From Bacteroidaceae bacterium (GTDB lineage: Bacteria > Bacteroidota > Bacteroidia > Bacteroidales > Bacteroidaceae): a stretch of 64,000 nt of DNA. The translations under genes were made by a program, and so were the position numbers. Below the pieces are notes generated by a model. That model was given only the letters and a program-made list of their open reading frames with translations. It did not search any database and was not told the DNA's origin. The DNA lies in contig JAIKWU010000076.1 of NCBI GenBank assembly GCA_024684455.1, positions 89,645 to 153,644 on the forward strand, given 5' to 3'. This document shows, piece after piece, positions 1 through 64,000 of this stretch (position 1 is the stretch's first letter; the number at the start of each line of letters is the position of its first letter).

Positions 1-1524
1 GAAGGCACCCCCACCGACGACAGCGGCAACTACACAGGAACGCTGCGCGGCAAGGCTTCCGTCGTTCAGTTGGAAGATGGCAACTATGTGCTGGCTACTG
101 GTCTGCAGGGCGAACAGAGTTATATGGACATCCCCGTCGCTGCAGTGAAGAACGCACTCACCGACGCCACCGACTTCACCATCAGCCTCGACCTGCTGCC
201 GCGTGCTGCCAACAACACCAACAACTTCTGCTGGGCGTTCGAGTTTGCCAACGGCACCAGCCAGTACCTCGGCCTGATCTGCGCAGGAGGCAACGGCAAC
301 TGGTACTACCAGGCCAAGGGCAACAGCAACACCACTACCGTCGATTCGTGGGCTGGACTGCGCCTCAGCCAGTGGCACAACCTCACCTATACGCAGAAGG
401 ACGGCGTAGGCCGTATGTACGTGGACGGACAGTTGCGTAACACAAAGAACGTCAACGCACACCCCTCTGAATTCCTCTCCAAAATCACCGGTGCCTCGCT
501 AGGACACTCGCCGTTCTCGGCCGATGCCATCATGGAGAACACCCTCTTCGACAACCTTCTCATCTTCGACAGCGCGCTCGACGAGACACAGGTACGCGAC
601 ATTGCCAGTCGTGCAGCCGCCATGCCGACCGACCATGCCTTCGACAATCTCGACGACCTGCAAGACCTCGAAATCCTCGTCAAGGAAGTGAAGAACTACT
701 ACAAGGACGCTGACAACTCTTCGCTCACCAGTGCCTACAATTCTGCCTCGCGAGCCATCAGCAACACCTCGCTCTCCACCAAGCGTCAGCGCTATCAGCA
801 ACTCGTCGAGGCTGTCAACAACTACCAGCAGGCCGAACTGGACAAGGCTGAGCGTGGCGAAGCAGCCAACCTCACCTTCCTCATCACCAACAGTTCATTC
901 ACCCGTTATAACATCGGCTGGCAGGGCATCCACATCCCCACCAGTGGCAACTATGCAGGCTATGCCAGCGAGACAGCCGAGCAGTTCTCGCGTCCGTTCG
1001 ACCTCTGGCAGGAAATCGACGGACTGCCCGAAGGCATCTACACCCTCACGTGTAACGCCTTCTACCGTGCCGGCGACATTGCCACTGCCTACGCAGCCTG
1101 GCAGGCTTCCGACCCCACCACCCAATACGCACAACTCTATCTCGGTGAGGCCTCTACGCCGCTCGTCAACCTCTACAGCAGCGAGCAGTACACCTACGAT
1201 CCCTACAACTATCCTGACAACCTCACGGCGGCTTCGAAGGCATTCAACACCGACGGTCAGTACGGTGAGAACTCCGTCACCTACACCCTCGAAGCCAGTC
1301 AGCCCCTGCGCCTCGGTATCCGCAAGCCGCAGACTGTTGCTGCCGACTGGGTGGCCTACGACCACTTCCAACTCCGCTACGAGGGAACGGCCACGGGCAT
1401 CGAAGAAGTACAAAGTGCAAAGAACAATGTACAGAGTACCATTTACGACCTTGCCGGTCGTCCTGTCAAGAATCCGACACGCGGCATCTACATCGTAGGC
1501 GGACGCAAACTGTTCATCAAATAA
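1..1524 (+). CDS. Secreted LamG/concanavalin-like domain protein with T9SS C-terminal sorting domain; 5' end lies outside the window
   Basis: The frame is open from base 1, and the track start at 70 is only the first start codon. The C-terminus ...TIYDLAGRPVKNPTRGIYIVGGRKLFIK is typical of a Por/T9SS CTD. Confidence 0.7.
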   Translation, partial: EGTPTDDSGNYTGTLRGKASVVQLEDGNYVLATGLQGEQSYMDIPVAAVKNALTDATDFTISLDLLPRAANNTNNFCWAFEFANGTSQYLGLICAGGNGNWYYQAKGNSNTTTVDSWAGLRLSQWHNLTYTQKDGVGRMYVDGQLRNTKNVNAHPSEFLSKITGASLGHSPFSADAIMENTLFDNLLIFDSALDETQVRDIASRAAAMPTDHAFDNLDDLQDLEILVKEVKNYYKDADNSSLTSAYNSASRAISNTSLSTKRQRYQQLVEAVNNYQQAELDKAERGEAANLTFLITNSSFTRYNIGWQGIHIPTSGNYAGYASETAEQFSRPFDLWQEIDGLPEGIYTLTCNAFYRAGDIATAYAAWQASDPTTQYAQLYLGEASTPLVNLYSSEQYTYDPYNYPDNLTAASKAFNTDGQYGENSVTYTLEASQPLRLGIRKPQTVAADWVAYDHFQLRYEGTATGIEEVQSAKNNVQSTIYDLAGRPVKNPTRGIYIVGGRKLFIK

Positions 1525-1556
1525 GTGCTCGGAAGCGAACTTCCATTTGAAAAAAT

Positions 1557-1590
1557 CCGTGGCGCGGTGTGAATTCACACCGCGCCACGG
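1557..1590 (+). terminator. Perfect 34-bp palindrome 33 bp after the stop codon; candidate terminator
   Basis: ccgtggcgcggtgtg-aatt-cacaccgcgccacgg (15-bp stems). No T-tract follows and an A-tract precedes it. Confidence 0.5.
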
Positions 1591-1620
1591 TTGCTATTCA
1601 CACTTGTCAGGGCATTCTTT

Positions 1621-1660
1621 TGTTTCAAAAAAGCAGAAAATGTTTCAAAAAAGCAGAAAA
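1621..1660 (+). repeat. Perfect tandem duplication of a 20-mer (tgtttcaaaaaagcagaaaa x2) upstream of the AraC-family gene
   Basis: Read directly: 1621-1640 is identical to 1641-1660. Confidence 0.95.
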
Positions 1661-1707
1661 CCTGTGTGTTTTTGTACTGTGTACTTTGTAGTTTGTACTT
1701 TTTGTCG

Positions 1708-1715
1708 TACCTTTG
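1708..1715 (+). promoter_or_regulatory. Bacteroidota -7 box TACCTTTG (TAnnTTTG) for the AraC-family gene
   Basis: Matches the TAnnTTTG consensus about 50 bp upstream of the ATG at 1766. Confidence 0.55.
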
Positions 1716-1765
1716 GCTACACCAAGTTGAGAAGTTTAAGTAGTTAAAGAAGTTAGGAACGACGT

Positions 1766-2920
1766 ATGCTACTCACTGCTTTACCGATGATGGTCTGCCT
1801 GTTCTGGACAGTTTTTTTGCTGACCAACTACTTCGAGACGCACGATCCTGTACGGGGTCGTCTGTCGGTGTTCATGCTGGCGGCGACATTGCTGTATGCA
1901 GGTCATTATGTTTTTTTTAACCGCTACGAGGAGTGGATTCCACTGAGCGATACGGTGTATGTGTATGCGAACCTGTCGGTCTATCCTCTCTATCTGTGGT
2001 ATATTGATAAACTGACGGAAGGACCTGACCGTCCGAACTTCTGGCGGCGTCTGCTGTTTTTGATTCCTCTGCTGGTGGCGAGTGCGACGTGGATTACTTA
2101 TCAGCGAATGGATGCGGCACAGACGGCTGCGTTCATTGACGCTTATCTCTATCGAGGCAGCATGGAGGGACTGAGCGGTGCCGCCTACGTTCAGGCAGTC
2201 ATCCATGCGGTGGCGCGTCTGCTGTTTGCCGTGCAGATTCTGCCGATATTCATTGCGGGCAACCGCCGTCTTCACCTGTTCGACCCGAAGAGGGAGAAGG
2301 GCCTGCACGGCATCCGCTTCCTGCTGATGCTCTTTGCAGTGGTGTCGTTTTTCTCGTTTGTTTCCAACCTCGTGGGGCGACACCAGTTCTCGTCGTCACA
2401 CATGCTACTGGCTGTTCCTTCGGTGGCTTTTTCAGTGTTTCTTTATTATATAGGATATTTGGGGTATAGGGTGAGACCCAACGGACCCACTCCCTTGCCC
2501 CTCCCTGTGAGGGAGGAGAGTAATTACCCTCATTCTGAGACATTCTCCTCCCCTCCCTCACAGGAAGAGGTAGGAGGGGAGCCCGTGATGTCTTTGCGCG
2601 AACAAATCGAGCACTTGATGAAGGTAGAAGGTGCTTTTCTGCAGCCTAACCTTAAAATCAGCGACATGGCTCAACGGCTGGGCTCAAACCGTAACTATAT
2701 CTACGAAGCGATTAACAAGGAGATAGGGATGTCGTTCTCGGAGTATGTGAACCGTCTGCGTGTGGCGCATTCGCAGGAACTGATGAAGAAGCATCCCGAC
2801 ATGCTGCTGGGTGAGGTAGCGGTAAAGTCGGGTTTCAGCAGCATGGTCAGTTTCTACCGTTCGTTCAAGAAGTATGTGGGCTGTGCACCGAAGGAATGGC
2901 AGTCGGACCACCATGAGTAG
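1766..2920 (+). CDS. Membrane-anchored AraC-family transcriptional regulator (N-terminal multi-TM domain, C-terminal HTH)
   Basis: Hydrophobic helices fill the first ~235 aa. The C-terminal AraC HTH reads ...ISDMAQRLGSNRNYIYEAINKEIGMSFSEYVNRLRVAHSQELM...SGFSSMVSFYRSFKKYVG. The linker carries the family-1 repeat doublet. Confidence 0.85.
   Translation: MLLTALPMMVCLFWTVFLLTNYFETHDPVRGRLSVFMLAATLLYAGHYVFFNRYEEWIPLSDTVYVYANLSVYPLYLWYIDKLTEGPDRPNFWRRLLFLIPLLVASATWITYQRMDAAQTAAFIDAYLYRGSMEGLSGAAYVQAVIHAVARLLFAVQILPIFIAGNRRLHLFDPKREKGLHGIRFLLMLFAVVSFFSFVSNLVGRHQFSSSHMLLAVPSVAFSVFLYYIGYLGYRVRPNGPTPLPLPVREESNYPHSETFSSPPSQEEVGGEPVMSLREQIEHLMKVEGAFLQPNLKISDMAQRLGSNRNYIYEAINKEIGMSFSEYVNRLRVAHSQELMKKHPDMLLGEVAVKSGFSSMVSFYRSFKKYVGCAPKEWQSDHHE
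2484..2584. repeat. Family-1 GC-rich hairpin repeat, inverted doublet A, inside the AraC-family CDS
   Basis: gacccactcccttgcccctccctgtgagggaggagagtaattac ... ctcctcccctccctcacaggaagaggtaggaggggagccc. Translated in frame as PTPLPLPVREESNYPHSETFSSPPSQEEVGGEP. Confidence 0.85.
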
Positions 2921-3798
2921 AGTCGGCGCAAACGCCGTGAAGGCAGGTTGAGAAAGAGTCGTTGACGGGGAGAGAACGTCATGCCGACGTGCTGCATGTC
3001 GCGTAGGATTTCACGAAAAAAAACAGAGTCTTGCCACACACTGCGAGGTTCGTCGAGTGTGGCTGCAAAGAGATTGGCGATACGGTCGATGAGTGTATCG
3101 CCCAGATAGTCGTCGACGACGTCGGAGGGTATGGAACCCATGCGTAGACGGTTGAGACGTTCGCAGTATTCGGTCGTCCAGCGAAAGACGTTCGACGTGT
3201 GTTCCTCGCCTTTCAGATAGATGCTTTCGTGTAGTGTGCGCACGTCTTTCTGCGTCTGGAAAATGAGGCGAAGCCAGAAGAGATAGTCTTCGCCGTTGAT
3301 GATTTCACGAGGAAGGTCGAACTGGTGGGCATTGAGTGCTGAGTGGCGATAGAGACTGCCCCAGGGCACGCCGATAGTTCCTTCGCCGCGCACGGTCAGA
3401 TGGCGGAAGAGTTCGATGGGGACTGTTCCTGTCGGATATCCGATGCTGGCACTGTTGCCCAGCACAATGTCGGTGTCATCGGTAGCGTTTTGCAGCAGAC
3501 GCTCGATGCCATCGACTCTGAGTTGGTCGTCGGCATCGACATAGGTGAGCCATTCGCCCGCAGCCTGCTGAGTGCCTCTCCAACGTGCGGCAGTGCGGCC
3601 CTGGTTGGGCTGATGGACGACGCGGATGCGGCTGTCCTGTTGTGCCTTGGCGTCGCAGATGCGTCCGCTCTCGTCGGGCGACCCGTCATCGACAAGCACG
3701 ATGTCAACGTCTGTGTGGGTTTGATGACAGAGGCTGTCGATGCACGCCGCAATCGTGTCGGCAGCGTTATAGACGGGAACGACGATGGAGACGGTCAT
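2854..3798 (-). CDS. Family 2 glycosyltransferase
   Basis: N-terminus MTVSIVVPVYNAADTIAACIDSLCHQTHTDVDIVLVDDGSPDES is a GT2 signature. Its ATG overlaps the upstream stop (ATGA). Its 3' end overlaps the convergent AraC gene by 67 bp. Confidence 0.85.
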   Translation of the reverse strand: MTVSIVVPVYNAADTIAACIDSLCHQTHTDVDIVLVDDGSPDESGRICDAKAQQDSRIRVVHQPNQGRTAARWRGTQQAAGEWLTYVDADDQLRVDGIERLLQNATDDTDIVLGNSASIGYPTGTVPIELFRHLTVRGEGTIGVPWGSLYRHSALNAHQFDLPREIINGEDYLFWLRLIFQTQKDVRTLHESIYLKGEEHTSNVFRWTTEYCERLNRLRMGSIPSDVVDDYLGDTLIDRIANLFAATLDEPRSVWQDSVFFREILRDMQHVGMTFSPRQRLFLNLPSRRLRRLYSWWSDCHSFGAQPTYFLNER

Positions 3799-5090
3799 GG
3801 TTGGGAATAGTCAACGTGGAAGACATCGACACAGTTGCCGCCACGGGTGCCGCGTCCTTGCGAGGTGGTGATGACGGTACGTCCGTCCTGCGAGATGTCC
3901 AGTCCGACGGTGTAACTGTCGGCAGGAACGCTGAGCACGAGGCGCATGCTTTGTGTGTCAACGATGTCCAGACGGCTGTCCATGTTGCAGGCGGCAAAGA
4001 CGTAGCGGCCGTCGGGCGAGAGTTCGATGGTGCGTGCACCGGCACCGACCTTACACTCCTGCCAGCCTGTGACCGTGGCAAGGTGATTGTTGAAATGATG
4101 TGCTGCATCGAGAAAACGGTCGAGACGGATGCGCTGCACGTAGCCTGCACGATTGATGGAGAGGTAGAGCCAGCCGTCGCGGATGACGAGATGGCGCACG
4201 TTGGCACGCATACCTTGCATACGTCCGAGGTACTGTTTTGTCTGCATGTCAATCACGGCAATACCACCGCCCTGTCCCATGCAGCCTACGAGCAGGTAGC
4301 GGTCGTCGGGTGTGAACACCGTGCCGCGCAGACACCAGCCGCTGTCGTCGTCGCGATCGACCTGCATGTCGAGGCCGAAGTTAAGGTCGAGTTTCTTGTC
4401 AATTACGAAAAGGTGTTCATACTTCCAATCACGAGGATGGGGACTCTGGATGTTAATCACGCCGACGGTGTTGTCGCCCCAGTGTGTCACCACCATCCAA
4501 CGTCCGTCGTGGCTCGGACACACCATCTTCGGCAGTGGACCTGTCTCCAGGACGACGACAATGCTGTCCTTTTCGGTGTCAATCACGGCCATCGCCGACG
4601 GCTCCTGCGCATTGAGGTCGAACGTGCGGCGATAGAAAGGGACCCAGAAGTAGCGTCCACCGTGCGAGAAAGCACCCTCGACAGGCTTGCCCTGGAAAGT
4701 GTGCAGGTTCTCGGTGTAGAAGCGAAAAGGAAAGAGTTCGTGCTGTTCGAGAAACAGCGCTGTGTCGGCTTCGGTGAAATTGTGCTCAACGACGGCCAGT
4801 TTTCTACGGCTCACCATGTCGTAGGCAATGGTCTTGCAGCCTTCGAGGCTATTGATGTAGAACTTCTTGCCGCGGGGATGAATGTTGGCAGACTTCGGCG
4901 AGTGGATGTCGGCATCGGGCTGAGGTTCAGCAGCGCTTGTGCTGAAGTTCTGAAACTTGTCCACCAGCGTGACGCTGATACTGCCGTCTTTCGCCGTCAG
5001 CGTCTGCCCGATGCGTGGATGTACTTCGGGATAGGTCTGAGCGAACAGCGAGGTCGCACAGAGAGACAGGAGGAAAAGCCAATGCTTCAT
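3795..5090 (-). CDS. Secreted beta-propeller repeat protein (YncE/YVTN-like); paralog of the 5087-6568 gene
   Basis: Start trimmed to MKHWLFLLSLCATSLFAQ (signal peptide), which forms an ATGA overlap with the upstream stop. Shares ADIHSPKS.NIHP.GKKFY.NSLEG, PSAMAVIDT, LRGTVFTPDD.YLLVGCMG and MRAN.RHLVI with its neighbour. Confidence 0.65.
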   Translation of the reverse strand: MKHWLFLLSLCATSLFAQTYPEVHPRIGQTLTAKDGSISVTLVDKFQNFSTSAAEPQPDADIHSPKSANIHPRGKKFYINSLEGCKTIAYDMVSRRKLAVVEHNFTEADTALFLEQHELFPFRFYTENLHTFQGKPVEGAFSHGGRYFWVPFYRRTFDLNAQEPSAMAVIDTEKDSIVVVLETGPLPKMVCPSHDGRWMVVTHWGDNTVGVINIQSPHPRDWKYEHLFVIDKKLDLNFGLDMQVDRDDDSGWCLRGTVFTPDDRYLLVGCMGQGGGIAVIDMQTKQYLGRMQGMRANVRHLVIRDGWLYLSINRAGYVQRIRLDRFLDAAHHFNNHLATVTGWQECKVGAGARTIELSPDGRYVFAACNMDSRLDIVDTQSMRLVLSVPADSYTVGLDISQDGRTVITTSQGRGTRGGNCVDVFHVDYSQP

Positions 5091-6568
5091 TGCTGACGAT
5101 GTTTTTGAATAAAGATGAGGATGAGCATGATGACCATGCTGATGCCGGCAACCCATAGGAGAATCGTGGGTGAAGGAATAGAGGACGTTTTCTCTTTTGC
5201 CGGTGCAGGGGTAGCAACGGTGTCTGTTTCTACGACTTCTTCGGCGGGTTCGGCAGGCTTGGGTGCCACCTCGGCTTCAGCATATTCGACGCTGTAGATG
5301 TTGACAGCGTTGCCGCCGCCACTGCCGCTATGGCCCTGCGAGGTGACGATGACGATACTGCCGTCGTCAGAGATGTCCAGCCCTACGGGATAACTGTCAA
5401 CGGGCGTCGAGCACACCATCTTCATGCTGCGTGTATCAGCGACGCACAGACGACTGCCGCCGTTGCAGGCTGCAAAGAAGAAACGTCCGCTGGGCGAGGC
5501 CTCGATGGTGCGTGCGCCGCTCATAACGGTACACTCTTCCCAACCACTAACCGTGGCAGTCTTGCCTTGCATCTGTCGTGCTGCGTCCATGAATTTGCTG
5601 AGCGGCATCCGCTGGATGACACCGGCAGCGTTGCTGGAGAGGTAGAGCGTGTCGTTCTTGATGACGAGGTGGCGGATGTTGGCACGCATACCGAGCATAC
5701 GTCCCATGTACTTCTTGGCCTTCAAGTCAATCACGGCGATGCCGCCTGCACCGCCCATGCAGCCGACGAGCAGATAGTTGTCGTCGGGTGTGAATACTGT
5801 GCCTCGCAGTGCATAGCCGCTACCGTTGTCACGGTTGACAGACTCGCTGAGGCTGAAGTTGAGTTTCAGTTGGTAATCGACGATGTAGAGTTGGTCGTAG
5901 TGCCAGGACGCAGGGTCGTCGCCGCTGATGTCCAGCGTCGCCACGGTGTTGTCGCCCCAGTGACTGATGGCCACTGTACGGCCGTCGTGCGACGATGCCA
6001 CCATCTTCGGCAGCGGACCTGTCTCGAACAGGCGGACGATGGTGTCACGGTCGGTATCAATCACAGCCATCGCCGACGGGTCTTGTGCATTGATGTCGTA
6101 GGAACGGCGGTAGTAGGGCACCCACAGATAACGTCCGCCGTGCGTAAACGTGCTCTCGACGGGCTTGCCGCTGAAAGTGTTCAGTGCGCGGCTGCCATTG
6201 TTGTAGTGGCGGAAGGGGAACAGTCCGCTGGGTTTTGCCCACAGTGTGCGATGGCTGTCGTCAAACTGGTGGTGGATGACTTTCAGTTTCTTCCATGTCC
6301 CCATCTCATAGACGACGGTGCAGAAGCCTTCGAGCGAGTTGACGTAGAACTTCTTGCCGCTGGGGTGGATGTTGACCGACTTCGGACTGTGTATGTCAGC
6401 ATCGTAGGTCTGGCGGTCGCCTGTGCTGAAACTCTGAAACTTGTGCAATAGCGTGAGCCTTACGCTGCCGTCGGCTGCCTGGTCTGTCTGTCCGATGCGG
6501 CTGTGAACGACGCCTTGTGCCCATGCAGTCGTGGCATAGAGCGACAGGAGGATGAGTAGTTGTTTCAT
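5087..6568 (-). CDS. Beta-propeller repeat protein with signal peptide and an extra C-terminal transmembrane anchor
   Basis: MKQLLILLSLYATTAWAQ signal peptide. Paralogous to the 3795-5090 gene. The C-terminal tail ...SSIPSPTILLWVAGISMVIMLILIFIQKHRQQ forms a TM helix. ATGA overlaps at both ends. Confidence 0.65.
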   Translation of the reverse strand: MKQLLILLSLYATTAWAQGVVHSRIGQTDQAADGSVRLTLLHKFQSFSTGDRQTYDADIHSPKSVNIHPSGKKFYVNSLEGFCTVVYEMGTWKKLKVIHHQFDDSHRTLWAKPSGLFPFRHYNNGSRALNTFSGKPVESTFTHGGRYLWVPYYRRSYDINAQDPSAMAVIDTDRDTIVRLFETGPLPKMVASSHDGRTVAISHWGDNTVATLDISGDDPASWHYDQLYIVDYQLKLNFSLSESVNRDNGSGYALRGTVFTPDDNYLLVGCMGGAGGIAVIDLKAKKYMGRMLGMRANIRHLVIKNDTLYLSSNAAGVIQRMPLSKFMDAARQMQGKTATVSGWEECTVMSGARTIEASPSGRFFFAACNGGSRLCVADTRSMKMVCSTPVDSYPVGLDISDDGSIVIVTSQGHSGSGGGNAVNIYSVEYAEAEVAPKPAEPAEEVVETDTVATPAPAKEKTSSIPSPTILLWVAGISMVIMLILIFIQKHRQQ

Positions 6569-8778
6569 TTTGCAGATGATTGTGAAAGGATTTCGACATG
6601 CTGCACTTCCGACTCCTTGCCTTTGTATAGGATGTCGATGCGGAATGAGGCTGCGTCGCTGTAGATGTGGAGCGGGAGGACCTCTTCGTCTGCAGGTTCG
6701 TAGTCGAAGCGCAGGTGGATGGTAGTGCCGCTAAGGTAGTTCTCCACAGGTTTCAGTGCATCGTCGCTGTCGAGAGGTCGCAGTGAAAAGATGGGGTCTG
6801 TCATGGCGATGACACGTGGCAGTTGGATGCGGAGTGAGTGGTCCTTGCTCTTGAACCATCCTGTGAAGGTGTCCCACCACGACTCGTCTTTTTCGGCATC
6901 GTCGTTGGTCACCACCGTCGTTCCCTCCCTGAGTGTGTTCTGGAGTTTCGACGGCACGAGCGAGTAGTTGCGCAGATATTCCTCGCGGGCTTGTTGTTGC
7001 TGCTGTGAGCGGTCACGCCGTTCACCTCGCAGGAATGCCAATGCCGACGCTTCCTTGTAGTGTACGTCATCCACCCAGCAGATGCGGTCGTCGGTCATGG
7101 CGATAGCACGGATGCGGGTGATGTCGTCGTACGATTTGCCTGGGTAGCAGAGGTGGACGGTGTCGAGGTCGGCCGTCGAGCGTTTCGGGATGATGTTCAG
7201 CGTCTTCGGCACCTTGATGACGTCGTACTCGTCGCGGTACATGTCGGTGTAGTGGATGCAGAGATAGACGCGCACGTTTTCCAGGTCGATGTCGCTGCGG
7301 TTGTTCAGTTTCACACGCATCACATTGTCGCTGTGCCAGAAGAGCCACGAGGTCTCGGGTTCAATCTGTACGTCGAGGTACGACTGCTCAAGCAGCAGGC
7401 TCTTGAACGGCGCATAGAGGTTTTCTTCGCAGAACTGCATGTCGCTCAGCAGTTCGTCGTAGATGCCTTGGTTGCCGCGACGGAAGAAGTGGTTGTAGAT
7501 TTCGTCACGCGCCTCGTCCATACGGCCTTGGTTGGCATAGTGGCGTGCCTTCAGCAGGTTGGGACTGAACAGTCCGTAGCCCTCCATGGTCGAGGCATAC
7601 AGGCGGCGCAGATACTGCCCTTCGGGTGTCTTCTTCAAATAAGTACGCATGTTGTAGGCGTCGAGCATGTCGGTCAGTCGTGCTGCCTGACGCGGATATT
7701 CCACCGAAGCCTGGTGGAAGCAACTCAGCGCTGCCTGCTCATTGCCGATTTGCTGGTTCATCAACCCTTCGAGTACAAGGGCTGGAGCCGTGCGGTCGGG
7801 ATAGAGCGATTTGTATTTTTCTAGCAACTGAGCGGCCTCTCCTCCCACGGCCTCTCCTCCAGTCTGAGAAGGAGGGGAGGATAAAGTGTCTTCAAACTGG
7901 GAAAAGTGACTGCTCCCCTCCCTCTCAGGGAGGGGTTGGGGGAGAGTCTGCTGTTGTTTAGTTTGCAATAATATCTGCCCCATCGCTTCGAGCAGCATGG
8001 CTTCGCCGCATGTCGGATATTTGCGAAGAATGTTGCCCGTGTGCTTCAGCGCCTCATCCGTACGACCAGCGTAGAGGTCGAGGTAAGCCTTGTCTTTTTC
8101 GGTGCAGAGGGCGTCGTACTCATCCATGTACTTTTTGTAGATGGGCGTATAGTCCTCGAGATATTGGCGGTAGGTCAGTTTCAGCATCTGCAGGTCTTGC
8201 TGAATCTGCGCCTTCAGTTCCTTGTCCTCTTCATATTGCGAGAACACCTCGTCCATGCTTTTGTCGGCATTCTCGCCTGCTGCCAGTCCGAGCACGGCGA
8301 AGAAGTCGCCTGCCGCGGCACGTATGATGCTGCTGATCGAGATGTTCTCGACCATGGTCTGTCCGCCTCGGGCAGCACTGCGGGCCAGCCGCCACGTATC
8401 GCTCAGTTGCTTGTCTTGCTTCTGCAACTTGTACATATACTCCAGTACGGGGAACAGTTTGCGCTTGGCCTCAAGCACGTCTGGGGCCACGCCCGTGTAG
8501 TCCTGATGGGCCATGAAGTTGAGAAATTCATCGAAACTTTCGCTGCGCACCTGTGCCATTTCCATGGCGTTGAGCACGCGCACTGTCTGCTCCAGGTCGT
8601 AATCGCGACCCTGCTGCAGTTGTTCCTGTCGCTGAATGGCTTCGTAAGCAGGCACAAACTCTGCCGCCGGCTTATAGTGTTCGAGGTCGAGCGACAGCAG
8701 GTCGGTGTCGGTGCCACGGCTACAGCCGCTGAGCATGAGTGTCAATACGGCAAGGACTGAAAAAGCAATCTTCTTCAT
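6565..8778 (-). CDS. Large lipoprotein of unknown function (helical/TPR-like N-terminal half); first gene of a 4-gene coupled operon
   Basis: MKKIAFSVLAVLTLMLSGC lipobox. 737 aa. Contains family-1 doublet B in frame. Confidence 0.6.
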   Translation of the reverse strand: MKKIAFSVLAVLTLMLSGCSRGTDTDLLSLDLEHYKPAAEFVPAYEAIQRQEQLQQGRDYDLEQTVRVLNAMEMAQVRSESFDEFLNFMAHQDYTGVAPDVLEAKRKLFPVLEYMYKLQKQDKQLSDTWRLARSAARGGQTMVENISISSIIRAAAGDFFAVLGLAAGENADKSMDEVFSQYEEDKELKAQIQQDLQMLKLTYRQYLEDYTPIYKKYMDEYDALCTEKDKAYLDLYAGRTDEALKHTGNILRKYPTCGEAMLLEAMGQILLQTKQQQTLPQPLPEREGSSHFSQFEDTLSSPPSQTGGEAVGGEAAQLLEKYKSLYPDRTAPALVLEGLMNQQIGNEQAALSCFHQASVEYPRQAARLTDMLDAYNMRTYLKKTPEGQYLRRLYASTMEGYGLFSPNLLKARHYANQGRMDEARDEIYNHFFRRGNQGIYDELLSDMQFCEENLYAPFKSLLLEQSYLDVQIEPETSWLFWHSDNVMRVKLNNRSDIDLENVRVYLCIHYTDMYRDEYDVIKVPKTLNIIPKRSTADLDTVHLCYPGKSYDDITRIRAIAMTDDRICWVDDVHYKEASALAFLRGERRDRSQQQQQAREEYLRNYSLVPSKLQNTLREGTTVVTNDDAEKDESWWDTFTGWFKSKDHSLRIQLPRVIAMTDPIFSLRPLDSDDALKPVENYLSGTTIHLRFDYEPADEEVLPLHIYSDAASFRIDILYKGKESEVQHVEILSQSSAK
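7836..7949. repeat. Family-1 repeat, doublet B (left unit degenerate, with an internal ggcctctcctcc duplication), inside the lipoprotein CDS
   Basis: The right unit gtgactgctcccctccctctcagggaggggttgggggagagtct is a clear family member. Translated on the minus strand as TLPQPLPEREGSSHFSQFEDTLSSPPSQTGGEAVGGEA. Confidence 0.75.
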
Positions 8779-8801
8779 TATAAATGAAATAAGTGAGTGT
8801 G

Positions 8802-8809
8802 CAAAGATA
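8802..8809 (-). promoter_or_regulatory. -7 box TATCTTTG for the lipoprotein / propeller / GT2 operon
   Basis: The reverse complement of caaagata matches TAnnTTTG, 24 bp upstream of the ATG at 8778. Confidence 0.6.
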
Positions 8810-8950
8810 CGATTAAGTGAGAGGAATACAAAATGAAAGTCGAAAAACTTTCATATTAAAAACAACCGAGACAACTGAGGACAACTTTTGATTGAAAGAA
8901 ATGGGGATAAATTTCTGGGTAATTTCTTTCAGAAGGTATTAACGATTGCT

Positions 8951-9024
8951 TGTAGGGACGACCCGTGGGGCGTCCCGATTGGTGTTTCCTGTCCGACATG
9001 GACGCCCCACGGGTCGTCCCTACA
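8951..9024. repeat. Family-2 REPIN-like inverted doublet (perfect 25-nt arms, 24-nt spacer)
   Basis: tGTAGggacgacccgtggggcgtcc - 24 nt - ggacgccccacgggtcgtccCTACa. Each arm also has an internal GGGACG/CGTCCC palindrome. Confidence 0.85.
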
Positions 9025-9149
9025 GGGTGCGAAAACCTTCAAAAATTGCACTGCGGTGCGTTTTTTGACGAGTTTTAGAGGTGTTTTGTGACGGGTAAAT
9101 CGCGCAATCAAAAGGTTGGACCCCCAATCATTGCTAAAAATGGAGGGGG

Positions 9150-10070
9150 CTAATGAAACCAGTGGTAAACGGTGCGGACGATGCGGCCGAGCCAGGTGTA
9201 GCGGATGCCCCAGTCGCGGATGGCATGGGCAAAGGCGGCCTCGATGGCGGGGTCGGCCTTGGGCTCTACTTTCTCGAGCAGTAGCGGACTCTGCAGGGGT
9301 TCGCGGTCGAACTCGTAACATTGTAACAGACGGAACGAACGGAAGTGGGTGCCGCTCGTCAATCCGATGTTGCGCACCATCGTATGCGACGGTGTCAGAC
9401 AGAGTCCACCTGCCTTGTAGATGGCGATTTCCCAGCAGATGTCCCACGGAATGGGCCGCTTTTTCAGCGACTTAAGGCAGGGAAACACACCGCCGTACTG
9501 GATGCGCTGACAGTCGTCGTCGGTCATGCCGTCGAGGGCCTCCTCCTCCGATGTGTAGTGCCGGAAATGCTGCAGCCAGCGGTCGCGCCACGTGGCCCAG
9601 CCCCAACCTGACATATGGGGGGTGAAGTAAGCCCCACCCCCAGTCTCTAAGTTTGTAAACCCACTTATGTGCATCACTTTCGGCTCGTCGCGGTAGAGCG
9701 TGAGGGCATCGTTGATGTACTGCAGGAAATAGGGTGAGGTGACGATGTCGTCCTCGAGCACGACAACGGTGTCGTGTGCCTTGAACACCTCGGCAATGCC
9801 TTCGGTGATGTTGCGCTCCAGATAGATGTTTTCGGGTCGAAGGACGAGGGTCAGGCTCTTGAGCCGATGGTCGTGCTCCACTTGTTGCTGAACCGCATGG
9901 AGATACTTGCGCACTTTGTTGACCTGTGCCCACGAACGCTCGTCGCGCCCACCGTCGCTGAACACATAGACATCTGTTTCGGAGGCGAGCGTGTTGGCCA
10001 TTAGAGCGTCAAGCGTCTGACGGGTGTTGTCGGCACGGTTATAGACAAAAAGGGCAACGGGAGCGGACAT
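9150..10070 (-). CDS. Putative glycosyltransferase (GT-A fold, GNT-I-like)
   Basis: Start trimmed to MSAPVALFVYNRADNTRQTLDALMAN. Contains VVVLEDDIVTSPYFLQY (acidic DxD-like motif). Confidence 0.6.
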   Translation of the reverse strand: MSAPVALFVYNRADNTRQTLDALMANTLASETDVYVFSDGGRDERSWAQVNKVRKYLHAVQQQVEHDHRLKSLTLVLRPENIYLERNITEGIAEVFKAHDTVVVLEDDIVTSPYFLQYINDALTLYRDEPKVMHISGFTNLETGGGAYFTPHMSGWGWATWRDRWLQHFRHYTSEEEALDGMTDDDCQRIQYGGVFPCLKSLKKRPIPWDICWEIAIYKAGGLCLTPSHTMVRNIGLTSGTHFRSFRLLQCYEFDREPLQSPLLLEKVEPKADPAIEAAFAHAIRDWGIRYTWLGRIVRTVYHWFH

Positions 10071-10080
10071 GGGGATGGGG

Positions 10081-10911
10081 TCAGCAGTGACGCAGCGCAC
10101 GTATCTCGTCAACGCTGAGACGACGCGTCAGGTCGGTGAAGAAATGAGGGTGGGAAATGCGTTGTTCGGCCGGCGGTAATTGCATGTAGTCGCCATAGAG
10201 CAGGCGCAGATAGGAGTCGTACTGGCGCGGCACGGTGACGGTGGTGTCCTCGAAGGGAAGTTCGATAGTGTCCGTAAACCATTCCGTCTGGAAGATGCGT
10301 CCTTCCCATTGCGTCACACACACGGCTTTCGGACCGCTGCGCCCGACATACGTCTGTTCAAAGTCAAGGAAAGCCTGAAGGTAGCGTTCGGGACGGTGGC
10401 GGCGCCACTGGTTGAGCACATAGAGGCCACATTGGTGGACGTCGGCATGTAGGAGGCTGTTCCAAAAGAAGGAGAGGGAATAGCGGCTCACGGCATTGAT
10501 GTACTTGTCAAAAAAGTAATGGCTGCGGTACTGCCGTGCCGTAATCACGGCGTCGGGCTCGTCGAACTCGTCGAGTGGAAATACGTCGATATAGACTCCG
10601 AGCACGTAAGGCAAACGCTCAAACTCCCAGATGGTGGTGTTGAGGTCTGCCAGTTTTGCAAAAGGCATATAGTAGCCACGGTCGCGCACCGAAATCATCT
10701 CGTATCCCTGCGGACGCAGCAGGTTGTTCATGTCGAGCAGACGGTTGTAGTCGCTGCGCGGCATGTAGATGTCGATGTCGTCGTCCCATGGGATGAAGCC
10801 TTTGTGGCGTACGGCTCCAAGTACCGTGCCGCCACAGGCTACGTAGCGCAGGTCGTGGTCGCGGAAAAACTGCTGTGCAAACTTGAGTGTGTCGAGCAGG
10901 TGCTGCTTCAT
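10081..10911 (-). CDS. licD: LicD-family phosphotransferase (transfers a CDP-activated phospho-alcohol)
   Basis: Start trimmed to MKQHLLDTLKFAQQFFRDHDLRYVACGGTVLGAVRHKGFIPWDDDIDIYMPRSDY, the LicD signature. Confidence 0.8.
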   Translation of the reverse strand: MKQHLLDTLKFAQQFFRDHDLRYVACGGTVLGAVRHKGFIPWDDDIDIYMPRSDYNRLLDMNNLLRPQGYEMISVRDRGYYMPFAKLADLNTTIWEFERLPYVLGVYIDVFPLDEFDEPDAVITARQYRSHYFFDKYINAVSRYSLSFFWNSLLHADVHQCGLYVLNQWRRHRPERYLQAFLDFEQTYVGRSGPKAVCVTQWEGRIFQTEWFTDTIELPFEDTTVTVPRQYDSYLRLLYGDYMQLPPAEQRISHPHFFTDLTRRLSVDEIRALRHC

Positions 10912-10925
10912 TCGTTTGTCGGGAA

Positions 10926-11969
10926 TTAAAGTTCGTCGTAGAGGTTGAGGAAGAGTTCGGCACACCACAGTTGCCACTTCTGGTTGCCTGTGAGCGACGC
11001 CATGGGAATGTCGCGGCGAAACTCCGGACGCTCGGGACCTGTCCAATGGGCAAAGATGGCATCGACAGGACGCGGCATAGGAATCTTTGTCGGAATGGGC
11101 AATTCAGGATACTTCATCGCATAAAGTCCACGTACAAGGTATTTGGGCTCGCCGCCTCTGACACGCTCCATGTCGAGTGGCTCAGCCATGACCAGACGTG
11201 CATAGGGGTCGTAGTAGGGTAGTTCTGCCGCACCGAAGGCATTGAGGTAGGAGCCGCTGCTTTCAATCGCAAAGACATCGTCCATGAAGCGCATCACGTC
11301 GATGCCGTCGCTGCCTACGCGGTAGGGTTCGAACAATTCGGCCTGGCTGACGGGGTTCGTCAGCACGAGCGAAGGGTCGAGGAATGTGTATCGCTTGACA
11401 AAGCCGTCGAAGGTCCATACAGGCGAAATCAGTTTGTCCATGCCACCGAAGATAAGGTCTGCGCTTTCGCCGACGAGAATCATCTGCACCCCATCTTTCT
11501 TGGCAGCGATGGCTGCCTTGTAAATCTGTGGCTCGATGCTGTGGACGGGTGCCCACTTGCGAGCCATGACGATGGGAGTGTAGCGTTTGTAGTCCTCAAA
11601 GGTAATCTCAATCAGGTGGTGCTGCAAGTTGAGTTTCTTGCAATACTTCTTTGCGCGCTCTACATCGTCGTTGAACACACCAGTTTCTGAAACAAACGTG
11701 TAGGCGTGGCTGCCAGGACGCAGGTAGGCTGCCAGGTTCGCACTGTCCATGCCGCCCGAAAGCAGGATGCCGATGCTGTCGTACTGCTCGTAGAGGTGGT
11801 CCACCTGACGCTGAATTTCACGGTCGATGTCGGCAGAGGTGGTGACGGGAATCTGTTCGGCACTTGGTACAGGCGCATAGTTGGTGTGACGGAATCCTGG
11901 GTAGAAGTCCGTGCCGTCTTTCCACACGTAGCGGAAAGCCATGTAGGAACTGAGGCAGAAGTTTTTCAT
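10926..11969 (-). CDS. Asparagine-synthase-related PP-loop ATP pyrophosphatase/amidotransferase (synthetase domain only)
   Basis: Start trimmed to MKNFCLSSYMAF. Has the PP-loop ILLSGGMDSANLAAYL. No N-terminal glutaminase domain. Confidence 0.65.
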   Translation of the reverse strand: MKNFCLSSYMAFRYVWKDGTDFYPGFRHTNYAPVPSAEQIPVTTSADIDREIQRQVDHLYEQYDSIGILLSGGMDSANLAAYLRPGSHAYTFVSETGVFNDDVERAKKYCKKLNLQHHLIEITFEDYKRYTPIVMARKWAPVHSIEPQIYKAAIAAKKDGVQMILVGESADLIFGGMDKLISPVWTFDGFVKRYTFLDPSLVLTNPVSQAELFEPYRVGSDGIDVMRFMDDVFAIESSGSYLNAFGAAELPYYDPYARLVMAEPLDMERVRGGEPKYLVRGLYAMKYPELPIPTKIPMPRPVDAIFAHWTGPERPEFRRDIPMASLTGNQKWQLWCAELFLNLYDEL

Positions 11970-11994
11970 CTGTGTGTTTGTTTTTGTGTGAGAA

Positions 11995-12414
11995 TTAGTC
12001 TTTGTCGCGCACAGCCGTGAGGGCTTCGGTGATTTTGGTCGAAGACACGCCGTGTGTGTAGGGGAAATAGACGATGCGGATGCCTGCATCGGTAAAGTCT
12101 TTCTCGTACTGTTTCCACTTCTCTGTGCCGTACCAGTCGTCGCCGACGAATAGGATGGTAGCGCCGAGTTTCTTGCACATGGTGAGTTTGTCCATGTCGT
12201 ACTGTGGGATAGCGGCATCGACGCACTTGATATTGCGGACAATCTCGATACGGTCGGCAAAAGGTATCATCGGGTGTTTGCCTTTGTAGGTAACGAGGTC
12301 ATCGACGGTGACACCGACGATGAGTTTATCGCACAGTGCCTTGGCGTTCTTGAGAAGGGTGAGGTGTCCGATGTGGAAGAGGTCGAACACGCCTGTGGTG
12401 TATCCTATGGTCAT
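11995..12414 (-). CDS. Cytidylyltransferase (TagD / glycerol-3-phosphate cytidylyltransferase-like)
   Basis: Start trimmed to MTIGYTTGVFDLFHIGHLTLLKNAK (HxGH motif). About 139 aa. Confidence 0.8.
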   Translation of the reverse strand: MTIGYTTGVFDLFHIGHLTLLKNAKALCDKLIVGVTVDDLVTYKGKHPMIPFADRIEIVRNIKCVDAAIPQYDMDKLTMCKKLGATILFVGDDWYGTEKWKQYEKDFTDAGIRIVYFPYTHGVSSTKITEALTAVRDKD

Positions 12415-12451
12415 GATGGATGGAGATTTGTGTAGGTTATGATGGACAAAA

Positions 12452-13498
12452 TTACGAAATTTTCTGCGAACTGCTGTCATCTTCAGCCAAAAACTTTGGC
12501 TTTTTGGGCCATCTTCCACTCAGCCAAGGTACTTTCTCGACGTAGGGAACGAGCAGGAAGCACACGCCGAAGATGAGCATAAGCAGGATGGTGTAGTCGT
12601 CCCAGTGGCCACGGAGGCTGCGCACGTTGGCTGTACGGATGAGTTTGTAGAGTTGCAGGATAGGGTAGTGTGCCACGAAAAAGACCATCGAGTGCTCACC
12701 GATGTAGTTGATGACAGGGATGCGGGGTGTGTGCAGTTTGATGAGCAAGCCGCTAATGCCGCAGAGCGATGTCACCGTCGAGGCGACGATGATCCAGCAG
12801 TTTCCGTTCCAGGCGTTGGCACTCATGGTGTACTGGCCATGCCATGTAGCGTTCAGCCAGACGAACACGCCGATGAGCAACACCGAAACAGTCAGTGTGA
12901 GTTTGCTGCCCATACGCTCCATCAGCCATCGCCATACACGACCGAGGAAGAAGAGGAAGATGCCGAAGAAGACGTTGTTGAGGCTCAGCCACAGCGGATT
13001 GCCTTCAGTGTAGAGCCACCACGAAATCATCGGAAAGGCGAGCACCACCCAGCGCAGGCCTCTGACTTTGGAGATAAAGTGCATGGCGATGTATGCCCAG
13101 AAGAACGAGAAGAGGAACCACGTGGGCGAGTTGCCGAAGAACGACGAGGTCTGCCACACGTGTTCCCACGTCGTCATCTTCACCACCGTGCTCTTCGGGT
13201 CGAGAATGAACCATACGAAAGTGAAGTGGACGATGTTGCCGATGAGTCCCCACGTCAGGTACGGCACGAGCAGACGCTTCGCCTTGTCGATGCAGTACTG
13301 GCGTGAGTTGCCGCTGATGGTCTTGTTGAAATAGCCAGCCTTGAAGAAGAAGAACGACATGAAGTAATAGGTCCATGCCATCACTTCGGTCCACCATTCC
13401 GCCTTGCCGAAGCCACATGTGTCGGTGATGTGGAGCACAATCATGCGGATGATGCAAATCCCGCAGAGAAGGTCGAAGGTGTGGTTGCGCTGTTTCAT
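12452..13498 (-). CDS. Acyltransferase-3 family membrane O-acyltransferase
   Basis: Polytopic. The N-terminus MKQRNHTFDLLCGICIIRMIVLH is paralogous to the 16144-17169 gene. Confidence 0.75.
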   Translation of the reverse strand: MKQRNHTFDLLCGICIIRMIVLHITDTCGFGKAEWWTEVMAWTYYFMSFFFFKAGYFNKTISGNSRQYCIDKAKRLLVPYLTWGLIGNIVHFTFVWFILDPKSTVVKMTTWEHVWQTSSFFGNSPTWFLFSFFWAYIAMHFISKVRGLRWVVLAFPMISWWLYTEGNPLWLSLNNVFFGIFLFFLGRVWRWLMERMGSKLTLTVSVLLIGVFVWLNATWHGQYTMSANAWNGNCWIIVASTVTSLCGISGLLIKLHTPRIPVINYIGEHSMVFFVAHYPILQLYKLIRTANVRSLRGHWDDYTILLMLIFGVCFLLVPYVEKVPWLSGRWPKKPKFLAEDDSSSQKIS

Positions 13499-14679
13499 GG
13501 TTCAGGATTTGCTTTTTTGGTTCCTCGCCCGAACAGGTACTTCTTCAGCACGGGACTGACGCGCAGGACGTGCGACACCAGACAGCAGGCAGCGATGACG
13601 AGCAGTGCCATTGCGATGGTTGCGGTCTGTTCGAGCACGATGTTCGGACGGTTAGCATTGAACCAGATGCCCACTTGTGGCACTTTCGGCATGAGGATGA
13701 AGTGGAGGAGGTAGATGTCGAGCGTGCGGATTCCTATGTACTGCAAGGCGCGTCCGATGCGCGTCTGTTTCGACAATGCCTGCTCATAATGCCGGAAGGT
13801 CATCACGATGATCATCATCAGCGAGTACATTGACACGGTGCGTGGCAAGTTGGTCCATGCAAACCTCAGCGTGTGCCATTTCAGGGTGTCGGCCGTGGCA
13901 AAGAATGCCACCACGACCATGAGGATGAAGAACCACCGTGTGTCCATCAGTCGCTCCACGCGATGCCAGTAGCGGTGGACGATGTTGCCGAAAAGGAAGA
14001 AGTGAAGGTACTGCACCACCATGATGAGGCTCGACCACTGCATGAATTCCGACTTCGGCCAGGTAAACACTTTCGGCAGGTAGGTCATTTCGTAGAGCAC
14101 GAGGCTCACCGCCCATAATAACCAAATGGACCAGTGAGGCACTCCAGACCCACCCCCTTGCCCCTCCCTTGTAGGAAGGGGAGTAGATACTACTTTTCCT
14201 TGAGAATCTGGCTGCTCTGAGTGACCACTCCCCTCCCTCACAGGGAGGGGTCGGGGGGTGGGTCTTGTAATATAATCAAATAGATAATAGACGATGAACA
14301 TAACGAGCAGTGCCCACGTGAACCAGTAACCGCTCTTGGTCGGACGGTGCAGCGTATCGACCAGCGTCTCCCAGAAGTGCGGATGACGAACGACGATGCA
14401 CACGCAGAGGAACACCAGCGTCGGTATCATCTGAATCTTCACCTTCTTCCACACTGCCATACCCAGACGGACGGGCGTCCACAGCATCTCGGGCTTCCAT
14501 GCCAGAAATCCGCTGACGAAGAAGAACAGCGGCATACGGAACAGTACGACGAAGGGCATCGATGCCGATGTCTTCAGATTGATGCCGTAGCACATCTGTG
14601 CTACATGGTAGGCGACGACCATAATCATCGTAAACCCACGAAGGGCGTCGAGCCACTCAAGTCGTTTGTTGTTTCCCAT
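13495..14679 (-). CDS. Acyltransferase-3 family membrane protein carrying a 40-codon family-1 repeat insertion
   Basis: MGNNKRLEWLDALRGFTMIMVVAYH is an acyltransferase_3 N-terminus. ATGA overlap with the downstream gene. Insert peptide: RPTPRPLPVREGSGHSEQPDSQGKVVSTPLPTREGQGGGSG. Confidence 0.75.
   Translation of the reverse strand: MGNNKRLEWLDALRGFTMIMVVAYHVAQMCYGINLKTSASMPFVVLFRMPLFFFVSGFLAWKPEMLWTPVRLGMAVWKKVKIQMIPTLVFLCVCIVVRHPHFWETLVDTLHRPTKSGYWFTWALLVMFIVYYLFDYITRPTPRPLPVREGSGHSEQPDSQGKVVSTPLPTREGQGGGSGVPHWSIWLLWAVSLVLYEMTYLPKVFTWPKSEFMQWSSLIMVVQYLHFFLFGNIVHRYWHRVERLMDTRWFFILMVVVAFFATADTLKWHTLRFAWTNLPRTVSMYSLMMIIVMTFRHYEQALSKQTRIGRALQYIGIRTLDIYLLHFILMPKVPQVGIWFNANRPNIVLEQTATIAMALLVIAACCLVSHVLRVSPVLKKYLFGRGTKKANPEP
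14146..14265. repeat. Family-1 repeat, inverted doublet C (120 bp) inside the acyltransferase CDS
   Basis: agacccacccccttgcccctcccttgtaggaaggggagtagatac - 30 nt - gtgaccactcccctccctcacagggaggggtcggggggtgggtct. Confidence 0.9.
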
Positions 14680-16162
14680 GTTGTCTGATGAATTGAATGC
14701 TTTCGCGCAGAATGTGTGCTCCTGTGAGCCAGACGATGCCGAGGTAGAGTACGCCGGCTACGACGATGCGCACGGCGAGCAGCAGGATGACGTTGTCGAG
14801 GCCGCTGGTCAGCCATGCCGTCACTCCCATGCTCACGACGGCGATGAGCAGGAACGGCAACGTGTCTTTCAGCGCGTCCTTCAGCCGCAGGCCCACCTCA
14901 CGATGCACAAACCAGTGCCATACGAACATCCACGCGACATAGACCATCACGTAGAGCAGCACCATGAGCCGGATGCCCGACAGTTCCACGGGATGATGGA
15001 GAACGGATATGTGAACGTTCCATTTCAGGAAATGGGTGGCGCAGAGCAGCGAAAGGGTAATCAGTCCCTGCGTCAGGATGTTCCACATGTAGATGTTGCT
15101 GCGTCCGCGGCTGATGAGGAAGTTATAGTAGAGGGCAGCCAGTGGCATGAACGCACCCGCGATGCACAGCATCTGCATCAGTTCGGCACTCGGCAGCCAC
15201 TTCGGACCCACCGTGAGGGTGATAAATTCGCGTGCCACCAGTGCCAGTCCCAGCATACTGGGGAAGGCAAGCAGCGACGTGAAACGCAGCATCTTGCGAA
15301 ACGCACGTACGAGACGTTCCTTTTCGTCGGCCTCCACCTGCACGAACATGGGCTGAGCCACACTCTGAACCATACCAGTGATGAGTCCACTACCCATCTT
15401 GTTCCACTTGTCGGCCTGCTGGTAGCGTCCCACTTCCGACTTGGTGAAGAAATTGCCGAGCAGTAAGGCGAAGATACTGTTGTTCAGTGCGTTGAAGATA
15501 TTGGTGATGAGTAGTTTGCAGGAGAAACCGAACATCTCCCTGACGGGCTTCCACGCGAAGTGAAGCATAGGACGGAAACCGCTGATGATCCAACTCAGCA
15601 CGCTTACCGTGAGGATGAACAGGATGTTCTGTGTCACCAGGCTCCAGTAAGACATCCCGCACAGCGCCATCACTACGCCCACGCAGCCAGAGAGCAGCAG
15701 GGCCACGATGCCGATGAGCGCCTGCTCCTTCATCATCAGGTTTTTATAGAAATGAGCACGCGGCGCAATCGAAAAACTGGCAAAGAAGAACGCAAGAAAG
15801 GCGTAGCGCGACAGCCACAGCAGTTTGGGCTCGTGGAAATACCACACCAGCAACGGTGCACAGAACCAGAGGATGACGTAGATGCAGGCACTGACGCTGA
15901 CGTTGAACCAGAACACCGAGTTGAAGTCCTCGCGGCTGGCATTCTTGCGGTTGATCAGAGCGGAAATGAAACCGCTCTCCTGCAACGCCGAGGCGATGGC
16001 GGTGAATACGGCTACCTCGCCTGCAAGTCCGTAGTCGGCCTCACATAGCAGACGCCCCAGCACGATGCCGAACACGAGGTTCAGCACCTGCATCGAGCCG
16101 TTGTTGGCGAGCCCCCAAAACAGCCCCTTAGCGGTCTTTTCCTTTAAGTCCTGCGCTGCCAT
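14657..16162 (-). CDS. Polysaccharide/oligosaccharide flippase (Wzx-like, MOP superfamily)
   Basis: 501 aa and polytopic. N-terminus ...KTAKGLFWGLANNGSMQVLNLVFGIVLGRLL is typical of the polysaccharide biosynthesis protein family. Confidence 0.75.
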   Translation of the reverse strand: MAAQDLKEKTAKGLFWGLANNGSMQVLNLVFGIVLGRLLCEADYGLAGEVAVFTAIASALQESGFISALINRKNASREDFNSVFWFNVSVSACIYVILWFCAPLLVWYFHEPKLLWLSRYAFLAFFFASFSIAPRAHFYKNLMMKEQALIGIVALLLSGCVGVVMALCGMSYWSLVTQNILFILTVSVLSWIISGFRPMLHFAWKPVREMFGFSCKLLITNIFNALNNSIFALLLGNFFTKSEVGRYQQADKWNKMGSGLITGMVQSVAQPMFVQVEADEKERLVRAFRKMLRFTSLLAFPSMLGLALVAREFITLTVGPKWLPSAELMQMLCIAGAFMPLAALYYNFLISRGRSNIYMWNILTQGLITLSLLCATHFLKWNVHISVLHHPVELSGIRLMVLLYVMVYVAWMFVWHWFVHREVGLRLKDALKDTLPFLLIAVVSMGVTAWLTSGLDNVILLLAVRIVVAGVLYLGIVWLTGAHILRESIQFIRQHGKQQTT

Positions 16163-17169
16163 CGGCCACTCAGTATGGGGATTTTTTCAACGTACGGCAC
16201 AAGCCAGGCACACACGACGAGCGTCAGTGCCGTCATCAGGACGAAATCGTCCCAGTGGTGCCGTATGCCGTGTCCGAACAGTTGGTGTGTCATGTGATAG
16301 AAATGTAGTACGGGATAGTGTGCCACGAAAAAGACCATCGAGTGCTCACCGACATAGTTGACAAACGGCACGCGACGCTGCGGCAGGCAGAACAGTACGC
16401 CCGACAGTCCGCACAGGCACAGCACGTTTACCACCACGGCACTCACAGGCCGCTGGATGAAGCGGTTGAAACTCATCTCGTATTCACCGTGTGCATGGTG
16501 GTTCAGCCAAATGAACCCCGCGACCATCAGCAGTGAAAGAGCCAGCAGTATCCAGCGTCGTCCCGTATGCTGCGGCTGGGTCATGGCATAGGTGATGCGC
16601 CTCCACGCCTTTCCCAGCCAGAAGAAGAACACGCCCATGAACACGTTGTTCAGGCTCAGCCACAGTGGATTGTCCATCGTCCACAGCCAGTAGCCGATGA
16701 GGGGAAAGGCCAGCACCGCCCACTGCACTTTCGGTCTCTTGCCCATGAAGTGCATCACGATGTAAGCCGTGAAGAAGGAGAGCAGAAACCACAGTGGTGG
16801 GTTTCCGTACCATTGGCTCGTTTCCCACACGTGGCTCCACTCCAGCCGTCGGATGTAAGGCGCGAAGCGTACGGTGTTCGTCAGGATGAGTCCAGCGTAG
16901 ATGAGCGTACCAATCAGTCCCCATGTCAGATAGGGCACGAGCAGCCGTTTGGCACGGTCCTTGGTGTAGGCCCACGAGTCGCCGGCCACGGTCTTGTTGA
17001 AATAGCCAGCCTTGAAGAAGAAGAACGACATGAAGAAGAACGTCCACGCCATCATCTTGCCGCACCAGAAGTCGCTCCGCATTCCGCATATACCAGCCAC
17101 GTGCAGCAGGATCATCCGCAGGATGCACAGGCCGCACAGCAGGTCGAACGTATGGTTTCTGGTCTTCAT
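16144..17169 (-). CDS. Acyltransferase-3 family membrane O-acyltransferase (paralog of 12452-13498)
   Basis: MKTRNHTFDLLCGLCILRMILLH..., with colinear similarity along the whole length. Confidence 0.75.
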   Translation of the reverse strand: MKTRNHTFDLLCGLCILRMILLHVAGICGMRSDFWCGKMMAWTFFFMSFFFFKAGYFNKTVAGDSWAYTKDRAKRLLVPYLTWGLIGTLIYAGLILTNTVRFAPYIRRLEWSHVWETSQWYGNPPLWFLLSFFTAYIVMHFMGKRPKVQWAVLAFPLIGYWLWTMDNPLWLSLNNVFMGVFFFWLGKAWRRITYAMTQPQHTGRRWILLALSLLMVAGFIWLNHHAHGEYEMSFNRFIQRPVSAVVVNVLCLCGLSGVLFCLPQRRVPFVNYVGEHSMVFFVAHYPVLHFYHMTHQLFGHGIRHHWDDFVLMTALTLVVCAWLVPYVEKIPILSGRWQRRT

Positions 17170-17175
17170 CTCTCT

Positions 17176-17835
17176 TTAGTTATACATGTGTACCATGGTG
17201 CCGTTGAAGTCGATGTGGTATTGGTACAGCGGTCGTGGGTCGGGGTGAAGCCCGTTGCCTTTTCCGTCGATGAAGTAGGTGTCGTTTTGAAGGGCATAGA
17301 CGATGCCGCAGTGGTTGCACTTCGCTTGCGAGCCTTGAACTTTCAGCCGCCACTGTGCCTGATCGCAGTTGGGGCAGGCGAGGTCGAAGCAGCACCGTGT
17401 GCCGTCGATGTCGTTGCCGATGATGAGTCCGCCGAGACCGAAGTGAAAATCCTTCTGCAGCGCGTCCATCTTGTATAATGGTTCGCTCTTCACTCCTTCG
17501 CACTCCATGTAGATTTCGCTGCCCACCTGTCGTATCAGTGCAAAGACACCGAAGCCGCCCACGGCAGGCTGCAGTTCCTTGTACGAGGCGATGTTGAAGC
17601 CGCACATCACGCGATATTTGGTCGAATACTTACTCGAGGTCGGCAGGAGGTCCTCCTTCTTGCAGTTGGTCAGACAGAGGAGAGCCAAAGCGAGGCAGAG
17701 GGCCTGTGGGATAAAAGTACGTCCAAGTGCTTGGAAAATTAACGCTAAGTGCTTGGCGTGACGACTCCAAGTGCTTAGCGTGACGACGCTAAGCACTTGG
17801 AGTGCATCAAGAAATGTGTTCTGTCGGTCTTTCAT
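17176..17835 (-). CDS. Hypothetical lipoprotein with a CxxC...CxxC motif; start codon uncertain
   Basis: Lipobox ...LALALLCLTNC. Contains CPNCDQAQW...CNHCG. The only in-frame ATG (17835) lies upstream of the family-3 repeat array, so the array would be translated. Confidence 0.5.
   Translation of the reverse strand: MKDRQNTFLDALQVLSVVTLSTWSRHAKHLALIFQALGRTFIPQALCLALALLCLTNCKKEDLLPTSSKYSTKYRVMCGFNIASYKELQPAVGGFGVFALIRQVGSEIYMECEGVKSEPLYKMDALQKDFHFGLGGLIIGNDIDGTRCCFDLACPNCDQAQWRLKVQGSQAKCNHCGIVYALQNDTYFIDGKGNGLHPDPRPLYQYHIDFNGTMVHMYN
17722..17801 (+). repeat. Family-3 modular palindrome element, 4 modules phased at 22 bp
   Basis: tccaagtgcttgga (17722), gctaagtgcttggc (17744), tccaagtgcttagc (17766), gctaagcacttgga (17788). 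Modules 3 and 4 form a 15-bp-stem hairpin. Confidence 0.9.
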
Positions 17836-17861
17836 TTTCGGTGTGAAAACAGGAAAAGTGT

Positions 17862-18833
17862 TCAGAAGGAAATAGCAGGATTCGCCACGATGTCGTCCAT
17901 CCTTTGCAGTTCGTCGGACGAGAATGTCAAGTGGTTCAACGTATGGAGGTTATCGTCGAGTTGGGCGACGCTGCTTGTGCCGATGATGACCGATGTGACG
18001 CGGGGGTCGGAGAGTACCCATGCCAATGCCATTTGGGCGAGCGTCTGTCCGCGTTCTTCGGCTATCTTCTGCAGGCTGCGGGCCGCTGCAACACGTTCGG
18101 CAGTGACCTGCGACGTCTGCAGGAAACCGCTCTGCTTGGCGGCGCGGCTGTCGGCGGGGATGCCGTTGTTGTACTTGCCCGTGAGCAATCCCTGTGCGAG
18201 GGGGGAGAAGCAGATGATGCCGCTGCCAGCGTCGGCAGCGAGTTGGAAGTTCGCCTTCTGTGCCTTGCGGTCAAAGAGCGAGCAGCGGTACTGACTGAGC
18301 AGGCAGGGTACGTGAGCCTCCTGCAGAATCTTGTAGGCGAGTGCCTGCTGTTCGGGCGGATATTTCGAAATGCCGACGTAGAGCGCCTTGCCTTGACGGA
18401 CGAGTTGGATGAGGGCCTCCATGGTCTCCTCGACAGGTGTCACGCCGTCGTAGCGGTGGGAGTAGAAGATGTCGAAGTAGTCGAGTCCCGTGCGTCGCAG
18501 ACTTTGGTCGCACGAGGCGATGAGGTTCTTACGCGACGACCCTGTGCCATAGACACCTGCCCACATGTCGTGGCCAGCCTTCGACGACACGAACATCTCG
18601 TCGCGGTGACCCTGTAACTCCGTGCGCAGGATGCGTCCGAAGTTCTCTTCGGCACTGCCAGGCTCAGGTCCGTAGTTGTTGGCAAGGTCGAAATGGACGA
18701 TGCCCGCATCGAAGGCACGCACCAGCATCTGGGTCGCTGTGCCGAAGTCATCGACGCTCCCGAAGTTGTGCCAAAGTCCGAGCGAGAGTTTCGGCAGTTG
18801 AACGCCGCTTCGTCCGCAATAGTTGTATTGCAT
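17862..18833 (-). CDS. Aldo/keto reductase (YghZ-like)
   Basis: MQYNYCGRSGVQLPKLSLGLWHNFG...HFDLANNYGP...SKAGHDMW are AKR signatures. Confidence 0.85.
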   Translation of the reverse strand: MQYNYCGRSGVQLPKLSLGLWHNFGSVDDFGTATQMLVRAFDAGIVHFDLANNYGPEPGSAEENFGRILRTELQGHRDEMFVSSKAGHDMWAGVYGTGSSRKNLIASCDQSLRRTGLDYFDIFYSHRYDGVTPVEETMEALIQLVRQGKALYVGISKYPPEQQALAYKILQEAHVPCLLSQYRCSLFDRKAQKANFQLAADAGSGIICFSPLAQGLLTGKYNNGIPADSRAAKQSGFLQTSQVTAERVAAARSLQKIAEERGQTLAQMALAWVLSDPRVTSVIIGTSSVAQLDDNLHTLNHLTFSSDELQRMDDIVANPAISF

Positions 18834-18835
18834 GA

Positions 18836-20182
18836 TCAGGAATTGAGTAGGGTTTCGATCGAGCGGTCCACCTGTGCGAAGTCAAACTCGTTGCACACAT
18901 CGTCCATGAGGGCGGTGATGTGGTCGTTGCAGAGGTTGCCGATGGAGCCGGCATGGGTGTGGTGAAGGTTCTTCTCGGGTGCGAAGCGTCCCGCCTCGAT
19001 GTCGAGTCCGACCTGACGGTAGGCATCGCGGAAAGGAACGCCCGACGCAGCGAGGCGGTTCACGGTCTCGACCGAGAAAATGGGGTCGTACATGGGATTG
19101 TCGAGAATGTGCTCGTTGACCTCGATGCGCTCGATGATGTACGTCGCCATGCGCAGGCAGTCCTTCATCTCGTCGAAGGCAGGCAGGAACGATTCCTTGA
19201 TAATCTGCAGGTCGCGGAAGTATCCGCTGGGCAGATTGTTCATGATGAGCGTGATGGTCTGTGGAAGCGCCTGCAGTTTGTTGCACTTTGCACGGGTGAG
19301 TTCGAAGACGTCGGGGTTCTTCTTGTGGGGCATGATGCTGGAGCCCGTGGTGCAGTCGTCGGGCAGATGGACAAAGCCGAAGTTCTGGTTGGAGAACAGG
19401 CAGGCGTCGTAGGCCAACTTAGCCACTGTGCCTGCAATCGAGGCGAGGGAGAAGGCGACGTTGCGCTCGGTCTTGCCGCGTCCCATCTGGGCATACACCA
19501 CGTTGTAGTCCATGGAGGAGAAGCCAAGCAGGTCGGTCGTCATCTGGCGGTCGAGCGGAAAACTGCTGCCGTAGCCGGCGGCACTGCCCAGTGGATTGCG
19601 GTTCACCACACGCCACGCTGCCAGCAGGTACTGCATGTCATCGACCAGACTCTCGGCATAGGCACCAAACCACAGGCCGAAACTCGACGGCATGGCGATT
19701 TGCAGGTGGGTGTAGCCTGGCATGAGCACGTCCTTGTAGCGTTCGCTCTGGCGGATGAGTGCGTCGAACAGGCTGCGTGTTAGCAGAAAGACTTCTTTCA
19801 GTTCGGCGCGGATGAACAGGCGGAGGTCCACCAGCACTTGGTCGTTGCGGCTGCGTCCCGAGTGTATCTTCTTGCCGACGTCGCCGAGGCGGCGCGTCAG
19901 GATGAGTTCGACTTGGCTGTGTACGTCTTCCACGCCTTCCTCAATTACGAACTCGCCGCGCAGACACTGACAGTAGATGTCGCGCAGTTCGGTCAGCAGC
20001 AGTGCCAGTTCGTCCTTCGTGAGCAGGCCTATGCTGCAGAGCATGGTGATGTGTGCCATCGAACCCAGCACATCGTAGGGCGCGAGGTAGAGGTCCATCT
20101 CGCGGTCGCGACCGATGGTGAACTGCTCGATTTCCTGCGTCATGTGGACGTTTTTGGTCCAGATGTTGTCGGCTTTCTTCAT
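18836..20182 (-). CDS. argH: Argininosuccinate lyase
   Basis: 448 aa. Fumarate-lyase signature GSSIMPHKKNP, plus ...HSGRSRNDQV. Confidence 0.92.
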   Translation of the reverse strand: MKKADNIWTKNVHMTQEIEQFTIGRDREMDLYLAPYDVLGSMAHITMLCSIGLLTKDELALLLTELRDIYCQCLRGEFVIEEGVEDVHSQVELILTRRLGDVGKKIHSGRSRNDQVLVDLRLFIRAELKEVFLLTRSLFDALIRQSERYKDVLMPGYTHLQIAMPSSFGLWFGAYAESLVDDMQYLLAAWRVVNRNPLGSAAGYGSSFPLDRQMTTDLLGFSSMDYNVVYAQMGRGKTERNVAFSLASIAGTVAKLAYDACLFSNQNFGFVHLPDDCTTGSSIMPHKKNPDVFELTRAKCNKLQALPQTITLIMNNLPSGYFRDLQIIKESFLPAFDEMKDCLRMATYIIERIEVNEHILDNPMYDPIFSVETVNRLAASGVPFRDAYRQVGLDIEAGRFAPEKNLHHTHAGSIGNLCNDHITALMDDVCNEFDFAQVDRSIETLLNS

Positions 20183-20185
20183 ACT

Positions 20186-20677
20186 TTACGATTCATAGGG
20201 GATCATGCTGAGCGCGTCGGCGACACGTTCGATGCCTTCCTGCAGCGGCTTGTCAACCATCATCTTGATGAAGGGGTTGAGCGAGGCGTCAAGGGTAAGG
20301 CGGAGTTTGCTGCTCGTTTCGTCGATGGGCAGTACCTGAATCCAGAACTTGATGGGTATGGGTGACTTTTCGCTCTCGAACTTCACGCATTTCTCGGGAG
20401 TGCGTTCCGTGATGCGGATGGCTATCTTGCCGATGGGAGAAATGTCGGCCGAGAGGGTGTCGGCGGTGAACTCCAACGACTTGAGTTGCTCGCGTGCTTT
20501 CTGGAGTTGGTCGTCTGTAACTTTGCCCGACGCCTTGATGCGATCGAGGGCTTCAGGGTCGTTGAGTTTCTCCTTCAGTACGGCGAGGTTGCTGAGGTCG
20601 GAGAGTTTGGCATAGACGGCTGCCTGCGGGGCAGGGATGGTCTTGACTTTGCTTTCGTATCGGGTCATAATTCTCAA
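20186..20677 (-). CDS. SRPBCC-superfamily (CoxG/polyketide-cyclase-like) protein
   Basis: About 160 aa. The pattern ...YESKVKTIPAPQAAVYAKLSDLSNL... gives only weak family-level recognition. Confidence 0.5.
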   Translation of the reverse strand: MRIMTRYESKVKTIPAPQAAVYAKLSDLSNLAVLKEKLNDPEALDRIKASGKVTDDQLQKAREQLKSLEFTADTLSADISPIGKIAIRITERTPEKCVKFESEKSPIPIKFWIQVLPIDETSSKLRLTLDASLNPFIKMMVDKPLQEGIERVADALSMIPYES

Positions 20678-20687
20678 TTATCAATTA

Positions 20688-21326
20688 TCAATGTTCAATG
20701 TCCCAGTGGACTGGATTTTTGCGCCAGGCATCGAGCAGGGGCACCTGGGCCTCGGTGATGTAGCCGGTGCGGAGTGCCACGTCGAGCACGGCTTCGTAGT
20801 TGGTGAGGGTGATGAGTTTGACACCAGCCTTCTTGAAAGCCTCCGTCGCCACGTCGAAGCCGTAGGTGTAGGATGCCACCATGCCGACGACGTCGCAGCC
20901 GTTCTGGCGGATGGCCTCGACGGCTTTCAGGCTGCTGCCGCCTGTCGAGACAAGGTCTTCGACGACGACGACCTTCATTCCTGGCTTCAGTTCACCCTCG
21001 ATAAGGTTTTCGAGCCCGTGGTCTTTGGGTTTCGAACGTACATAGACGAAGGGCAGGCCGAGCGTATCGGCCACGAGTGCACCCTGTGCGATGGCACCCG
21101 TTGCCACACCTGCCACGGCGTCGGCCTCAGCAAAGTGTTCGAGGATGAGGCGCGATAGTTCGATTTTGACAAAAGTGCGCAGGTCGGGATAGGACAGCGT
21201 CTTGCGGTTGTCGCAGTAGAAAGGCGACTTCCAGCCGCTGGCCCAAGTAAAGGGGTTCTCCGGCTGCAGTTTGATGGCTTTGACTTTCAGGAGTCTCTCA
21301 GCAAAAATCTTTTCAAGCGTCTTCAT
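20688..21326 (-). CDS. pyrE: Orotate phosphoribosyltransferase
   Basis: PRPP-binding motif KVVVVEDLVSTGGSS. 212 aa. Confidence 0.9.
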   Translation of the reverse strand: MKTLEKIFAERLLKVKAIKLQPENPFTWASGWKSPFYCDNRKTLSYPDLRTFVKIELSRLILEHFAEADAVAGVATGAIAQGALVADTLGLPFVYVRSKPKDHGLENLIEGELKPGMKVVVVEDLVSTGGSSLKAVEAIRQNGCDVVGMVASYTYGFDVATEAFKKAGVKLITLTNYEAVLDVALRTGYITEAQVPLLDAWRKNPVHWDIEH

Positions 21327-21353
21327 ATTCTATGGTGAAATAAGTTCAAAGTG

Positions 21354-21361
21354 CAAAGTTA
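21354..21361 (-). promoter_or_regulatory. -7 box TAACTTTG for pyrE
   Basis: The reverse complement of caaagtta, about 28 bp upstream of the ATG at 21326. Confidence 0.55.
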
Positions 21362-21372
21362 CGCAAAACTTT

Positions 21373-22068
21373 TCATTTAAGCAACTCGCACAGTTCTTTC
21401 ATGCCTTCCGAGGCTCCTTTTGCGATGATGTGTACACCGAGCGACTCGGCCACGTTGGCTGGTTTGGGGTCGATGAGGAAGATGCGGCAACCAGGACGTG
21501 CATAGTGAATAAGTCCAGCGGCAGGATAGACATTGAGCGACGTGCCTATGATGACGAGAATATCGGCCTGTTGCACTGCATCGGCGGCAGGCTCAATCAT
21601 GGGAACGGCCTCGCCGAACCATACGATGAAGGGCCGCAGTTGCGAGCCGTCTCTGGCACGGTCGCCCATCTTGATGTCTGCATCGTGCGACGGCAGCGTG
21701 ACTACCTGTTCGGGGTCGTTGGGGCGATAAGTCGAAGTCGCCTTCATCAGTTCGCCGTGCAGGTGGATAATGTGCGACGAACCAGTCCGTTCGTGCAGGT
21801 CATCGACGTTCTGTGTGACGACAGTAACCTCGTAGCGGTCCTCAAGCGCAGCCACCAGATGGTGGGCGTCGTTGGGCTGAACGCCGGCCAGTTGGCGTCG
21901 GCGTTCGTTGTAGAACTGGATGACGAGCGAGGGGTCGGCCTCGTAGCCTTCGATGGATGCTACTTTCATGACGGGATACTTTTCCCAGAGCCCTCCGCTG
22001 TCGCGGAAGGTAGTGATGCCGCTCTCGGCCGATATGCCGGCTCCAGTCAGGAAAACAAGTTTCTGCAT
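21373..22068 (-). CDS. cobB: NAD-dependent protein deacylase (Sir2 family)
   Basis: FLTGAGISAESGITTFRD, TQNVDDLHERTG and HLHGEL motifs. Confidence 0.9.
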   Translation of the reverse strand: MQKLVFLTGAGISAESGITTFRDSGGLWEKYPVMKVASIEGYEADPSLVIQFYNERRRQLAGVQPNDAHHLVAALEDRYEVTVVTQNVDDLHERTGSSHIIHLHGELMKATSTYRPNDPEQVVTLPSHDADIKMGDRARDGSQLRPFIVWFGEAVPMIEPAADAVQQADILVIIGTSLNVYPAAGLIHYARPGCRIFLIDPKPANVAESLGVHIIAKGASEGMKELCELLK

Positions 22069-22114
22069 ACGCTATTTATATAGATAGAGTGAGACAATGT
22101 GCAGGTCTGTGCTG

Positions 22115-22122
22115 CAAAGTTA
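22115..22122 (-). promoter_or_regulatory. -7 box TAACTTTG for cobB
   Basis: The reverse complement of caaagtta, about 47 bp upstream of the ATG at 22068. Confidence 0.5.
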
Positions 22123-22411
22123 GCAAAACTCACTGACATACGGAAAACTTTTGCCCTATTCTTTACTGTGCTCGAAAAGCCCGTGAACTTCAGTCCAAAA
22201 TCAGTTGTTGTCCAGACCTTACTTTTCAACGACGGTGTCACTGACTATCCACTGCCATGCACATGAATATCGGCTGTGGAGCAGTGGATTTTGTAACGCC
22301 GACGTTGCAAGTAGGCGGCGAAATGTGCGCGAAAACAGAGCGGAATGATAAAATAAGTGAAAAAAGCCAAAAAACATTCGTAACCCTATTGTAAATGTTA
22401 AAAAACTTCGT

Positions 22412-22419
22412 TACCTTTG
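22412..22419 (+). promoter_or_regulatory. -7 box TACCTTTG for pckA (implies a ~105-nt leader)
   Basis: TAnnTTTG match in the AT-rich divergent intergenic region. Confidence 0.5.
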
Positions 22420-22437
22420 TAACGATTTTGAAGGTAA

Positions 22438-22472
22438 AAGGATTTTTATCAGGAGATAGAAGGATTTTTATC
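22438..22472 (+). repeat. Two copies of aaggatttttatc spaced 22 bp in the pckA leader
   Basis: Copies at 22438-22450 and 22460-22472 are identical 13-mers. Confidence 0.8.
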
Positions 22473-22530
22473 CGAAAGCACGAAAGAGAATCGAGACAGT
22501 TCATTTTCATTTATCATAAACATCAATACA

Positions 22531-24144
22531 ATGGCAAATTTAGATTTGACTAAGTATGGCATCACCGGTTCGACCGTGATTGCCCACAATCCTTCCTATG
22601 AAGAACTTTTCAAGGAGGAAACAAAGGCCGGTCTCGAAGGTTTCGAGGTAGGTCAGGTAACGGAACTCGGTGCCGTGAATGTGATGACCGGCATCTTCAC
22701 AGGCCGTTCGCCCAAGGACAAGTATATCGTCGATAACGATGAGAGCCACAACAACGTGTGGTGGACTACCGAAGAGTACAAGAACGACAACCACCCCATG
22801 TCGGAAGCCGTCTGGGCAAAGGTAAAGGACATTGCCGTCAAAGAACTCTGCAACAAGCAACTCTACGTCGTTGACGCCTTCTGCGGTGCCAACGAGGCTA
22901 CACGTCTGGCCGTCCGCTTCATCGTCGAGGTAGCATGGCAGGCCCACTTCATCAAGAACATGTTCATCCAGCCGACCGAAGCCGAACTGAAGACGTTTGA
23001 GCCGAACTTCGTCATCTACAACGCTTCGAAGGCAAAAGTGGAAAACTACAAGGAACTCGGCCTCAACTCTGAAACCTGTGTAGCCTTCAACACGAAGAGC
23101 CGCGAACAGGTCATCATCAACACATGGTACGGCGGCGAGATGAAGAAGGGTATGTTCTCGATGCAGAACTACTATCTGCCTCTCAAGGGCATCGCTTCGA
23201 TGCACTGCTCTGCCAACACCGACATGGAAGGCAAGAACACCGCCATCTTCTTCGGTCTCTCCGGCACAGGAAAGACCACGCTGTCAACCGACCCGAAGCG
23301 TCTGCTCATCGGCGACGACGAACACGGCTGGGACGACGAAGGTGTCTTCAACCTCGAAGGCGGCTGCTATGCCAAAGTTATCAACCTTGACAAGGAAAGC
23401 GAGCCCGACATCTACAACGCCATCCGCCGCGATGCACTGCTTGAGAACGTGACCGTTGATAAGGACGGCAAGATCGACTTCGCCGACAAGAGCGTCACCG
23501 AGAACACCCGTGTCTCGTACCCCATCAACCACATCGAGAAAATCGCTCAGAAAGTCAATGGCAAGAGCGCAGGTCCAGACGCCAAGAACGTCATCTTCCT
23601 CAGCGCCGACGCATTTGGCGTGCTGCCTCCTGTGTCGATTCTCACTCCCGAGCAGACGAAATACTACTTCCTCAGCGGCTTCACCGCAAAACTTGCTGGT
23701 ACAGAGCGCGGCATTACCGAACCCACACCGACCTTCTCGGCTTGCTTCGGTCAGGCATTCCTCGAACTGCATCCCACCAAGTATGCTGAAGAACTCGTGA
23801 AGAAAATGGAAAAGAGCGGTGCCAAGGCATATCTCGTCAACACGGGCTGGAACGGCACAGGCAAGCGTATCTCCATCAAGGACACACGCGGTATCATCGA
23901 TGCCATCCTGGGCGGTGCCATCCTCAATGCACCCACGAAGAAGATTCCTTACTTCAACTTTGAAGTTCCGACACAACTCGACGGCGTTGCATGGGGCATC
24001 CTCGATCCTCGCGACACCTACCAGAACCGTGCCGAGTGGGACGAAAAGGCTCGCGACCTCGCCGCACGCTTCATCAAGAACTTCAAGAAGTACGAAGGAA
24101 ATGAGGCTGGTAAGACACTCGTTGCTGCCGGTCCGCAACTCTGA
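22531..24144 (+). CDS. pckA: Phosphoenolpyruvate carboxykinase (ATP)
   Basis: 537 aa. Kinase-1a [13 protein letters not shown] and IGDDEHGW motifs. Confidence 0.95.
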
Positions 24145-24217
24145 ATAAGTAAGGGCGAGAGTTAACTCTTACCTAAAAGATACAATTTCTCCCCGATTCT
24201 CCATAGAATCATATTCG

Positions 24218-24250
24218 GACAAGCCCGTTGTGAAACGGGCTTGTCTTTTT
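24218..24250 (+). terminator. Rho-independent terminator of pckA
   Basis: gacaagcccgtt-gtga-aacgggcttgtc followed by ttttt. Confidence 0.85.
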
Positions 24251-24291
24251 ATGCGTAGTGGACATGGCACAGACAAAGTTACCCAGCCTCC

Positions 24292-24342
24292 TAAAAACAC
24301 ATCCACCGCAAGGCTATAGCCGTAGCCTTGCGGTGGATGTGT
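24292..24342 (-). terminator. Rho-independent terminator of the GH27 gene
   Basis: 19-bp stem acacatccaccgcaaggct / agccttgcggtggatgtgt with an 8-nt loop. The plus-strand A-run 24293-24297 is a T-run after the hairpin on the minus strand. Confidence 0.8.
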
Positions 24343-24373
24343 CGCGTCGTTGCAGTTGTGTAATTCTTCCGCC

Positions 24374-26920
24374 TTACTTCACCATCAGTTTGCTTCCACC
24401 AATCATGTAAATGCCTTTCGGCAGTTCGGCGATGCGGGTGCAATTACGCTTTAGGAGAGTACCATTGAGGGTATAGACATCGGCTGGCAGTACCGCGTCG
24501 GTAGCGATGCCGTCGATATTAGGCTGTGTGCCGTTTCGGTCGGTGCCTGCTTGTTCAATGCCTGTGACGACATTGTCACCCAGGCGGAACAGACGAGCGC
24601 CGTGGCTGGGCACCTTGGCCGACAGGATGCCGACAGCAGGTCCCAGATCTTCCTTCGCCCAGATATCATAGACGGGCACGCTTTCTTCCGATCCGTAGCC
24701 GAGCAGTGTGAGGTCCACGTCGAAACTCGGACTCTCCTTCGTAATATAGACGAGGAACTCCATCGTCGTGCCGCTGGACGACGTGTTGTCGGTGTCGCAC
24801 GACGAGTCGTAGCCGACGAGTCCGCGCAGCGTCGTGAAGGTGTGGCCTTCGGGCAGGTCGTAGATGAGGGTACACTTGGCATTCATGCCCAGTCCCTTCG
24901 CGTAGGAGCGGCCTTTGATGCGCAGTGTTCCGTTCTCCACATTCTTGTTGATGTGCAGGTTGCCCCAGTCGGAGGTGTACGAGGCAGCCGTCAGCGTGGT
25001 GAGCGATGTTTCGTTGCCCTCGGCATCGACGAGCACTGGGTTGACGAAGTCGGCACGGTCGTAGGCAAAGCCGTCGCCCCAGTCGCTGACGACAATCTTC
25101 AGTTGTTGGGCGCCTGTGATGTCACACTCCAGTTGTTTCGACTTTGTGCCTGTGCGGTTGATGAGCCCCGAGCGCCAGATAGCATCGTCCTGTTCGGCTG
25201 ACAGCGGGTTCTGGTCGAAGACATAGAATCGAATCGAGGTGGTCGAACCGTTCTGCCCGATGCCTGAGTCGTCGGCGGCAGCCATGGCTGTGAAGCGGAC
25301 AACGTCCATGTCTTCGGGAATTTGGAAGAAGATGGCGGCGTTGGCATCGGTCGAGAAACCTCGGTCGTAGGTCGTGCCCAGCACTTTCATCTTGCCGCCG
25401 TGATCGACGTTGCGGTTTTCATATACACGGTTGAAGTAGGAGTTCGTGAAGTCGCGCGTCTTGTACGTTCCCGTCAGAGGCACCTCGGTGCCGTCGCGCA
25501 GGATGAGCGTAGGATTGATCCAGTCGCCGTGGTCGTAGTTGAAGTTGTCACCGCCGTCGTCGACGACCAGCACCAGTGTCTTCTTGCCTTCGGGCCAGGG
25601 AATATCGACATTGACAGCGTGACCGTCTGTAGTGTATGCCACTGTCTCTGAACGATACAGTGCCTTGTTGCCCACAATCCAACTCGTATTGTCACGCTGG
25701 AAGAGGGCGAGATACTTGTTGCCTGTCGCAGGGTCGGTCGCAGTCCACACCAGATGTCCGAGGTCTTCTTCACGGTACAGTTCGCGGTTGTCCACCGAGT
25801 ATTTGTGCATCTGATGGTACTCGTCGTTGTTCATCAGCGAGAGCGTGAAGGCGTCGTTCTTGGTCATTTCGCCACCGAAGAAGAGCGGCGAGTGGCACAT
25901 GCCCCAGAGCGTCATCATCGTGTACTGCTCGTCATGCGTCAGATTGGTCCAATGACCAGCGTCGGCGTTGGTGTAGCCAGGGTCACCGATGGTAGCGGCA
26001 ATGTGTCCGAGCGGCAGCATGTCGCAGTCGGCCCAGTTGCCGGGACGTGACACTCCGGCCCAGAAGTTTGCCTCGTTGAATACTGCGTCGATGGCGCCCC
26101 AGTTGTCCCACAGGTCGTCCATCATACGCCACATGTTGGCATTGGCCAGACACTCGTCGGCATACTGGAACTGTGTCTTTCCTGGCGAAAGTGACAGTAC
26201 GATGGGACGTCCTGTTTGGTCGATGGCCTTGCGAATCATATGGATTTCGTCGGTGTAGAACGGACGCGACAGGTCGTCAATCTTCAGGAAATCGACGCCC
26301 CATTCTGCGTATAGGTCCATGATGCTGTTGTAATAGAGTTGGCCGTAAGTGTTGTTGCGCACGAGCAGATTGTCCTTCAGCCATCCGCAAGGTGAGGTGG
26401 TGCCGTTATAGACCTGCGACCAAGGTGTACTTTCGCTGCCTTTCAATTTGTACGAACTGCCTACGACATTTCTGGGCACGCCGCGCATGAGGTGGATGCC
26501 CAATTTCAGACCCATCGCGTGCAGACGGTCGGCGAGCGGCTTAAAGCCGACATTTACGCCATCGACCATGCAAGAGGGGAAACGCTTAGGTGAGGGCAGA
26601 TAGCGTCCGTACTCGTCAAGCACGTACTCCTGGTCGCCGCGGTCGTTGTACCAGCCTCCGCCGAGCGACGGATGGTTGCAGTACCAGCGGATGTCGATGA
26701 CGACATATTCCCAGCCGTGCTTCACCAAATCATTGTCAATGAGATACTGTGCATTTTGCATTACCTCCTTCTCTGTGACAGACGAGAAGTAGCAGTCCCA
26801 TGAGTTCCAACCCATCGGCGGAGTCATTGCCCATGTGCGGAACGTAGCGATGTCATCCTGTGCGAAGGCGTTGCCTATTGACAGGAGCATCATCATCAGT
26901 GCGAAAATGTTTTTCTTCAT
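24374..26920 (-). CDS. GH27-like alpha-galactosidase family glycosidase with two NPCBM-like domains and a T9SS C-terminal domain
   Basis: Signal peptide. TPPMGWNSWDCYF is a GH27 N-terminal signature. Two ...GTTYDRGF.../...GRSYAKGLGM... NPCBM-like modules. CTD ...VYTLNGTLLK...GIYMIGGSKLMVK. Confidence 0.7.
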   Translation of the reverse strand: MKKNIFALMMMLLSIGNAFAQDDIATFRTWAMTPPMGWNSWDCYFSSVTEKEVMQNAQYLIDNDLVKHGWEYVVIDIRWYCNHPSLGGGWYNDRGDQEYVLDEYGRYLPSPKRFPSCMVDGVNVGFKPLADRLHAMGLKLGIHLMRGVPRNVVGSSYKLKGSESTPWSQVYNGTTSPCGWLKDNLLVRNNTYGQLYYNSIMDLYAEWGVDFLKIDDLSRPFYTDEIHMIRKAIDQTGRPIVLSLSPGKTQFQYADECLANANMWRMMDDLWDNWGAIDAVFNEANFWAGVSRPGNWADCDMLPLGHIAATIGDPGYTNADAGHWTNLTHDEQYTMMTLWGMCHSPLFFGGEMTKNDAFTLSLMNNDEYHQMHKYSVDNRELYREEDLGHLVWTATDPATGNKYLALFQRDNTSWIVGNKALYRSETVAYTTDGHAVNVDIPWPEGKKTLVLVVDDGGDNFNYDHGDWINPTLILRDGTEVPLTGTYKTRDFTNSYFNRVYENRNVDHGGKMKVLGTTYDRGFSTDANAAIFFQIPEDMDVVRFTAMAAADDSGIGQNGSTTSIRFYVFDQNPLSAEQDDAIWRSGLINRTGTKSKQLECDITGAQQLKIVVSDWGDGFAYDRADFVNPVLVDAEGNETSLTTLTAASYTSDWGNLHINKNVENGTLRIKGRSYAKGLGMNAKCTLIYDLPEGHTFTTLRGLVGYDSSCDTDNTSSSGTTMEFLVYITKESPSFDVDLTLLGYGSEESVPVYDIWAKEDLGPAVGILSAKVPSHGARLFRLGDNVVTGIEQAGTDRNGTQPNIDGIATDAVLPADVYTLNGTLLKRNCTRIAELPKGIYMIGGSKLMVK

Positions 26921-27001
26921 ATTATTATAGTATAGTTAATAATAATGGTGGAGTATAGGTGTATCGTACGATTCACTCTGTTTGGAGCCGATTTCGACGA
27001 T

Positions 27002-27009
27002 GCAAAGTT
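27002..27009 (-). promoter_or_regulatory. -7 box TAACTTTG for the GH27 gene
   Basis: The reverse complement of caaagtta, about 82 bp upstream of the ATG at 26920. Confidence 0.45.
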
Positions 27010-27080
27010 ACGAAAAACTTTATGGTTTTTTTTTATAAATTTCTCAAAAAATGGCAGTATTGTGTCAAAGAATGTGGGTA

Positions 27081-27656
27081 TCAATAGATGAGGAGTCCGG
27101 CAAGGCCGCACAGCAGAATCATCAGGATGGGGTGTACCTTATAGAGGCGTGTGCCGACGAAGGCGAAGCCGAAGATGAGAATGCTCACCGTGAAGGCGAA
27201 GGGGCTTTCGCTGGGCGAGGAGAAGTTGTCGGAAGTCATGAGCAGCAGACAGGCTGCGGCGATGAGACCAACAATGGCGGGACGCAAAGCGCTGAACACA
27301 TTGTTCACGGGCTTTGAGTCGTGATGCTTAATCAAGAAACGGCTGACCATCAGCATCAGCAAAAAGGGCAACCAGATGACGCTCAGCGAGGCTAGCACCG
27401 CACCGATGACGCCTGCCCACTGTGGCATTCCGTTGTTGACGACGGCTGTGTAGCCCACGTAGGTTGCACAGTTGATGCCGATAGGACCAGGTGTTCCCTG
27501 CGAGATGGCGACGATGTCCGTAAACTCTGCGTTGGAGAGCCAATGATGCTTCTCCACCACTTCGTTCTGAATCAGCGACAGCATCGCATAGCCGCCGCCG
27601 AAGTTGAAGATACCTATCTTCGAAAACGTGAGAAAGAGTTGGAGAAATATCATCAT
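27081..27656 (-). CDS. chrA: Chromate transporter family protein (half-size ChrA, second of a pair)
   Basis: FSKIGIFNFGGGYAMLSLIQNEVVEKHHWLS is a CHR family motif. ATGA overlap with the upstream partner. Confidence 0.85.
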   Translation of the reverse strand: MMIFLQLFLTFSKIGIFNFGGGYAMLSLIQNEVVEKHHWLSNAEFTDIVAISQGTPGPIGINCATYVGYTAVVNNGMPQWAGVIGAVLASLSVIWLPFLLMLMVSRFLIKHHDSKPVNNVFSALRPAIVGLIAAACLLLMTSDNFSSPSESPFAFTVSILIFGFAFVGTRLYKVHPILMILLCGLAGLLIY

Positions 27657-28240
27657 GATTTTGTTATTTTACCATATAGATAGCCGCCTACACCAGCCGC
27701 GAGAATAATCCAGATGGGGCTGATGCCCAGAGCCCAGATGAGCAGACAGGCCACAACGGGAATCCACACGTTGCGCAGGTTCAACTTGGCGGTCTTAGCC
27801 ATTCGGAACACAGGTGCGGCTATCAGAGCGACCACCGCAGGACGGATGCCACGGAAGGCTTTCTCTACGTAGATGTTATCCTTGAACTGTTGGAAGAAGA
27901 TGGCAATGAGCAGGATGGTTACGATACTGGGCAGTGCCACTCCCATCGTACCCACAATGCCACCCCACACACCAAACCGCTTGTGTCCGATGTGTGAAGC
28001 CATGTTCATGGCAAAGAGCCCTGGCATGGCCTGCGACACGGCGAGGATGTTCATAAAGTCCTCACGGCTCAGCCACCCGTGCTTGTCCACCACTTCACGC
28101 TCCATGATGGGCACCATCGCGTAGCCTCCACCGAGCGTGAAGGCACCGACCTTGAGGAAGGTGAGAAAGAGAGGACCCACCCCCTCCCCCTCCCTGTGAG
28201 GGAGGGGCGTGATTACTTTATCAATATCGTCCTGTATCAT
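27653..28240 (-). CDS. chrA: Chromate transporter family protein (half-size ChrA, first of a pair); N-terminus encoded by the family-1 repeat
   Basis: FLKVGAFTLGGGYAMVPIMEREVVDKHGWLS. The N-terminal MIQDDIDKVITPLPHREGEGVGP maps onto doublet D (spacer plus unit). Confidence 0.8.
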   Translation of the reverse strand: MIQDDIDKVITPLPHREGEGVGPLFLTFLKVGAFTLGGGYAMVPIMEREVVDKHGWLSREDFMNILAVSQAMPGLFAMNMASHIGHKRFGVWGGIVGTMGVALPSIVTILLIAIFFQQFKDNIYVEKAFRGIRPAVVALIAAPVFRMAKTAKLNLRNVWIPVVACLLIWALGISPIWIILAAGVGGYLYGKITKS

Positions 28241-28304
28241 TATAATAAAAAAGACGGAAGTGACTACTCCCCTCCCTCACAGGGAGGGGCTGGGGGGAGG
28301 GTCT
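28174..28304. repeat. Family-1 repeat, inverted doublet D, straddling the purL stop and the chrA start
   Basis: gacccaccccctccccctccctgtgagggaggggcgtgattac - 43 nt - gtgactactcccctccctcacagggaggggctggggggagggtct. Confidence 0.92.
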
Positions 28305-31300
28305 GTTTTTCAATCCATTTACGTGCATTGACGAAGGCTTCCATCCACGGTGTCACCTCATCGCTTTGACGACGCTCACGTGGATAGTCTGCCATCTGCC
28401 AGGGGAAGATGGCACGCTCCAAGTGCGGCATCATGGCCAGATGACGACCATCAGCACTGCAAAGCCCAGCGATGTCGAAGTCAGAACCGTTCGGATTGCC
28501 AGGATAGCCGTGGTAGGCATAACGGGCCACGACGCTGTAGTTCTCAACCGACTCAGAGAGGGCAAAGCGACCTTCGCCGTGTGCCACCCAGATACCGAGT
28601 TTGCTACCCGAAAGTGAAGCGAGCAGGACGCTTTCATTTTGTGGAATCTCTACGGTCAGGAAGCCGCTTTCAAATTTGTGCGAGACATTGTGTTCCATCT
28701 TGAAGGATGCACCCTGAACCAGCCCAAGTTCTGCCATAAGCTGACAGCCGTTGCAGATGCCGAGTGAGAGTGTATCAGGACGTGCATAGAATGCATCGAG
28801 CGCGGCTTTGGCCTTCGGGTTGAACAAGAACGCACCTGCCCAACCCTTCGCACTGCCGAGTACGTCGCTGTTGCTGAAGCCGCCGCAAAACACGATGAAC
28901 TGCACATCTTCCAACGTCTCGCGACCTGTCACAAGGTCGGTCATCATAACATCCTTCACATCGAAACCTGCGAGCCACAGCGAATAGGCCATCTCACGTT
29001 CGCCGTTCGTTCCTTTCTCACGGATGATGGCGGCATGAGGACGCGGTGCCTTCTCCTTCTTCCAAGCGTCTGCATCGAGGCCATACTGTGCCAGTTTACC
29101 CGTAAAAGTCTTCGGGAAACGCTGCACGACAGGCTGTTGTCCATAGTTTTTGTATCGTTCGTGAGCCATGCCATTGCGGCTTTGCTTTTGGTCCAGCAGG
29201 TGAGATGTCGAGTACCAGATGTCGCGCAGGCGGTCGATGTCGTAGGTCAGCGCCTTCGGACGCTTTCGGATGATGAGTTTGCGCTCGGCAATGGGGTGTC
29301 CGATGGGGATGAATCCGATGCCTTCGGTGTCGAGGATGTTCTGCACGAGGTGTGCATCCTTCTTGCGCACCTGAATCACTACGCCTGGATTCTCGGCAAA
29401 GAGCACCTTCACGAGGTCTGGCTCCGTGATGGCATCGGTGAGATTGACGTTGATGCCGCCTTGTGTGTTGGCGAATGTCATCTCCAGCAGTGTGGTGATG
29501 AGGCCGCCTGCGCTGATGTCGTGACCTGCAAGCAGCAGACCTTCGCGAACAAGGCACTGCACGGCCTCAAACGCATCGGCAAAGTATTCCGCATCGCGCA
29601 CCGTCGGTACGTCGCTGCCGACTTTTCCGAGACTCTGTGCAAAAGCACTGCCGCCAAGACGGAACTGGTCGTACGAGAAGTCGATGTGGTAGAGCACGGT
29701 GTCAGGGTCGTTCACCAGCACGGGCGAGACGACTTTCTTCACGTCGCTCACTTCGCCGCCGGCGCTGACGATGACTGTTCCAGGGCTGATGACTTTCGAG
29801 CCGTCGGGATACTTCTGTGTCATGGATAGCGAGTCCTTTCCTGTCGGCACGTTGATGCCAAGTTGGCAGCAGAACGTGCTGAGGGCCTCAACGCCTTGGT
29901 ACAGACGTGCATCCTCGCCTTTCTGTGAACGGCAGGGCCACATCCAGTTGGCAGAGAGCGACACGCTGTCCAGTCCTTCTGCCATAGGTGCCCAGATGAG
30001 GTTGGTCAAGGCTTCGGCAACGCTGAGCACACTGCCTTTCGCTGCGTCGGCCAGTCCTGCCTGCGGAGCGTGTCCGATGGCTGTGGCGATGCCTTTTTCG
30101 CCACGATAGTCGAGAGCCACGACGCCACAGTCGGAGAGCGGCAGTTGCAGCGGTCCGACGCATTGCTGGCGGGCCACCTTGCCCGTCACGCTACGGTCCA
30201 CCTTGTTCGTCAGCCAGTCCTTGCAGGCGACGCTCTCGAGCCGCAGCACATTTTCGAGGTAGGTGTCGATGAGGTTGACGTCGTATGTCACGTCGGCGTA
30301 GGTGTGGCTAACCGTTTCATCAACCATGACGGTCTTGGGCGAATGGCCAAACATCTGCGCCACGTCGAGGTCGAAGGGACGCACGCCGTCGCCCTGCTCG
30401 AAGGCAAAGTGCGCATCGCCCGTCGTTTCACCGACGACATAGAGCGGAGCCCGTTCGCGTTCAGCCACCTGACGCACGTGCTCTAGATGTTTTTCCTCGA
30501 TGAGCAGTCCCATGCGCTCCTGACTCTCGTTTGCAATGATTTCCTTGCTCGAGAGCGTCTTGTCGCCGATGGGCAACTTCGTCATATCAATCAGTCCGCC
30601 GCACTCCTCGACCAGTTCCGAAAGGCAGTTCACATGACCTGCCGAACCGTGGTCGTGGATGCTGACGACGGGGTTGTGTTCTTCTTCGCAGAGCGAGCGG
30701 ACGAGGTTGTAGGCGCGCTTCTGCATCTCAGGGTTGGCACGCTGCACGGCATTGAGTTCGATGCCGCTCGAGTAGCGACCTGTGTCGACACTCGACACCG
30801 AACCGCCGCCCAGGCCGATGCGGTAGTTGTCGCCACCGACGACGACAATCTTGTTACCCTTTTCGGGTGTGCCTTTCAGACAGTCGCGCTTCGTGCCGTA
30901 GCCTACGCCGCCGGCCAGCATGATGACCTTGTCGTAGCCGTACTGCACGCCGCCTTCCTCATGCTCGAACGTCAGGACAGAGCCTGTGATGAGCGGTTGT
31001 CCGAACTTGTTTCCGAAGTCGCTCGCGCCGTTTGACGCCTTGATGAGGATTTGCTCGGGGCTTTGGTACAGATACTTTTCCTTGCCTTGATAACTTGTCA
31101 TATAGACAGCTGTGCCGGCGATGGGCCACGACCCGACGCCGCCGCCCATGCGGTCGCGAATTTCACCGCCCGTACCTGTCGAGGCTCCATTGAACGGCTC
31201 CACCGTAGTCGGGAAGTTGTGCGTCTCTGCTTTTAACGAAATGACGCTCTCGATAGGCTTAACCTCGAACCAGTCTGCTGTGCTGTGGTCGGCAGGGGCA

Positions 31301-31962
31301 AACTGCTCCACGACAGGACCTTGTGCAAAGGCGACATTGTCCTTGTATGCCGATAGGATTTTATTGGGATTCTGCTGTGTCGTTTTCTTAATCAGAGAGA
31401 AGAGCGACGAAGGCATCTCCTCCCCGTCAATGATGAACGTTCCTCCGAAAATCTTGTGGCGGCAGTGTTCACTGTTGATTTGAGCAAAGCCAAACACCTC
31501 GCTGTCCGTCAGTTTCCGACCCAGTTGCTGCTCCACCTTGTGCAGGTACTCAATTTCCTCTGCACTCAATGCCAGCCCTTCCTGCTCGTTGTATGCCTCC
31601 AGATTGTCGATGTGCTGAATCGGTGCAGGTTCGATGTTGATGTCGAAGATGTGCTGGTTCAGCCCTTCGTAGCGACGCTGCAGCATCGGGTCGAAGAACG
31701 TTTCGTCGTTGGCTGGGAAATACTCCTCAATACGGTCGATGTCGGTCAGCGCCATGTTCTGTGTGATTTCCACAGCGTTGGTGCTCCACGGAGTCACCAT
31801 TTCGCGGCGCGGACCCACGAACGTCCCTGGCAGTTCCGGCTCCTTCAGCAAAGAGGCTCCGCCGAAGAGCCACTCGAGTTTCTCTTGTTCGTCTGCCGTC
31901 GGGGTGTGCCCCATACTCACGGCAATCACAGTCTTGTTTTGTGTCTGGAAGAAATAAACCAT
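28264..31962 (-). CDS. purL: Phosphoribosylformylglycinamidine synthase (single-chain large PurL)
   Basis: 1232 aa with AIRS domains and a C-terminal glutaminase (GICNGCQ). The last 12 aa, TLPPAPPCEGGE, and the TAG stop are encoded by a family-1 unit. Confidence 0.95.
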   Translation of the reverse strand: MVYFFQTQNKTVIAVSMGHTPTADEQEKLEWLFGGASLLKEPELPGTFVGPRREMVTPWSTNAVEITQNMALTDIDRIEEYFPANDETFFDPMLQRRYEGLNQHIFDINIEPAPIQHIDNLEAYNEQEGLALSAEEIEYLHKVEQQLGRKLTDSEVFGFAQINSEHCRHKIFGGTFIIDGEEMPSSLFSLIKKTTQQNPNKILSAYKDNVAFAQGPVVEQFAPADHSTADWFEVKPIESVISLKAETHNFPTTVEPFNGASTGTGGEIRDRMGGGVGSWPIAGTAVYMTSYQGKEKYLYQSPEQILIKASNGASDFGNKFGQPLITGSVLTFEHEEGGVQYGYDKVIMLAGGVGYGTKRDCLKGTPEKGNKIVVVGGDNYRIGLGGGSVSSVDTGRYSSGIELNAVQRANPEMQKRAYNLVRSLCEEEHNPVVSIHDHGSAGHVNCLSELVEECGGLIDMTKLPIGDKTLSSKEIIANESQERMGLLIEEKHLEHVRQVAERERAPLYVVGETTGDAHFAFEQGDGVRPFDLDVAQMFGHSPKTVMVDETVSHTYADVTYDVNLIDTYLENVLRLESVACKDWLTNKVDRSVTGKVARQQCVGPLQLPLSDCGVVALDYRGEKGIATAIGHAPQAGLADAAKGSVLSVAEALTNLIWAPMAEGLDSVSLSANWMWPCRSQKGEDARLYQGVEALSTFCCQLGINVPTGKDSLSMTQKYPDGSKVISPGTVIVSAGGEVSDVKKVVSPVLVNDPDTVLYHIDFSYDQFRLGGSAFAQSLGKVGSDVPTVRDAEYFADAFEAVQCLVREGLLLAGHDISAGGLITTLLEMTFANTQGGINVNLTDAITEPDLVKVLFAENPGVVIQVRKKDAHLVQNILDTEGIGFIPIGHPIAERKLIIRKRPKALTYDIDRLRDIWYSTSHLLDQKQSRNGMAHERYKNYGQQPVVQRFPKTFTGKLAQYGLDADAWKKEKAPRPHAAIIREKGTNGEREMAYSLWLAGFDVKDVMMTDLVTGRETLEDVQFIVFCGGFSNSDVLGSAKGWAGAFLFNPKAKAALDAFYARPDTLSLGICNGCQLMAELGLVQGASFKMEHNVSHKFESGFLTVEIPQNESVLLASLSGSKLGIWVAHGEGRFALSESVENYSVVARYAYHGYPGNPNGSDFDIAGLCSADGRHLAMMPHLERAIFPWQMADYPRERRQSDEVTPWMEAFVNARKWIEKQTLPPAPPCEGGE

Positions 31963-31987
31963 CTTTCTACTGTTGTATAATACTGTT

Positions 31988-32067
31988 TCTAAGTACTTGG
32001 AAAAAACACGCTAAGTGCTTAGCGTTCTCACTCCAAGTGCTTAGCGTTGTAACGCCAAGCACTTGGA
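31988..32067 (+). repeat. Family-3 modular palindrome element, 4 modules phased at 22 bp
   Basis: tctaagtacttgga (31988), gctaagtgcttagc (32010), tccaagtgcttagc (32032), gccaagcacttgga (32054). By eye about 80-85% identical to the 17722 copy. Confidence 0.9.
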
Positions 32068-32073
32068 GCGGTT

Positions 32074-32742
32074 CTACATCTGCCCACTTTCGATGAGCAA
32101 TATGGCTCTTTCAGTCAGCCGGTCATCGACTTCGGGGTCGTACTCCTTCTTCAGGCTGGCTCCGAAGAGCGAGGCGAAGGCGTTGTAGAATCCGGCCTTG
32201 AATCCGCCCATATACGTCTTGATGAGTTCGTAGGAGGTGCGGTTGGTCTGGCGGTCAATGAGTTTGATGAGCAGTTTGCCCTGTCCGAAGGTCAGTTTCT
32301 TCAGGCGCGGCGTCCACTTCTTCTTCATCTCCTTTTCCATCTGTTTGAGGAAGGCATCCTTCTCTTGTTTGGTCTCGAGCGAGTCCATGTGCGCAATCTG
32401 TGCCTCGATTTCGTGCTGGATTTCGACGGCAATCGGATAGACCTTCTTGATGTTGTTCGCTATCTTGTAGTACTTCTTCATCTCCCGCTCGTTCTTGAAC
32501 ACCAGCGGCGGAAAGACATATACCTCGGACAGCACAATCAGCGGTATCATTTCGCCGTCGGTGTCCTCGACCATGCCGGCGAAGCCCATGGCGTGCGAGA
32601 AGACAGGGGATCCCGTGTAGTGCTCAGCCATGCCTGGCTGCTCAACGATCTGTGCGAGCAGACTCACCCCCTTGCCCCTCTCTGCGAGGGAGGGGAGTAG
32701 AAAGAGTAGGAATATGATAATTGTCAGTCTTCGCATCAGCAA
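32074..32742 (-). CDS. DUF4294-like secreted protein
   Basis: Signal-like N-terminus. ...LTFGQGKLLIKLIDRQTNRTSYELIK... region. A solo family-1 unit sits in the N-terminal region. Confidence 0.6.
   Translation of the reverse strand: MLMRRLTIIIFLLFLLPSLAERGKGVSLLAQIVEQPGMAEHYTGSPVFSHAMGFAGMVEDTDGEMIPLIVLSEVYVFPPLVFKNEREMKKYYKIANNIKKVYPIAVEIQHEIEAQIAHMDSLETKQEKDAFLKQMEKEMKKKWTPRLKKLTFGQGKLLIKLIDRQTNRTSYELIKTYMGGFKAGFYNAFASLFGASLKKEYDPEVDDRLTERAILLIESGQM
32660..32700. repeat. Family-1 repeat, solo unit E, inside the signal-peptide region of the DUF4294-like CDS
   Basis: agactcacccccttgcccctctctgcgagggaggggagtag. Translated on the minus strand as LLPSLAERGKGVS. Confidence 0.8.
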
Positions 32743-32777
32743 TGGTTATGGGTGTCATTTCCCCTTATTCAGGAGGA

Positions 32778-33776
32778 TTAGAGTGGGGTTGCTGTATAGA
32801 TTAACTCGGCCATCGTGCGCCCCACGGCTGTGAGGATATGGCGGTCGATGTGGCGCATGTTGTCCTCGGTGGTGTGCCATGTCTGTGCAAAGCCGCCGCC
32901 GGTCTGGTCGCTGCCGATGACATCGACGCAGGGAATGCCGGAACGATTGACGGGCAGATGGTCGTCGGTGACGTAGCCGCCTTCATCATAACTGAAGTAC
33001 TGGCCACAGCCCAGTTTGTGAGCCATCGACCAGATGCGGTCGGTGAGTTGCGGTGCATAGCGCAGGGAGAAGAGTTCGCGACGGAAATGTGTGTTGCTTC
33101 CGCCCACCATGTCGAGCAGGATGGCGCAGTTGGCCGTGTAGCCCTCCACGTGATGGTGCTCAGCCCAGTATTGTGAACCGAGACACCAAGTGTGCTCGTG
33201 CGAACCTTCGTCTTCCACCCATTCGGGCGTACCACAGTCTTCGGCGTCGAAGCAAATCAGGTCAACACCAATCTGTGGCGGGGTTTGCTGCATGAGGCGT
33301 GCCAGTTCGAGCAGCACAGCCACGCCGCTGGCACCGTCGTTGGCACCGTCGATGGGTGTATGGTGTCGCGCTTCGTCGGGGTCATGGTCGGCCCAAGGTC
33401 GTGAATCCCAATGGGCACAGATGATGAGTCGGTCGGTGGCATCAGGATTGTATGCAGCAATGATGTTCATGCCGTTGACCTTCTTCCCGTCGTACAGGGT
33501 GAACGTAGCACGTTGCTCGGTCACGCTGGCTCCCATGCGGATGAATTCCGCCGACAGCCACGTGCCGCATTGCTCATGTGCTTCCGACCCTGTCACACGC
33601 GGACCGAAAGCGCATTGGCGTTCGACAAAGGCATAGGCACTGTCGGATTGAAACGTTGGTGCCACGGGGGTGTATTCCTCGGTAGGCTGCTTCGGGGTGT
33701 TGCTGCCTGTACAGGCCGTCAGCAGTGTGACGACGGTGCAAAGCACCCACGTTGTGTATTTCTTTGTTTTATTCAT
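32778..33776 (-). CDS. Glutaminyl-peptide cyclotransferase-like M28-family lipoprotein
   Basis: Start trimmed to MNKTKKYTTWVLCTVVTLLTAC (lipobox). Contains CAHWDSRPWADHDPD and DGANDGASGVAVLLELAR. 8-bp overlap with the upstream gene. Confidence 0.8.
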   Translation of the reverse strand: MNKTKKYTTWVLCTVVTLLTACTGSNTPKQPTEEYTPVAPTFQSDSAYAFVERQCAFGPRVTGSEAHEQCGTWLSAEFIRMGASVTEQRATFTLYDGKKVNGMNIIAAYNPDATDRLIICAHWDSRPWADHDPDEARHHTPIDGANDGASGVAVLLELARLMQQTPPQIGVDLICFDAEDCGTPEWVEDEGSHEHTWCLGSQYWAEHHHVEGYTANCAILLDMVGGSNTHFRRELFSLRYAPQLTDRIWSMAHKLGCGQYFSYDEGGYVTDDHLPVNRSGIPCVDVIGSDQTGGGFAQTWHTTEDNMRHIDRHILTAVGRTMAELIYTATPL

Positions 33777-35469
33777 CGTCTTTCTTGTTATGGTCACGGC
33801 GGAACGGACGACCTTCGCTGTCGAAGCCCCACTTGCGGTCCTTGCGTGGTCCACGTCGGTCGTCTTCGCGCCGACGTCGGTCGTCACGTCGGTTGTCGCG
33901 TCTGTTGTCACGTCGGTCGTCACGTCTGTTGTCACGTCGGTCATCGCGTCTGAAAGGTCGGTCATCGCGTCTGAAAGGTCGGTCTTCACGTCTGAAAGGT
34001 CGGTCTTCGCGGTGTTCGGTCTTCTTCTCCCGATGTTCGAGCGGATTGCGGAAGCCGAGGTATCCGTCTTCAGGTGTATAGTCCTTGTCGCGGTCGCCCC
34101 ACTTGAAGTTGCGACGGTTGAGTTCAAAGTCGTCATCACCCTCGAAAAGCGGCTTGCGTGGCTGTGGCTTGCGGTCAGGGCGTGAGCGGAAGTAATGCTC
34201 GTCGTCGCGGCTGCCTTCGCGTCGCCAACTTTTGCCGTCGAAATCACCTTCTTCGTCGCGGCGATGTGGCTTGAAGCGAGCATTGCGGCGCAGTTCGTCC
34301 TCTGTCTTCAACTCCAGCCCTTCCTCGCGTCGCTCGCTGAGCCGTCCGCTGAACACCTGATACTTGTGGAACTCACAAGGTAGTGACCCGTTGTAGAGCG
34401 CAATCTTTGTGGAGGGACGGAAGCCTATCTTGGCGAAACATTCGTCGTGGGACGAGAGCACCCATGCGTCGTTTCCTGCAAACTGCTGCTTCAGACGGGA
34501 GCCTATGGTGGCGTAGAGGTCGAGAATGTCGTCGGTGGTGATGCGTTCGCCGTAGGGCGGATTGGTGACCATGACGGCGCGACGCTCATTTTCCCATGTG
34601 AAGTCGTAGAAGTCCTGCTGCTGCACCTCGACGATTTTGCTGACTCCTGCCGAACGGACGTTGTCTTGTGCGATGGCGACGGCTTGGCGGTTGATGTCAT
34701 AGCCGTATATCTTGTACATGAACTCGCGCTCCTGACTGTCGTCGTTGTAGATTTTCTCCAATAGTTTCTCGTCGAAGTCTTTCCAACGCTCGAAACCGAA
34801 CTCTTCGCGGAAGACGCCTGGGTAGATGTTCAGGGCGATGAGGGCCGCCTCGATGACGATGGTGCCGCTGCCGCAGAAGGGGTCAACAAAGTCGCAGTCG
34901 CCGTCCCAGCCTGTCATCATGACGATGGCAGCGGCAAGCACTTCGTTGAGCGGAGCCGCTACACTGCCAGTGCGGTAGCCGCGCTTGTGCAGGCTTTCGC
35001 CGCTCGAGTCGAGCGACACCGTCACATGATCCTCGGCGATGTGGACGTTGATGCGTATGTCGGGGTTGGAGATGCTGACGTTGGGGCGTTCGCCGCACTG
35101 TTCGCGGAAGCGGTCGGCAATGGCGTCCTTGACACGATAGGCGACAAACTTCGAGTGGCGGAAGTTCTCGCTGAAGACGACCGAGTCGATGAGCAGGGTC
35201 TGCTTCACGTCCATGTAGTCCTCCCACGGCATGTTTTTGACTTTCTCATACACTTGGTCGGCATCGTCGGCACGAAACTCTGCTATCGGCTTAAGCACAC
35301 GTACGGCGGTACGCAGACAGAAGTTGGCACGATAGAGCATTTCCTGGTCGCCCGTGAAACTGACCATTCGGTTGCCGATTTCGATGTTGTCGGCACCGAG
35401 GGCGGTCACTTCCTTCGCCAGCACTTCCTCCAGACCTTGGAAGGTCTTTGCAATAATTTTGAAATCCAT
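33769..35469 (-). CDS. THUMP-domain class I SAM-dependent RNA methyltransferase (RlmL/UPF0020-like) with a ~190-aa Arg/Asp/Glu-rich C-terminal tail
   Basis: THUMP N-terminus. DPFCGSGTI (motif I) and NPPYGERI (motif IV). The tail contains REDRPFRREDRPFRRDDRPFRRDDRRDNRRDDRRDNRRDNRRDD. Confidence 0.85.
   Translation of the reverse strand: MDFKIIAKTFQGLEEVLAKEVTALGADNIEIGNRMVSFTGDQEMLYRANFCLRTAVRVLKPIAEFRADDADQVYEKVKNMPWEDYMDVKQTLLIDSVVFSENFRHSKFVAYRVKDAIADRFREQCGERPNVSISNPDIRINVHIAEDHVTVSLDSSGESLHKRGYRTGSVAAPLNEVLAAAIVMMTGWDGDCDFVDPFCGSGTIVIEAALIALNIYPGVFREEFGFERWKDFDEKLLEKIYNDDSQEREFMYKIYGYDINRQAVAIAQDNVRSAGVSKIVEVQQQDFYDFTWENERRAVMVTNPPYGERITTDDILDLYATIGSRLKQQFAGNDAWVLSSHDECFAKIGFRPSTKIALYNGSLPCEFHKYQVFSGRLSERREEGLELKTEDELRRNARFKPHRRDEEGDFDGKSWRREGSRDDEHYFRSRPDRKPQPRKPLFEGDDDFELNRRNFKWGDRDKDYTPEDGYLGFRNPLEHREKKTEHREDRPFRREDRPFRRDDRPFRRDDRRDNRRDDRRDNRRDNRRDDRRRREDDRRGPRKDRKWGFDSEGRPFRRDHNKKDDE
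33883..34002 (-). repeat. Coding tandem repeats (3 x 24 bp, then 3 x 21 bp) in the methyltransferase tail
   Basis: 24-mers begin at 33883, 33907 and 33931. 21-mers occupy 33940-33960, 33961-33981 and 33982-34002 (gtcatcgcgtctgaaaggtcg). The last 24-mer and the first 21-mer overlap. Confidence 0.85.
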
Positions 35470-35470
35470 C

Positions 35471-36373
35471 TTATTTCTGTATTTCTTGTGATGCTTTTTG
35501 TTGTACTACACGACATCCTGCAGGCACGTCCTGTGTCACCCAGATGTTACCACCGACGGTGGCACCGCGCCCGATGGTGATGCGGCCGAGGATGGTGGCA
35601 TTGGAATAGACAATGACGTCGTCCTCGAGAATTGGGTGACGCGGGATTCCCTTGATGGGCTTTCCCTCCTCGTCGAGCGGGAAAGAGCGTGCACCGAGGG
35701 TCACGCCCTGATAGAGTTTGACGTGGCGGCCGATGATGCAGGTTTCGCCGATGACGACGCCTGTGCCGTGGTCGATGGTGAACGATTCGCCAATCTGTGC
35801 ACCAGGATGTATGTCGATGCCCGTCTCGGAGTGTGCCATCTCTGTCAGCATACGCGGAATGAGCGGTACGCCGAGTTGTAGCAGTTCGTGTGCCATACGG
35901 TAGTTGGTCAGTGCCTTGATGACAGGGTAGCACGAGATGATTTCGCCATGATTCTTGGCGGCAGGGTCGCCCTCATAGGCGGCGACCACGTCGGTAGTGA
36001 GCAGGCGGCGCAGTTCGGGCAGGGCTGCAACGAACTTCTGAGTGATGTCGTTGGCTTTTTCTTTCAGGGCAGGGCGTTCCAGTTTGCGTTCGTATCCCAA
36101 GGCAATCTTTACCTGTTCGCGCAGCAGTCGTGCCATGCGGTCCACACGCACGCCGATGTAATACTTCAGCGTGTCGCCATAGACAGGCGTTTCGCCATAA
36201 TGGTAAGGAAACATCACATCGCGCATGAGGTCGATGATTTCAGCCAGCGTCTTTTCGCTGGGCATACGGAACACCTGCGTGTCTCGGTCGAAGAGTGTCT
36301 GCAGCGATTCGATGCAGGACAGGCTTTCGACGGAGTCTGTCAGTGTTTTGTGTCTGATGGTGTTATTTTGCAT
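35471..36373 (-). CDS. cysE: Serine O-acetyltransferase
   Basis: Start trimmed to MQNNTIRHK. Left-handed beta-helix hexapeptide repeats ...GTGVVIGETCIIGRHVKLYQGVTLG... 11-bp overlap with the upstream gene. Confidence 0.85.
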   Translation of the reverse strand: MQNNTIRHKTLTDSVESLSCIESLQTLFDRDTQVFRMPSEKTLAEIIDLMRDVMFPYHYGETPVYGDTLKYYIGVRVDRMARLLREQVKIALGYERKLERPALKEKANDITQKFVAALPELRRLLTTDVVAAYEGDPAAKNHGEIISCYPVIKALTNYRMAHELLQLGVPLIPRMLTEMAHSETGIDIHPGAQIGESFTIDHGTGVVIGETCIIGRHVKLYQGVTLGARSFPLDEEGKPIKGIPRHPILEDDVIVYSNATILGRITIGRGATVGGNIWVTQDVPAGCRVVQQKASQEIQK

Positions 36374-38126
36374 ATTTGTCGATAAGTTGTTGCGCCGATT
36401 CATCACCCAGTTCGACGGCGCGTTCAAGATTCTTGAGTCCTCCCTGCTTGTCTCCTTTGAGGATGAGGGCATAGCCCATGATGCGATAGGCATCGCTATT
36501 GTTCAGGTCGAGACGCAGAGCAAGGAGAGCATTTTCGATACATGTATTCAATTCATTCACACGCAACAGGAGCGCACTTTTCTCCACATAATAGAGTGGT
36601 TCGCGGGGAGCATGCTGGATGGCCTGGTCCAGATCGTCGAGGGCTTGCTGGAACATACGCCCCTGTGTTTCCACTTGTGAACGCTCGTAGTAGAACACCG
36701 CACTGACCTTGTTATTCTTGAGGTAGCAGTACTGGTTGTAGTCGAGAACGGCATCGCGATAGCGTCCTTGCAACGCCTTGAGTTGTCCACGGCGCATGAT
36801 GTAGGTGGCAGCCTCTTCGGGCAGGGGTTCTGGAAACATGGCCACGGCAGAGTCGAGCAGTTCGAGCAGCACGCTCACGCTGTCGCCTCGTTGCTGACGG
36901 GCCATGGCCAAGGCGTAGAGGATGGCTGGCGAACGGTGTGGTCCGTTGGCAAGTTCGTCGTAGATGGCTATGGCTCCCTCTGCATCGGGCTTGGCCACGA
37001 GAATCTGTGCTTTTTGCAGACGATAGCCGAGGTGTGTCTGTTCGGCTGCATGGCGAATCGAGTCGGTCGTTGCCGTGGCCATCTGCTTTTCACTCTCTGC
37101 CAAGGCTCGGTCTATGTGATTGAGGGCAAGGTCGTAGGTCCAGGGCTCGTATGGAACGTCGTGCTGGTAGGTCAGTTTCGTGTAGAGGGCTTTGGCAACG
37201 TTGGCTTCACCTTGCGCTTTGTCGGCACAAAGCCGCAGGTACGTCTGCAGGTCACGTTCGGCCTCGTCGAATCGTTGCAGGTCCATGAGCGGGGTAGCGC
37301 GTCGGAGGTAACCCTCAGCACAGTCGGGCCAGGTCTGGATGAACAGGTCGAGCAGGTCCATGTATTCGTCGTTGTCAGCCGTGCGTGACTTGAAGTAAAG
37401 ATAGACGAGCGATTCTTCCTGTGTGTCGGGCAGTCCTTTGCGCAGGTGTATGTTGTTGAGAGCAACGGCTTCCGTCCGCTTTTGAATGGCCTCCACCTGA
37501 AGGGTGACGGCGTAGCGGCTGTCGGTGGCATAACTCTTTCCGCCGATGGGCGACTGCATGATGCCCACAAAATCACCGTTGACGGTGAAGAGCAATGCGC
37601 CTGTGTATTTGTCGGCAAAAGCCGTGGAAAGCGTCAGATAGGCAAATCCAGGTTCCACGACCACGTCTTTCTTCTCAATCTTGGCCTGTGGACAACTGAC
37701 GGGTGCGGTCTTGTTGTAGGTCAGTGCCACTACGCTTTGCCCTTCGGTCGATGCCGCCGATGCGGCTGGCGTGAGGTAGTTCACCTTCTGGGCCTTCACA
37801 CGGAAACGGACGACGCCGTACATGTCGTCGGCACCCAGGATGCGCTCCACCTCGTAGCGGTGTCCGTCCTGATCGATGACGGATGCGCTGTAGGCGTCAC
37901 GCCACACGGCATAGTCGCTCACACAGATGCCGTCGGCCGACACGAATGCACCCGATCCGCTGTGCAGGAGTTCTTTGTTCTTGTCGTAGGTGAGCACCGA
38001 CACGATGGCTTTGCTGGTCTTTACCACCCACTTCGGTGCCGGCAGCTCGGGTTGGGCAGTCGTGGGTGAGGTATATAGTACAAAGTATAAAGTACAGCAA
38101 AGAAGGGTGTGGTATATTCGGTTCAT
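36363..38126 (-). CDS. Secreted TPR-repeat protein with an N-terminal trypsin-like/beta-barrel domain
   Basis: Start trimmed to MNRIYHTLLCCTLYFVLYTSPTTAQ (ATGA overlap with the recN stop). ...HSGSGAFVSADGICVSDY.... The C-terminal half is TPR-like. Confidence 0.6.
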   Translation of the reverse strand: MNRIYHTLLCCTLYFVLYTSPTTAQPELPAPKWVVKTSKAIVSVLTYDKNKELLHSGSGAFVSADGICVSDYAVWRDAYSASVIDQDGHRYEVERILGADDMYGVVRFRVKAQKVNYLTPAASAASTEGQSVVALTYNKTAPVSCPQAKIEKKDVVVEPGFAYLTLSTAFADKYTGALLFTVNGDFVGIMQSPIGGKSYATDSRYAVTLQVEAIQKRTEAVALNNIHLRKGLPDTQEESLVYLYFKSRTADNDEYMDLLDLFIQTWPDCAEGYLRRATPLMDLQRFDEAERDLQTYLRLCADKAQGEANVAKALYTKLTYQHDVPYEPWTYDLALNHIDRALAESEKQMATATTDSIRHAAEQTHLGYRLQKAQILVAKPDAEGAIAIYDELANGPHRSPAILYALAMARQQRGDSVSVLLELLDSAVAMFPEPLPEEAATYIMRRGQLKALQGRYRDAVLDYNQYCYLKNNKVSAVFYYERSQVETQGRMFQQALDDLDQAIQHAPREPLYYVEKSALLLRVNELNTCIENALLALRLDLNNSDAYRIMGYALILKGDKQGGLKNLERAVELGDESAQQLIDKYAK

Positions 38127-39808
38127 GAGTTCATTTGTAATAGGGTTCGTGCATTTTCCATCGCAGCCTCGGTCAGCGTGGTGCCGCTGAGCATGTGGGC
38201 CAGTTCGGTGATGCGTTCCGACGGGTCGAGGAGGGTGATGTGGCTGGTGGTGCGGTCGTCGCCTTCTTCTTTGTAAACGCGGTAGTGATGTGTACCCATT
38301 GCGGCGATTTGCGGCAGGTGGGTGATGCTGATGACCTGACGGCCGCCTTCGCTCATCTGCTGCATGATGTGTGCCATGCGTTCGGCGATGCTGCCGCTCA
38401 CGCCTGTGTCGATTTCGTCGAAGATGAGCGTGGGCAGTTGTACGGCCGACGCAATGAGCGACTTGAGGCAAAGCATGACACGTGCCACTTCACCACCCGA
38501 GGCGATGTCGGCGACGTCACGGGGTGTTCCGTTTTTGTTGGCAGTGAAGAGGAAGGCCACGTGGTCGATGCCGCTTTCGCTGAGGAATGCCGGCTGTGCG
38601 TCGATGCTGACGCGGAATTGCACGTTGGGCATTCCGAGGGGCTTGAGGCTCTGCTGCATTCGTTGCTCGACCTGTGTGGCTGCCTGACGGCGGTGGTCGG
38701 AAATGTGACGTCCGGCGTCCATCACTTCGGCTTCCATCCGTTGACATTCTTTCTGCAGTTGTTCCACACGTTCGTCACTGTTTTCCAGCAGTTGGAGCCG
38801 TTGGGCGAGGTCATCGCGTAGGGCAATGAGTTCGTCGATGCTGTCCACATGGTGTTTCTTTTCTAACGTGTAGAGAAGCCCCAGCCGTTCCTGCACTTGT
38901 TCCAGCCGCTGTGGATTGTACTCCACGCTTTCGGCTTGGCTGGTGAGTTCGTCGGCGAGGTCTTTGAGTTCGATGTAGGCAGAGTCGAGCCTTTCGACCA
39001 GGGTGCTGGCTTGGGTGTATTGTCCGCTCACACCGCGCAGGGCTGTGATGGCGGTACGCAGACGTTGCAGGACGTCCAGCCTGTCAGTGTCGAAGGCGGA
39101 GCCGTCGATGGCCTGCTGTGCTGCGACGAGTGCCTGCTTGATGTCTTCTGCGTGTTCGAGCAACCGTGCCTCTTCCTCCAGTTCGTCCTGCTCGCCCTCG
39201 TTGAGTTGGGCCTCGTCGAGTTGCTGGTACTGGAATCGCAGGTAGTCCTCGTCGTCGCGGCTGCGTTGCTGTGCGTCGAGGGCGTCGCGCAACTGCTTCT
39301 GTGCGTTGCGCAGGCTGTCGTACAGATGGCGGAAGCAGGCAAGCCGGTCGGCATTGTCTGCCAGTATGTCGAGCACGCTGAGTTGGAAGTCCTGTCGCCC
39401 GAGCAGCAAGTTCTGGTGCTGGGAGTGGACATCGACGAGACGGTCGCTCAGTTCTTTCAGCAGGGTGAGCGGCACGGGTGTGTCGTTGACGAAGGCTCGG
39501 CTCTTGCCGGCTGCCGTCAGTTCGCGCCGGATGATGCACTGCTGTCCGTCGAAGTCAAGTTCGTTTTGTTGGAAAAAGTCTTTGAAGCCGTCGTCGTGAA
39601 CGTCAAATTCCGCTTCGACGATGCAGCGTTGTGCCCCAACCTGGATGGTTCGGGTGTCGGCCCTCTGTCCGCGCAACAGTCCCAGTGCGCCGAGGATGAT
39701 GGATTTTCCCGCACCTGTCTCGCCCGTGATGACTGAGAAGCCGTCGGCAAACTCGATGTACAGATGGTCGATCAGTGCGTAGTGTTCAATGTGTAATGAA
39801 TGTATCAT
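38123..39808 (-). CDS. recN: DNA repair protein RecN
   Basis: Start trimmed to MIHSLHIEHYALID. Walker A GETGAGKSI. Long coiled coil. The C-terminal signature includes SGGE. Confidence 0.93.
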   Translation of the reverse strand: MIHSLHIEHYALIDHLYIEFADGFSVITGETGAGKSIILGALGLLRGQRADTRTIQVGAQRCIVEAEFDVHDDGFKDFFQQNELDFDGQQCIIRRELTAAGKSRAFVNDTPVPLTLLKELSDRLVDVHSQHQNLLLGRQDFQLSVLDILADNADRLACFRHLYDSLRNAQKQLRDALDAQQRSRDDEDYLRFQYQQLDEAQLNEGEQDELEEEARLLEHAEDIKQALVAAQQAIDGSAFDTDRLDVLQRLRTAITALRGVSGQYTQASTLVERLDSAYIELKDLADELTSQAESVEYNPQRLEQVQERLGLLYTLEKKHHVDSIDELIALRDDLAQRLQLLENSDERVEQLQKECQRMEAEVMDAGRHISDHRRQAATQVEQRMQQSLKPLGMPNVQFRVSIDAQPAFLSESGIDHVAFLFTANKNGTPRDVADIASGGEVARVMLCLKSLIASAVQLPTLIFDEIDTGVSGSIAERMAHIMQQMSEGGRQVISITHLPQIAAMGTHHYRVYKEEGDDRTTSHITLLDPSERITELAHMLSGTTLTEAAMENARTLLQMNS

Positions 39809-39826
39809 TGCCGACAAATGCTTTTG

Positions 39827-39834
39827 CAAAGGTA
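39827..39834 (-). promoter_or_regulatory. -7 box TACCTTTG for recN
   Basis: The reverse complement of caaaggta, 19 bp upstream of the ATG at 39808. Confidence 0.6.
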
Positions 39835-39972
39835 CGATAAATAATTGGGAAATGAATCATTCTAAGTTATAAATAATGTGAAACCCTTGTACGGAGTACA
39901 AAAAATGTCGGAATTGGCTGCCGAAACTGCTGTTTGGCAGCGTGCATGACGTGTGGCAGCAGACGGAACTGA

Positions 39973-40075
39973 GTACCACCACGGTGGTACAAAAGTTTCA
40001 GCGCAGTGGTACGACAATTTCTCTGCGCTGAAACATTTGTTTCACTGCGGTGGTACAGTCGTACCACTGCGGCAC
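39973..40075. repeat. Family-4 array: five 15-18-bp palindromes phased at exactly 22 bp
   Basis: gtaccaccacggtggtac (39973), gtttcagcgcagtggtac (39995), atttctctgcgctgaaac (40017), gtttcactgcggtggtac (40039), gtaccactgcggcac (40061). Confidence 0.85.
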
Positions 40076-40217
40076 GCTCTGTTTGGTACGGTTGTATCAA
40101 GGTGTGGGCACTGAGATAACCCTTTGTTGATGCCGCATTGCGATGTTCATGGGGTAAAAAAATGTTACAAACGGAATTTTTGCACCGAAAATGTTTGGCT
40201 GATTCGGAGGAAACCCT

Positions 40218-40225
40218 TAACTTTG
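40218..40225 (+). promoter_or_regulatory. -7 box TAACTTTG upstream of greA (implies a ~120-nt leader)
   Basis: TAnnTTTG match. No closer match was seen before the ATG at 40352. Confidence 0.4.
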
Positions 40226-40351
40226 CAGCCGAAAAGGTAAAAAGGAGGGTTCCGACGTTCATTATCGTGCGTTGGGATTCTTTTCTTTTTGACACCTTTT
40301 TTTGAGAAACCTAATACGTAAAACGTTCATTCACACGTAAGTAAAAACACT

Positions 40352-40816
40352 ATGGCATACATGTCACAAGAAGGCTATGACAAACTCAGAGCCGAAATCA
40401 AACGCCTGGAAGAGGTGGAACGCCCCGATGTAATCCGCCAGATTCAGGAAGCCCGCGAGAAGGGCGATTTGTCGGAAAACGCAGAGTACGACGCCGCGAA
40501 AGAGGCGCAGGGCAAACTCGAAACAAAGATTGCCGTGCTGAAAGCCGAACTCGCCGACGCCAAGATTCTGGACCTGTCGAAGGTACAGACCGATGTCGTG
40601 CAGATTCTCTCGAAAGTGGAGATGAAGAACGTCAAGACAGGCATGGTGATGACCTACACCCTCGTCAGCGAAGGCGAAGCCAACCTGAAGGAAGGCAAAA
40701 TCTCAGTGGGCACACCGATTGCACAAGGACTGCTCGGCAAGCGCGTCGGCGACGTCGCTACCATCAACATTCCACAGGGACAGATTGAACTTCAAATCAC
40801 CAACATCAGCATTTGA
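40352..40816 (+). CDS. greA: Transcription elongation factor GreA
   Basis: MAYMSQEGYDKLRAEIKRLE...AREKGDLSENAEYDAAKE, the GreA coiled-coil signature. Confidence 0.93.
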   Translation: MAYMSQEGYDKLRAEIKRLEEVERPDVIRQIQEAREKGDLSENAEYDAAKEAQGKLETKIAVLKAELADAKILDLSKVQTDVVQILSKVEMKNVKTGMVMTYTLVSEGEANLKEGKISVGTPIAQGLLGKRVGDVATINIPQGQIELQITNISI

Positions 40817-40822
40817 TAGAAT

Positions 40823-41221
40823 ATGGGAATCTTTGCCAAAATCGCAGCAGGAGAAATTCCAAGTTATAAGTGCGCTGAGAACGATGAGTTCTACGCCTTC
40901 CTCGACATCAACCCCCTGGCCAAGGGGCACACCCTGTGCATCCCCCGCCGCGAGGTCGATTACATCTTCGACATGGACGACGACGAACTGGCCCGCTTTC
41001 AGGTGTTCGCCAAGCACGTCGCCGTGGCACTCCGTCGCGCCTGCCCCTGTGTCAAGGTCGGTCAGGCCGTGCTCGGGCTCGAAGTGCCCCACGCACACAT
41101 CCACCTCGTGCCCATGCAGTCGGAAAAGGACATGCAGTTCAGCAATCCGAAACTCCAACTGCCGCAGGAGGAAATGCAGGCCATCGCTGCGAAAATCTTT
41201 GATGAATACCAGAAACTATGA
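40823..41221 (+). CDS. HIT-family (histidine triad) protein
   Basis: HAHIHLVP histidine triad. 132 aa. Confidence 0.88.
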   Translation: MGIFAKIAAGEIPSYKCAENDEFYAFLDINPLAKGHTLCIPRREVDYIFDMDDDELARFQVFAKHVAVALRRACPCVKVGQAVLGLEVPHAHIHLVPMQSEKDMQFSNPKLQLPQEEMQAIAAKIFDEYQKL

Positions 41222-41985
41222 CGCTCAACATCATTAAAGTTGGCGGAGGAATCGTTGAGAAAGAGGAAAACCTGAACCTGCTTCTCAACGATTTTTCTCT
41301 TTTGCAAGGTCCGAAACTGCTTGTACACGGCGGCGGCCGCCTCGCTACGACGCTTGCCACACAGATGGGCATCGAGACCCACATGATTGGCGGTCGTCGC
41401 GTGACTGACGCCGACATGCTGCGCGTCGTCACGATGGTCTATGGCGGACTGGTCAACAAGCGCATCGTTGCCCAACTCCAGGCACGCGGCATCAACGCAC
41501 TGGGCCTCACAGGTGCCGACTGTAACGTGATTCGCAGCCATCGTCGGCAAGAGGGCAACTGGGGTTTTGTCGGCGACGTGGACCGCTGCGACGGCGAGAT
41601 GCTCGCCACGCTCATCCGTCAGGGCATCACCCCCGTCGTCGCTCCGCTCACCCACGACGGCAACGGCCAACTGCTCAACACTAATGCCGACACCATCGCC
41701 TCTGAAGTGGCCAAGAGTCTCGCCACACATTTCGACGTGACACTCACGTTCTGCTTTGAGAAGAAAGGTGTGCTACGTGACTGCAACGACGACGACAGTG
41801 TCATCGCCCACATCAGTGCCGCAGACTTCTGCCTGCTCCGCGAACAGGGCATCGTCGCCGACGGCATGGTGCCTAAACTTGAAAACGCACTCAACGCCTG
41901 CCGTGCAGGTGTCAAGCGCGTCGTCATTACTCGTGCTGACCAACTCGGACAGCAGGACAGCGGAACGGTAGTTACATTAGAATAG
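41218..41985 (+). CDS. argB: Acetylglutamate kinase
   Basis: IIKVGGGIVE...VHGGG amino-acid kinase fold. ATGA overlap with the HIT gene. Confidence 0.85.
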   Translation: MTLNIIKVGGGIVEKEENLNLLLNDFSLLQGPKLLVHGGGRLATTLATQMGIETHMIGGRRVTDADMLRVVTMVYGGLVNKRIVAQLQARGINALGLTGADCNVIRSHRRQEGNWGFVGDVDRCDGEMLATLIRQGITPVVAPLTHDGNGQLLNTNADTIASEVAKSLATHFDVTLTFCFEKKGVLRDCNDDDSVIAHISAADFCLLREQGIVADGMVPKLENALNACRAGVKRVVITRADQLGQQDSGTVVTLE

Positions 41986-41995
41986 AGAGAATCTT

Positions 41996-42039
41996 AGGCT
42001 TCTCCCCCCCTCGCCACTGGGTGAGGAGAGAACCATTAC
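41996..42039. repeat. Degenerate solo family-1-like unit between convergent argB and yidD; likely terminator hairpin
   Basis: ggcttctccccccctcgccactgggtgaggagagaaccattac. The yidD TAA stop lies in its ...cattac end. Confidence 0.5.
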
Positions 42040-42293
42040 CAGTGAAACTTGTCGGGTACGGGATCGTACCCGCTGCCACCCCACGGATGACAGCGCAAGA
42101 TGCGGCGCACTGCCAGGTACAGACCTCGCAGTGCGCCGTGTTTTTTGATAGCCTCCACGGCATATTGTGAACAGGTGGGCGTGAAGCGGCACGCTGGCGG
42201 TGTGAGCGGCGAAATGCACCGCTGATAAAAGAAAATCGGAACCAACAGCACCCACTTCAGGGCTGCACCGAGCCAATGAAGAAACTTGCTCAT
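42036..42293 (-). CDS. yidD: Membrane protein insertion efficiency factor YidD
   Basis: [19 protein letters not shown] signature. 85 aa. Confidence 0.92.
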
Positions 42294-42685
42294 ACCGCAG
42301 TCAGTGTTTCTTCTATCCGACGCAGAATCTTCTGAACGCTCGCAGTCACACGGCTACTTTCGCACAGACTGTCGCTGATGCAGATGAATGCCAGTTCCAT
42401 GCGCTTACCATTGGCTTCGAGCCATTCCCACAGCGTGTGTTTGTTGCGACGGTATGCTTCACGTATCTGACGCTTCATGCGGTTGCGATCGACAGCCCGA
42501 TGCAGCCGCCTTTTAGGTACACTGACCAGCACAGCAATGGGTGCAGCATCGTTTTCACCTCGTTCCGAAAGCCTATAAATAGCGCGAAGCGGAAATGCTG
42601 CGATGCTTGCATTTCCGCCTGCGAATAGTTGGTCTATCAGTTTTTGACTGCACAGACGTTCTGCCTTCGTGAACGTTTCTGTCAT
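42290..42685 (-). CDS. rnpA: Ribonuclease P protein component
   Basis: 131 aa and basic, with ...[24 protein letters not shown]. Lies upstream of yidD as usual. Confidence 0.9.
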
Positions 42686-42688
42686 GTG

Positions 42689-43519
42689 CTATGCTTTCTT
42701 TGTTGTCGTCTTCTTTGCGGGAGCCTTCTTGACAGTAGCCTTCTTCTTGGGGGCTGCTGCTTTCTTAGGCGCAATTTCGTCTTTGCTGTGGTGCTTGATG
42801 AAGTCCTCGATGATGGCAGGCACACTGCGCAACTCTGGCGTGGGCTTCATATCGACGCGCAGTCCAGCCTCTTCGGCAGCCTCAATCGTCTTCTGACCGA
42901 GGCAAGCAATGGCGACTTTCCCTTGGTCGAAGTTCGGGAAGTTCTTTACCAGAGAGTGGATTCCTTCAGGCGAGAAGAATACGAGCATATTGTAGTCAAA
43001 CGGTTCGCCAGGCTGGAAGTCGTTGCTGACCGTATAGTACATCACGGCTTCGTCGTGCTTGAGTCCTGCAGCGTCGAGCATGTTCTTCATCTCATCATTG
43101 TGTGCCGACGACTGGGGAACGAAGTAGTTCTCCTGCTTGTGCTTCTCCATGATGGGGATGAGGTCGGAAACCTTTCCTGTGAGGGGGAAGAATACCTTGC
43201 GCTTGCGGTACTGGACGTACTTCTGGATGTAGAGCGCCACTTGTTCCGACTTGCAGAAATACTTCATGTCTTCCTTGATGACGACGCGCAGTTCCTTGAC
43301 CAGGTCGAAGAAGTGGTCGATGGCGTGGCGCGAGGTGAACACGACGGCGGTGTGTCCAGGGATAGATACTTTCTGCTGACGGAAGTCCTTTGCCGACATC
43401 TTTTCAATTTTGATAAAGGGGCGGAACACCATATCCACACCATACTTTTCGGCGATGTCGAAATAGGGCGATTTTTCAGTTTGAGGCTTAGGTTGAGAAA
43501 TAAGAATCTTCGGTGCCAT
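42689..43519 (-). CDS. hemD: Uroporphyrinogen-III synthase-like (HemD family) protein with a Lys/Ala-rich histone-H1-like C-terminal tail
   Basis: Start trimmed to MAPKILISQPKPQTEKSPYFDIAEKYG. Tail APKKAAAPKKKATVKKAPAKKTTTKKA. Confidence 0.7.
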   Translation of the reverse strand: MAPKILISQPKPQTEKSPYFDIAEKYGVDMVFRPFIKIEKMSAKDFRQQKVSIPGHTAVVFTSRHAIDHFFDLVKELRVVIKEDMKYFCKSEQVALYIQKYVQYRKRKVFFPLTGKVSDLIPIMEKHKQENYFVPQSSAHNDEMKNMLDAAGLKHDEAVMYYTVSNDFQPGEPFDYNMLVFFSPEGIHSLVKNFPNFDQGKVAIACLGQKTIEAAEEAGLRVDMKPTPELRSVPAIIEDFIKHHSKDEIAPKKAAAPKKKATVKKAPAKKTTTKKA

Positions 43520-43563
43520 CAGGTTGTCCTGTTTTGCGGTTGTTCTGTACTTAAAAAACTTGT

Positions 43564-44346
43564 TTACAGTGCTGTCTGTGTCTGGACGAAATGGCCTGCA
43601 ACAAGGAGTGGCAGGATTTCGGCGGTGCAAAAGTACAAAAAAATCAGCAGTTTGCCATATCTTTTTGTCTGAAAGTTAGCAATCATCTTGAAAAACAATA
43701 GGATTTCGTACAAAATGAGCATGGCCAATAGACAATTTGATACTTCAAACGGCGTCATGTCTGTGAACAGATAGAGGACTGTCACGGGCAGCGTCAGTCC
43801 TAAGAAGAGAGATGTTAAAAAGTAATAGGAGCCTATCCATTTCTGGTTGCGGCTACGGTCGAAAAACACCCAGTTGACGAGTGCATAGACGGCTGATTTC
43901 AACATCATCCATGCGAGCGGGGCGAAGGCGAGTAGCAGGTAGGATAGCCACGGCGTGCTTTGTGTGTGACCGACGAAGGCTGATTGGCCGTACAGGTCAT
44001 GTCCGATGAGGCTCAGGCTGGTACATCCGATGAGGATGATTGCCACGAGCATCGTTGTTTCGCCGACGGTCGTCTGTTGGGCCATGTTGGAGAATTTGCG
44101 TTCCGACGTGAAGAAGTCCTTGATGCGGTAGGTGAGATAGTTGAGATTGCCTGTCACGACAAGCCCCAACACTACCATCATGCCTACGATGCTGAGGACG
44201 ACCCACTGCTCCGAAGCCTGTGTCCCGACGCGCAGCAGGCCAGCCACATCCCCGTCGGGAATGTACTGGCCGCTGGTGTATTCCGCCGTCGTCTGTAGGG
44301 GCGACAGCGGCGTGTGGGTCAGGATAGAGTCGTAGTCGGGACGCAT
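43564..44346 (-). CDS. DUF4271-like polytopic membrane protein
   Basis: 260 aa with multiple TM helices. It occupies the conserved Bacteroidota position upstream of the hemD-like gene. Confidence 0.55.
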   Translation of the reverse strand: MRPDYDSILTHTPLSPLQTTAEYTSGQYIPDGDVAGLLRVGTQASEQWVVLSIVGMMVVLGLVVTGNLNYLTYRIKDFFTSERKFSNMAQQTTVGETTMLVAIILIGCTSLSLIGHDLYGQSAFVGHTQSTPWLSYLLLAFAPLAWMMLKSAVYALVNWVFFDRSRNQKWIGSYYFLTSLFLGLTLPVTVLYLFTDMTPFEVSNCLLAMLILYEILLFFKMIANFQTKRYGKLLIFLYFCTAEILPLLVAGHFVQTQTAL

Positions 44347-44353
44347 TGCTGCA

Positions 44354-45640
44354 TCAGAGCCCGAAGGTCTCGCGGATGGTATCTACGTAGTCGAGTTTTT
44401 CCCAGGTAAACAGTTCGACGTCGATGTCGCGGTCGCCGGCATAGCGGCTGCTGAAGTGCTTCGTCACGGTGCGTGGCGTGCGGCCCATGTGTCCGTAGGC
44501 GGCCGTCTCGCTGTAGATGGGGTTGCGCAGTTTCAGGCGTGTCTCGATGGCACGCGGACGAAGGGTGAAGATTTCACCGATTTTCTTGGCAATCTCGCCG
44601 TCGCTCATCGTTACATGCGAACGTCCGTAGGTGTTGACATAGATGCTCACAGGGTCGGCCACGCCGATGGCGTAACTAATCTGAACGAGCATCTCGTCGG
44701 CCACGCCGGCAGCCACCATGTTCTTGGCGATGTGGCGTGCTGCGTAGGCAGCCGAACGGTCCACCTTCGACGGGTCTTTGCCAGAGAAAGCACCGCCGCC
44801 GTGCGCACCTTTGCCGCCGTAGGTGTCGACGATGATTTTGCGGCCTGTGAGGCCTGTGTCGCCGTGAGGTCCGCCGATGACGAACTTACCCGTGGGATTG
44901 ACAAAGTACTTGACGTTGGCGTCGAACAGAGCACGTATCCCTTCGTTTTTAATTTCACGCAGCACACGAGGCATGAGCACTGTGACGACATCCTGGCGGA
45001 TTTGTGCCACCATCTGCTCGTCGGCCTTCTCCTGCGAGAGTTCAAGAGTTGGGCGGATGAAGTCGTCGTGCTGGGTCGAAACCACGATGGTGTCGATGCG
45101 CTTGGGACGTTCGTCGTCACCGTACTCGATGGTCACCTGGCTCTTGGCATCAGGGCGCAGGTAGGTCATCACCTTGCCTTCGCGGCGGATTTCGGCCAAT
45201 ACCTCAAGGATTTTGTGGCTGAGTGCCAGTGGGAGCGGCATGTAGTTCTCCGTTTCATTAGTGGCATAGCCGAACATCATGCCCTGGTCGCCTGCGCCCT
45301 GATCCTCGGGGCGTTCACGCTCCACACCTCGGTTGATGTCGGCACTCTGCTCGTGGATGGCGCTGAACACGCCGCACGAGTCGGCGTCGAACTGCAGTTC
45401 TGCCTTCGTGTATCCGATGCGGCGGATGGTCTCGCGTGCCACTTCCTGCAGGTCAACGTATGCTTCACTCTTCACTTCGCCAGCCAAGACCACCTGTCCT
45501 GTCGTAACGAGTGTCTCGCAGGCTACCTTCGAGTCGCGGTCGTAGGCGAGCAGGTTGTCCAGCACAGCGTCGCTAATCTGGTCGGCCACCTTGTCGGGAT
45601 GACCCTCACTCACGGATTCTGATGTGAATAAATATCCCAT
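44354..45640 (-). CDS. metK: S-adenosylmethionine synthase
   Basis: [40 protein letters not shown] and [16 protein letters not shown]. Confidence 0.97.
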
Positions 45641-45698
45641 AAACTATTTAATTGACGACTGTTATTTTAATATCTTATAATAAAAATGTTGTTATGTA

Positions 45699-46529
45699 TC
45701 ATTGACTTGCTCTTTCGTCAAGTACAACTTCTGCGTTCTTATAGAGGAACGGGATGTCGCTGTATCTTAGGCGAAACTTAGTTCCATGATTGTGACCTGT
45801 GCGAGCATCGAAATCCACGTAGATTTTTCCTTGTCGAATGGCTTCGATGAATTTAGTTTGGTCAAATTGTGATAGTTTCAGTACATAATTGTAAAGGAAG
45901 AAGTTTTGCCTTTTTCCACTTTCTACTTCCCATTTTTCTTCTGCTTGAACGTAAAAACAGTTAATGAGTTTAACTCCTGCTTTATGAAACAAATCGTCAA
46001 ATCCCCAATAAGGTGCAACATCGAAATTGTTCAGATGGCCGACCTTGTTTTGTACATTTTTAAGCCATTGGCAATGACGTTCATCAGCATGAGTACAATC
46101 AAAAATAATATCTATTCTTTTTTCCTTATCATTAACATTGACCTTGAATCCTCGATCACTGAAAGATTTTGCATTAAGGGTGGCTCTGAACGACATTTCA
46201 TCTTCAGGATACTTACCTCCTGCCTCGGCAGACAACCAACCATATTTCTGCAATAAAATAGTAGGCACAACTTTCAATGCTCTTGGCGAAGGCTCCATGT
46301 GAAACATTGTTAGTAATGAAGATGTATTGGATCTTTGTGCTTTCAGTTCCCATTCTGAAGCGTTGGGAATAGGAAGATTGTTTTCAGGAATTTCTAACAA
46401 ATCTTCCAGAATGTTGCCAACCGCCCCATCATTTCGTCCACGATAGTTCTTTATCCAGCCTTTGGCATAGATTTCCTTGAATTTTTCAATAAGTTCTTCC
46501 TTAGAAAAGGCTTTTAATAATGTACTCAT
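45699..46529 (-). CDS. Type II restriction endonuclease, MvaI/BcnI (MutH-like) family
   Basis: AT-rich. GNILEDLLEIPENNLPIPNASEWELKAQR is PD-(D/E)XK-like (E-x-K). The C-terminal ...DARTGHNHGTKFRL is recalled from this family. Overlaps the methylase gene by 29 bp. Confidence 0.65.
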   Translation of the reverse strand: MSTLLKAFSKEELIEKFKEIYAKGWIKNYRGRNDGAVGNILEDLLEIPENNLPIPNASEWELKAQRSNTSSLLTMFHMEPSPRALKVVPTILLQKYGWLSAEAGGKYPEDEMSFRATLNAKSFSDRGFKVNVNDKEKRIDIIFDCTHADERHCQWLKNVQNKVGHLNNFDVAPYWGFDDLFHKAGVKLINCFYVQAEEKWEVESGKRQNFFLYNYVLKLSQFDQTKFIEAIRQGKIYVDFDARTGHNHGTKFRLRYSDIPFLYKNAEVVLDERASQ

Positions 46530-47331
46530 CTTTGTGAATAATTTTTTTCTTGGGTGTTGCTAATTCTGGAAAAAGATATTGTTGATGAAATTTGGCCACT
46601 TCGGGTTCCAATTTGTTTTTTTCAAGCCGTTTCATGGCAGCCTCACAATATTTAGAGGATTTTTCTATCCCTATAAAGTCACGCCCCAAACCTGCTGCTA
46701 CCACAGCAGTAGTGCCTGATCCCATAAACGGGTCGAGAATGATCTGAGCATTCGTTGATGAAATAATTCTGTCAATCAATTCAACAGGGAATGGTGCAGG
46801 ATGATCATTTCGTTGTTCCTGCATAATTTCCCAAACATCACCATAACTATTGCTATGGGGGCTCAATTTGAAATTTTTCTTGGCGATAAGATATATCACT
46901 TCGTAAGTCGGAAGAAAATAACCGGCATTGAAATTTATACCTCCTTTACGCTTCCAAATAATAATCTGACGCAAAGGGACATCATAAACAATATCCCTAC
47001 GATCTTGAATAAGACCAGCCTGAACGCGCCATTTGTGGTTATAGAAAATGGCTCCGTCTTCCTTAATAACGCGTACCAGTTCCAGTAAAACCTCATGCTG
47101 CCAACGTGCGTATTCATCGTTTGGCATACAATCGTCGTAATTCTCGTAGCCATCAATCAGTGCAGCGTTCGCCCATTTTCCTCCACGTCCGTCTTTCATT
47201 CCATTGCCCGTAGAGTTCTTAAGATTGTATGGCGGTGAAGTTACCACCAAATCAATACAGTTGTCTGGAAGATCTTTTAAGACCTGCATACAATCAGCAT
47301 TGACTATCCTATTCAAATACTTTTCTAACAT
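46501..47331 (-). CDS. Beta-class N4/N6 DNA methyltransferase; the SPPY motif favours N4-cytosine
   Basis: Motif IV VVTSPPYN precedes motif I ILDPFMGSGTTAVVA. AT-rich. Confidence 0.85.
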   Translation of the reverse strand: MLEKYLNRIVNADCMQVLKDLPDNCIDLVVTSPPYNLKNSTGNGMKDGRGGKWANAALIDGYENYDDCMPNDEYARWQHEVLLELVRVIKEDGAIFYNHKWRVQAGLIQDRRDIVYDVPLRQIIIWKRKGGINFNAGYFLPTYEVIYLIAKKNFKLSPHSNSYGDVWEIMQEQRNDHPAPFPVELIDRIISSTNAQIILDPFMGSGTTAVVAAGLGRDFIGIEKSSKYCEAAMKRLEKNKLEPEVAKFHQQYLFPELATPKKKIIHKDEYIIKSLF

Positions 47332-47479
47332 AACATAAATCTACATTATGAAATGTGGTTAAAAAAGTGTGTGGGAGAGGTGGGAACATTGCACAGACAA
47401 GTATATAAAACTTGTCTTTTTAGCATTTTTTACCGTGGTTGCAAGCAGCCCAAATCTGTCCACAAATCTTTTTCGGCTG

Positions 47480-47487
47480 CAAAGGTA
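47480..47487 (-). promoter_or_regulatory. -7 box TACCTTTG about 150 bp upstream of the methylase gene
   Basis: The reverse complement of caaaggta. The gene it serves is uncertain. Confidence 0.35.
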
Positions 47488-47562
47488 CGAATAAGTGAGC
47501 GGATTACAAAAGGAAAAACTCTATTTTTCACTTTCGACGGCGCTGCTCCCCCAAAAAACGCC

Positions 47563-47597
47563 TCCAAGTACTTGGCGAAAAGTTCCAAGCACTTGGA
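47563..47597 (+). repeat. Family-3 element, short form (2 modules, 21-bp spacing) at the right edge of the R-M island
   Basis: tccaagtacttggc (47563), tccaagcacttgga (47584). Confidence 0.8.
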
Positions 47598-47630
47598 GGT
47601 GCGTTTCGTGTATGTTCGTGCGATGCGTGT

Positions 47631-48341
47631 TCAGGCTTTCACGAGGGTGCCGATGGGTTCGCCGTCCATCACGCGGCGCAGGTTGCCGACCTGGTCCATG
47701 TTGAAGACGTAGATGGGCAGATGGTTGTCGCGGCACATGACGATGGCCGAGAGGTCCATGACCTTGAGGTTGCGCTCGAGCACCTCGTCGTAGGTGATTT
47801 CGGTGAACTTCGTGGCGGTCGGGTCTTTTTCGGGGTCGGCCGTATAGACGCCATCGACGCGGGTTCCCTTGAGCATCACGTCGGCCTCGATTTCGATGCC
47901 GCGCAGCGACGAGCCTGTGTCGGTGGTGAAGTAGGGACTGCCCGTTCCGCACGACATGATGACGACTTCGCCCTGCTGCATCGCTTCGATGGCGCGCCAC
48001 TTGGTGTAGAACTCGCCGATGGGTTCCATGCGGATGGCCGTCAGCACGCGGTTACGGCAGCCGATGGCGGTGAGTGCGCTGGAGAGTGCGAGCGAGTTGA
48101 TGACCGTGGCGAGCATGCCCATCTGGTCGCCCTTCACACGGTCAAAGCCCTGGCCTGTGCCCGAGAGTCCGCGGAAGATGTTGCCACCGCCGATGACGAT
48201 GCCGATTTGGACGCCCATGTCGCTGATATCCTTCACTTGCTGGGCATACTCGCCCAGGCGCTGCGGGTCTATGCCGTAGCCACGCTGCCCTTGCAGACTT
48301 TCTCCGCTCAACTTGAGCAGAATGCGATTGAATCTTGCCAT
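47631..48341 (-). CDS. pyrH: UMP kinase
   Basis: Start trimmed to MARFNRILLKLSGESLQG. Contains ...IVIGGGNIFRG. Confidence 0.93.
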   Translation of the reverse strand: MARFNRILLKLSGESLQGQRGYGIDPQRLGEYAQQVKDISDMGVQIGIVIGGGNIFRGLSGTGQGFDRVKGDQMGMLATVINSLALSSALTAIGCRNRVLTAIRMEPIGEFYTKWRAIEAMQQGEVVIMSCGTGSPYFTTDTGSSLRGIEIEADVMLKGTRVDGVYTADPEKDPTATKFTEITYDEVLERNLKVMDLSAIVMCRDNHLPIYVFNMDQVGNLRRVMDGEPIGTLVKA

Positions 48342-48343
48342 AA

Positions 48344-49102
48344 TTATAGATTGAGAGTGAGTTCGACGGGGCAATGGTCGCTGCCGAATATCTCGGTGTG
48401 AATCTTGGCGTCGACCAGATGGTCGTCGAGACGGCGCGACGTAACGAAGTAGTCGATGCGCCAGCCTGTGTTCTTCTCCCGTGCACGGAAGCGATAACTC
48501 CACCACGAGTAGATGTCTGTCGCGTCGGGATAGAAGTGGCGAAACGTGTCGGTGAAGCCGGCGTCGAGCAGTTCGGTGAACTTGGCTCTTTCCTGGTCGG
48601 TAAAGCCCGCGTTCATGCGGTTGGTCTTGGGATTTTTCAGGTCGATTTCCTCGTGTGCCACGTTCATGTCGCCGCAGACCACGACGGGCTTTTTCGCGTC
48701 GAGTTGAAGGAGGAAACGGCGGAAGTCGTCCTCCCACGTCATGCGGTAGTCGAGGCGTCGCAGGCCGTCCTGCGAGTTCGGCGTATAGACGCAGACGAGG
48801 TAGAAGTCGGGCATTTCCAATGTGACGATGCGCCCTTCGTGGTCGTGCTCTTCAATGCCCATGCCGTACTGAACCGACAGTGGCGTGTGACGGGTGAAGA
48901 TGGCTGTACCCGAGTAACCCTTCTTGTCGGCATAGTTCCAGTATGACTCGTAGCCGTCGAAGCGGAGGTCGAGTTGTCCCTCCTGCATCTTCGTCTCCTG
49001 CAGGCAGAAGAAGTCGGCGTCGAGTGTGCGGAAGGTGTCGGAAAAACCTTTCCCGACGACCGCGCGAAGTCCGTTGACGTTCCAAGAAATCAGTTTGAAC
49101 AT
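48344..49102 (-). CDS. xth: Exodeoxyribonuclease III
   Basis: MFKLISWNVNGLRA...FFCLQETK...SDHCPV. Confidence 0.92.
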   Translation of the reverse strand: MFKLISWNVNGLRAVVGKGFSDTFRTLDADFFCLQETKMQEGQLDLRFDGYESYWNYADKKGYSGTAIFTRHTPLSVQYGMGIEEHDHEGRIVTLEMPDFYLVCVYTPNSQDGLRRLDYRMTWEDDFRRFLLQLDAKKPVVVCGDMNVAHEEIDLKNPKTNRMNAGFTDQERAKFTELLDAGFTDTFRHFYPDATDIYSWWSYRFRAREKNTGWRIDYFVTSRRLDDHLVDAKIHTEIFGSDHCPVELTLNL

Positions 49103-49110
49103 AAGGTTCC

Positions 49111-50610
49111 TTACTTGACGTATGCTGCCCAGTCGGTCTTACGCATGTCGCCTTCGCGCAGGAAGGTGTCGTGCATGGCCAGGGCGGCCGAGAGTTTGTG
49201 ACACGACTGTCCCTTGTCGGCAATCTTGAGGTAGTCCCACAGGAGTTGCTTGTAGTCGGGGTGTGCACAGTTCTCGATGATGGCATGTGCGCGCTCGATG
49301 GGCGACTTGCCGCGCAGGTCGGCGATGCCTTGCTCGGTCACGATGATGTTGACGTCGTGCTCGGTATGGTCGATGTGGCTGCAGAAAGGCACGATGGCGC
49401 TGATCATGCCGCCCTTGGCTACCGACGAGCAGGTGAAGATGCTGAGGAAGGCGTTGCGCTCGAAGTCGCCTGAGCCGCCGATGCCGTTCATCATCTTCGT
49501 GCCGCAAATCTGGGTCGAGTTGGCGTGACCGTAGATGTCAACCTCGATGGCGGTGTTGATGGCGATGAGGCCCAGACGACGGATGACTTCGGGGTTGTTC
49601 GAAATCTCAGACGGACGCAGCACGAGTTTATCCTTGAAGAAGTCGATGTCGTCGTAGATGCCCTGCAGATATTCGTTGGTCACGCTGAGCGAGCAGGTCG
49701 AGGCGCTCTTCACACGTCCGTGGCGCATGAGGTCGACGACGGCGTCCTGCAGCACTTCGGTATAGACGTTGAAGGCGGGGATTTCGGGGTTTGACCCGAG
49801 GGCGCCGAGGATGGCGTTGGCCGTCGAGCCCACACCGCTCTGGAACGGCAGGAACGACTGCGGGATGATGCCGCGCTTCACTTCCGAAAGCAGGAATTCG
49901 GCCACGCGCTCACCAATCTTGTCGGTCACGGGGTCGGCATCCTTGAACGATCGAGCCTCGTCGGGGATGTTGCACTCGACCACGCCGACCACCTTCGAGG
50001 GGTCGAGTTGGAGGTAGGGCGTACCGATGCGGTCGTTGGGGTGGACGATGGGGATGGGTTCACGAAGAGGCGGGTCCTTTGGTTCATAGACGTCGTGGAT
50101 GCCAATCGACTTCGGCGAGTGGAAGGCGTTGAGTTCGAGGATGATGCCCTTGCGAGCCAGACGGGCTGCAGTGGGCGAGATACCACCTGCTGCGGTGAGA
50201 TAGACCTTGCCGTCGGGTTCGATGGCGCAGACTTCGAGGATAGCCCAATCGACGGGACCGAGGAAGCCGTAGCGCAGTTCCTGTGCCATCTGGCTGAGGT
50301 GAATGTCGTTGTAGGCAATTTCGCCCGAGTTCACCTTCTTGCGGAAATTGGAGTTCGTGGTGTAGGGTGCACGATAGCGGATGGCACCTTCTTCGGCGAG
50401 ACATCCGTCGCACGATGCACCGGTCGATGCACCGGTGAAAACTCCTACCTGGAACGGGCGTCCTGCCTCGTGTTCCGCGTGTGCAATCTTGGCCAGTTCG
50501 GCTGTCGTAGCCTTGGCTGTTCCAGCGGGTGTGAATCCGCTGAGCGCGATGTTGTCACCGTGCTTGATGAGTGATGCCGCTTCAGCGGCAGTGATACGTG
50601 TGAATGGCAT
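49111..50610 (-). CDS. Acetyl-CoA hydrolase/transferase family protein (succinate/acetate CoA-transferase type)
   Basis: 499 aa. N-terminus ...ITAAEAASLIKHGDNIALSGFTPAGTAKA, plus ...MMNGIGGSGDF. Confidence 0.85.
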   Translation of the reverse strand: MPFTRITAAEAASLIKHGDNIALSGFTPAGTAKATTAELAKIAHAEHEAGRPFQVGVFTGASTGASCDGCLAEEGAIRYRAPYTTNSNFRKKVNSGEIAYNDIHLSQMAQELRYGFLGPVDWAILEVCAIEPDGKVYLTAAGGISPTAARLARKGIILELNAFHSPKSIGIHDVYEPKDPPLREPIPIVHPNDRIGTPYLQLDPSKVVGVVECNIPDEARSFKDADPVTDKIGERVAEFLLSEVKRGIIPQSFLPFQSGVGSTANAILGALGSNPEIPAFNVYTEVLQDAVVDLMRHGRVKSASTCSLSVTNEYLQGIYDDIDFFKDKLVLRPSEISNNPEVIRRLGLIAINTAIEVDIYGHANSTQICGTKMMNGIGGSGDFERNAFLSIFTCSSVAKGGMISAIVPFCSHIDHTEHDVNIIVTEQGIADLRGKSPIERAHAIIENCAHPDYKQLLWDYLKIADKGQSCHKLSAALAMHDTFLREGDMRKTDWAAYVK

Positions 50611-50644
50611 GAATCAAATGTTTTAAGTGAATGGTTGTCAACTG

Positions 50645-50652
50645 CAAAGTTA
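50645..50652 (-). promoter_or_regulatory. -7 box TAACTTTG for the CoA-transferase gene
   Basis: The reverse complement of caaagtta, about 35 bp upstream of the ATG at 50610. Confidence 0.55.
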
Positions 50653-50764
50653 GCAATACTTTTCCATAAATCCGCACAATCCGCACTTTTTTGTGCGATT
50701 TTCCGTACATTCATTGCCTGAGGAGCGAAAAAAGGTGCCGTTTTCTGCACACCGTAGGAAACAT

Positions 50765-50822
50765 TCCAAGTGCTTGGAGAAAAAACGCCAAGTGCTTAGC
50801 GTGACAATTCCAAGCACTTGGA
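50765..50822 (+). repeat. Family-3 element, 3 modules phased at 22 bp
   Basis: tccaagtgcttgga (50765), gccaagtgcttagc (50787), tccaagcacttgga (50809). Confidence 0.9.
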
Positions 50823-50919
50823 GGGGGCTTTTCGGTGCCGTTTTTTGAGATTTGAAACGAATCGCAGGTGATTTTGCTATTTGACGTCTGAAATTTTTGT
50901 CTGTGTCGCATTTTCTGCG

Positions 50920-50927
50920 TATATTTG
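50920..50927 (+). promoter_or_regulatory. -7 box TATATTTG for the 50980 gene
   Basis: TAnnTTTG match about 52 bp upstream of the ATG. Confidence 0.5.
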
Positions 50928-50979
50928 TATGCCTGCAAGAACGTTTGTGCAAGACATTCATTCAAACTAATTTATATAC

Positions 50980-51498
50980 ATGAAGAAATCTTTGACGCTG
51001 CTCACGCTCCTGTTCGCCGCGAGCCTGGGCCTGTCGGCGCAAGGCCTCGACGGAACCTGGCGCTGCTATCTGGACGACCCCGACAACCCAAACGGACAGT
51101 TCTGGTACTACACCTTCTCGGGTCCGTCGAAATTGAAGTGGAAGATGACCACGCGCTATGAGGATGCGGAGATCGGACAGATTGACTTTTCGTACGACAT
51201 CCCCTGCACCTACCAGCGCACGGGCAACACAATTACCATCACGCCTGATGTCAACAAAGTGAAGTTGAACATCGACCGCACCAGTTGGAAACGCGACATC
51301 CTGATGCTGTTCCACCAGAACCCTGGCTTGGAAGAACAGACGAAGGCAGAACTCGTGAATGGCCTTGACGCCAACAAGAAAGAGTTGGCAGAAACGCTGG
51401 GCACCTCGTATGTGCTGACGGTCATCGACTTCACTGAAAACACGCTCATGGTCAAGGACAACGAGACGACCCTGACCTTTGTGCGCTACAATCCATAG
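50980..51498 (+). CDS. Hypothetical secreted protein (lipocalin-like size)
   Basis: Signal peptide [22 protein letters not shown]. No recognisable catalytic motif. Confidence 0.5.
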
Positions 51499-51682
51499 TG
51501 ACAGCCTGCCAACTTGGCGCATCCTGTCAGTCGAAAGTCTGACAAGATGTGCTGTTTCTGCTCGCGCGCGTACATTATATAATATCAGTAAGCGTGAAAG
51601 CAGAGCGAAATTGTGCGATGGCACGGACTTTGCAAACATTACATCGGAAAGAAATTTATTCATCATTCAAACACTAAGTATT

Positions 51683-51955
51683 ATGAACATTCAACCATTG
51701 GCAGACCGTGTGCTCATTCTCCCCGCACCGGCCGAAGAGAAGACGGTGGGCGGCATCATCATCCCCGACACCGCTAAGGAGAAACCGCTGCAGGGCGAAA
51801 TCGTCGCTGCAGGTAAGGGTACGAAAGACGAAGAAATGGTGCTCAAGGTAGGCGACCGCGTGCTCTACGGCAAATATGCCGGCACCGAACTTGAGTACGA
51901 AGGCACGAAGTATCTCATCATGCGCCAAAGCGACGTCTTGGCAGTATTTAAGTAA
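51683..51955 (+). CDS. groES: Co-chaperonin GroES
   Basis: Start trimmed to [35 protein letters not shown]. Confidence 0.95.
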
Positions 51956-52021
51956 AGTAATAGTTAAAAGGTATCCATTATTTAACTTTCAACTTTACGT
52001 TATTTTCATTTTAACTTTTAA

Positions 52022-53665
<1,644 letters not shown>

Positions 53666-53685
53666 ATCATAGAAAAGTTCATCTT

Positions 53686-53754
53686 CAAGGATTTTAAGGA
53701 TGTAAGGATTTGCATAGCAGTATAAAACTTTTCATCCTTAAGATCCTTGTTTTT
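53686..53754 (+). terminator. Candidate groEL terminator: 16-bp imperfect stem, long loop, T-run
   Basis: caaggattttaaggat ... atccttaagatccttg followed by ttttt. Confidence 0.55.
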
Positions 53755-53765
53755 CTAAAGCAAGG

Positions 53766-54194
53766 ATGAATATAGAACAGACTCAGCAGGAAATCATAGA
53801 GGAGTTTGGTGACTATGACGATTGGATGGACCGCTACCAACTGCTCATTGACCTGGGTCAGGAACAACAGCCGCTTGACGAACGTTACAAAACGGAGAGC
53901 AACCTCATCGACGGTTGCCAGAGTCGTGTGTGGCTACAGGCCGACCTGACCGACGAAGGCACGATTCACTTCCAGGCCGAGAGCGACGCACTCATCGTCA
54001 AGGGCATCGTTGCCCTGCTCATACGTGTGCTCGACTTCCACACGCCCGACGAGATTCTCGAGGCAAACCTCCACTTCATCGAAGACATAGGCTTGCGTGA
54101 CCACCTCAGTCCGACGCGCTCAAACGGTCTGCTGGCCATGCTGAAGCAGATGAAACTCTACGCTGTGGCATTCAAAGCCAAAGGAAATGCCTGA
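53766..54194 (+). CDS. sufE: SufE-family cysteine desulfuration protein
   Basis: ...LIDGCQSRVWL... with the conserved Cys. 142 aa. Confidence 0.85.
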   Translation: MNIEQTQQEIIEEFGDYDDWMDRYQLLIDLGQEQQPLDERYKTESNLIDGCQSRVWLQADLTDEGTIHFQAESDALIVKGIVALLIRVLDFHTPDEILEANLHFIEDIGLRDHLSPTRSNGLLAMLKQMKLYAVAFKAKGNA

Positions 54195-55104
54195 CCGTGC
54201 CAAAACTCTCAGAAGATACCACCAGTACCTGAAGTTGGAGAAAGGTTTCTCCGACAATACTTGCGATGCCTACGAACGTGATGTTCAGAAGTTTCTGAAC
54301 TTTGCCGAAGACGAGGGCGTTGACTGGCTTAGTCCGCCGTTGGAGGCATTTCATCAGTTTTCTGCGCAGATACGGGATTTAGGCATTCATGCCACATCGC
54401 TGGCTCGCATCCTTGCGGGTGTACACAGTTTCTATCTTTTCCTCGTGATGACCGACGAGATAGAGGGCGACCCGATGGAGTTGCTTGAATTTCCGAAAAA
54501 GCCGCAACATCTGCCCGACGTGCTCACAGTCGATGAAGTCGATCGCATCGAAGCGTCCATCGACCTGTCGAAGCCGGAGGGTCATCGCAACAAAGCCATC
54601 ATCGAAGTGCTCTTCAGTTGTGGTCTGCGCGTGTCGGAGTTATGCAGCATGAAGTTGCAGGACCTCTACCTCGACGAGGGCTTTATCCGTGTCGAGGGCA
54701 AGGGCTCGAAGCAGCGTCTGGTACCGATTTCCGACAGTGCTGTCAAAGAGTTGAAACTTTGGTTCATCGACCGTAATGCCTTGGAAATCAAGCACGGATA
54801 CGAGGACTACGTGTTCATATCCCGTTTCCGTAAGAATATGTCGCGCATCACGGTATTTCACATCATCAAGGAATTGGTCGAATTGGCAGGTATCCAGAAG
54901 ACCGTGTCGCCCCACACGCTACGTCACTCGTTTGCCACTTCTTTGCTGGAGGGAGGAGCCAACCTGCGTGCCATTCAGGCGATGCTGGGGCACGAGAGCA
55001 TAGGCACAACGCAGATTTACCTGCACACCGACACACGTCGTCTGCGCGAGGAGATTCTCGAACACCATCCGCGCGAACTTTACCATTCGCGTCGCAGCGG
55101 ATAG
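54187..55104 (+). CDS. xerD: Site-specific tyrosine recombinase XerD
   Basis: ...LRHSFATSLLEGGANLRAIQAMLGHESIGTTQIYLH (R-H-R-Y catalytic region). Housekeeping context. Confidence 0.85.
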   Translation: MPDRAKTLRRYHQYLKLEKGFSDNTCDAYERDVQKFLNFAEDEGVDWLSPPLEAFHQFSAQIRDLGIHATSLARILAGVHSFYLFLVMTDEIEGDPMELLEFPKKPQHLPDVLTVDEVDRIEASIDLSKPEGHRNKAIIEVLFSCGLRVSELCSMKLQDLYLDEGFIRVEGKGSKQRLVPISDSAVKELKLWFIDRNALEIKHGYEDYVFISRFRKNMSRITVFHIIKELVELAGIQKTVSPHTLRHSFATSLLEGGANLRAIQAMLGHESIGTTQIYLHTDTRRLREEILEHHPRELYHSRRSG

Positions 55105-56069
55105 TTGCCTCGCAGTGCTTCAAACATTTCAGGGTTGGATTTCAGCCGCATAGAGTCGGTTCGCGGGTCGTAAAGACGCAGCGGACCGGCTTTTTCTGTG
55201 CCGTAACTGTAGTCGGCTGGCGGCTCTGGCAGACAGATTTCGACGTTCAACGGTTTGCCCAGAAAATCGGCGACGGTGCGCAACGTCATCATCGTCGCAT
55301 TCGCTTTGCCGTCGGCGCTGTAGCCGGCAATGTGAGGGGTGGCGATGTCTGCGCGCTGGAGCAACAGTCGGTTGATGTCGGGTTCGCCTTCCCAAGTGTC
55401 GATGACAACGTGGCTCACACGTCTGCTGTCCATGGCGTGGAGCAGTGCGGCCTCGTCGACAACGCCGCCGCGTGCAGCATTGATGATGACGGGCCGTTTC
55501 GTCAGTCGGCTGAAAAAGTGTTCGTCGGCCAGGTGGAACGTGGGATGGTCACCCTTGCGGGTCAGCGGGGTGTGAAACGTGACGATGTCCATTTCCGACA
55601 CGTCCATCTCTGCCAACGAGGGTGTGCCGAGTTTCGGCGGGTCGCAGCGCACAACGTTCATGCCTGCGCGTTGCAGGTCGTCTGCCACGCGGCTTCCTAC
55701 GTGTCCGACGCCGACGACGCCGACGGTCATTCCCTGTTCAAGTCGTCCGAGGGCGAGAAGCGAGTTGTGGACGTACTGTACGACGCTCGTGGCGTTGCAG
55801 CCAGGACAATTGCTCCACTTGATACCGTGGCTTTCCAGGTAGGGAATGTCAATGTGGTCGTAGCCGATGGTGGCCGTGACGACGAGACGGACACGGCTGT
55901 TGCGCAGCAGGTGTTCGTCCACGCGTGTTCGTGTGCGTACAATTAAAATGTCGGCATCGCGTACGTCATCGGCTGTGATTTCACTGCCAGGCATGAATAC
56001 CACTTCCTCAATCAGCGCACTGATGGGGCCGCGTATGTAGGGGATTTTGTCGTCGATGATGGCTTTCAT
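55080..56069 (-). CDS. pdxB: 4-phosphoerythronate dehydrogenase
   Basis: Start trimmed to MKAIIDDKIPYIRG. ...GVVGVGHVGSRV NAD-binding motif. Colinear with the remembered E. coli PdxB N-terminus. Confidence 0.8.
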   Translation of the reverse strand: MKAIIDDKIPYIRGPISALIEEVVFMPGSEITADDVRDADILIVRTRTRVDEHLLRNSRVRLVVTATIGYDHIDIPYLESHGIKWSNCPGCNATSVVQYVHNSLLALGRLEQGMTVGVVGVGHVGSRVADDLQRAGMNVVRCDPPKLGTPSLAEMDVSEMDIVTFHTPLTRKGDHPTFHLADEHFFSRLTKRPVIINAARGGVVDEAALLHAMDSRRVSHVVIDTWEGEPDINRLLLQRADIATPHIAGYSADGKANATMMTLRTVADFLGKPLNVEICLPEPPADYSYGTEKAGPLRLYDPRTDSMRLKSNPEMFEALRGNYPLRREW

Positions 56070-56074
56070 GACCG

Positions 56075-56082
56075 CAAAGATA
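56075..56082 (-). promoter_or_regulatory. -7 box TATCTTTG only 6 nt upstream of the pdxB ATG (possible leaderless mRNA)
   Basis: The reverse complement of caaagata. Confidence 0.4.
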
Positions 56083-56224
56083 GTGCAAGTCGGGCGCAAA
56101 ACAAAATGAAACACGAACTTTTTTGTTTTTTCATGCACCTTAGCGACGGCTCCTCTCCACTCTCGCTCGGTAATAAAAATGAAAGTTTTTCTCACTTTCC
56201 TTTTGTATTCCTCTCGCTTAATCG

Positions 56225-56232
56225 TACCTTTG
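56225..56232 (+). promoter_or_regulatory. -7 box TACCTTTG for the epimerase / PAP2 / prmC genes
   Basis: TAnnTTTG match 19 bp upstream of the ATG at 56251. Confidence 0.6.
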
Positions 56233-56250
56233 CAGTTAAATCAAAAACGT

Positions 56251-57294
56251 ATGACAGAAAAACTGAAGATTCTGATTACGGGTGCCAGTGGCTTCATCGG
56301 CAGTTTCCTCTGCGAGGAGGGGCTGATGAGGAAGTTCGAGGTGTGGGCGGGGATGCGCCAGACGAGCAGCCGACGCTGGTTGCAGAACGAATGGCTGCAG
56401 TTCGTGACGCTCGACATGGCCCATCCCGACGTGCTGCGCAGCCAACTTTCGGTGTTCAAGCAGAAACATGGCCGCTGGGACATCATCATCCATGCAGCAG
56501 GCGCGACGAAATGTCTGAATCCAGCCGATTTTGACCGCCACAACTACGACTGCACCGTCCATCTCGTCGAGGCTTTGCAGACACTCGACATGGTGCCCAG
56601 CCTGTTTGTCTATGTGAGCAGCCTTAGCGTTCTGGGTGCCATCCGCGAGGATTACACGGAACTGCGGGCCGACGACATGCCCCAGCCGAACACCGCCTAC
56701 GGACGGAGCAAACTCAAGAGCGAGCAATGGCTCCTGGGACTCGCTGGCAGCGGCTTTCCCGTCGTCATCTTCCGTCCTACGGGTGTCTATGGACCACGCG
56801 AACAGGACTATTTCTTGCAAGCAAAGAGCATCCGGCAGCACATTGACTTTGCCGTCGGTTACAAACCCCAGAAAATCACGTTTGTGTATGTCCAGGATCT
56901 TGTCAACGCCATCTATCTCGCCATCCAAAAGTCGGTCGAAGGGCAGGGCAGTGTGGTCGAAGGGAAAATCTACCATGTGAGCGACGGTGCGACCTACGAC
57001 TCGCGCGAGTTCAGCGACCTGTTGCAGCGGTTTATGGGCGTCAGCGGCGTGTTGCACATCAAGGCTCCACTCTGGTTCCTGCGCACTGTGTGTGCCGTCA
57101 GCGACTGGTGGTCCATACACGTGAGCAAAAAGGTATCGACGCTCAATAACGACAAGTACCGTATTCTCTCGCAGCGCAACTGGATGTGCGACATTACGCC
57201 TGCACGGCGCGACCTCGGCTACATTCCCGAATGGCCGTTGGAGCGTGGCACAAAGGCCATTGTGGAGTGGTATAAAAAGGAGGGGTGGCTATGA
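56251..57294 (+). CDS. NAD-dependent epimerase/dehydratase family protein
   Basis: Start trimmed to MTEKLKILITGASGFIGSFL (Rossmann GxxGxxG). Contains ...YGRSK.... Confidence 0.85.
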   Translation: MTEKLKILITGASGFIGSFLCEEGLMRKFEVWAGMRQTSSRRWLQNEWLQFVTLDMAHPDVLRSQLSVFKQKHGRWDIIIHAAGATKCLNPADFDRHNYDCTVHLVEALQTLDMVPSLFVYVSSLSVLGAIREDYTELRADDMPQPNTAYGRSKLKSEQWLLGLAGSGFPVVIFRPTGVYGPREQDYFLQAKSIRQHIDFAVGYKPQKITFVYVQDLVNAIYLAIQKSVEGQGSVVEGKIYHVSDGATYDSREFSDLLQRFMGVSGVLHIKAPLWFLRTVCAVSDWWSIHVSKKVSTLNNDKYRILSQRNWMCDITPARRDLGYIPEWPLERGTKAIVEWYKKEGWL

Positions 57295-58250
57295 GCAAAT
57301 TCTTCGAACGACATTCCGAGAACGGACTGCTCAGCGTCGAGGTGTTGACGCTGGGCTACATGCTGGTGACAGCCGTCATGACGCTTGTGTGGTGGGACAA
57401 TATCACGCGGCCTGAAGACATGATGGTCTGGCGTGGCGGCGCACTGGCTTTCATGGTGCTCGCCAACATCATCTACCATTTCTATCCCAGCCGCTTCACC
57501 ATCGCCCTACGGGCCGTCCCGCTGTTCCTCTGCCTCATCCAATGGTATCCGGAAACGTATGAGTTCTGCAAACAATTCAACTACCAGGACCATCTCTTTG
57601 CCGGCGCCGATTGGCTGATCTTCGGTTGCCAGCCAGGGGTGATGTTGCAGCAATGGCTGCCCGACGACGTCTGGTACGAAAGTTTCTGCCTCGGCTACTA
57701 CTCCTATTATTATCTGATGATGGTGACGATGCTGTTCATCCTTTGTGCCCGATACGACGACTTTCAGCGAGCCTCGTTCGTGTTTCTCGGCAGTTTCTTC
57801 CTCTTTTATCTCATCTACGAATTTCTCCCTGTTGCAGGCCCGCAATACTACTACTGCGCCATCGGTCTCGACCGTGCGCAAGAGGCTTATTTCCCTGAAA
57901 TGGGACACTACTTTGCAGAGAACCAAGACTGTCTGCCTGTGGAGGACCGTGGCATCTTCAGCCGTTTGGTGTGGGAGGCACACCAGACCGGCGAGCATCC
58001 CACGGCAGCCTTCCCCTCGAGCCATGTCGGCATGGCAACCCTCTCGATGATACTGGCCTGGCAGACGCGCAATCGCTGGCTCTTCTGGCTGCAAGTTCCG
58101 TTCTACCTGCTGCTGGTCGTCTCCACCGTCTATGTACGGGCACACTATGCCATCGACTCGATCGCAGGATTCATCTTCGCCTTCGCCTTCTTCGGACTGA
58201 TGAACGGACTTTGGCCTGGCGTGAAGGGTCTGCTACGGTTAAAAGACTGA
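57285..58250 (+). CDS. PAP2-family membrane phosphatase
   Basis: Polytopic. PSSHVGMA and RAHYAIDSIAG phosphatase motifs. Confidence 0.8.
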   Translation: MAMSKFFERHSENGLLSVEVLTLGYMLVTAVMTLVWWDNITRPEDMMVWRGGALAFMVLANIIYHFYPSRFTIALRAVPLFLCLIQWYPETYEFCKQFNYQDHLFAGADWLIFGCQPGVMLQQWLPDDVWYESFCLGYYSYYYLMMVTMLFILCARYDDFQRASFVFLGSFFLFYLIYEFLPVAGPQYYYCAIGLDRAQEAYFPEMGHYFAENQDCLPVEDRGIFSRLVWEAHQTGEHPTAAFPSSHVGMATLSMILAWQTRNRWLFWLQVPFYLLLVVSTVYVRAHYAIDSIAGFIFAFAFFGLMNGLWPGVKGLLRLKD

Positions 58251-58254
58251 TACA

Positions 58255-59124
58255 GTGCAATATACCAATATCTTCCATACGCTTAAAAAAGAACTCCAAA
58301 GTTCTTACTCGCAGCGTGAAGCCGAGACGATTGCGTTCTGGCTTCTGGAAGATGTGGCAGGGCTGACGCGCAGCGACGTGCTCATGGGCCGTGCTGACCT
58401 GCTCTCCGACGAACTCATCGGCCGGCTGCAGCAGATGGTACGGCGCATCGCACAGGGCGAACCTGTGCAGTACGTCCTCGGTTACACTGATTTCTGCAAC
58501 CTGCGCATTGGCGTTGCTCCTGGCGTGCTCATCCCCCGCCCCGAGACGGCGGACATGGTAGAGATGTGCCGCCAGTTCGCCCCGACGCACATCTACGACC
58601 TCTGCACTGGCAGCGGCTGCATCGCGCTGGCACTGAAAAAGATGTTCCCAAAGGCCACAGTCGAGGGCTGGGACATCTCGGACAAGGCTTTGGACATTGC
58701 CCGTCAAAACGCAGAAGACCTTGAACTTGACGTCACGTTCCGCCACGTCGATGTTTTGGATGGGTCCTCTCCCCCTGTCGGGATGAGTCGGAGGGGAATC
58801 GGCCTCCTGATTTCCAACCCTCCCTACGTCTGCGACAGCGAGCGTGCGGAGATGGAGCGCAATGTCCTCGAACATGAGCCTGCGGAGGCGCTCTTCGTGC
58901 CTGACGACGACCCGCTGCTGTTCTACCGCGCCATCGCCACGTGGGGACACTACCTGCTTTCGGACGGCGGTCATGTCATGGTCGAGACCAACCGCCGCTA
59001 TGCCCACGACGTGGCCGACCTGTTCCGCAGCAAGGGCTACGACGAGGCGGAAGTGCTGAAGGACTGCTTCTCCAACGACCGCATGGTACAGTGCCAAAAA
59101 ATATCCACTGCAGTGGTACAATAG
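58255..59124 (+). CDS. prmC: Peptide chain release factor N5-glutamine methyltransferase
   Basis: DLCTGSGCIALAL (motif I) and ISNPPYV (NPPY). The last ~10 codons run into the family-4 array. Confidence 0.9.
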   Translation: MQYTNIFHTLKKELQSSYSQREAETIAFWLLEDVAGLTRSDVLMGRADLLSDELIGRLQQMVRRIAQGEPVQYVLGYTDFCNLRIGVAPGVLIPRPETADMVEMCRQFAPTHIYDLCTGSGCIALALKKMFPKATVEGWDISDKALDIARQNAEDLELDVTFRHVDVLDGSSPPVGMSRRGIGLLISNPPYVCDSERAEMERNVLEHEPAEALFVPDDDPLLFYRAIATWGHYLLSDGGHVMVETNRRYAHDVADLFRSKGYDEAEVLKDCFSNDRMVQCQKISTAVVQ

Positions 59125-59185
59125 TTTCATCGCAGTGGTACAAGTGTTTCACCGCAGTGAAACAAATGTTCCACCGCAGTGAAAC
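59102..59185. repeat. Family-4 array: four 18-bp palindromes phased at exactly 22 bp, spanning the prmC stop
   Basis: tatccactgcagtggtac (59102), gtttcatcgcagtggtac (59124), gtttcaccgcagtgaaac (59146), gttccaccgcagtgaaac (59168). Confidence 0.9.
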
Positions 59186-59214
59186 TTCAGATACATCGCC
59201 CTTTATTTTCAAAC

Positions 59215-59706
59215 ATGGAACGACAGAAGAAAGAACTGACTGAAGAACAAGCATTTACGCGCCTTGCACGACTGTGCTCCACGACGGAGTACTGCCGCTA
59301 CGACATGCGGCGTAAGATGGCAGCGTGGTTGCTGCCCGAAGGAGCCGAGGAGCGTGTGCTGAAGCGGTTGGAACAGGAACGATACATCGACGAGGTGCGC
59401 TATGCCCATGCCTACGTTCGCGACAAGTCACGCCATAACCGCTGGGGAGCCAAGCGCATAGAACTGGAACTGCGCCGTCGCGGCATTACCGACGAGACCA
59501 TTCAAGACGCCCTGACCGAAATTACGGAGGAGCAGAGCGATGAGACCCTCGAAGGCCTGTTGCGCACGAAACTCAAGACAGTGAAGGGAAAGTCGGACTA
59601 CGATGTCTTTCTGAAACTGCTCCGCTTCAGTGTCGGCCGTGGTTTCCCGCAAGACCAGGCCCATCGCTGCCTCAAACGCATCATCAATACAGAAGAGTAT
59701 CCATGA
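59215..59706 (+). CDS. recX: Regulatory protein RecX
   Basis: Start trimmed to MERQKKELTEEQAF. ...CSTTEYCRYDMRRKM...RYIDEVRYAHAYVRDK... RecX helical repeats. Confidence 0.8.
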   Translation: MERQKKELTEEQAFTRLARLCSTTEYCRYDMRRKMAAWLLPEGAEERVLKRLEQERYIDEVRYAHAYVRDKSRHNRWGAKRIELELRRRGITDETIQDALTEITEEQSDETLEGLLRTKLKTVKGKSDYDVFLKLLRFSVGRGFPQDQAHRCLKRIINTEEYP

Positions 59707-60719
59707 AAATTCGCAACATAGACTTGGGCTATCGGCCAGTGATGCTGGCACCGATGGAGGATGTGACCGATCCTGCATTCCGACGCATCTGCAAGGAATT
59801 CGGAGCGGCGATGGTCTATTCCGAATTTGTCAGTGCCGATGCGCTCATCCGCAGCGTAGGCCGCACGATGGAGAAGATTAGGGTGCGCGACGACGAACGC
59901 CCAGCAGCCGTGCAGATTTACGGGCGTGACGTTGAGACAATGGTGGAGGCGGCGCGCATCGTCGAGAGCGAGGCACATCCCGACGTGCTCGACATCAACT
60001 TCGGCTGTCCAGTGAAGAAAGTCGCTGGAAAGGGTGCGGGTGCAGGTCTGCTGCGCAATCCCGAACTGCTGCTCGACATCACTCGAGCCGTTGTCCGTGC
60101 TGTGTCGCTGCCCGTGACCGTCAAGACCCGTCTGGGTTGGGACCATGAGAGCAAGAACATCGTCACGCTGGCCGAGCAACTGCAGGACTGCGGCATCGAG
60201 GCACTCACGATACACGGCCGCACCCGCAGCCAGATGTACACGGGTGAGGCCGACTGGACACTGATTGGTGAAGTGAAGAAGAATCCGCGCATGAGCATTC
60301 CCATCATCGGCAACGGCGACATCGACAGCGGACCACGTGCACTGGAGATGTTTGATCGTTATGGCGTGGATGGTGTGATGGTGGGTCGCGCCACGTTCGG
60401 ACAGCCGTGGTTGTTTCGCGAGATTCGCGACACGCTTGACGGACGAGGGGACGCGCCGCAACTGACAACCAAGTGGAAACTCGATGTGCTGCGCAGGCAG
60501 ATTCGCGAGAGTGTGGCTGGGTCGATGCAGCGCACCGACTGTGCCCGAAAGGCCACCGAACTGGGCGGTATCATCCATGTGCGCCGCCATCTCGCTGCTT
60601 CGCCGCTGTTTAAGGGTATTCCCGACTTCCGACAGACGCGCATACGGATGCTCCGAGCCGAGTCGATGGACGAACTCTTCGCCATTCTCGATGATATAGA
60701 GCAACGATTTTTTCAGTAA
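59703..60719 (+). CDS. dusB: tRNA-dihydrouridine synthase
   Basis: ...VMLAPMEDVTDPAFRRICKEFGA...DINFGCPVKKV...HGRTRSQMYTG. Confidence 0.92.
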   Translation: MKIRNIDLGYRPVMLAPMEDVTDPAFRRICKEFGAAMVYSEFVSADALIRSVGRTMEKIRVRDDERPAAVQIYGRDVETMVEAARIVESEAHPDVLDINFGCPVKKVAGKGAGAGLLRNPELLLDITRAVVRAVSLPVTVKTRLGWDHESKNIVTLAEQLQDCGIEALTIHGRTRSQMYTGEADWTLIGEVKKNPRMSIPIIGNGDIDSGPRALEMFDRYGVDGVMVGRATFGQPWLFREIRDTLDGRGDAPQLTTKWKLDVLRRQIRESVAGSMQRTDCARKATELGGIIHVRRHLAASPLFKGIPDFRQTRIRMLRAESMDELFAILDDIEQRFFQ

Positions 60720-60732
60720 AGAACAGACATCA

Positions 60733-60769
60733 GAAAACGCCGTGCAGCGCAATGCCGCACGGCGTTTTC
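60733..60769. terminator. Bidirectional terminator between convergent dusB and the VWA gene
   Basis: gaaaacgccgtgc - 11 nt - gcacggcgttttc. U-rich 3' sides on both strands. Confidence 0.75.
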
Positions 60770-60794
60770 TTGATGTGATGATTGTTGTTGGGTA

Positions 60795-62750
60795 TTAGTT
60801 CGGACGGAAGATGGTACGAACCTTGCTTTCATCACCTGCAACAACATCGCTCTTCACCTTACCCGTCAACTCTTCGATGATGGTGTCGAGCGACTTTGCA
60901 AAGTCGGTCTGATCCGAAATGTTGGGGTTGCGAACGACGTTCTTCCAGTCGTCCATTGCTGCCCAGTCGCCAGCGTTCCAGTAGCCATTTGTGCCTGTCG
61001 GAGCGAAGAGAATCATGCGGCGGCCTGTCGGCATACCATCCCACATTGCCTTCACCTGTTCGTAGGTGTACTCCTGATACATCGGCTTGGCTATGGGATT
61101 TCCATATTCATCAACCTTAATGCTGCCATCTGCGTTGTGTTCCACGTTCTCGTCGATGATGACTGGGTTTCCTGAGTCGTCATAAATATAGCCTCCGAAT
61201 TCATCTGTAGCATATATAGGCAGTTTACAGATGCTTTCGTTGATGATGAGGTATGGAGCGTCGGTCCAGAGGATGACTACCTGGCGGTGATAACCGTCGT
61301 CGGCACCCCAGTCAGGCTTCTGGAAAGCAGCGGCAAGTGCTTCAAGTCCGCTCTCAGGAATGTCGCCGCCACCACGGGCATACTGATCTCTAACAAACGA
61401 TTCGAAGGCTTCCTTTTCTGCCGGCATATTGTAAGTCGGGCTGATCATCATGGCTTCTTTGCCGTCCACGTTGATGTCCTGGTAGGCAATAACCTTTGTG
61501 GTGAGGCCGGTGAGCGTGATGTTGGCTGTTGTACATTTGTCGTTAAACAGGTCGTAGAAAGCAAGTGCATTATCCTTCACCATGTTAATCATACCACTCA
61601 TCGAACCCGTTACGTCCATGACCAGTACGACATCGACAAAGAGTTTATTCTCGTCGGTGGTGAACTGTTTGGTGGTGGTGTCGTAGGATGTGTTTTCATC
61701 ATACTTCTGTGCGGGGTCAAGAACGAGTCCGTCGTGTCCAGCCACTGGAGTGAACTGGTAGAATGCACGATAGTAGTACGTGGTCTTGGGGTTGAAGCCG
61801 CGGAAGTCAACGTCGAAGTTCTGTCCGTCCTTCAGTTCGGCTGCGCCCTGGAACTCAGCCTGGCCAATGAACAGTTTCTTGGGGTCTTTGTCGCAGACGA
61901 TACCCACGATACCAGCCTCGGTGGCTCTCGGGTCGGCGCAGAACACAGTTCCGCTCAGGGTACAACTCGAACCACCCACCTTGAACGATGCCTTGCCCGT
62001 CCAGACCGTGATGGTGTTGTAGATCTTCTCTACGTAGGTCTCTTCGAAAGTATCAGCATCAGTGGCTGCTACAGCCACACCGTCGGAACCAACAGCCACA
62101 CCTGCATCGGCGGCTTCGGAAGTCGTCATCGTGCTCGAGCCAACATAGTGGCAGTTGACGATTTCGCGGAAGTAGAGGACTGATGCAACAACGGTGGGAT
62201 AGGACGACAGTTTTGATACGTCGGTCACGCTGGCGAAGAAGAAGAGCGAGCGCTGGAGGTCGTTCTTGTAGTCGGCAGCGGCCATTGCAGCGTCGAGTGC
62301 GGCTTTGTCGTACTCAATCTGGTCAACGTACTTGATGGTTTCACCGTTCGTAAACACGAGTTCCAGCACGTTGTCGCTCAGGAACGAGAAGTTGAGCACA
62401 CCTTCCTTCATGACGAACTGGAGTGGCAAGTTGTTCTCCTTGTTAATGAGGAGGGTAGCCTTCGTTGCGCCGTCTGCACTGGAGAAGTACAGGGTTTCGA
62501 TGTTGAGCGCACTGCTGGTTCCACCGGCCTTGCGGCGTGGCGATGCCGACGGAGCATCGTTCTTCTTGAGTAAGAAGAGACCTTGTTTGGTGGAATAACC
62601 TTTGTCCCAAGAGCCGAGCATAGAGGCTGGAAGTTCTTTGAGGGTTTCGCCGACAACGGGGGCTTCTCCACCTCCGTCACTGCTGCTGGAACATGCCGAG
62701 AAGCCGATGAGGGCGACTACGGCCATCAGAAACAAACTGATTTTCTTCAT
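60795..62750 (-). CDS. von Willebrand factor type A domain lipoprotein
   Basis: Lipobox MKKISLFLMAVVALIGFSAC. MIDAS-like VVLVMDVTGSMSG. Confidence 0.7.
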   Translation of the reverse strand: MKKISLFLMAVVALIGFSACSSSSDGGGEAPVVGETLKELPASMLGSWDKGYSTKQGLFLLKKNDAPSASPRRKAGGTSSALNIETLYFSSADGATKATLLINKENNLPLQFVMKEGVLNFSFLSDNVLELVFTNGETIKYVDQIEYDKAALDAAMAAADYKNDLQRSLFFFASVTDVSKLSSYPTVVASVLYFREIVNCHYVGSSTMTTSEAADAGVAVGSDGVAVAATDADTFEETYVEKIYNTITVWTGKASFKVGGSSCTLSGTVFCADPRATEAGIVGIVCDKDPKKLFIGQAEFQGAAELKDGQNFDVDFRGFNPKTTYYYRAFYQFTPVAGHDGLVLDPAQKYDENTSYDTTTKQFTTDENKLFVDVVLVMDVTGSMSGMINMVKDNALAFYDLFNDKCTTANITLTGLTTKVIAYQDINVDGKEAMMISPTYNMPAEKEAFESFVRDQYARGGGDIPESGLEALAAAFQKPDWGADDGYHRQVVILWTDAPYLIINESICKLPIYATDEFGGYIYDDSGNPVIIDENVEHNADGSIKVDEYGNPIAKPMYQEYTYEQVKAMWDGMPTGRRMILFAPTGTNGYWNAGDWAAMDDWKNVVRNPNISDQTDFAKSLDTIIEELTGKVKSDVVAGDESKVRTIFRPN

Positions 62751-62827
62751 AGTTTTTGATGTTTTTAGTTAAACAATAAAAAATAAATTCGGTGTTATTT
62801 CAATACATAAAAAATGTATCGCAATTG

Positions 62828-62835
62828 CAAAGATA
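62828..62835 (-). promoter_or_regulatory. -7 box TATCTTTG for the VWA gene
   Basis: The reverse complement of caaagata, about 78 bp upstream of the ATG at 62750. Confidence 0.45.
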
Positions 62836-62983
62836 GAGCAGACGTTTGTAAAGAGCAAAACTTTTTTTCAAAAATATCATCCCAAAGTTGATTTTCTGCA
62901 AAATTGAAAGGTTTTATGCGAATTTGAAATGTAAAAATGTGTGAAATGTTACATTTGGGACACCAGCGAAATGGCCAATTCCT

Positions 62984-63057
62984 TGTAGGGCTGGCCCAAG
63001 GGGTGTCCATAAACAACGATTAAGAACTTTATGGACACCCCACGGGTCGTCACTACA
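62984..63057. repeat. Family-2 REPIN-like inverted doublet, diverged copy (25-nt arms, 24-nt spacer)
   Basis: tGTAGggctggcccaaggggtgtcc - 24 nt - ggacaccccacgggtcgtcaCTACa. Same geometry as the 8951 copy, with about 6 arm mismatches. Confidence 0.75.
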
Positions 63058-63135
63058 GACTAACGCTATGAATCGACGGGGGCTTACGCGTGGAAAATAC
63101 TTAAAAGATTATTTTGCTATGTGCAAAGAAACGAC

Positions 63136-63143
63136 TAACTTTG
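63136..63143 (+). promoter_or_regulatory. -7 box TAACTTTG for ruvB
   Basis: TAnnTTTG match 18 bp upstream of the ATG at 63161. Confidence 0.6.
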
Positions 63144-63160
63144 CACATTATTTAACGACT

Positions 63161-64000
63161 ATGAACGAAGATTTTGACATTCGTGAAGAGCAATACTTGT
63201 CAGCGAAGGAGAAGGACTTCGAGAATGCGCTCCGACCGTTGCGGTTTGCCGACTTCAGCGGACAGACGAAGGTGGTCGAAAATCTGAGCATCTTTGTCGA
63301 GGCAGCCAAGTTCCGCGGCGAGCCCCTTGACCACACGTTGCTGCATGGCCCTCCAGGACTGGGCAAGACGACGCTGTCGAACATCATCGCCAACGAACTG
63401 GGCGTGGGGTTCAAGGTGACCAGCGGTCCTGTGCTCGACAAACCGGGCGACTTGGCCGGCATCCTCACCTCGCTCGAGGAGAACGACGTGCTGTTCATCG
63501 ACGAAATCCACCGACTGTCGCCCGTGGTCGAGGAGTATCTGTACTCGGCGATGGAGGATTTCCGCATCGACATCATGATTGACAAGGGTCCGTCGGCCCG
63601 CTCGATACAGATCGACCTGAACCCCTTCACGCTGGTCGGTGCGACGACGCGCAGCGGTCTGCTCACCGCACCGCTCCGTGCCCGTTTCGGCATCAACATG
63701 CACCTCGAATACTACGATGCCGACGTGCTGAAGAAGATTATCCTGCGTTCGGCACGTTTGCTGGAGGTGCCTTGCGACGAAGACGCTGCCGCCGAGATTG
63801 CTGGCCGCAGTCGTGGTACACCACGTATTGCCAATGCCTTGCTGCGCCGTGTACGCGACTTTGCACAGGTGCGAGGCACGGGTCGCATCGACGTGAAGAT
63901 TGCACACATCGCGCTCGAAGCCCTGAACATCGATAAGTTCGGCCTCGACGAGATTGACAATAAAATTTTGACGACCATCATCGACAAGTTCAAGGGCGGT
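63161..64000 (+). CDS. ruvB: Holliday junction branch migration DNA helicase RuvB; 3' end lies outside the window
   Basis: Hand translation: [35 protein letters not shown]...[22 protein letters not shown]...[10 protein letters not shown]...[18 protein letters not shown]. It has no stop within the window, so it is absent from the ORF track. Confidence 0.93.

What the first reader, a model, noticed from the sequence alone, without database searches (positions are those of the whole stretch)
2484..42039. A ~45-bp GC-rich hairpin repeat family lives inside protein-coding genes in open frames (Rickettsia-RPE-like behaviour)
A unit with consensus AGACCCACCCCCYTGCCCCTCCCTGTGAGGGAGGGGAGTAGTCAC occurs at least 10 times. 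Its core hairpin is CCCCTCCCT-GTG-AGGGAGGGG. There are four inverted doublets (2484-2584, 7836-7949, 14146-14265, 28174-28304), with AGACCC ends outward and GTAGTCAC ends inward. There are also two solo units (32660-32700, and a degenerate one at 41996-42039). Every clear copy overlaps a CDS rather than sitting in intergenic DNA. The six host genes are unrelated: an AraC regulator, a lipoprotein, an acyltransferase, ChrA, PurL and a DUF4294-like protein. Hand translation of the consensus shows the unit tolerates translation well. Three of its six frames are fully open (RPTPLPLPVREGSSH, VTTPLPHREGQGGGS, DYSPPSQGGARGWV). One frame is open but ends in a built-in TAG (THPLAPPCEGGE*). Only two frames are closed, both by TGA. 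Short mobile palindromes tolerated in frame within genes are documented for Rickettsia palindromic elements. I know of no named equivalent for Prevotellaceae, but I cannot search to confirm that.
Basis: partly seen in the sequence, partly recalled or inferred. Interest (0 to 1): 0.8.

Follow-up and report, generated by a model that had tools for sequence, protein, structure and literature searches.

The report
Translated palindromic repeats from endonuclease cassettes
The GC-rich hairpin repeats inside this rumen bacterium's genes are real, read-through insertions, and they look like gene-less miniature copies of a widespread, apparently undescribed selfish element that carries a DUF559 (Vsr-like) endonuclease and lives inside protein-coding genes by being translated.

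Summary
The core hairpin CCCCTCCCT-NNN-AGGGAGGGG occurs 8 times in the window, against 0.01 expected by chance. It forms four inverted doublets and one solo unit.

Three doublets lie deep inside uninterrupted ORFs: an AraC-type regulator, a 737-aa protein and an acyltransferase. The fourth supplies PurL's last 13 codons and stop codon, and ChrA's start codon and first ~22 codons. The solo unit lies in a signal-peptide region.

Close orthologues lack the element or carry a 51-nt single-palindrome form. The repeats are therefore lineage-specific in-frame insertions, which supports the RPE-like reading.

New here:
- In related Prevotella and in Sphingomonadaceae, the same two hairpin units flank a ~125-aa DUF559 endonuclease gene, a relative of the homing endonuclease I-Bth0305I.
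- In 80 metagenomic DUF559 loci, C-arm hairpins are 23-fold enriched next to the gene.
- In 14 of those 80 loci, the units and endonuclease are translated in frame inside LeuRS, RecG, DegT, WecB and other proteins.
- One DegT site occurs empty, with a gene-less doublet, or with the full cassette among orthologues.

The window's repeats are most likely miniature derivatives of these cassettes. That DUF559 mobilises them is inferred, not shown. I found no prior description.

The parts
2484..2584 (.). Inverted doublet (cores 2498-2518 and 2550-2570, both slightly decayed) inside the AraC-type HTH regulator ORF 1766-2920 (+). It is translated as GPTPLPLPVREESNYPHSETFSSPPSQEEVGGEP (aa 240-273), between the N-terminal part and the HTH_18 domain (aa 301-379).
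   Evidence: (I13). All six full-length members of its 90% cluster carry it, so no empty allele was seen.
7836..7949 (.). Inverted doublet with a degenerate left arm and a perfect right core (7915-7935), inside the 737-aa ORF 6565-8778 (-). It is translated as QTLPQPLPEREGSSHFSQFEDTLSSPPSQTGGEAVGGEA (aa 277-315).
   Evidence: (I24). It lies in a linker that varies in length and sequence in all orthologues, so the indel test is inconclusive here.
14146..14265 (.). Inverted doublet, the 120-nt long form (cores 14161-14181 and 14230-14250), inside the Acyl_transf_3 ORF 13495-14679 (-). It is translated as RPTPRPLPVREGSGHSEQPDSQGKVVSTPLPTREGQGGGS (aa 139-178), in a loop between two predicted helices.
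   Evidence: (I2). Orthologues are empty at 65-77% identity and carry the 51-nt short form at 94% and 81%. A low-confidence AF2 model shows coil between helices 118-138 and 183-199.
28174..28304 (.). Inverted doublet (cores 28187-28207 and 28269-28289) at the PurL/ChrA junction on the minus strand. One unit supplies PurL's last 13 codons (QTLPPAPPCEGGE) and its TAG at 28264-28266, within the conserved AGTAG. The spacer supplies ChrA's ATG (28238-28240). The other unit supplies ChrA residues ~9-22 (VITPLPHREGEGVG).
   Evidence: (I1). PurL relatives end KKQAAAVR at 1226 aa. ChrA relatives start MMQLFLTF at 175 aa.
32660..32700 (.). Solo unit (core 32675-32695, one mismatch) in the N-terminal signal-peptide region of the DUF4294 ORF 32074-32736 (-). 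It is translated as LLPSLAERGKGVSL.
   Evidence: The N-termini of cluster relatives vary here.
41996..42039 (.). Doubtful degenerate copy. It is probably not a member, or is decayed beyond recognition. It is intergenic, between the ends of the convergent acetylglutamate kinase and YidD genes.
   Evidence: No match within 3 mismatches. Sequence read. Neighbouring genes identified.

Best explanation
**What the repeats are.** The window's repeats are gene-less miniature members of a family of small selfish DNA cassettes.
- The full-length cassette has a left unit: a C-rich tract, a C-arm, a 3-nt loop, a G-arm and AGTAG.
- Next comes a ~125-aa DUF559 endonuclease gene. It has a Vsr-like fold and belongs to the same family cluster as the EDxHD homing endonuclease I-Bth0305I.
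- The cassette ends with the inverted right unit.
- Loss of the gene leaves the ~100-130-nt doublets seen in the window.
- A still shorter 51-nt form is a single perfect palindrome, tract-hairpin-tract.

**Why they persist in coding DNA.**
- C-runs and G-runs translate in most frames, and in either orientation, as Pro/Gly/Ser/Arg/Glu-rich peptides such as PLPxREG, SPPSQGG and GQGGGS. These are presumably flexible.
- Surviving copies sit in loops, linkers, signal peptides and gene ends.
- The cassette also carries a stop codon (TAG in AGTAG) and an ATG just before the right unit. An upstream gene can therefore end in it and a downstream gene can start in it, as PurL and ChrA do here.

**Shown versus inferred.**
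- Shown: the anatomy; presence/absence among orthologues; the empty, doublet and full-cassette states at one site; in-frame translation of whole cassettes; and purifying selection on the embedded endonuclease.
- Inferred: that the DUF559 protein is the enzyme that spreads both full-length and miniature copies. The most likely route is cutting the palindrome, or an empty site, as a dimer, followed by repair from a filled copy. This would be homing-like, with the 51-nt palindrome as a possible landing site. How copies reach new, non-homologous sites is not known.
For: **Same units flank a DUF559 gene.** This is seen in Prevotella sp. UBA2456 (L116, units at 2018 and 2472, ORF 2068-2442) and Prevotella RGIG7592 (L099). 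It is also seen in metagenome loci L125, L126, L128 and L204, and in Sphingomonadaceae L016, L109 and L063. Pfam assigns PF04480 with E-values of 6e-31 to 1e-33.

**Relation to known nucleases.** Sequence matches to PDB are 3hrl (E 5.7e-17) and 3r3p, 'Mobile intron protein' (E 8e-4). PMC3424549 lists 3r3p under 'Group I intron homing endonuclease', and groups VSR, DUF559 and DUF2726 together with 1cw0, 3hrl and 3r3p.

**The association is general.** In 80 metagenomic DUF559 loci, perfect C-arm hairpins lie within 130 nt of the gene on both sides in 40 loci and on at least one side in 57. Their density is 3.86 per kb in the flanks against 0.17 per kb elsewhere. Arms are the same within a locus and differ between loci. 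Other hairpins on the same contig match the flanking arms (0.95, against 0.80 for arms from other loci).

**Miniatures derive from cassettes.**
- At DegT site 2 (after GGGALIC), orthologues of 74-96% identity are empty (P0243, P0263, P0273, P0334, P0360), carry a doublet (L133, P0359, P0260, P0269, L137), or carry the full cassette (L140).
- At DegT site 1, P0359 (99% identical to L133) lacks exactly the DUF559 segment between two direct copies of the left unit.
- Spacers of miniatures L046 and L026 retain the cassette's 3' ATGAATAA.
- The window acyltransferase equals the 51-nt form of its 94% orthologue plus 69 nt inserted after the hairpin loop.

**The cassettes are translated.**
- 14 of 80 cassettes are in frame with at least 60 aa of host ORF on both sides.
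- Hosts are LeuRS (6 loci), RecG (2), DegT (3), WecB, an M14 peptidase and a DNA methylase.
- 119 of the top 120 database relatives of the DegT fusion carry both Pfam domains in one protein.
- dN/dS of the embedded DUF559 is 0.066/0.97.

**Stop and restart module.**, and the window's PurL/ChrA junction.
Against: - No DUF559 homologue lies in the 64-kb window (tblastn). The rest of the source genome could not be read, so a cognate gene in this organism is unproven.
- No cleavage or transposition data exist.
- Full-length copies looked fixed at one locus per lineage. This fits a single-copy 'master' gene but gives no direct sign of recent movement of that subfamily.
- Protein similarity and hairpin sequence are not tightly coupled. 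L124 is 68% identical to L116 but has a different stem. The Sphingomonad proteins are only ~36% identical yet have the same stem.
- No target-site duplication or clean insertion border was seen. A few host residues differ at each border.
- The conserved mirror-repeat tract is not explained by a simple dimer-on-palindrome model.
Confidence: 0.68

Rival explanations
1. The hairpin units are the primary mobile or self-propagating entity, spread by an unknown host process or another enzyme. DUF559 cassettes are secondary invaders that home into pre-existing palindromes. On this view the window's doublets need never have contained an endonuclease gene.
For: - The 51-nt single palindrome exists on its own (L121), and the window's long form differs from it by an insertion at the hairpin loop.
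- In L133 the DUF559 segment is bracketed by direct copies of the left unit, sitting inside an otherwise complete doublet.
- Protein similarity and stem sequence are only loosely coupled.
- Full-length copies are fixed at single loci.
Against: - Miniature spacers retain the cassette's 3' end, including ATGAATAA and the (A/T)TTCTACT tail.
- Doublets and full cassettes occupy the same site in orthologues.
- The conserved AGTAG and CTACT inner borders are shared by miniatures and cassettes.
Confidence: 0.2
2. They are REP/REPIN elements: inverted doublets of hairpin units mobilised by a single-copy RAYT (an IS200/IS605-type HUH tyrosine transposase) located elsewhere in the genome.
For: - The doublet architecture, with units 20-100 bp apart in inverted orientation, matches REP dimers and REPINs (PMC3733652; abstracts).
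- A GTAG lies next to the hairpin.
- REPs inside genes have been reported in several species.
- RAYT subclasses exist in Bacteroidetes (PMC6006769).
Against: - The GTAG lies 3' of the G-arm (hairpin-A-GTAG). That corresponds to 5'-CTAC-hairpin on the other strand, not the canonical 5'-GTAG-hairpin.
- No HUH...Y motif ORF was found in the window or in 123 loci (a weak regex test).
- No protein family recurs next to the units.
- The gene found between inverted units is DUF559, not a RAYT.
Confidence: 0.07
3. They are ordinary MITEs derived from an insertion sequence and moved by its DDE transposase, recognised through the AAGACCC...GGGTCTT terminal inverted repeats.
For: Terminal inverted repeats, small size, and many copies.
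Against: - No target-site duplication is visible.
- No transposase ORF was found next to units in 120 loci.
- The only gene-bearing relative encodes a ~125-aa PD-(D/E)XK-type nuclease.
- The Sphingomonad-type arrangement has the tracts facing inward, which is not a TIR layout.
Confidence: 0.03
4. They are not mobile. On this view they are a conserved cis-acting or structural motif (terminator, RNA element, protein motif), or a sequencing or assembly artefact.
For: Strong predicted hairpins. Some copies lie at gene ends.
Against: - Presence/absence occurs among close orthologues.
- Hosts are unrelated and copies lie deep inside ORFs.
- No Rfam family matches.
- The family is found in isolate complete genomes and in many independent assemblies.
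Confidence: 0.02

Closest known systems
Rickettsia palindromic elements (RPE) and REPs found inside genes (Ogata/Claverie, recalled from memory; Di Nocera et al. 2013, PMC3733652)
   Same: Short palindromic repeats inserted in frame in unrelated protein-coding genes that stay open. The insert is tolerated in loops or linkers. Presence/absence occurs between relatives.
   Different: - These units are GC-rich C-run/G-run hairpins with a mirror-repeat tract. Sequence homology to RPEs was not tested.
- They occur in Bacteroidota and several other phyla.
- They have a gene-bearing relative (DUF559). As far as I recall, RPEs have no known enzyme partner.
REPIN-RAYT systems / REPtrons
   Same: Inverted doublets of hairpin units, many gene-less copies, and one or a few gene-bearing copies in which the enzyme gene sits between inverted units. 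Copies are vertically fixed.
   Different: - The enzyme is a Vsr-like PD-(D/E)XK nuclease, not an HUH tyrosine transposase.
- The tag orientation differs.
- Copies are frequently genic and translated rather than extragenic.
Vsr-like (EDxHD) homing endonucleases: I-Bth0305I in a group I intron, and the 'fractured genes' with split inteins (PMC3239194, PMC2677866)
   Same: The nuclease belongs to the same family cluster (sequence match to 3r3p; grouping in PMC3424549). It resides inside conserved housekeeping genes. Occupied and empty sites occur among relatives.
   Different: Neither an intron nor an intein surrounds the gene. The cassette is either translated through as a domain insertion, or splits the host gene using its own stop and ATG. 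It also leaves abundant gene-less miniatures.
Inteins with homing-endonuclease domains
   Same: An in-frame selfish insertion with an endonuclease domain inside essential, conserved proteins.
   Different: Pfam found no Hint or splicing domain in the fusion proteins. The insert is presumably retained in the mature protein, flanked by Pro/Gly-rich linkers.
GC-rich mobile insertions in fungal mitochondrial coding genes (GC clusters, 'byp' elements; recalled from memory)
   Same: Small GC-rich hairpin-forming mobile inserts that sit within ORFs.
   Different: Byps are bypassed by the ribosome. Here, multiple-of-three lengths and open frames indicate read-through translation. The hosts are bacterial chromosomes.

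Membership tests
RPE-like in-frame palindromic repeats (behavioural class) | Repeat copies lie inside ORFs of unrelated genes without breaking the frame | tested here: met
   Three doublets lie deep in ORFs in the window. Further examples are in L008, L034, L082, L112 and L100.
RPE-like in-frame palindromic repeats (behavioural class) | Orthologues without the repeat show an indel at the element | tested here: met
   Met for the acyltransferase, ChrA, PurL tail and DegT. Inconclusive for the 737-aa protein. No empty allele was found for AraC.
Rickettsia RPE families proper | Sequence homology to RPE-1 to RPE-8 consensus sequences | not tested
   No RPE sequences were at hand. The composition (C/G runs) makes homology unlikely, but that is an inference.
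REP/REPIN-RAYT | Inverted doublets of hairpin units separated by a short spacer | tested here: met
REP/REPIN-RAYT | Conserved GTAG (or CGTC) tetranucleotide at the 5' foot of the hairpin | tested here: not met
   AGTAG (AGCAG in Sphingomonads) follows the G-arm on the 3' side. The other strand reads 5'-CTACT-hairpin. Definition from PMC3733652.
REP/REPIN-RAYT | A RAYT (Y1 HUH transposase) gene flanked by the units | tested here: not met
   No HUH...Y motif was found in the window or in 123 loci (a weak test). The flanked gene is DUF559. Whole carrier genomes were not searchable.
MITE | Terminal inverted repeats plus target-site duplication, and a parent IS with a transposase | tested here: inconclusive
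   TIR-like ends AAGACCC...GGGTCTT are present. No TSD is visible. No transposase neighbour was found.
Homing endonuclease elements (EDxHD/Vsr-like family) | Encodes a nuclease of the Vsr/DUF559/I-Bth0305I cluster | tested here: met
   True for full-length relatives only: PF04480 and 3hrl/3r3p. The window's copies carry no gene.
Homing endonuclease elements (EDxHD/Vsr-like family) | Occupied and empty alleles of the same site among related genomes | tested here: met
   DegT site 2 occurs empty, with a doublet, and with the full cassette.
Homing endonuclease elements (EDxHD/Vsr-like family) | Embedded in a self-splicing intron or intein | tested here: not met
   ORFs run continuously through the cassette. 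Pfam finds only host domains plus DUF559. No Rfam intron was found.
Homing endonuclease elements (EDxHD/Vsr-like family) | The enzyme cleaves the empty target site | not testable with these tools
   Needs biochemistry.

The most novel reading that the evidence does not exclude
This is a previously undescribed class of bacterial selfish element: endonuclease (DUF559) cassettes without an intron or an intein that colonise protein-coding genes. Their hosts include LeuRS, RecG and sugar-nucleotide enzymes.
- They survive by being translated.
- Their palindromic ends double as Pro/Gly linkers, stop/start modules and probably the nuclease's recognition structure.
- The mirror-plus-inverted repeat layout, conserved across sequence-divergent subfamilies, points to an intramolecular triplex or G-quadruplex.
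- They shed abundant gene-less miniatures, which are the RPE-like repeats seen in this window.
- The system spans at least Bacteroidota and Proteobacteria. The unit alone also occurs in Planctomycetota, Chloroflexota and Actinomycetota.
Probability: 0.5. Interest if true: 0.9.

Novelty: new variant of a known kind. Interest (0 to 1): 0.82.

Why it matters
- **An enzyme candidate for in-frame palindromic repeats.** These repeats have been a curiosity since the Rickettsia RPEs, with no enzyme to explain them. This family offers a concrete candidate partner (DUF559) and a set of natural intermediates: empty site, 51-nt palindrome, doublet and full cassette. That makes the mechanism directly testable.
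- **A possible third way for endonuclease genes to live inside essential genes.** If confirmed, read-through translation with built-in linkers would join introns and inteins.
- **A role for a very large domain of unknown function.** The finding also explains why DUF559 genes were flagged as targets of 'programmed inversions' (PMC9881135).
- **Annotation.** Many Pro/Gly-rich 'insertions', N- or C-terminal extensions and odd fusion proteins in gut and rumen Bacteroidota would be recognised as element-derived. Examples are the 560-632-aa DegT proteins and LeuRS with DUF559.
- **Protein engineering.** The elements mark insertion-tolerant sites in proteins.

Tried and rejected
- **Rfam.** Gathering thresholds gave no family for the repeats, either on the window or on 7 full-length loci. 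The only hit was a SAM-II riboswitch elsewhere in the window.
- **Literature search by sequence string.** It returned only eukaryotic promoter and G4 papers. Searches for Prevotella MITEs, REPIN/RAYT in Bacteroidetes, DUF559, Vsr-like homing endonucleases, and in-frame palindromic elements found no description of this system.
- **RAYT hypothesis.** A regex for HUH...Y motifs over six-frame translations of the window and 123 loci found nothing. All-against-all ORF clustering of 120 loci found no dominant neighbour family. The DUF559 cluster surfaced only as 6 loci.
- **Extending the window along its 155-kb contig.** The exact-protein look-ups failed, so I could not look for the cognate DUF559 or count genome-wide copies.
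- **AlphaFold model of the window acyltransferase.** Confidence was low (mean pLDDT 48.5). I used it only for the coil-between-helices statement.
- **Strict protein/hairpin co-evolution.** This was considered and not supported: L124 versus L116, and the Sphingomonad versus Prevotella proteins.
- **Alternative Watson-Crick pairing of the outer tract with the G-arm.** Rejected, because the tract is a mirror of the C-arm, not a direct copy. Mirror beats direct in 94 cases and direct beats mirror in 9.
- **The 41996-42039 'degenerate copy'.** Not accepted as a member.

Full report
**1. The observation**

The core hairpin CCCCTCCCT-NNN-AGGGAGGGG occurs 8 times in the window, at 2498, 2550, 7915, 14161, 14230, 28187, 28269 and 32675. 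Dinucleotide shuffles give 0.01 matches on average. Reading the sequence confirms four inverted doublets with AGACCC(A/T)CCCC tracts outward and AGTAG/GTCAC inward, plus one solo unit.

As single-stranded DNA the doublets fold into long hairpins with z-scores of -3.3 to -7.3. The copy proposed at 41996-42039 does not match within three mismatches. It lies between two convergent gene ends, and I do not count it.

Pfam confirms the hosts: HTH_18/AraC, Acyl_transf_3, Chromate_transp, PurL domains and DUF4294. The 737-aa host has no Pfam match.

- Three doublets lie deep in uninterrupted ORFs. They are translated as GPTPLPLPVREES...SSPPSQEEVGGEP, QTLPQPLPEREGSS...SSPPSQTGGEA and RPTPRPLPVREGSG...TPLPTREGQGGGS.
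- The fourth doublet spans the PurL/ChrA junction. PurL's last 13 codons and its TAG come from one unit. ChrA's ATG lies in the spacer, and its next residues come from the other unit.
- The solo unit lies in the signal-peptide region of the DUF4294 protein.

The window comes from an NCBI MAG labelled 'Bacteroidaceae bacterium', on a 155-kb contig. All five host proteins that I looked up are annotated there as intact, with the element inside.

**2. They are insertions**

*Acyltransferase.* Orthologues at 65-77% identity (354-365 aa) have no such segment. A 94% orthologue (P0001, L121) and an 81% one (P0002) carry a 17-aa, 51-nt form. At the DNA level, L121 has a single perfect palindrome: AGACCCACCCCCCGA-CCCCTTCCT-GTG-AGGGAGGGG-CAA-GGGGGTGGGTCT. 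The window has that palindrome plus 69 nt inserted right after the loop. The lengths 51, 69 and 120 are all multiples of three.

*ChrA and PurL.* ChrA relatives in the same 90% cluster start MMQLFLTF (175 aa), against the window's MIQDDIDKVITPLPHREGEGVGPLFLTF (195 aa). PurL relatives end WIEKKQAAAVR (1226 aa), against WIEKQTLPPAPPCEGGE (1232 aa).

*The other two hosts.* For the 737-aa protein the element lies in a linker that varies in every orthologue, so the test is inconclusive. For the AraC regulator no empty allele was found.

*Related genomes.* In 17 loci from rumen Prevotella and relatives, 34-41% of cores lie at least 60-100 aa deep in ORFs, against 54-73% for random positions. The frame PLPxREG accounts for 20 of 32 cores. 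L082 has three units in one ORF of more than 1200 aa, and L112 has two doublets in one ORF. The RPE-like reading is therefore supported.

**3. The family is not confined to Prevotella**

These come from many Sphingomonadaceae, Planctomycetota, Chloroflexota, Acidimicrobiia, an Acidovorax and others, as well as rumen Bacteroidales. The scan specified only the stem, yet almost every hit also has the tract (G)ACCC(A/T)CCCC on one side. No protein family dominates the neighbourhoods. A regex for RAYT motifs found nothing.

**4. A gene-bearing form**

In five of those loci a ~120-aa ORF sits exactly between two inverted units: Prevotella L116 and L099, and Sphingomonadaceae L016, L109 and L063. It is DUF559 (PF04480, E 6e-31 to 1e-33).

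By sequence it matches PDB 3hrl (E 5.7e-17) and 3r3p, 'Mobile intron protein' (E 8e-4). PMC3424549 lists 3r3p under 'Group I intron homing endonuclease', and groups VSR, DUF559 and DUF2726 with structures 1cw0, 3hrl and 3r3p. I take 3r3p to be the intron-encoded endonuclease I-Bth0305I characterised in PMC3239194. PMC9403480 states that DUF559 belongs to the EDxHD homing-endonuclease family.

**5. The association is general**

I searched metagenome contigs with an alignment of the five proteins and kept 80 loci.

- Perfect C-arm hairpins (stem of at least 6) lie within 130 nt of the gene on both sides in 40 loci and on at least one side in 57.
- Their density is 3.86 per kb in the flanks, against 0.17 per kb elsewhere.
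- The two arms match within a locus and differ between loci. Examples are CCCCTCCCT, CCTCCCCC, CCCTCTCCCC, CCTTCCCCC and CCCCTCTCCATC.
- Other hairpins on the same contig match the flanking arms better than arms from other loci (0.95 against 0.80; 34 of 38, with 17 from one locus).

The window's exact family flanks the gene in L125, L126, L128 and L204, besides L116 and L099. This L116-type subfamily has 1132 database relatives at E <= 1e-10. They are mostly free-standing proteins of 123-130 aa, named 'endonuclease domain-containing protein', 'DUF559 domain-containing protein' or 'very-short-patch-repair endonuclease'. Two members checked across 20 and 24 contigs each sit at one fixed locus.

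**6. Cassettes are translated inside host genes**

In 14 of the 80 loci the DUF559 domain and both units are in frame with at least 60 aa of host ORF on each side. Pfam shows host domains split by DUF559:

- LeuRS in six loci, at more than one site, with two copies in L145
- RecG in two loci
- DegT-type aminotransferase in three loci
- WecB epimerase, an M14 peptidase and a DNA methylase, one locus each

Of the top 120 database relatives of the DegT fusion, 119 carry PF01041 and PF04480 in one protein of 544-632 aa. The most populous cluster has 203 members. dN/dS of the embedded DUF559 between L133 and L137 is 0.066/0.97, so the endonuclease is under purifying selection.

Free-standing cassettes behave differently:

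- The upstream host ORF stops at or inside the left unit.
- DUF559 has its own ATG.
- A conserved ...ATGAATAA at its end supplies an ATG for the downstream host ORF. That ORF's N-terminus is the translated right unit (MNNNSSSQNHSTPLPTREGQGGGSS...).

The window's PurL/ChrA junction shows the same logic without the gene.

**7. Miniatures and cassettes are the same thing**

In the DegT orthologues (alignment A4), site 2 (after GGGALIC) has three states:

- Empty in P0243, P0263, P0273, P0334 and P0360 (RNAVE|ANEIMWY)
- A gene-less doublet in L133, P0359, P0260, P0269 and L137
- The full cassette in L140

At site 1, L133 and L137 have the full cassette and L140 has a single short unit. P0359 (Prevotella pectinovora, 99% identical to L133) lacks exactly the DUF559 segment between two direct copies of the left unit.

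Spacers of miniatures L046 and L026 still contain the cassette's ATGAATAA. Miniatures and cassettes share the inner borders AGTAG... and ...(A/T)TTCTACT.

The simplest reading is a cycle. A cassette occupies a palindrome or a site, the gene is lost, and a doublet remains. I infer this order. The reverse order, in which cassettes home into existing palindromes, is the main rival.

**8. A conserved structural rule**

Across subfamilies, the tract just outside each hairpin is a mirror image of the C-arm rather than a direct copy.

- The mean match is 0.81 for the mirror, 0.73 for a direct copy and 0.62 for shuffled sequence.
- For asymmetric arms, the mirror wins 94 times and the direct copy 9 times.

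On the G-rich strand this gives C-arm/loop/G-arm/linker/G-T(A) tract, with T or A opposite each A of the purine arm. Examples are AGGGAGGGG with GGGGGTGGGT, GGGGGGAG with GTGGGGGG, and GGAGAGGGG with GGGGGTGAGG.

That is the layout of an antiparallel purine-motif triplex, and in some families also a four-tract G-quadruplex motif. This is my inference from textbook triplex rules and is untested.

The tract is distal to the gene in 28 loci (mean GC 0.46, the Bacteroidota type). It is proximal in 26 loci (mean GC 0.60, the Sphingomonad type). In both layouts the gene sits at the dyad centre of a composite palindrome.

**9. Mechanism**

*Shown:*
- insertion and deletion polymorphism
- in-frame translation
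- the stop/ATG module
- the link between miniatures and cassettes
- selection on the nuclease

*Inferred:*
- DUF559, probably as a dimer on the palindromic site or on a structure formed by the unit, makes the break that lets cassettes and miniatures be copied by repair.
- C/G-run palindromes are favoured because CCN and GGN codons give Pro/Gly-rich linkers in either orientation.
- Surviving copies are those in loops, linkers and gene ends.

*Unknown:*
- how new, non-homologous sites are reached
- why the borders are not clean (a few host residues change at each border)
- what the mirror tract does

**10. Comparison with known systems and novelty**

*RPEs and REPs inside genes.* Behaviourally the window's repeats match RPEs and the REPs-inside-genes noted by Di Nocera et al..

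*REP/REPIN-RAYT.* They fail two defining features. The GTAG is on the wrong side of the hairpin, and the flanked gene is not a RAYT.

*EDxHD homing endonucleases.* The cassettes share the nuclease family with them but lack an intron or intein.

[quoted passage not shown] The flanking inverted units would explain that, but the elements were not described there.

Seven literature searches found no description of this system. The library lacks most subscription journals, so prior description cannot be excluded.

I rate it a new variant of known kinds (RPE-like repeats and homing-endonuclease elements). There is a fair chance that the full system deserves to be called a new class.

Noticed in passing
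window 17722-17803, 31989-32073, 47554-47606: A second palindromic repeat family (CCAAGTGCTTAGCGT-type nested inverted repeats), apparently between genes.
   Followed up: no
window 39973-40071 and 59123-59186: A third repeat family (GTACCACCGCAGTGAAAC-type inverted repeats) at two places.
   Followed up: no
window 8951-9024 and 62984-63057: TGTAGGGACGACCCGTGGGGCGTCC-type inverted repeat. The first copy has perfect 25-nt arms. A related copy lies 54 kb away.
   Followed up: no
window 47410-47469 (-): SAM-II riboswitch aptamer (RF01726, 52.2 bits against a gathering score of 44). It lies on the minus strand about 1.8 kb upstream of the methionine adenosyltransferase gene at 44354-45640 (-), with other minus-strand ORFs (45699-46529, 46501-47331) in between.
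   Followed up: no
acyltransferase orthologues P0010, P0012, P0013, P0023 (alignment A1, columns ~155-200): At the same loop where the window has its doublet, 58%-identical orthologues carry a different Pro/Gly/Arg-rich insert (GPLRLPRGGE...PASPRGGE...). It is probably a unit of another hairpin subfamily, which would make this loop a recurrent landing place.
   Followed up: partly
L145:1260-4382: One LeuRS ORF carries two DUF559 domains at two different sites. L149 has the domain after the editing domain, whereas L139, L151, L158 and L163 have it before.
   Followed up: partly
L152 (GC 0.60), whole locus: A dense array of about 20 CCTCTCCC-type hairpins around one DUF559 gene. It looks like a local pile-up of units.
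   Followed up: no
L016, L020, L055, L092, L094, L106, L109 (Sphingomonadaceae): In Sphingomonad doublets the tracts face inward. The spacer begins and ends with a further conserved palindrome, GCGAGCG(T/C)AGCGAGCC ... GGCTCGCTACGCTCGC.
   Followed up: no
L116:2430-2445, L204:2877-2884, L211:2883-2890: The conserved (C/T)AATGAATAA at the end of the DUF559 ORF overlaps its stop codon with an ATG that opens the downstream host ORF. This looks like a built-in translational restart.
   Followed up: partly
737-aa protein cluster, P0570 versus P0565 (aa ~270-320): Within a 90% cluster, the element region alone is rewritten in one member (PTPLSESEGE...SPTLPEREQ). Others differ there by small in-frame indels. 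The element-derived segment evolves much faster than the rest of the protein.
   Followed up: no

Follow-up and report, generated by a model that had tools for sequence, protein, structure and literature searches.

The purL-chrA Junction

The window, i.e., the whole stretch of DNA that was analyzed (64 kb), carries purL (28264-31962, minus strand; 1232 aa) and, next to it, chrA (27653-28240, minus strand; 195 aa), with a second chrA-family gene (27081-27656; ORF list and Pfam) downstream of chrA. The window proteins are MCR4614011 and MCR4614012, from a Bacteroidaceae/Prevotellaceae MAG. PurL has the C-terminus ...KWIEKQTLPPAPPCEGGE, and ChrA starts at an ATG (28240-28238) and has the N-terminus MIQDDIDKVITPLPHREGEGVGP before LFLTFLKVG. 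Two inverted arms of 54 nt (28165-28218 and 28258-28311), which are 78% complementary and are separated by 39 nt, occupy the junction, and a tail-to-tail inverted pair of a palindromic unit of ~46 nt spans 28172-28304.

The purL-side unit (28258-28304, minus strand) consists, in the sense of the gene, of an outer end cAGACCCTCCCCCCAG, a core hairpin CCCCTCCCTGTGAGGGAGGGG, and a tail AGTAGTCACTT, and is read as CAG ACC CTC CCC CCA GCC CCT CCC TGT GAG GGA GGG GAG TAG. It contributes the 12 terminal codons of PurL (TLPPAPPCEGGE; 28267-28302, minus strand), which are missing from relatives with an empty site, and a new stop TAG (28264-28266, minus strand) within its AGTAG tail, which supplants an ancestral TGA overlapping the chrA ATG; this TAG belongs to the GTAG of the inner end of the unit (ctac on the plus strand, 28264-28267). 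An intercistronic stretch of 23 nt follows (28241-28263, minus strand), made up of the end of the unit tail and an AT-rich segment CTTTTTTATTATA, and nothing corresponds to it in empty sites, in which purL and chrA share 4-7 nt. Next come ATG ATA CAG (M-I-Q; 28232-28240, minus strand), the ancestral chrA start kept as host sequence between the units, and an in-frame insertion of 60 nt (codons 4-23, DDIDKVITPLPHREGEGVGP; 28172-28231, minus strand), delimited by comparison with empty sites and composed of 13 nt outside the unit consensus plus the chrA-side unit. The latter (28172-28218, plus strand) reads aGGACCCACCCCCTC, core CCCCTCCCTGTGAGGGAGGGG, and tail CGTGATTACTT on the plus strand, and contains an in-frame GTG (28178-28180, minus strand), a possible alternative chrA start that would give M-G-P-LFLTF and a protein of the ancestral length of 175 aa. 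In the sense of the genes, the junction thus runs from ...GAA AAA CAG through the purL-side unit to GAG TAG TCACTTCCGTCTTTTTTATTATA ATG ATA CAG, and then through GACGATATTGATA and the chrA-side unit to CTC TTT CTC.

Independent assemblies (MDO4993676/7 and the four ENA contigs L168-L171) carry this doublet too and encode the same termini, so an assembly artefact of the window contig is ruled out. A mosaic boundary was also observed at the window doublet (~28150-28330) in comparison with L167, L168, and L172: the 3' end of the window purL is 98% identical to that of L168 and 83% to that of L167, whereas the window chrA and second chrA gene are 98% identical to L167 and 83% to L168. MDO4993677 carries the same extension peptide on a different chrA core. 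Such a mosaic is consistent with inter-strain recombination tracts that end at the heterology created by an insertion.

A Family of Palindromic Units Read in Frame

The core CCCCTCCCTnnnAGGGAGGGG (≤2 mismatches) was found 8 times in the window against 0.01 expected, a count reached in 0 of 100 shuffles, and the sequence and coordinates of the junction doublet are as the initial annotation had described them. Alignment of the 8 copies gave a unit consensus of ~46 nt, namely cAGACCCaCCCCCttg, then CCCCTCCCT-gtg-AGGGAGGGG, then AGTAGTCACT, with a C-rich outer end, a 9-bp GC hairpin, and an AGTAG-TCAC tail; beyond the unit, the flanks of the 8 copies, set in one orientation, are mutually unrelated. 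Each of the 8 cores folds into a 9-bp stem with a 3-nt loop. Three tail-to-tail inverted doublets (2498/2550, 14161/14230, and 28187/28269) and two singlets (7915, apparently with a degenerate partner, and 32675) account for the copies, and the spacers of the three doublets (~11, 28, and 41 nt) lack mutual similarity. The tail is AGTAG in 3 of the 8 units, the others having AGTAA, AGCAG, AGTGG, AGGAG, or CGTGA, and the GTAG sits 3' of the hairpin on the strand that reads GTAG. A CGTC tag present in both inner extensions at the junction was dismissed as chance because it is missing from the other six units.

All five of the repeat loci in the window lie inside intact ORFs, as judged by Pfam domains or full-length homologues, and are read through in frame. 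When the unit consensus is read in the orientation found at the end of purL, a TGA in the loop and a TAG in the tail close two of the three frames; two to three frames are open in the opposite orientation, where a tail TGA is the only stop in the third. The frames used by all eight units agree with this pattern, and the unit is read in three different frames, as PLPxREG, LPSLxxRG, or SPPSQ, with P-L-P-x-R-E-G being the reading of 5 of the 8. At the gathering threshold, Rfam contains no family for the unit, and a sensitive scan gave only sub-threshold matches to generic miRNA-precursor hairpins. Six-frame scanning for HUH and Y-x-x-N-P motifs detected no RAYT/IS200-like gene in the 64-kb window. 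The outer flank tends to be A-rich (A at -3 in 13 of 17 units, copies that are not independent), with no clear target motif, and comparison of occupied with empty sites revealed no target-site duplication, i.e., no duplicated host bases, at either junction unit.

Apart from the junction, a 384-aa membrane/HTH_18 regulator (1766-2920) has a tail-to-tail doublet (2483-2585, plus strand) in its interdomain linker, read in frame, and the homologues of this regulator align with it end to end as a single protein. One unit with an apparent degenerate partner at ~7860-7885 (7904-7950, minus strand) is in frame in a 737-aa ORF (6565-8778). A protein of the same 90% cluster (P0286) has a different sequence of similar length at the position of this insert (..ALPPTPLSESEGETFGEQEEMPRDVSEVTFSPTLPEREQ..), which suggests replacement by, or inversion of, a related repeat at 7850-7950. 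Another tail-to-tail doublet (14146-14265, minus strand) is in frame in a loop of an Acyl_transf_3 acyltransferase (ORF 13495-14679). In the acyltransferases P0293 and P0294 of close relatives (371 aa versus 394 aa in the window), a single symmetric palindrome takes the place of this doublet; the difference of 69 nt is the same as the distance from core to core, which would be expected if slippage had occurred between the cores, since palindromic cores are repeated directly as well as inversely. More distant acyltransferase homologues have either no insert (..ESKL/KWGKW..) or other P/G-rich, palindrome-like inserts in the same loop.

The remaining single unit (32660-32706, minus strand) forms part of the signal-peptide-like N-terminus of a DUF4294 protein (32074-32736), where it encodes the hydrophobic end and putative cleavage region (..FLLPSLAERGKGV..). 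An orthologous unit is found in L001-L003 (L001, ~1665-1710), across species ~81% identical at the DNA level, and some members of the DUF4294 cluster are annotated from a downstream ATG (185 aa). The window also holds a SAM-II long-loop riboswitch aptamer at 47410-47469 on the minus strand (52.2 bits versus a gathering score of 44).

Empty Sites and the Ancestral Junction

Close relatives were obtained by cluster look-ups; the best match in a GTDB genome scan, in which the window's own species is absent, was 81%, and a metagenome scan found no closer carrier of the doublet. The site is empty in L001-L006, L172-L175, L167, and L180, where purL and chrA overlap by 4-7 nt and ChrA (175 aa) starts with M-[ILM]-[QK] followed directly by LFLTF. 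The empty junctions read AAA TGG ATT GAG CAG AGATGATACAA TTA TTC CTC in L001-L006, with the purL TGA overlapping the chrA ATG, GAA AGC CTATGATGCAA CTC TTT in L172-L175, TCT CAA CAATGCTAAAA CTC TTC in L167, and TCC GGC CAATGATACAG TTA TTC in L180. PurL terminates there with KWIE-QR, KWIE-SL, KWIS-QQC, or KWIS-GQ. Downstream of the insert, only one residue distinguishes the ChrA of L167 (P0250) from that of the window, although the insert itself is missing from L167. These sequences indicate that the ancestral junction was an overlapping stop and start of the ATGA type, which coupled purL to chrA.

Among homologues, the PurL tail after FVNARKW comprises 4-10 residues in 116 of 117 measurable proteins versus 18 in the window, and a long repeat-derived tail was seen in only one of the 117 (P0132). 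Similarly, the GGGYA motif is preceded by ≤22 residues in 110 of 120 ChrA homologues, compared with 39 in the window, and most homologues have 3-9 residues before F-x-T-F. Because PurL and ChrA homologues mostly have short termini, the extensions at both termini are derived. As the initial annotation had stated, the purL-side unit encodes the last 12 residues of PurL and its TAG. Repeat-free relatives have PurL ending near KWIE or KWIS and ChrA opening a few residues before LFLTF, and repeat-free orthologues, when checked for the same terminal extensions, were without them.

The start of chrA requires a different reading. The L180 start ATGATACAG (ATG ATA CAG/TTA TTC) is identical to window 28240-28232 at 9 of 9 positions, and the chrA start codon is therefore ancestral; the other empty sites have ATG ATA CAA (L001, 8 of 9), ATG ATG CAA (L172), and ATG CTA AAA (L167). 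The chrA ATG and codons 2-3 are thus host sequence trapped between the two units, not sequence supplied by the repeat. It had been proposed that the doublet was the source of a new stop and a new start and encoded the first ~23 residues of ChrA. Of this proposal, the purL stop and ChrA residues 4-23 stand as inserted DNA, whereas the chrA start codon and the M-I-Q of codons 1-3 belong to the host. Arrival of the doublet as one insertion that replaced both boundaries is likewise unsupported, because host DNA lies between the units.

Recurrence at the Junction in Other Lineages

Related units occupy this junction in other lineages. L065 has a normal purL end, followed by ATG ATA CCA ... and one chrA-side unit ending just before CTG TTT TCC ACC. 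In L178, the PurL C-terminus of which is only 64% identical to that of the window, purL ...GAA AAG AAG is followed by a unit ending GAG TGA, an AT-rich spacer, ATG plus 30 nt, a second unit, and TTA TTT AAG ACC TTC TTC. L176 displays the same layout of unit, spacer, ATG, and unit at a purL/LytTR junction. The units of L178 and L176 use other reading frames and other stops (TAA in the loop, TGA in the tail). Because these units are much more alike than their host genes and are read in different frames, they point to separate, more recent insertions in distant lineages, and we infer that a permissive or preferred site was occupied repeatedly, not that all of these units go back to a single ancient insertion.

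Several further rearrangements were noted. In L176 (2390-2590), two partial copies (..PHREGQGGGSLFPHREGQGGGSFPHREGQ..) stand in tandem behind the downstream unit and show that the unit was amplified locally inside a coding region. The sister lineages L008 (2860-3030) and L087 (1360-1530) bear a different repeat-rich insert of ~110-190 nt with the motifs GGTACGA/GCACCGCAGT at the same purL/chrA junction; here, the PurL tail is ...QAAAVR, and ChrA has a genuinely new start, MDPTEH... or MDATQQ.... The junction is therefore a hot spot for more than one element. In L180 (~1100-1300), a related doublet at the ATGA overlap of chrA and the second chrA gene fuses both into a 402-aa ORF (P0253), the converse outcome, in which a stop and a start were lost instead of supplied. 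In a second doublet in L178 (98-220), the 16 nt that flank either unit on its outer side (TGATAGCGGCCTTAGG) are identical on opposite strands, so that either the inverted symmetry reaches beyond the units or the contig contains a fold-back assembly problem.

RNA Structure and Translation of the ChrA Extension

In the mRNA, the two units are predicted to form one long hairpin (28165-28311, minus strand) that places the chrA AUG in its apical loop; the mRNA-sense strand of the junction has a minimum free energy (MFE) of -85.5 kcal/mol (z = -7.2), and long hairpins with an apical AUG are also predicted for L168 (z = -9.5) and L178 (z = -5.8). Candidate transcription signals were also considered. 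The one terminator-like match (28271-28256, minus strand) is weak, with a 6-bp stem in the tail followed by a T run, and the main core hairpin lies 16 nt from that run. The sigma-70 consensus TATAAT is not the promoter type of Bacteroidota, and a TATAAT in the spacer was therefore given no weight.

Between the window and L168, ChrA codons 1-23 differ by 5 nonsynonymous and 0 synonymous substitutions, whereas the ChrA core differs by 8 nonsynonymous and 57 synonymous substitutions (pN/pS 0.04; Fisher p = 1e-4). Because all 5 substitutions there are nonsynonymous, the extension peptide is unconstrained, or possibly untranslated, and it fits a neutral N-terminal tail and a non-translated leader alike. 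In L178 and L065, the segment from the unit to LFxTFF offers neither an ATG nor a GTG in frame; in these lineages, therefore, the upstream ATG must serve and the unit be translated.

Origin and Consequences of the Pair

The comparison of occupied with empty sites makes it probable that two REP-like units were inserted on either side of a retained chrA start and rewrote the ends of both genes. One unit lies in the last codons of purL, in the one orientation and frame in which its own tail TAG ends translation, so that PurL gains 12 repeat-encoded residues and a new stop. The other, with ~13 extra nt, lies in frame directly after codon 3 of chrA, such that ChrA keeps ATG-ATA-CAG and would gain 20 residues before its first transmembrane segment. 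In place of the ATGA overlap, there is now an AT-rich spacer of 23 nt, which the predicted, very stable hairpin would keep in its loop. The units are probably non-autonomous elements spread in trans by a RAYT-like HUH transposase. They may persist because only stop-free, in-frame copies at permissive positions, such as termini, linkers, and loops, survive selection, and the most likely consequence for PurL and ChrA is a largely neutral decoration. As a one-unit intermediate was found in none of the close relatives (PurL of 1218, 1219, 1226, or 1232 aa; ChrA of 175, 193, 195, or 196 aa), the order of events and a two-step origin are matters of inference; two events, or one insertion followed by a local inverted copy, would account for the pair better than a single cassette. 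In addition, neither the unit consensus nor the empty sites account for ~12-17 nt that precede the ATG and 7-13 nt that follow codon 3.

Arrival of one cassette that replaced both boundaries and brought a new chrA ATG in its spacer seems very improbable. The pair does form a single strong hairpin, the layout of unit, AT-rich spacer, ATG, and unit in L178 and, with LytTR downstream, in L176 could mean that a pair can form in one step, and no one-unit intermediate was found among the close relatives. Against this stand the first three codons, which match L180 at 9 and L001 at 8 of 9 positions, and the presence of M-[ILM]-[QK] in every empty site, for which the probability of a chance [ILM][QK] is ~0.01 by codon count; moreover, the other doublets have unrelated spacers without an ATG, and L065 has a lone chrA-side unit. 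Just as hard to credit, if not slightly harder, is an old occupied junction from which the empty sites arose by secondary seamless excision. Related units do sit at the same two positions, within a codon, in L178, L065, and L062, the ChrA proteins of which are only ~55% identical, and enzymes of the IS200/IS605-type HUH group excise seamlessly. However, precise and independent excision of both units would be needed, most Prevotellaceae/Bacteroidales junctions are short or overlapping with no repeat remnant, and, as described above, the units of distant lineages resemble one another far more than their host genes do and stand in different reading frames. Insertion of two units around a host start codon is thus preferred to both.

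It is unlikely, albeit less so than either of these, that ChrA is in fact unextended, being initiated at the GTG within the unit (28180-28178), with the upstream ATG dead or giving a minor product; the unit would then supply a new non-ATG start. This GTG belongs to the unit consensus GGGGGTGGGTC, is in frame in both the window and L168, and restores the ancestral length; the extension, as noted, bears no sign of protein-level constraint, and many N-terminal REPs were cautioned not to be codogenic (PMC3733652). Nevertheless, the units of L178 and L065, in another frame without an internal start, leave the ORF from the upstream ATG intact, every carrier has an open frame from the ATG onward, and the NCBI annotation gives a 195-aa product. 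Because the ATG lies in an AT-rich loop and the GTG is buried in the predicted stem of -85 kcal/mol, the folding model favors translation of the window ChrA from the ATG. Rather doubtful, too, is selection of the pair itself as a structure-based device for translational coupling or attenuation, with the chrA AUG held in the loop and the 5' arm melted only by ribosomes that finish purL. According to the predicted fold, a ribosome finishing purL would melt the 5' arm, and the hairpin either replaces the lost ATGA coupling or is simply tolerated. If the pair were selected, its independent gain in at least three lineages would reflect a preference for A-rich gene boundaries together with positive selection, and Prevotellaceae would carry RPE-like, coding-tolerant repeats that routinely rewrite termini and decouple or fuse neighboring genes. 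On present evidence, we prefer two insertions with largely neutral effects.

Significance and Relation to Known Repeat Systems

Occupied and empty alleles of near-identical strains capture, at single-nucleotide resolution, a selfish palindromic repeat rewriting a C-terminus and a stop codon, and show how an overlap that couples translation can be broken by such a repeat and the N-terminus of the neighboring protein lengthened while both genes are left intact. The locus is of value because occupied and empty states can be compared cleanly at a coupled junction, because a start codon is trapped there, because the arrangement recurs in several lineages, and because of its host phylum. In-frame behavior of the REP/RPE type is extended to Prevotellaceae of the gut and rumen, in which such repeats seem not to have been described; we found no paper in the literature describing such a repeat family in Prevotella. 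Annotators of these genomes should bear in mind that a proline/glycine-rich segment at a terminus or in a linker may stem from a repeat. The polymorphic junction also suits the study of how REP hairpins act on translation in bacteria without Shine-Dalgarno-led initiation.

REPs close to stop codons reportedly modulate translation in E. coli. The junction resembles these elements in having a stable hairpin at or beside the stop codon of the upstream gene, but its hairpin lies inside coding sequence and itself provides the stop. The GTAG of the E. coli REP consensus is located 5' of the hairpin, whereas that of the window units is located 3' of it, which represents the opposite polarity. With GTAG/CGTC-tagged REPs in general, the units share a short GC-rich stem-loop with an unpaired, here only partly conserved tag, dispersed copies, and frequent inverted dimers of the tail-inside type, in which the spacer varies and the two units can pair as a larger hairpin. 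We do not assign the units to the GTAG REP superfamily, however, because AGTAG is present in only 3 of 8, the polarity is opposite, and each of the five window loci lies within a gene, whereas most REPs are extragenic. According to the survey of Di Nocera et al. (2013; PMC3733652), intragenic REP dimers can encode 20-30 aa, some of them at the N- or C-termini of ORFs, and tail-inside ("TT") dimers differ in their spacers; Bacteroidetes were not among the bacteria in which that survey reported GTAG-type REPs. One RAYT subclass, 2.6, is specific to Bacteroidetes (PMC6006769).

The REPIN-RAYT system (Bertels and Rainey, 2011; PMC3116915) likewise joins two inverted REPs in one hairpin and includes singlets and doublets, the presumed mobilizer being a single-copy HUH transposase. 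Unlike the window doublets with their unrelated spacers, a REPIN replicates as a unit with a family-typical spacer; furthermore, the junction spacer contains host coding sequence, and a RAYT was not found in the 64-kb window. The units also differ from MITEs in that occupied and empty sites reveal no target-site duplication. Rickettsia palindromic elements (RPEs; PMC10969869) are similar in being palindromic repeats that enter unrelated genes in frame, leave the ORF intact, and add a peptide segment at positions compatible with protein function. An RPE is, however, a single alpha-proteobacterial element of ~100-150 bp with a family-specific conserved peptide, whereas the window unit is ~46 nt long, usually paired, read in several frames, and found in Bacteroidota, such that the two are likened by behavior and not by sequence. 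Judged from its sequence and placement, the element appears to act like an intragenic repeat of the REP/RPE type, and we regard it as a new Bacteroidota addition to a known class.
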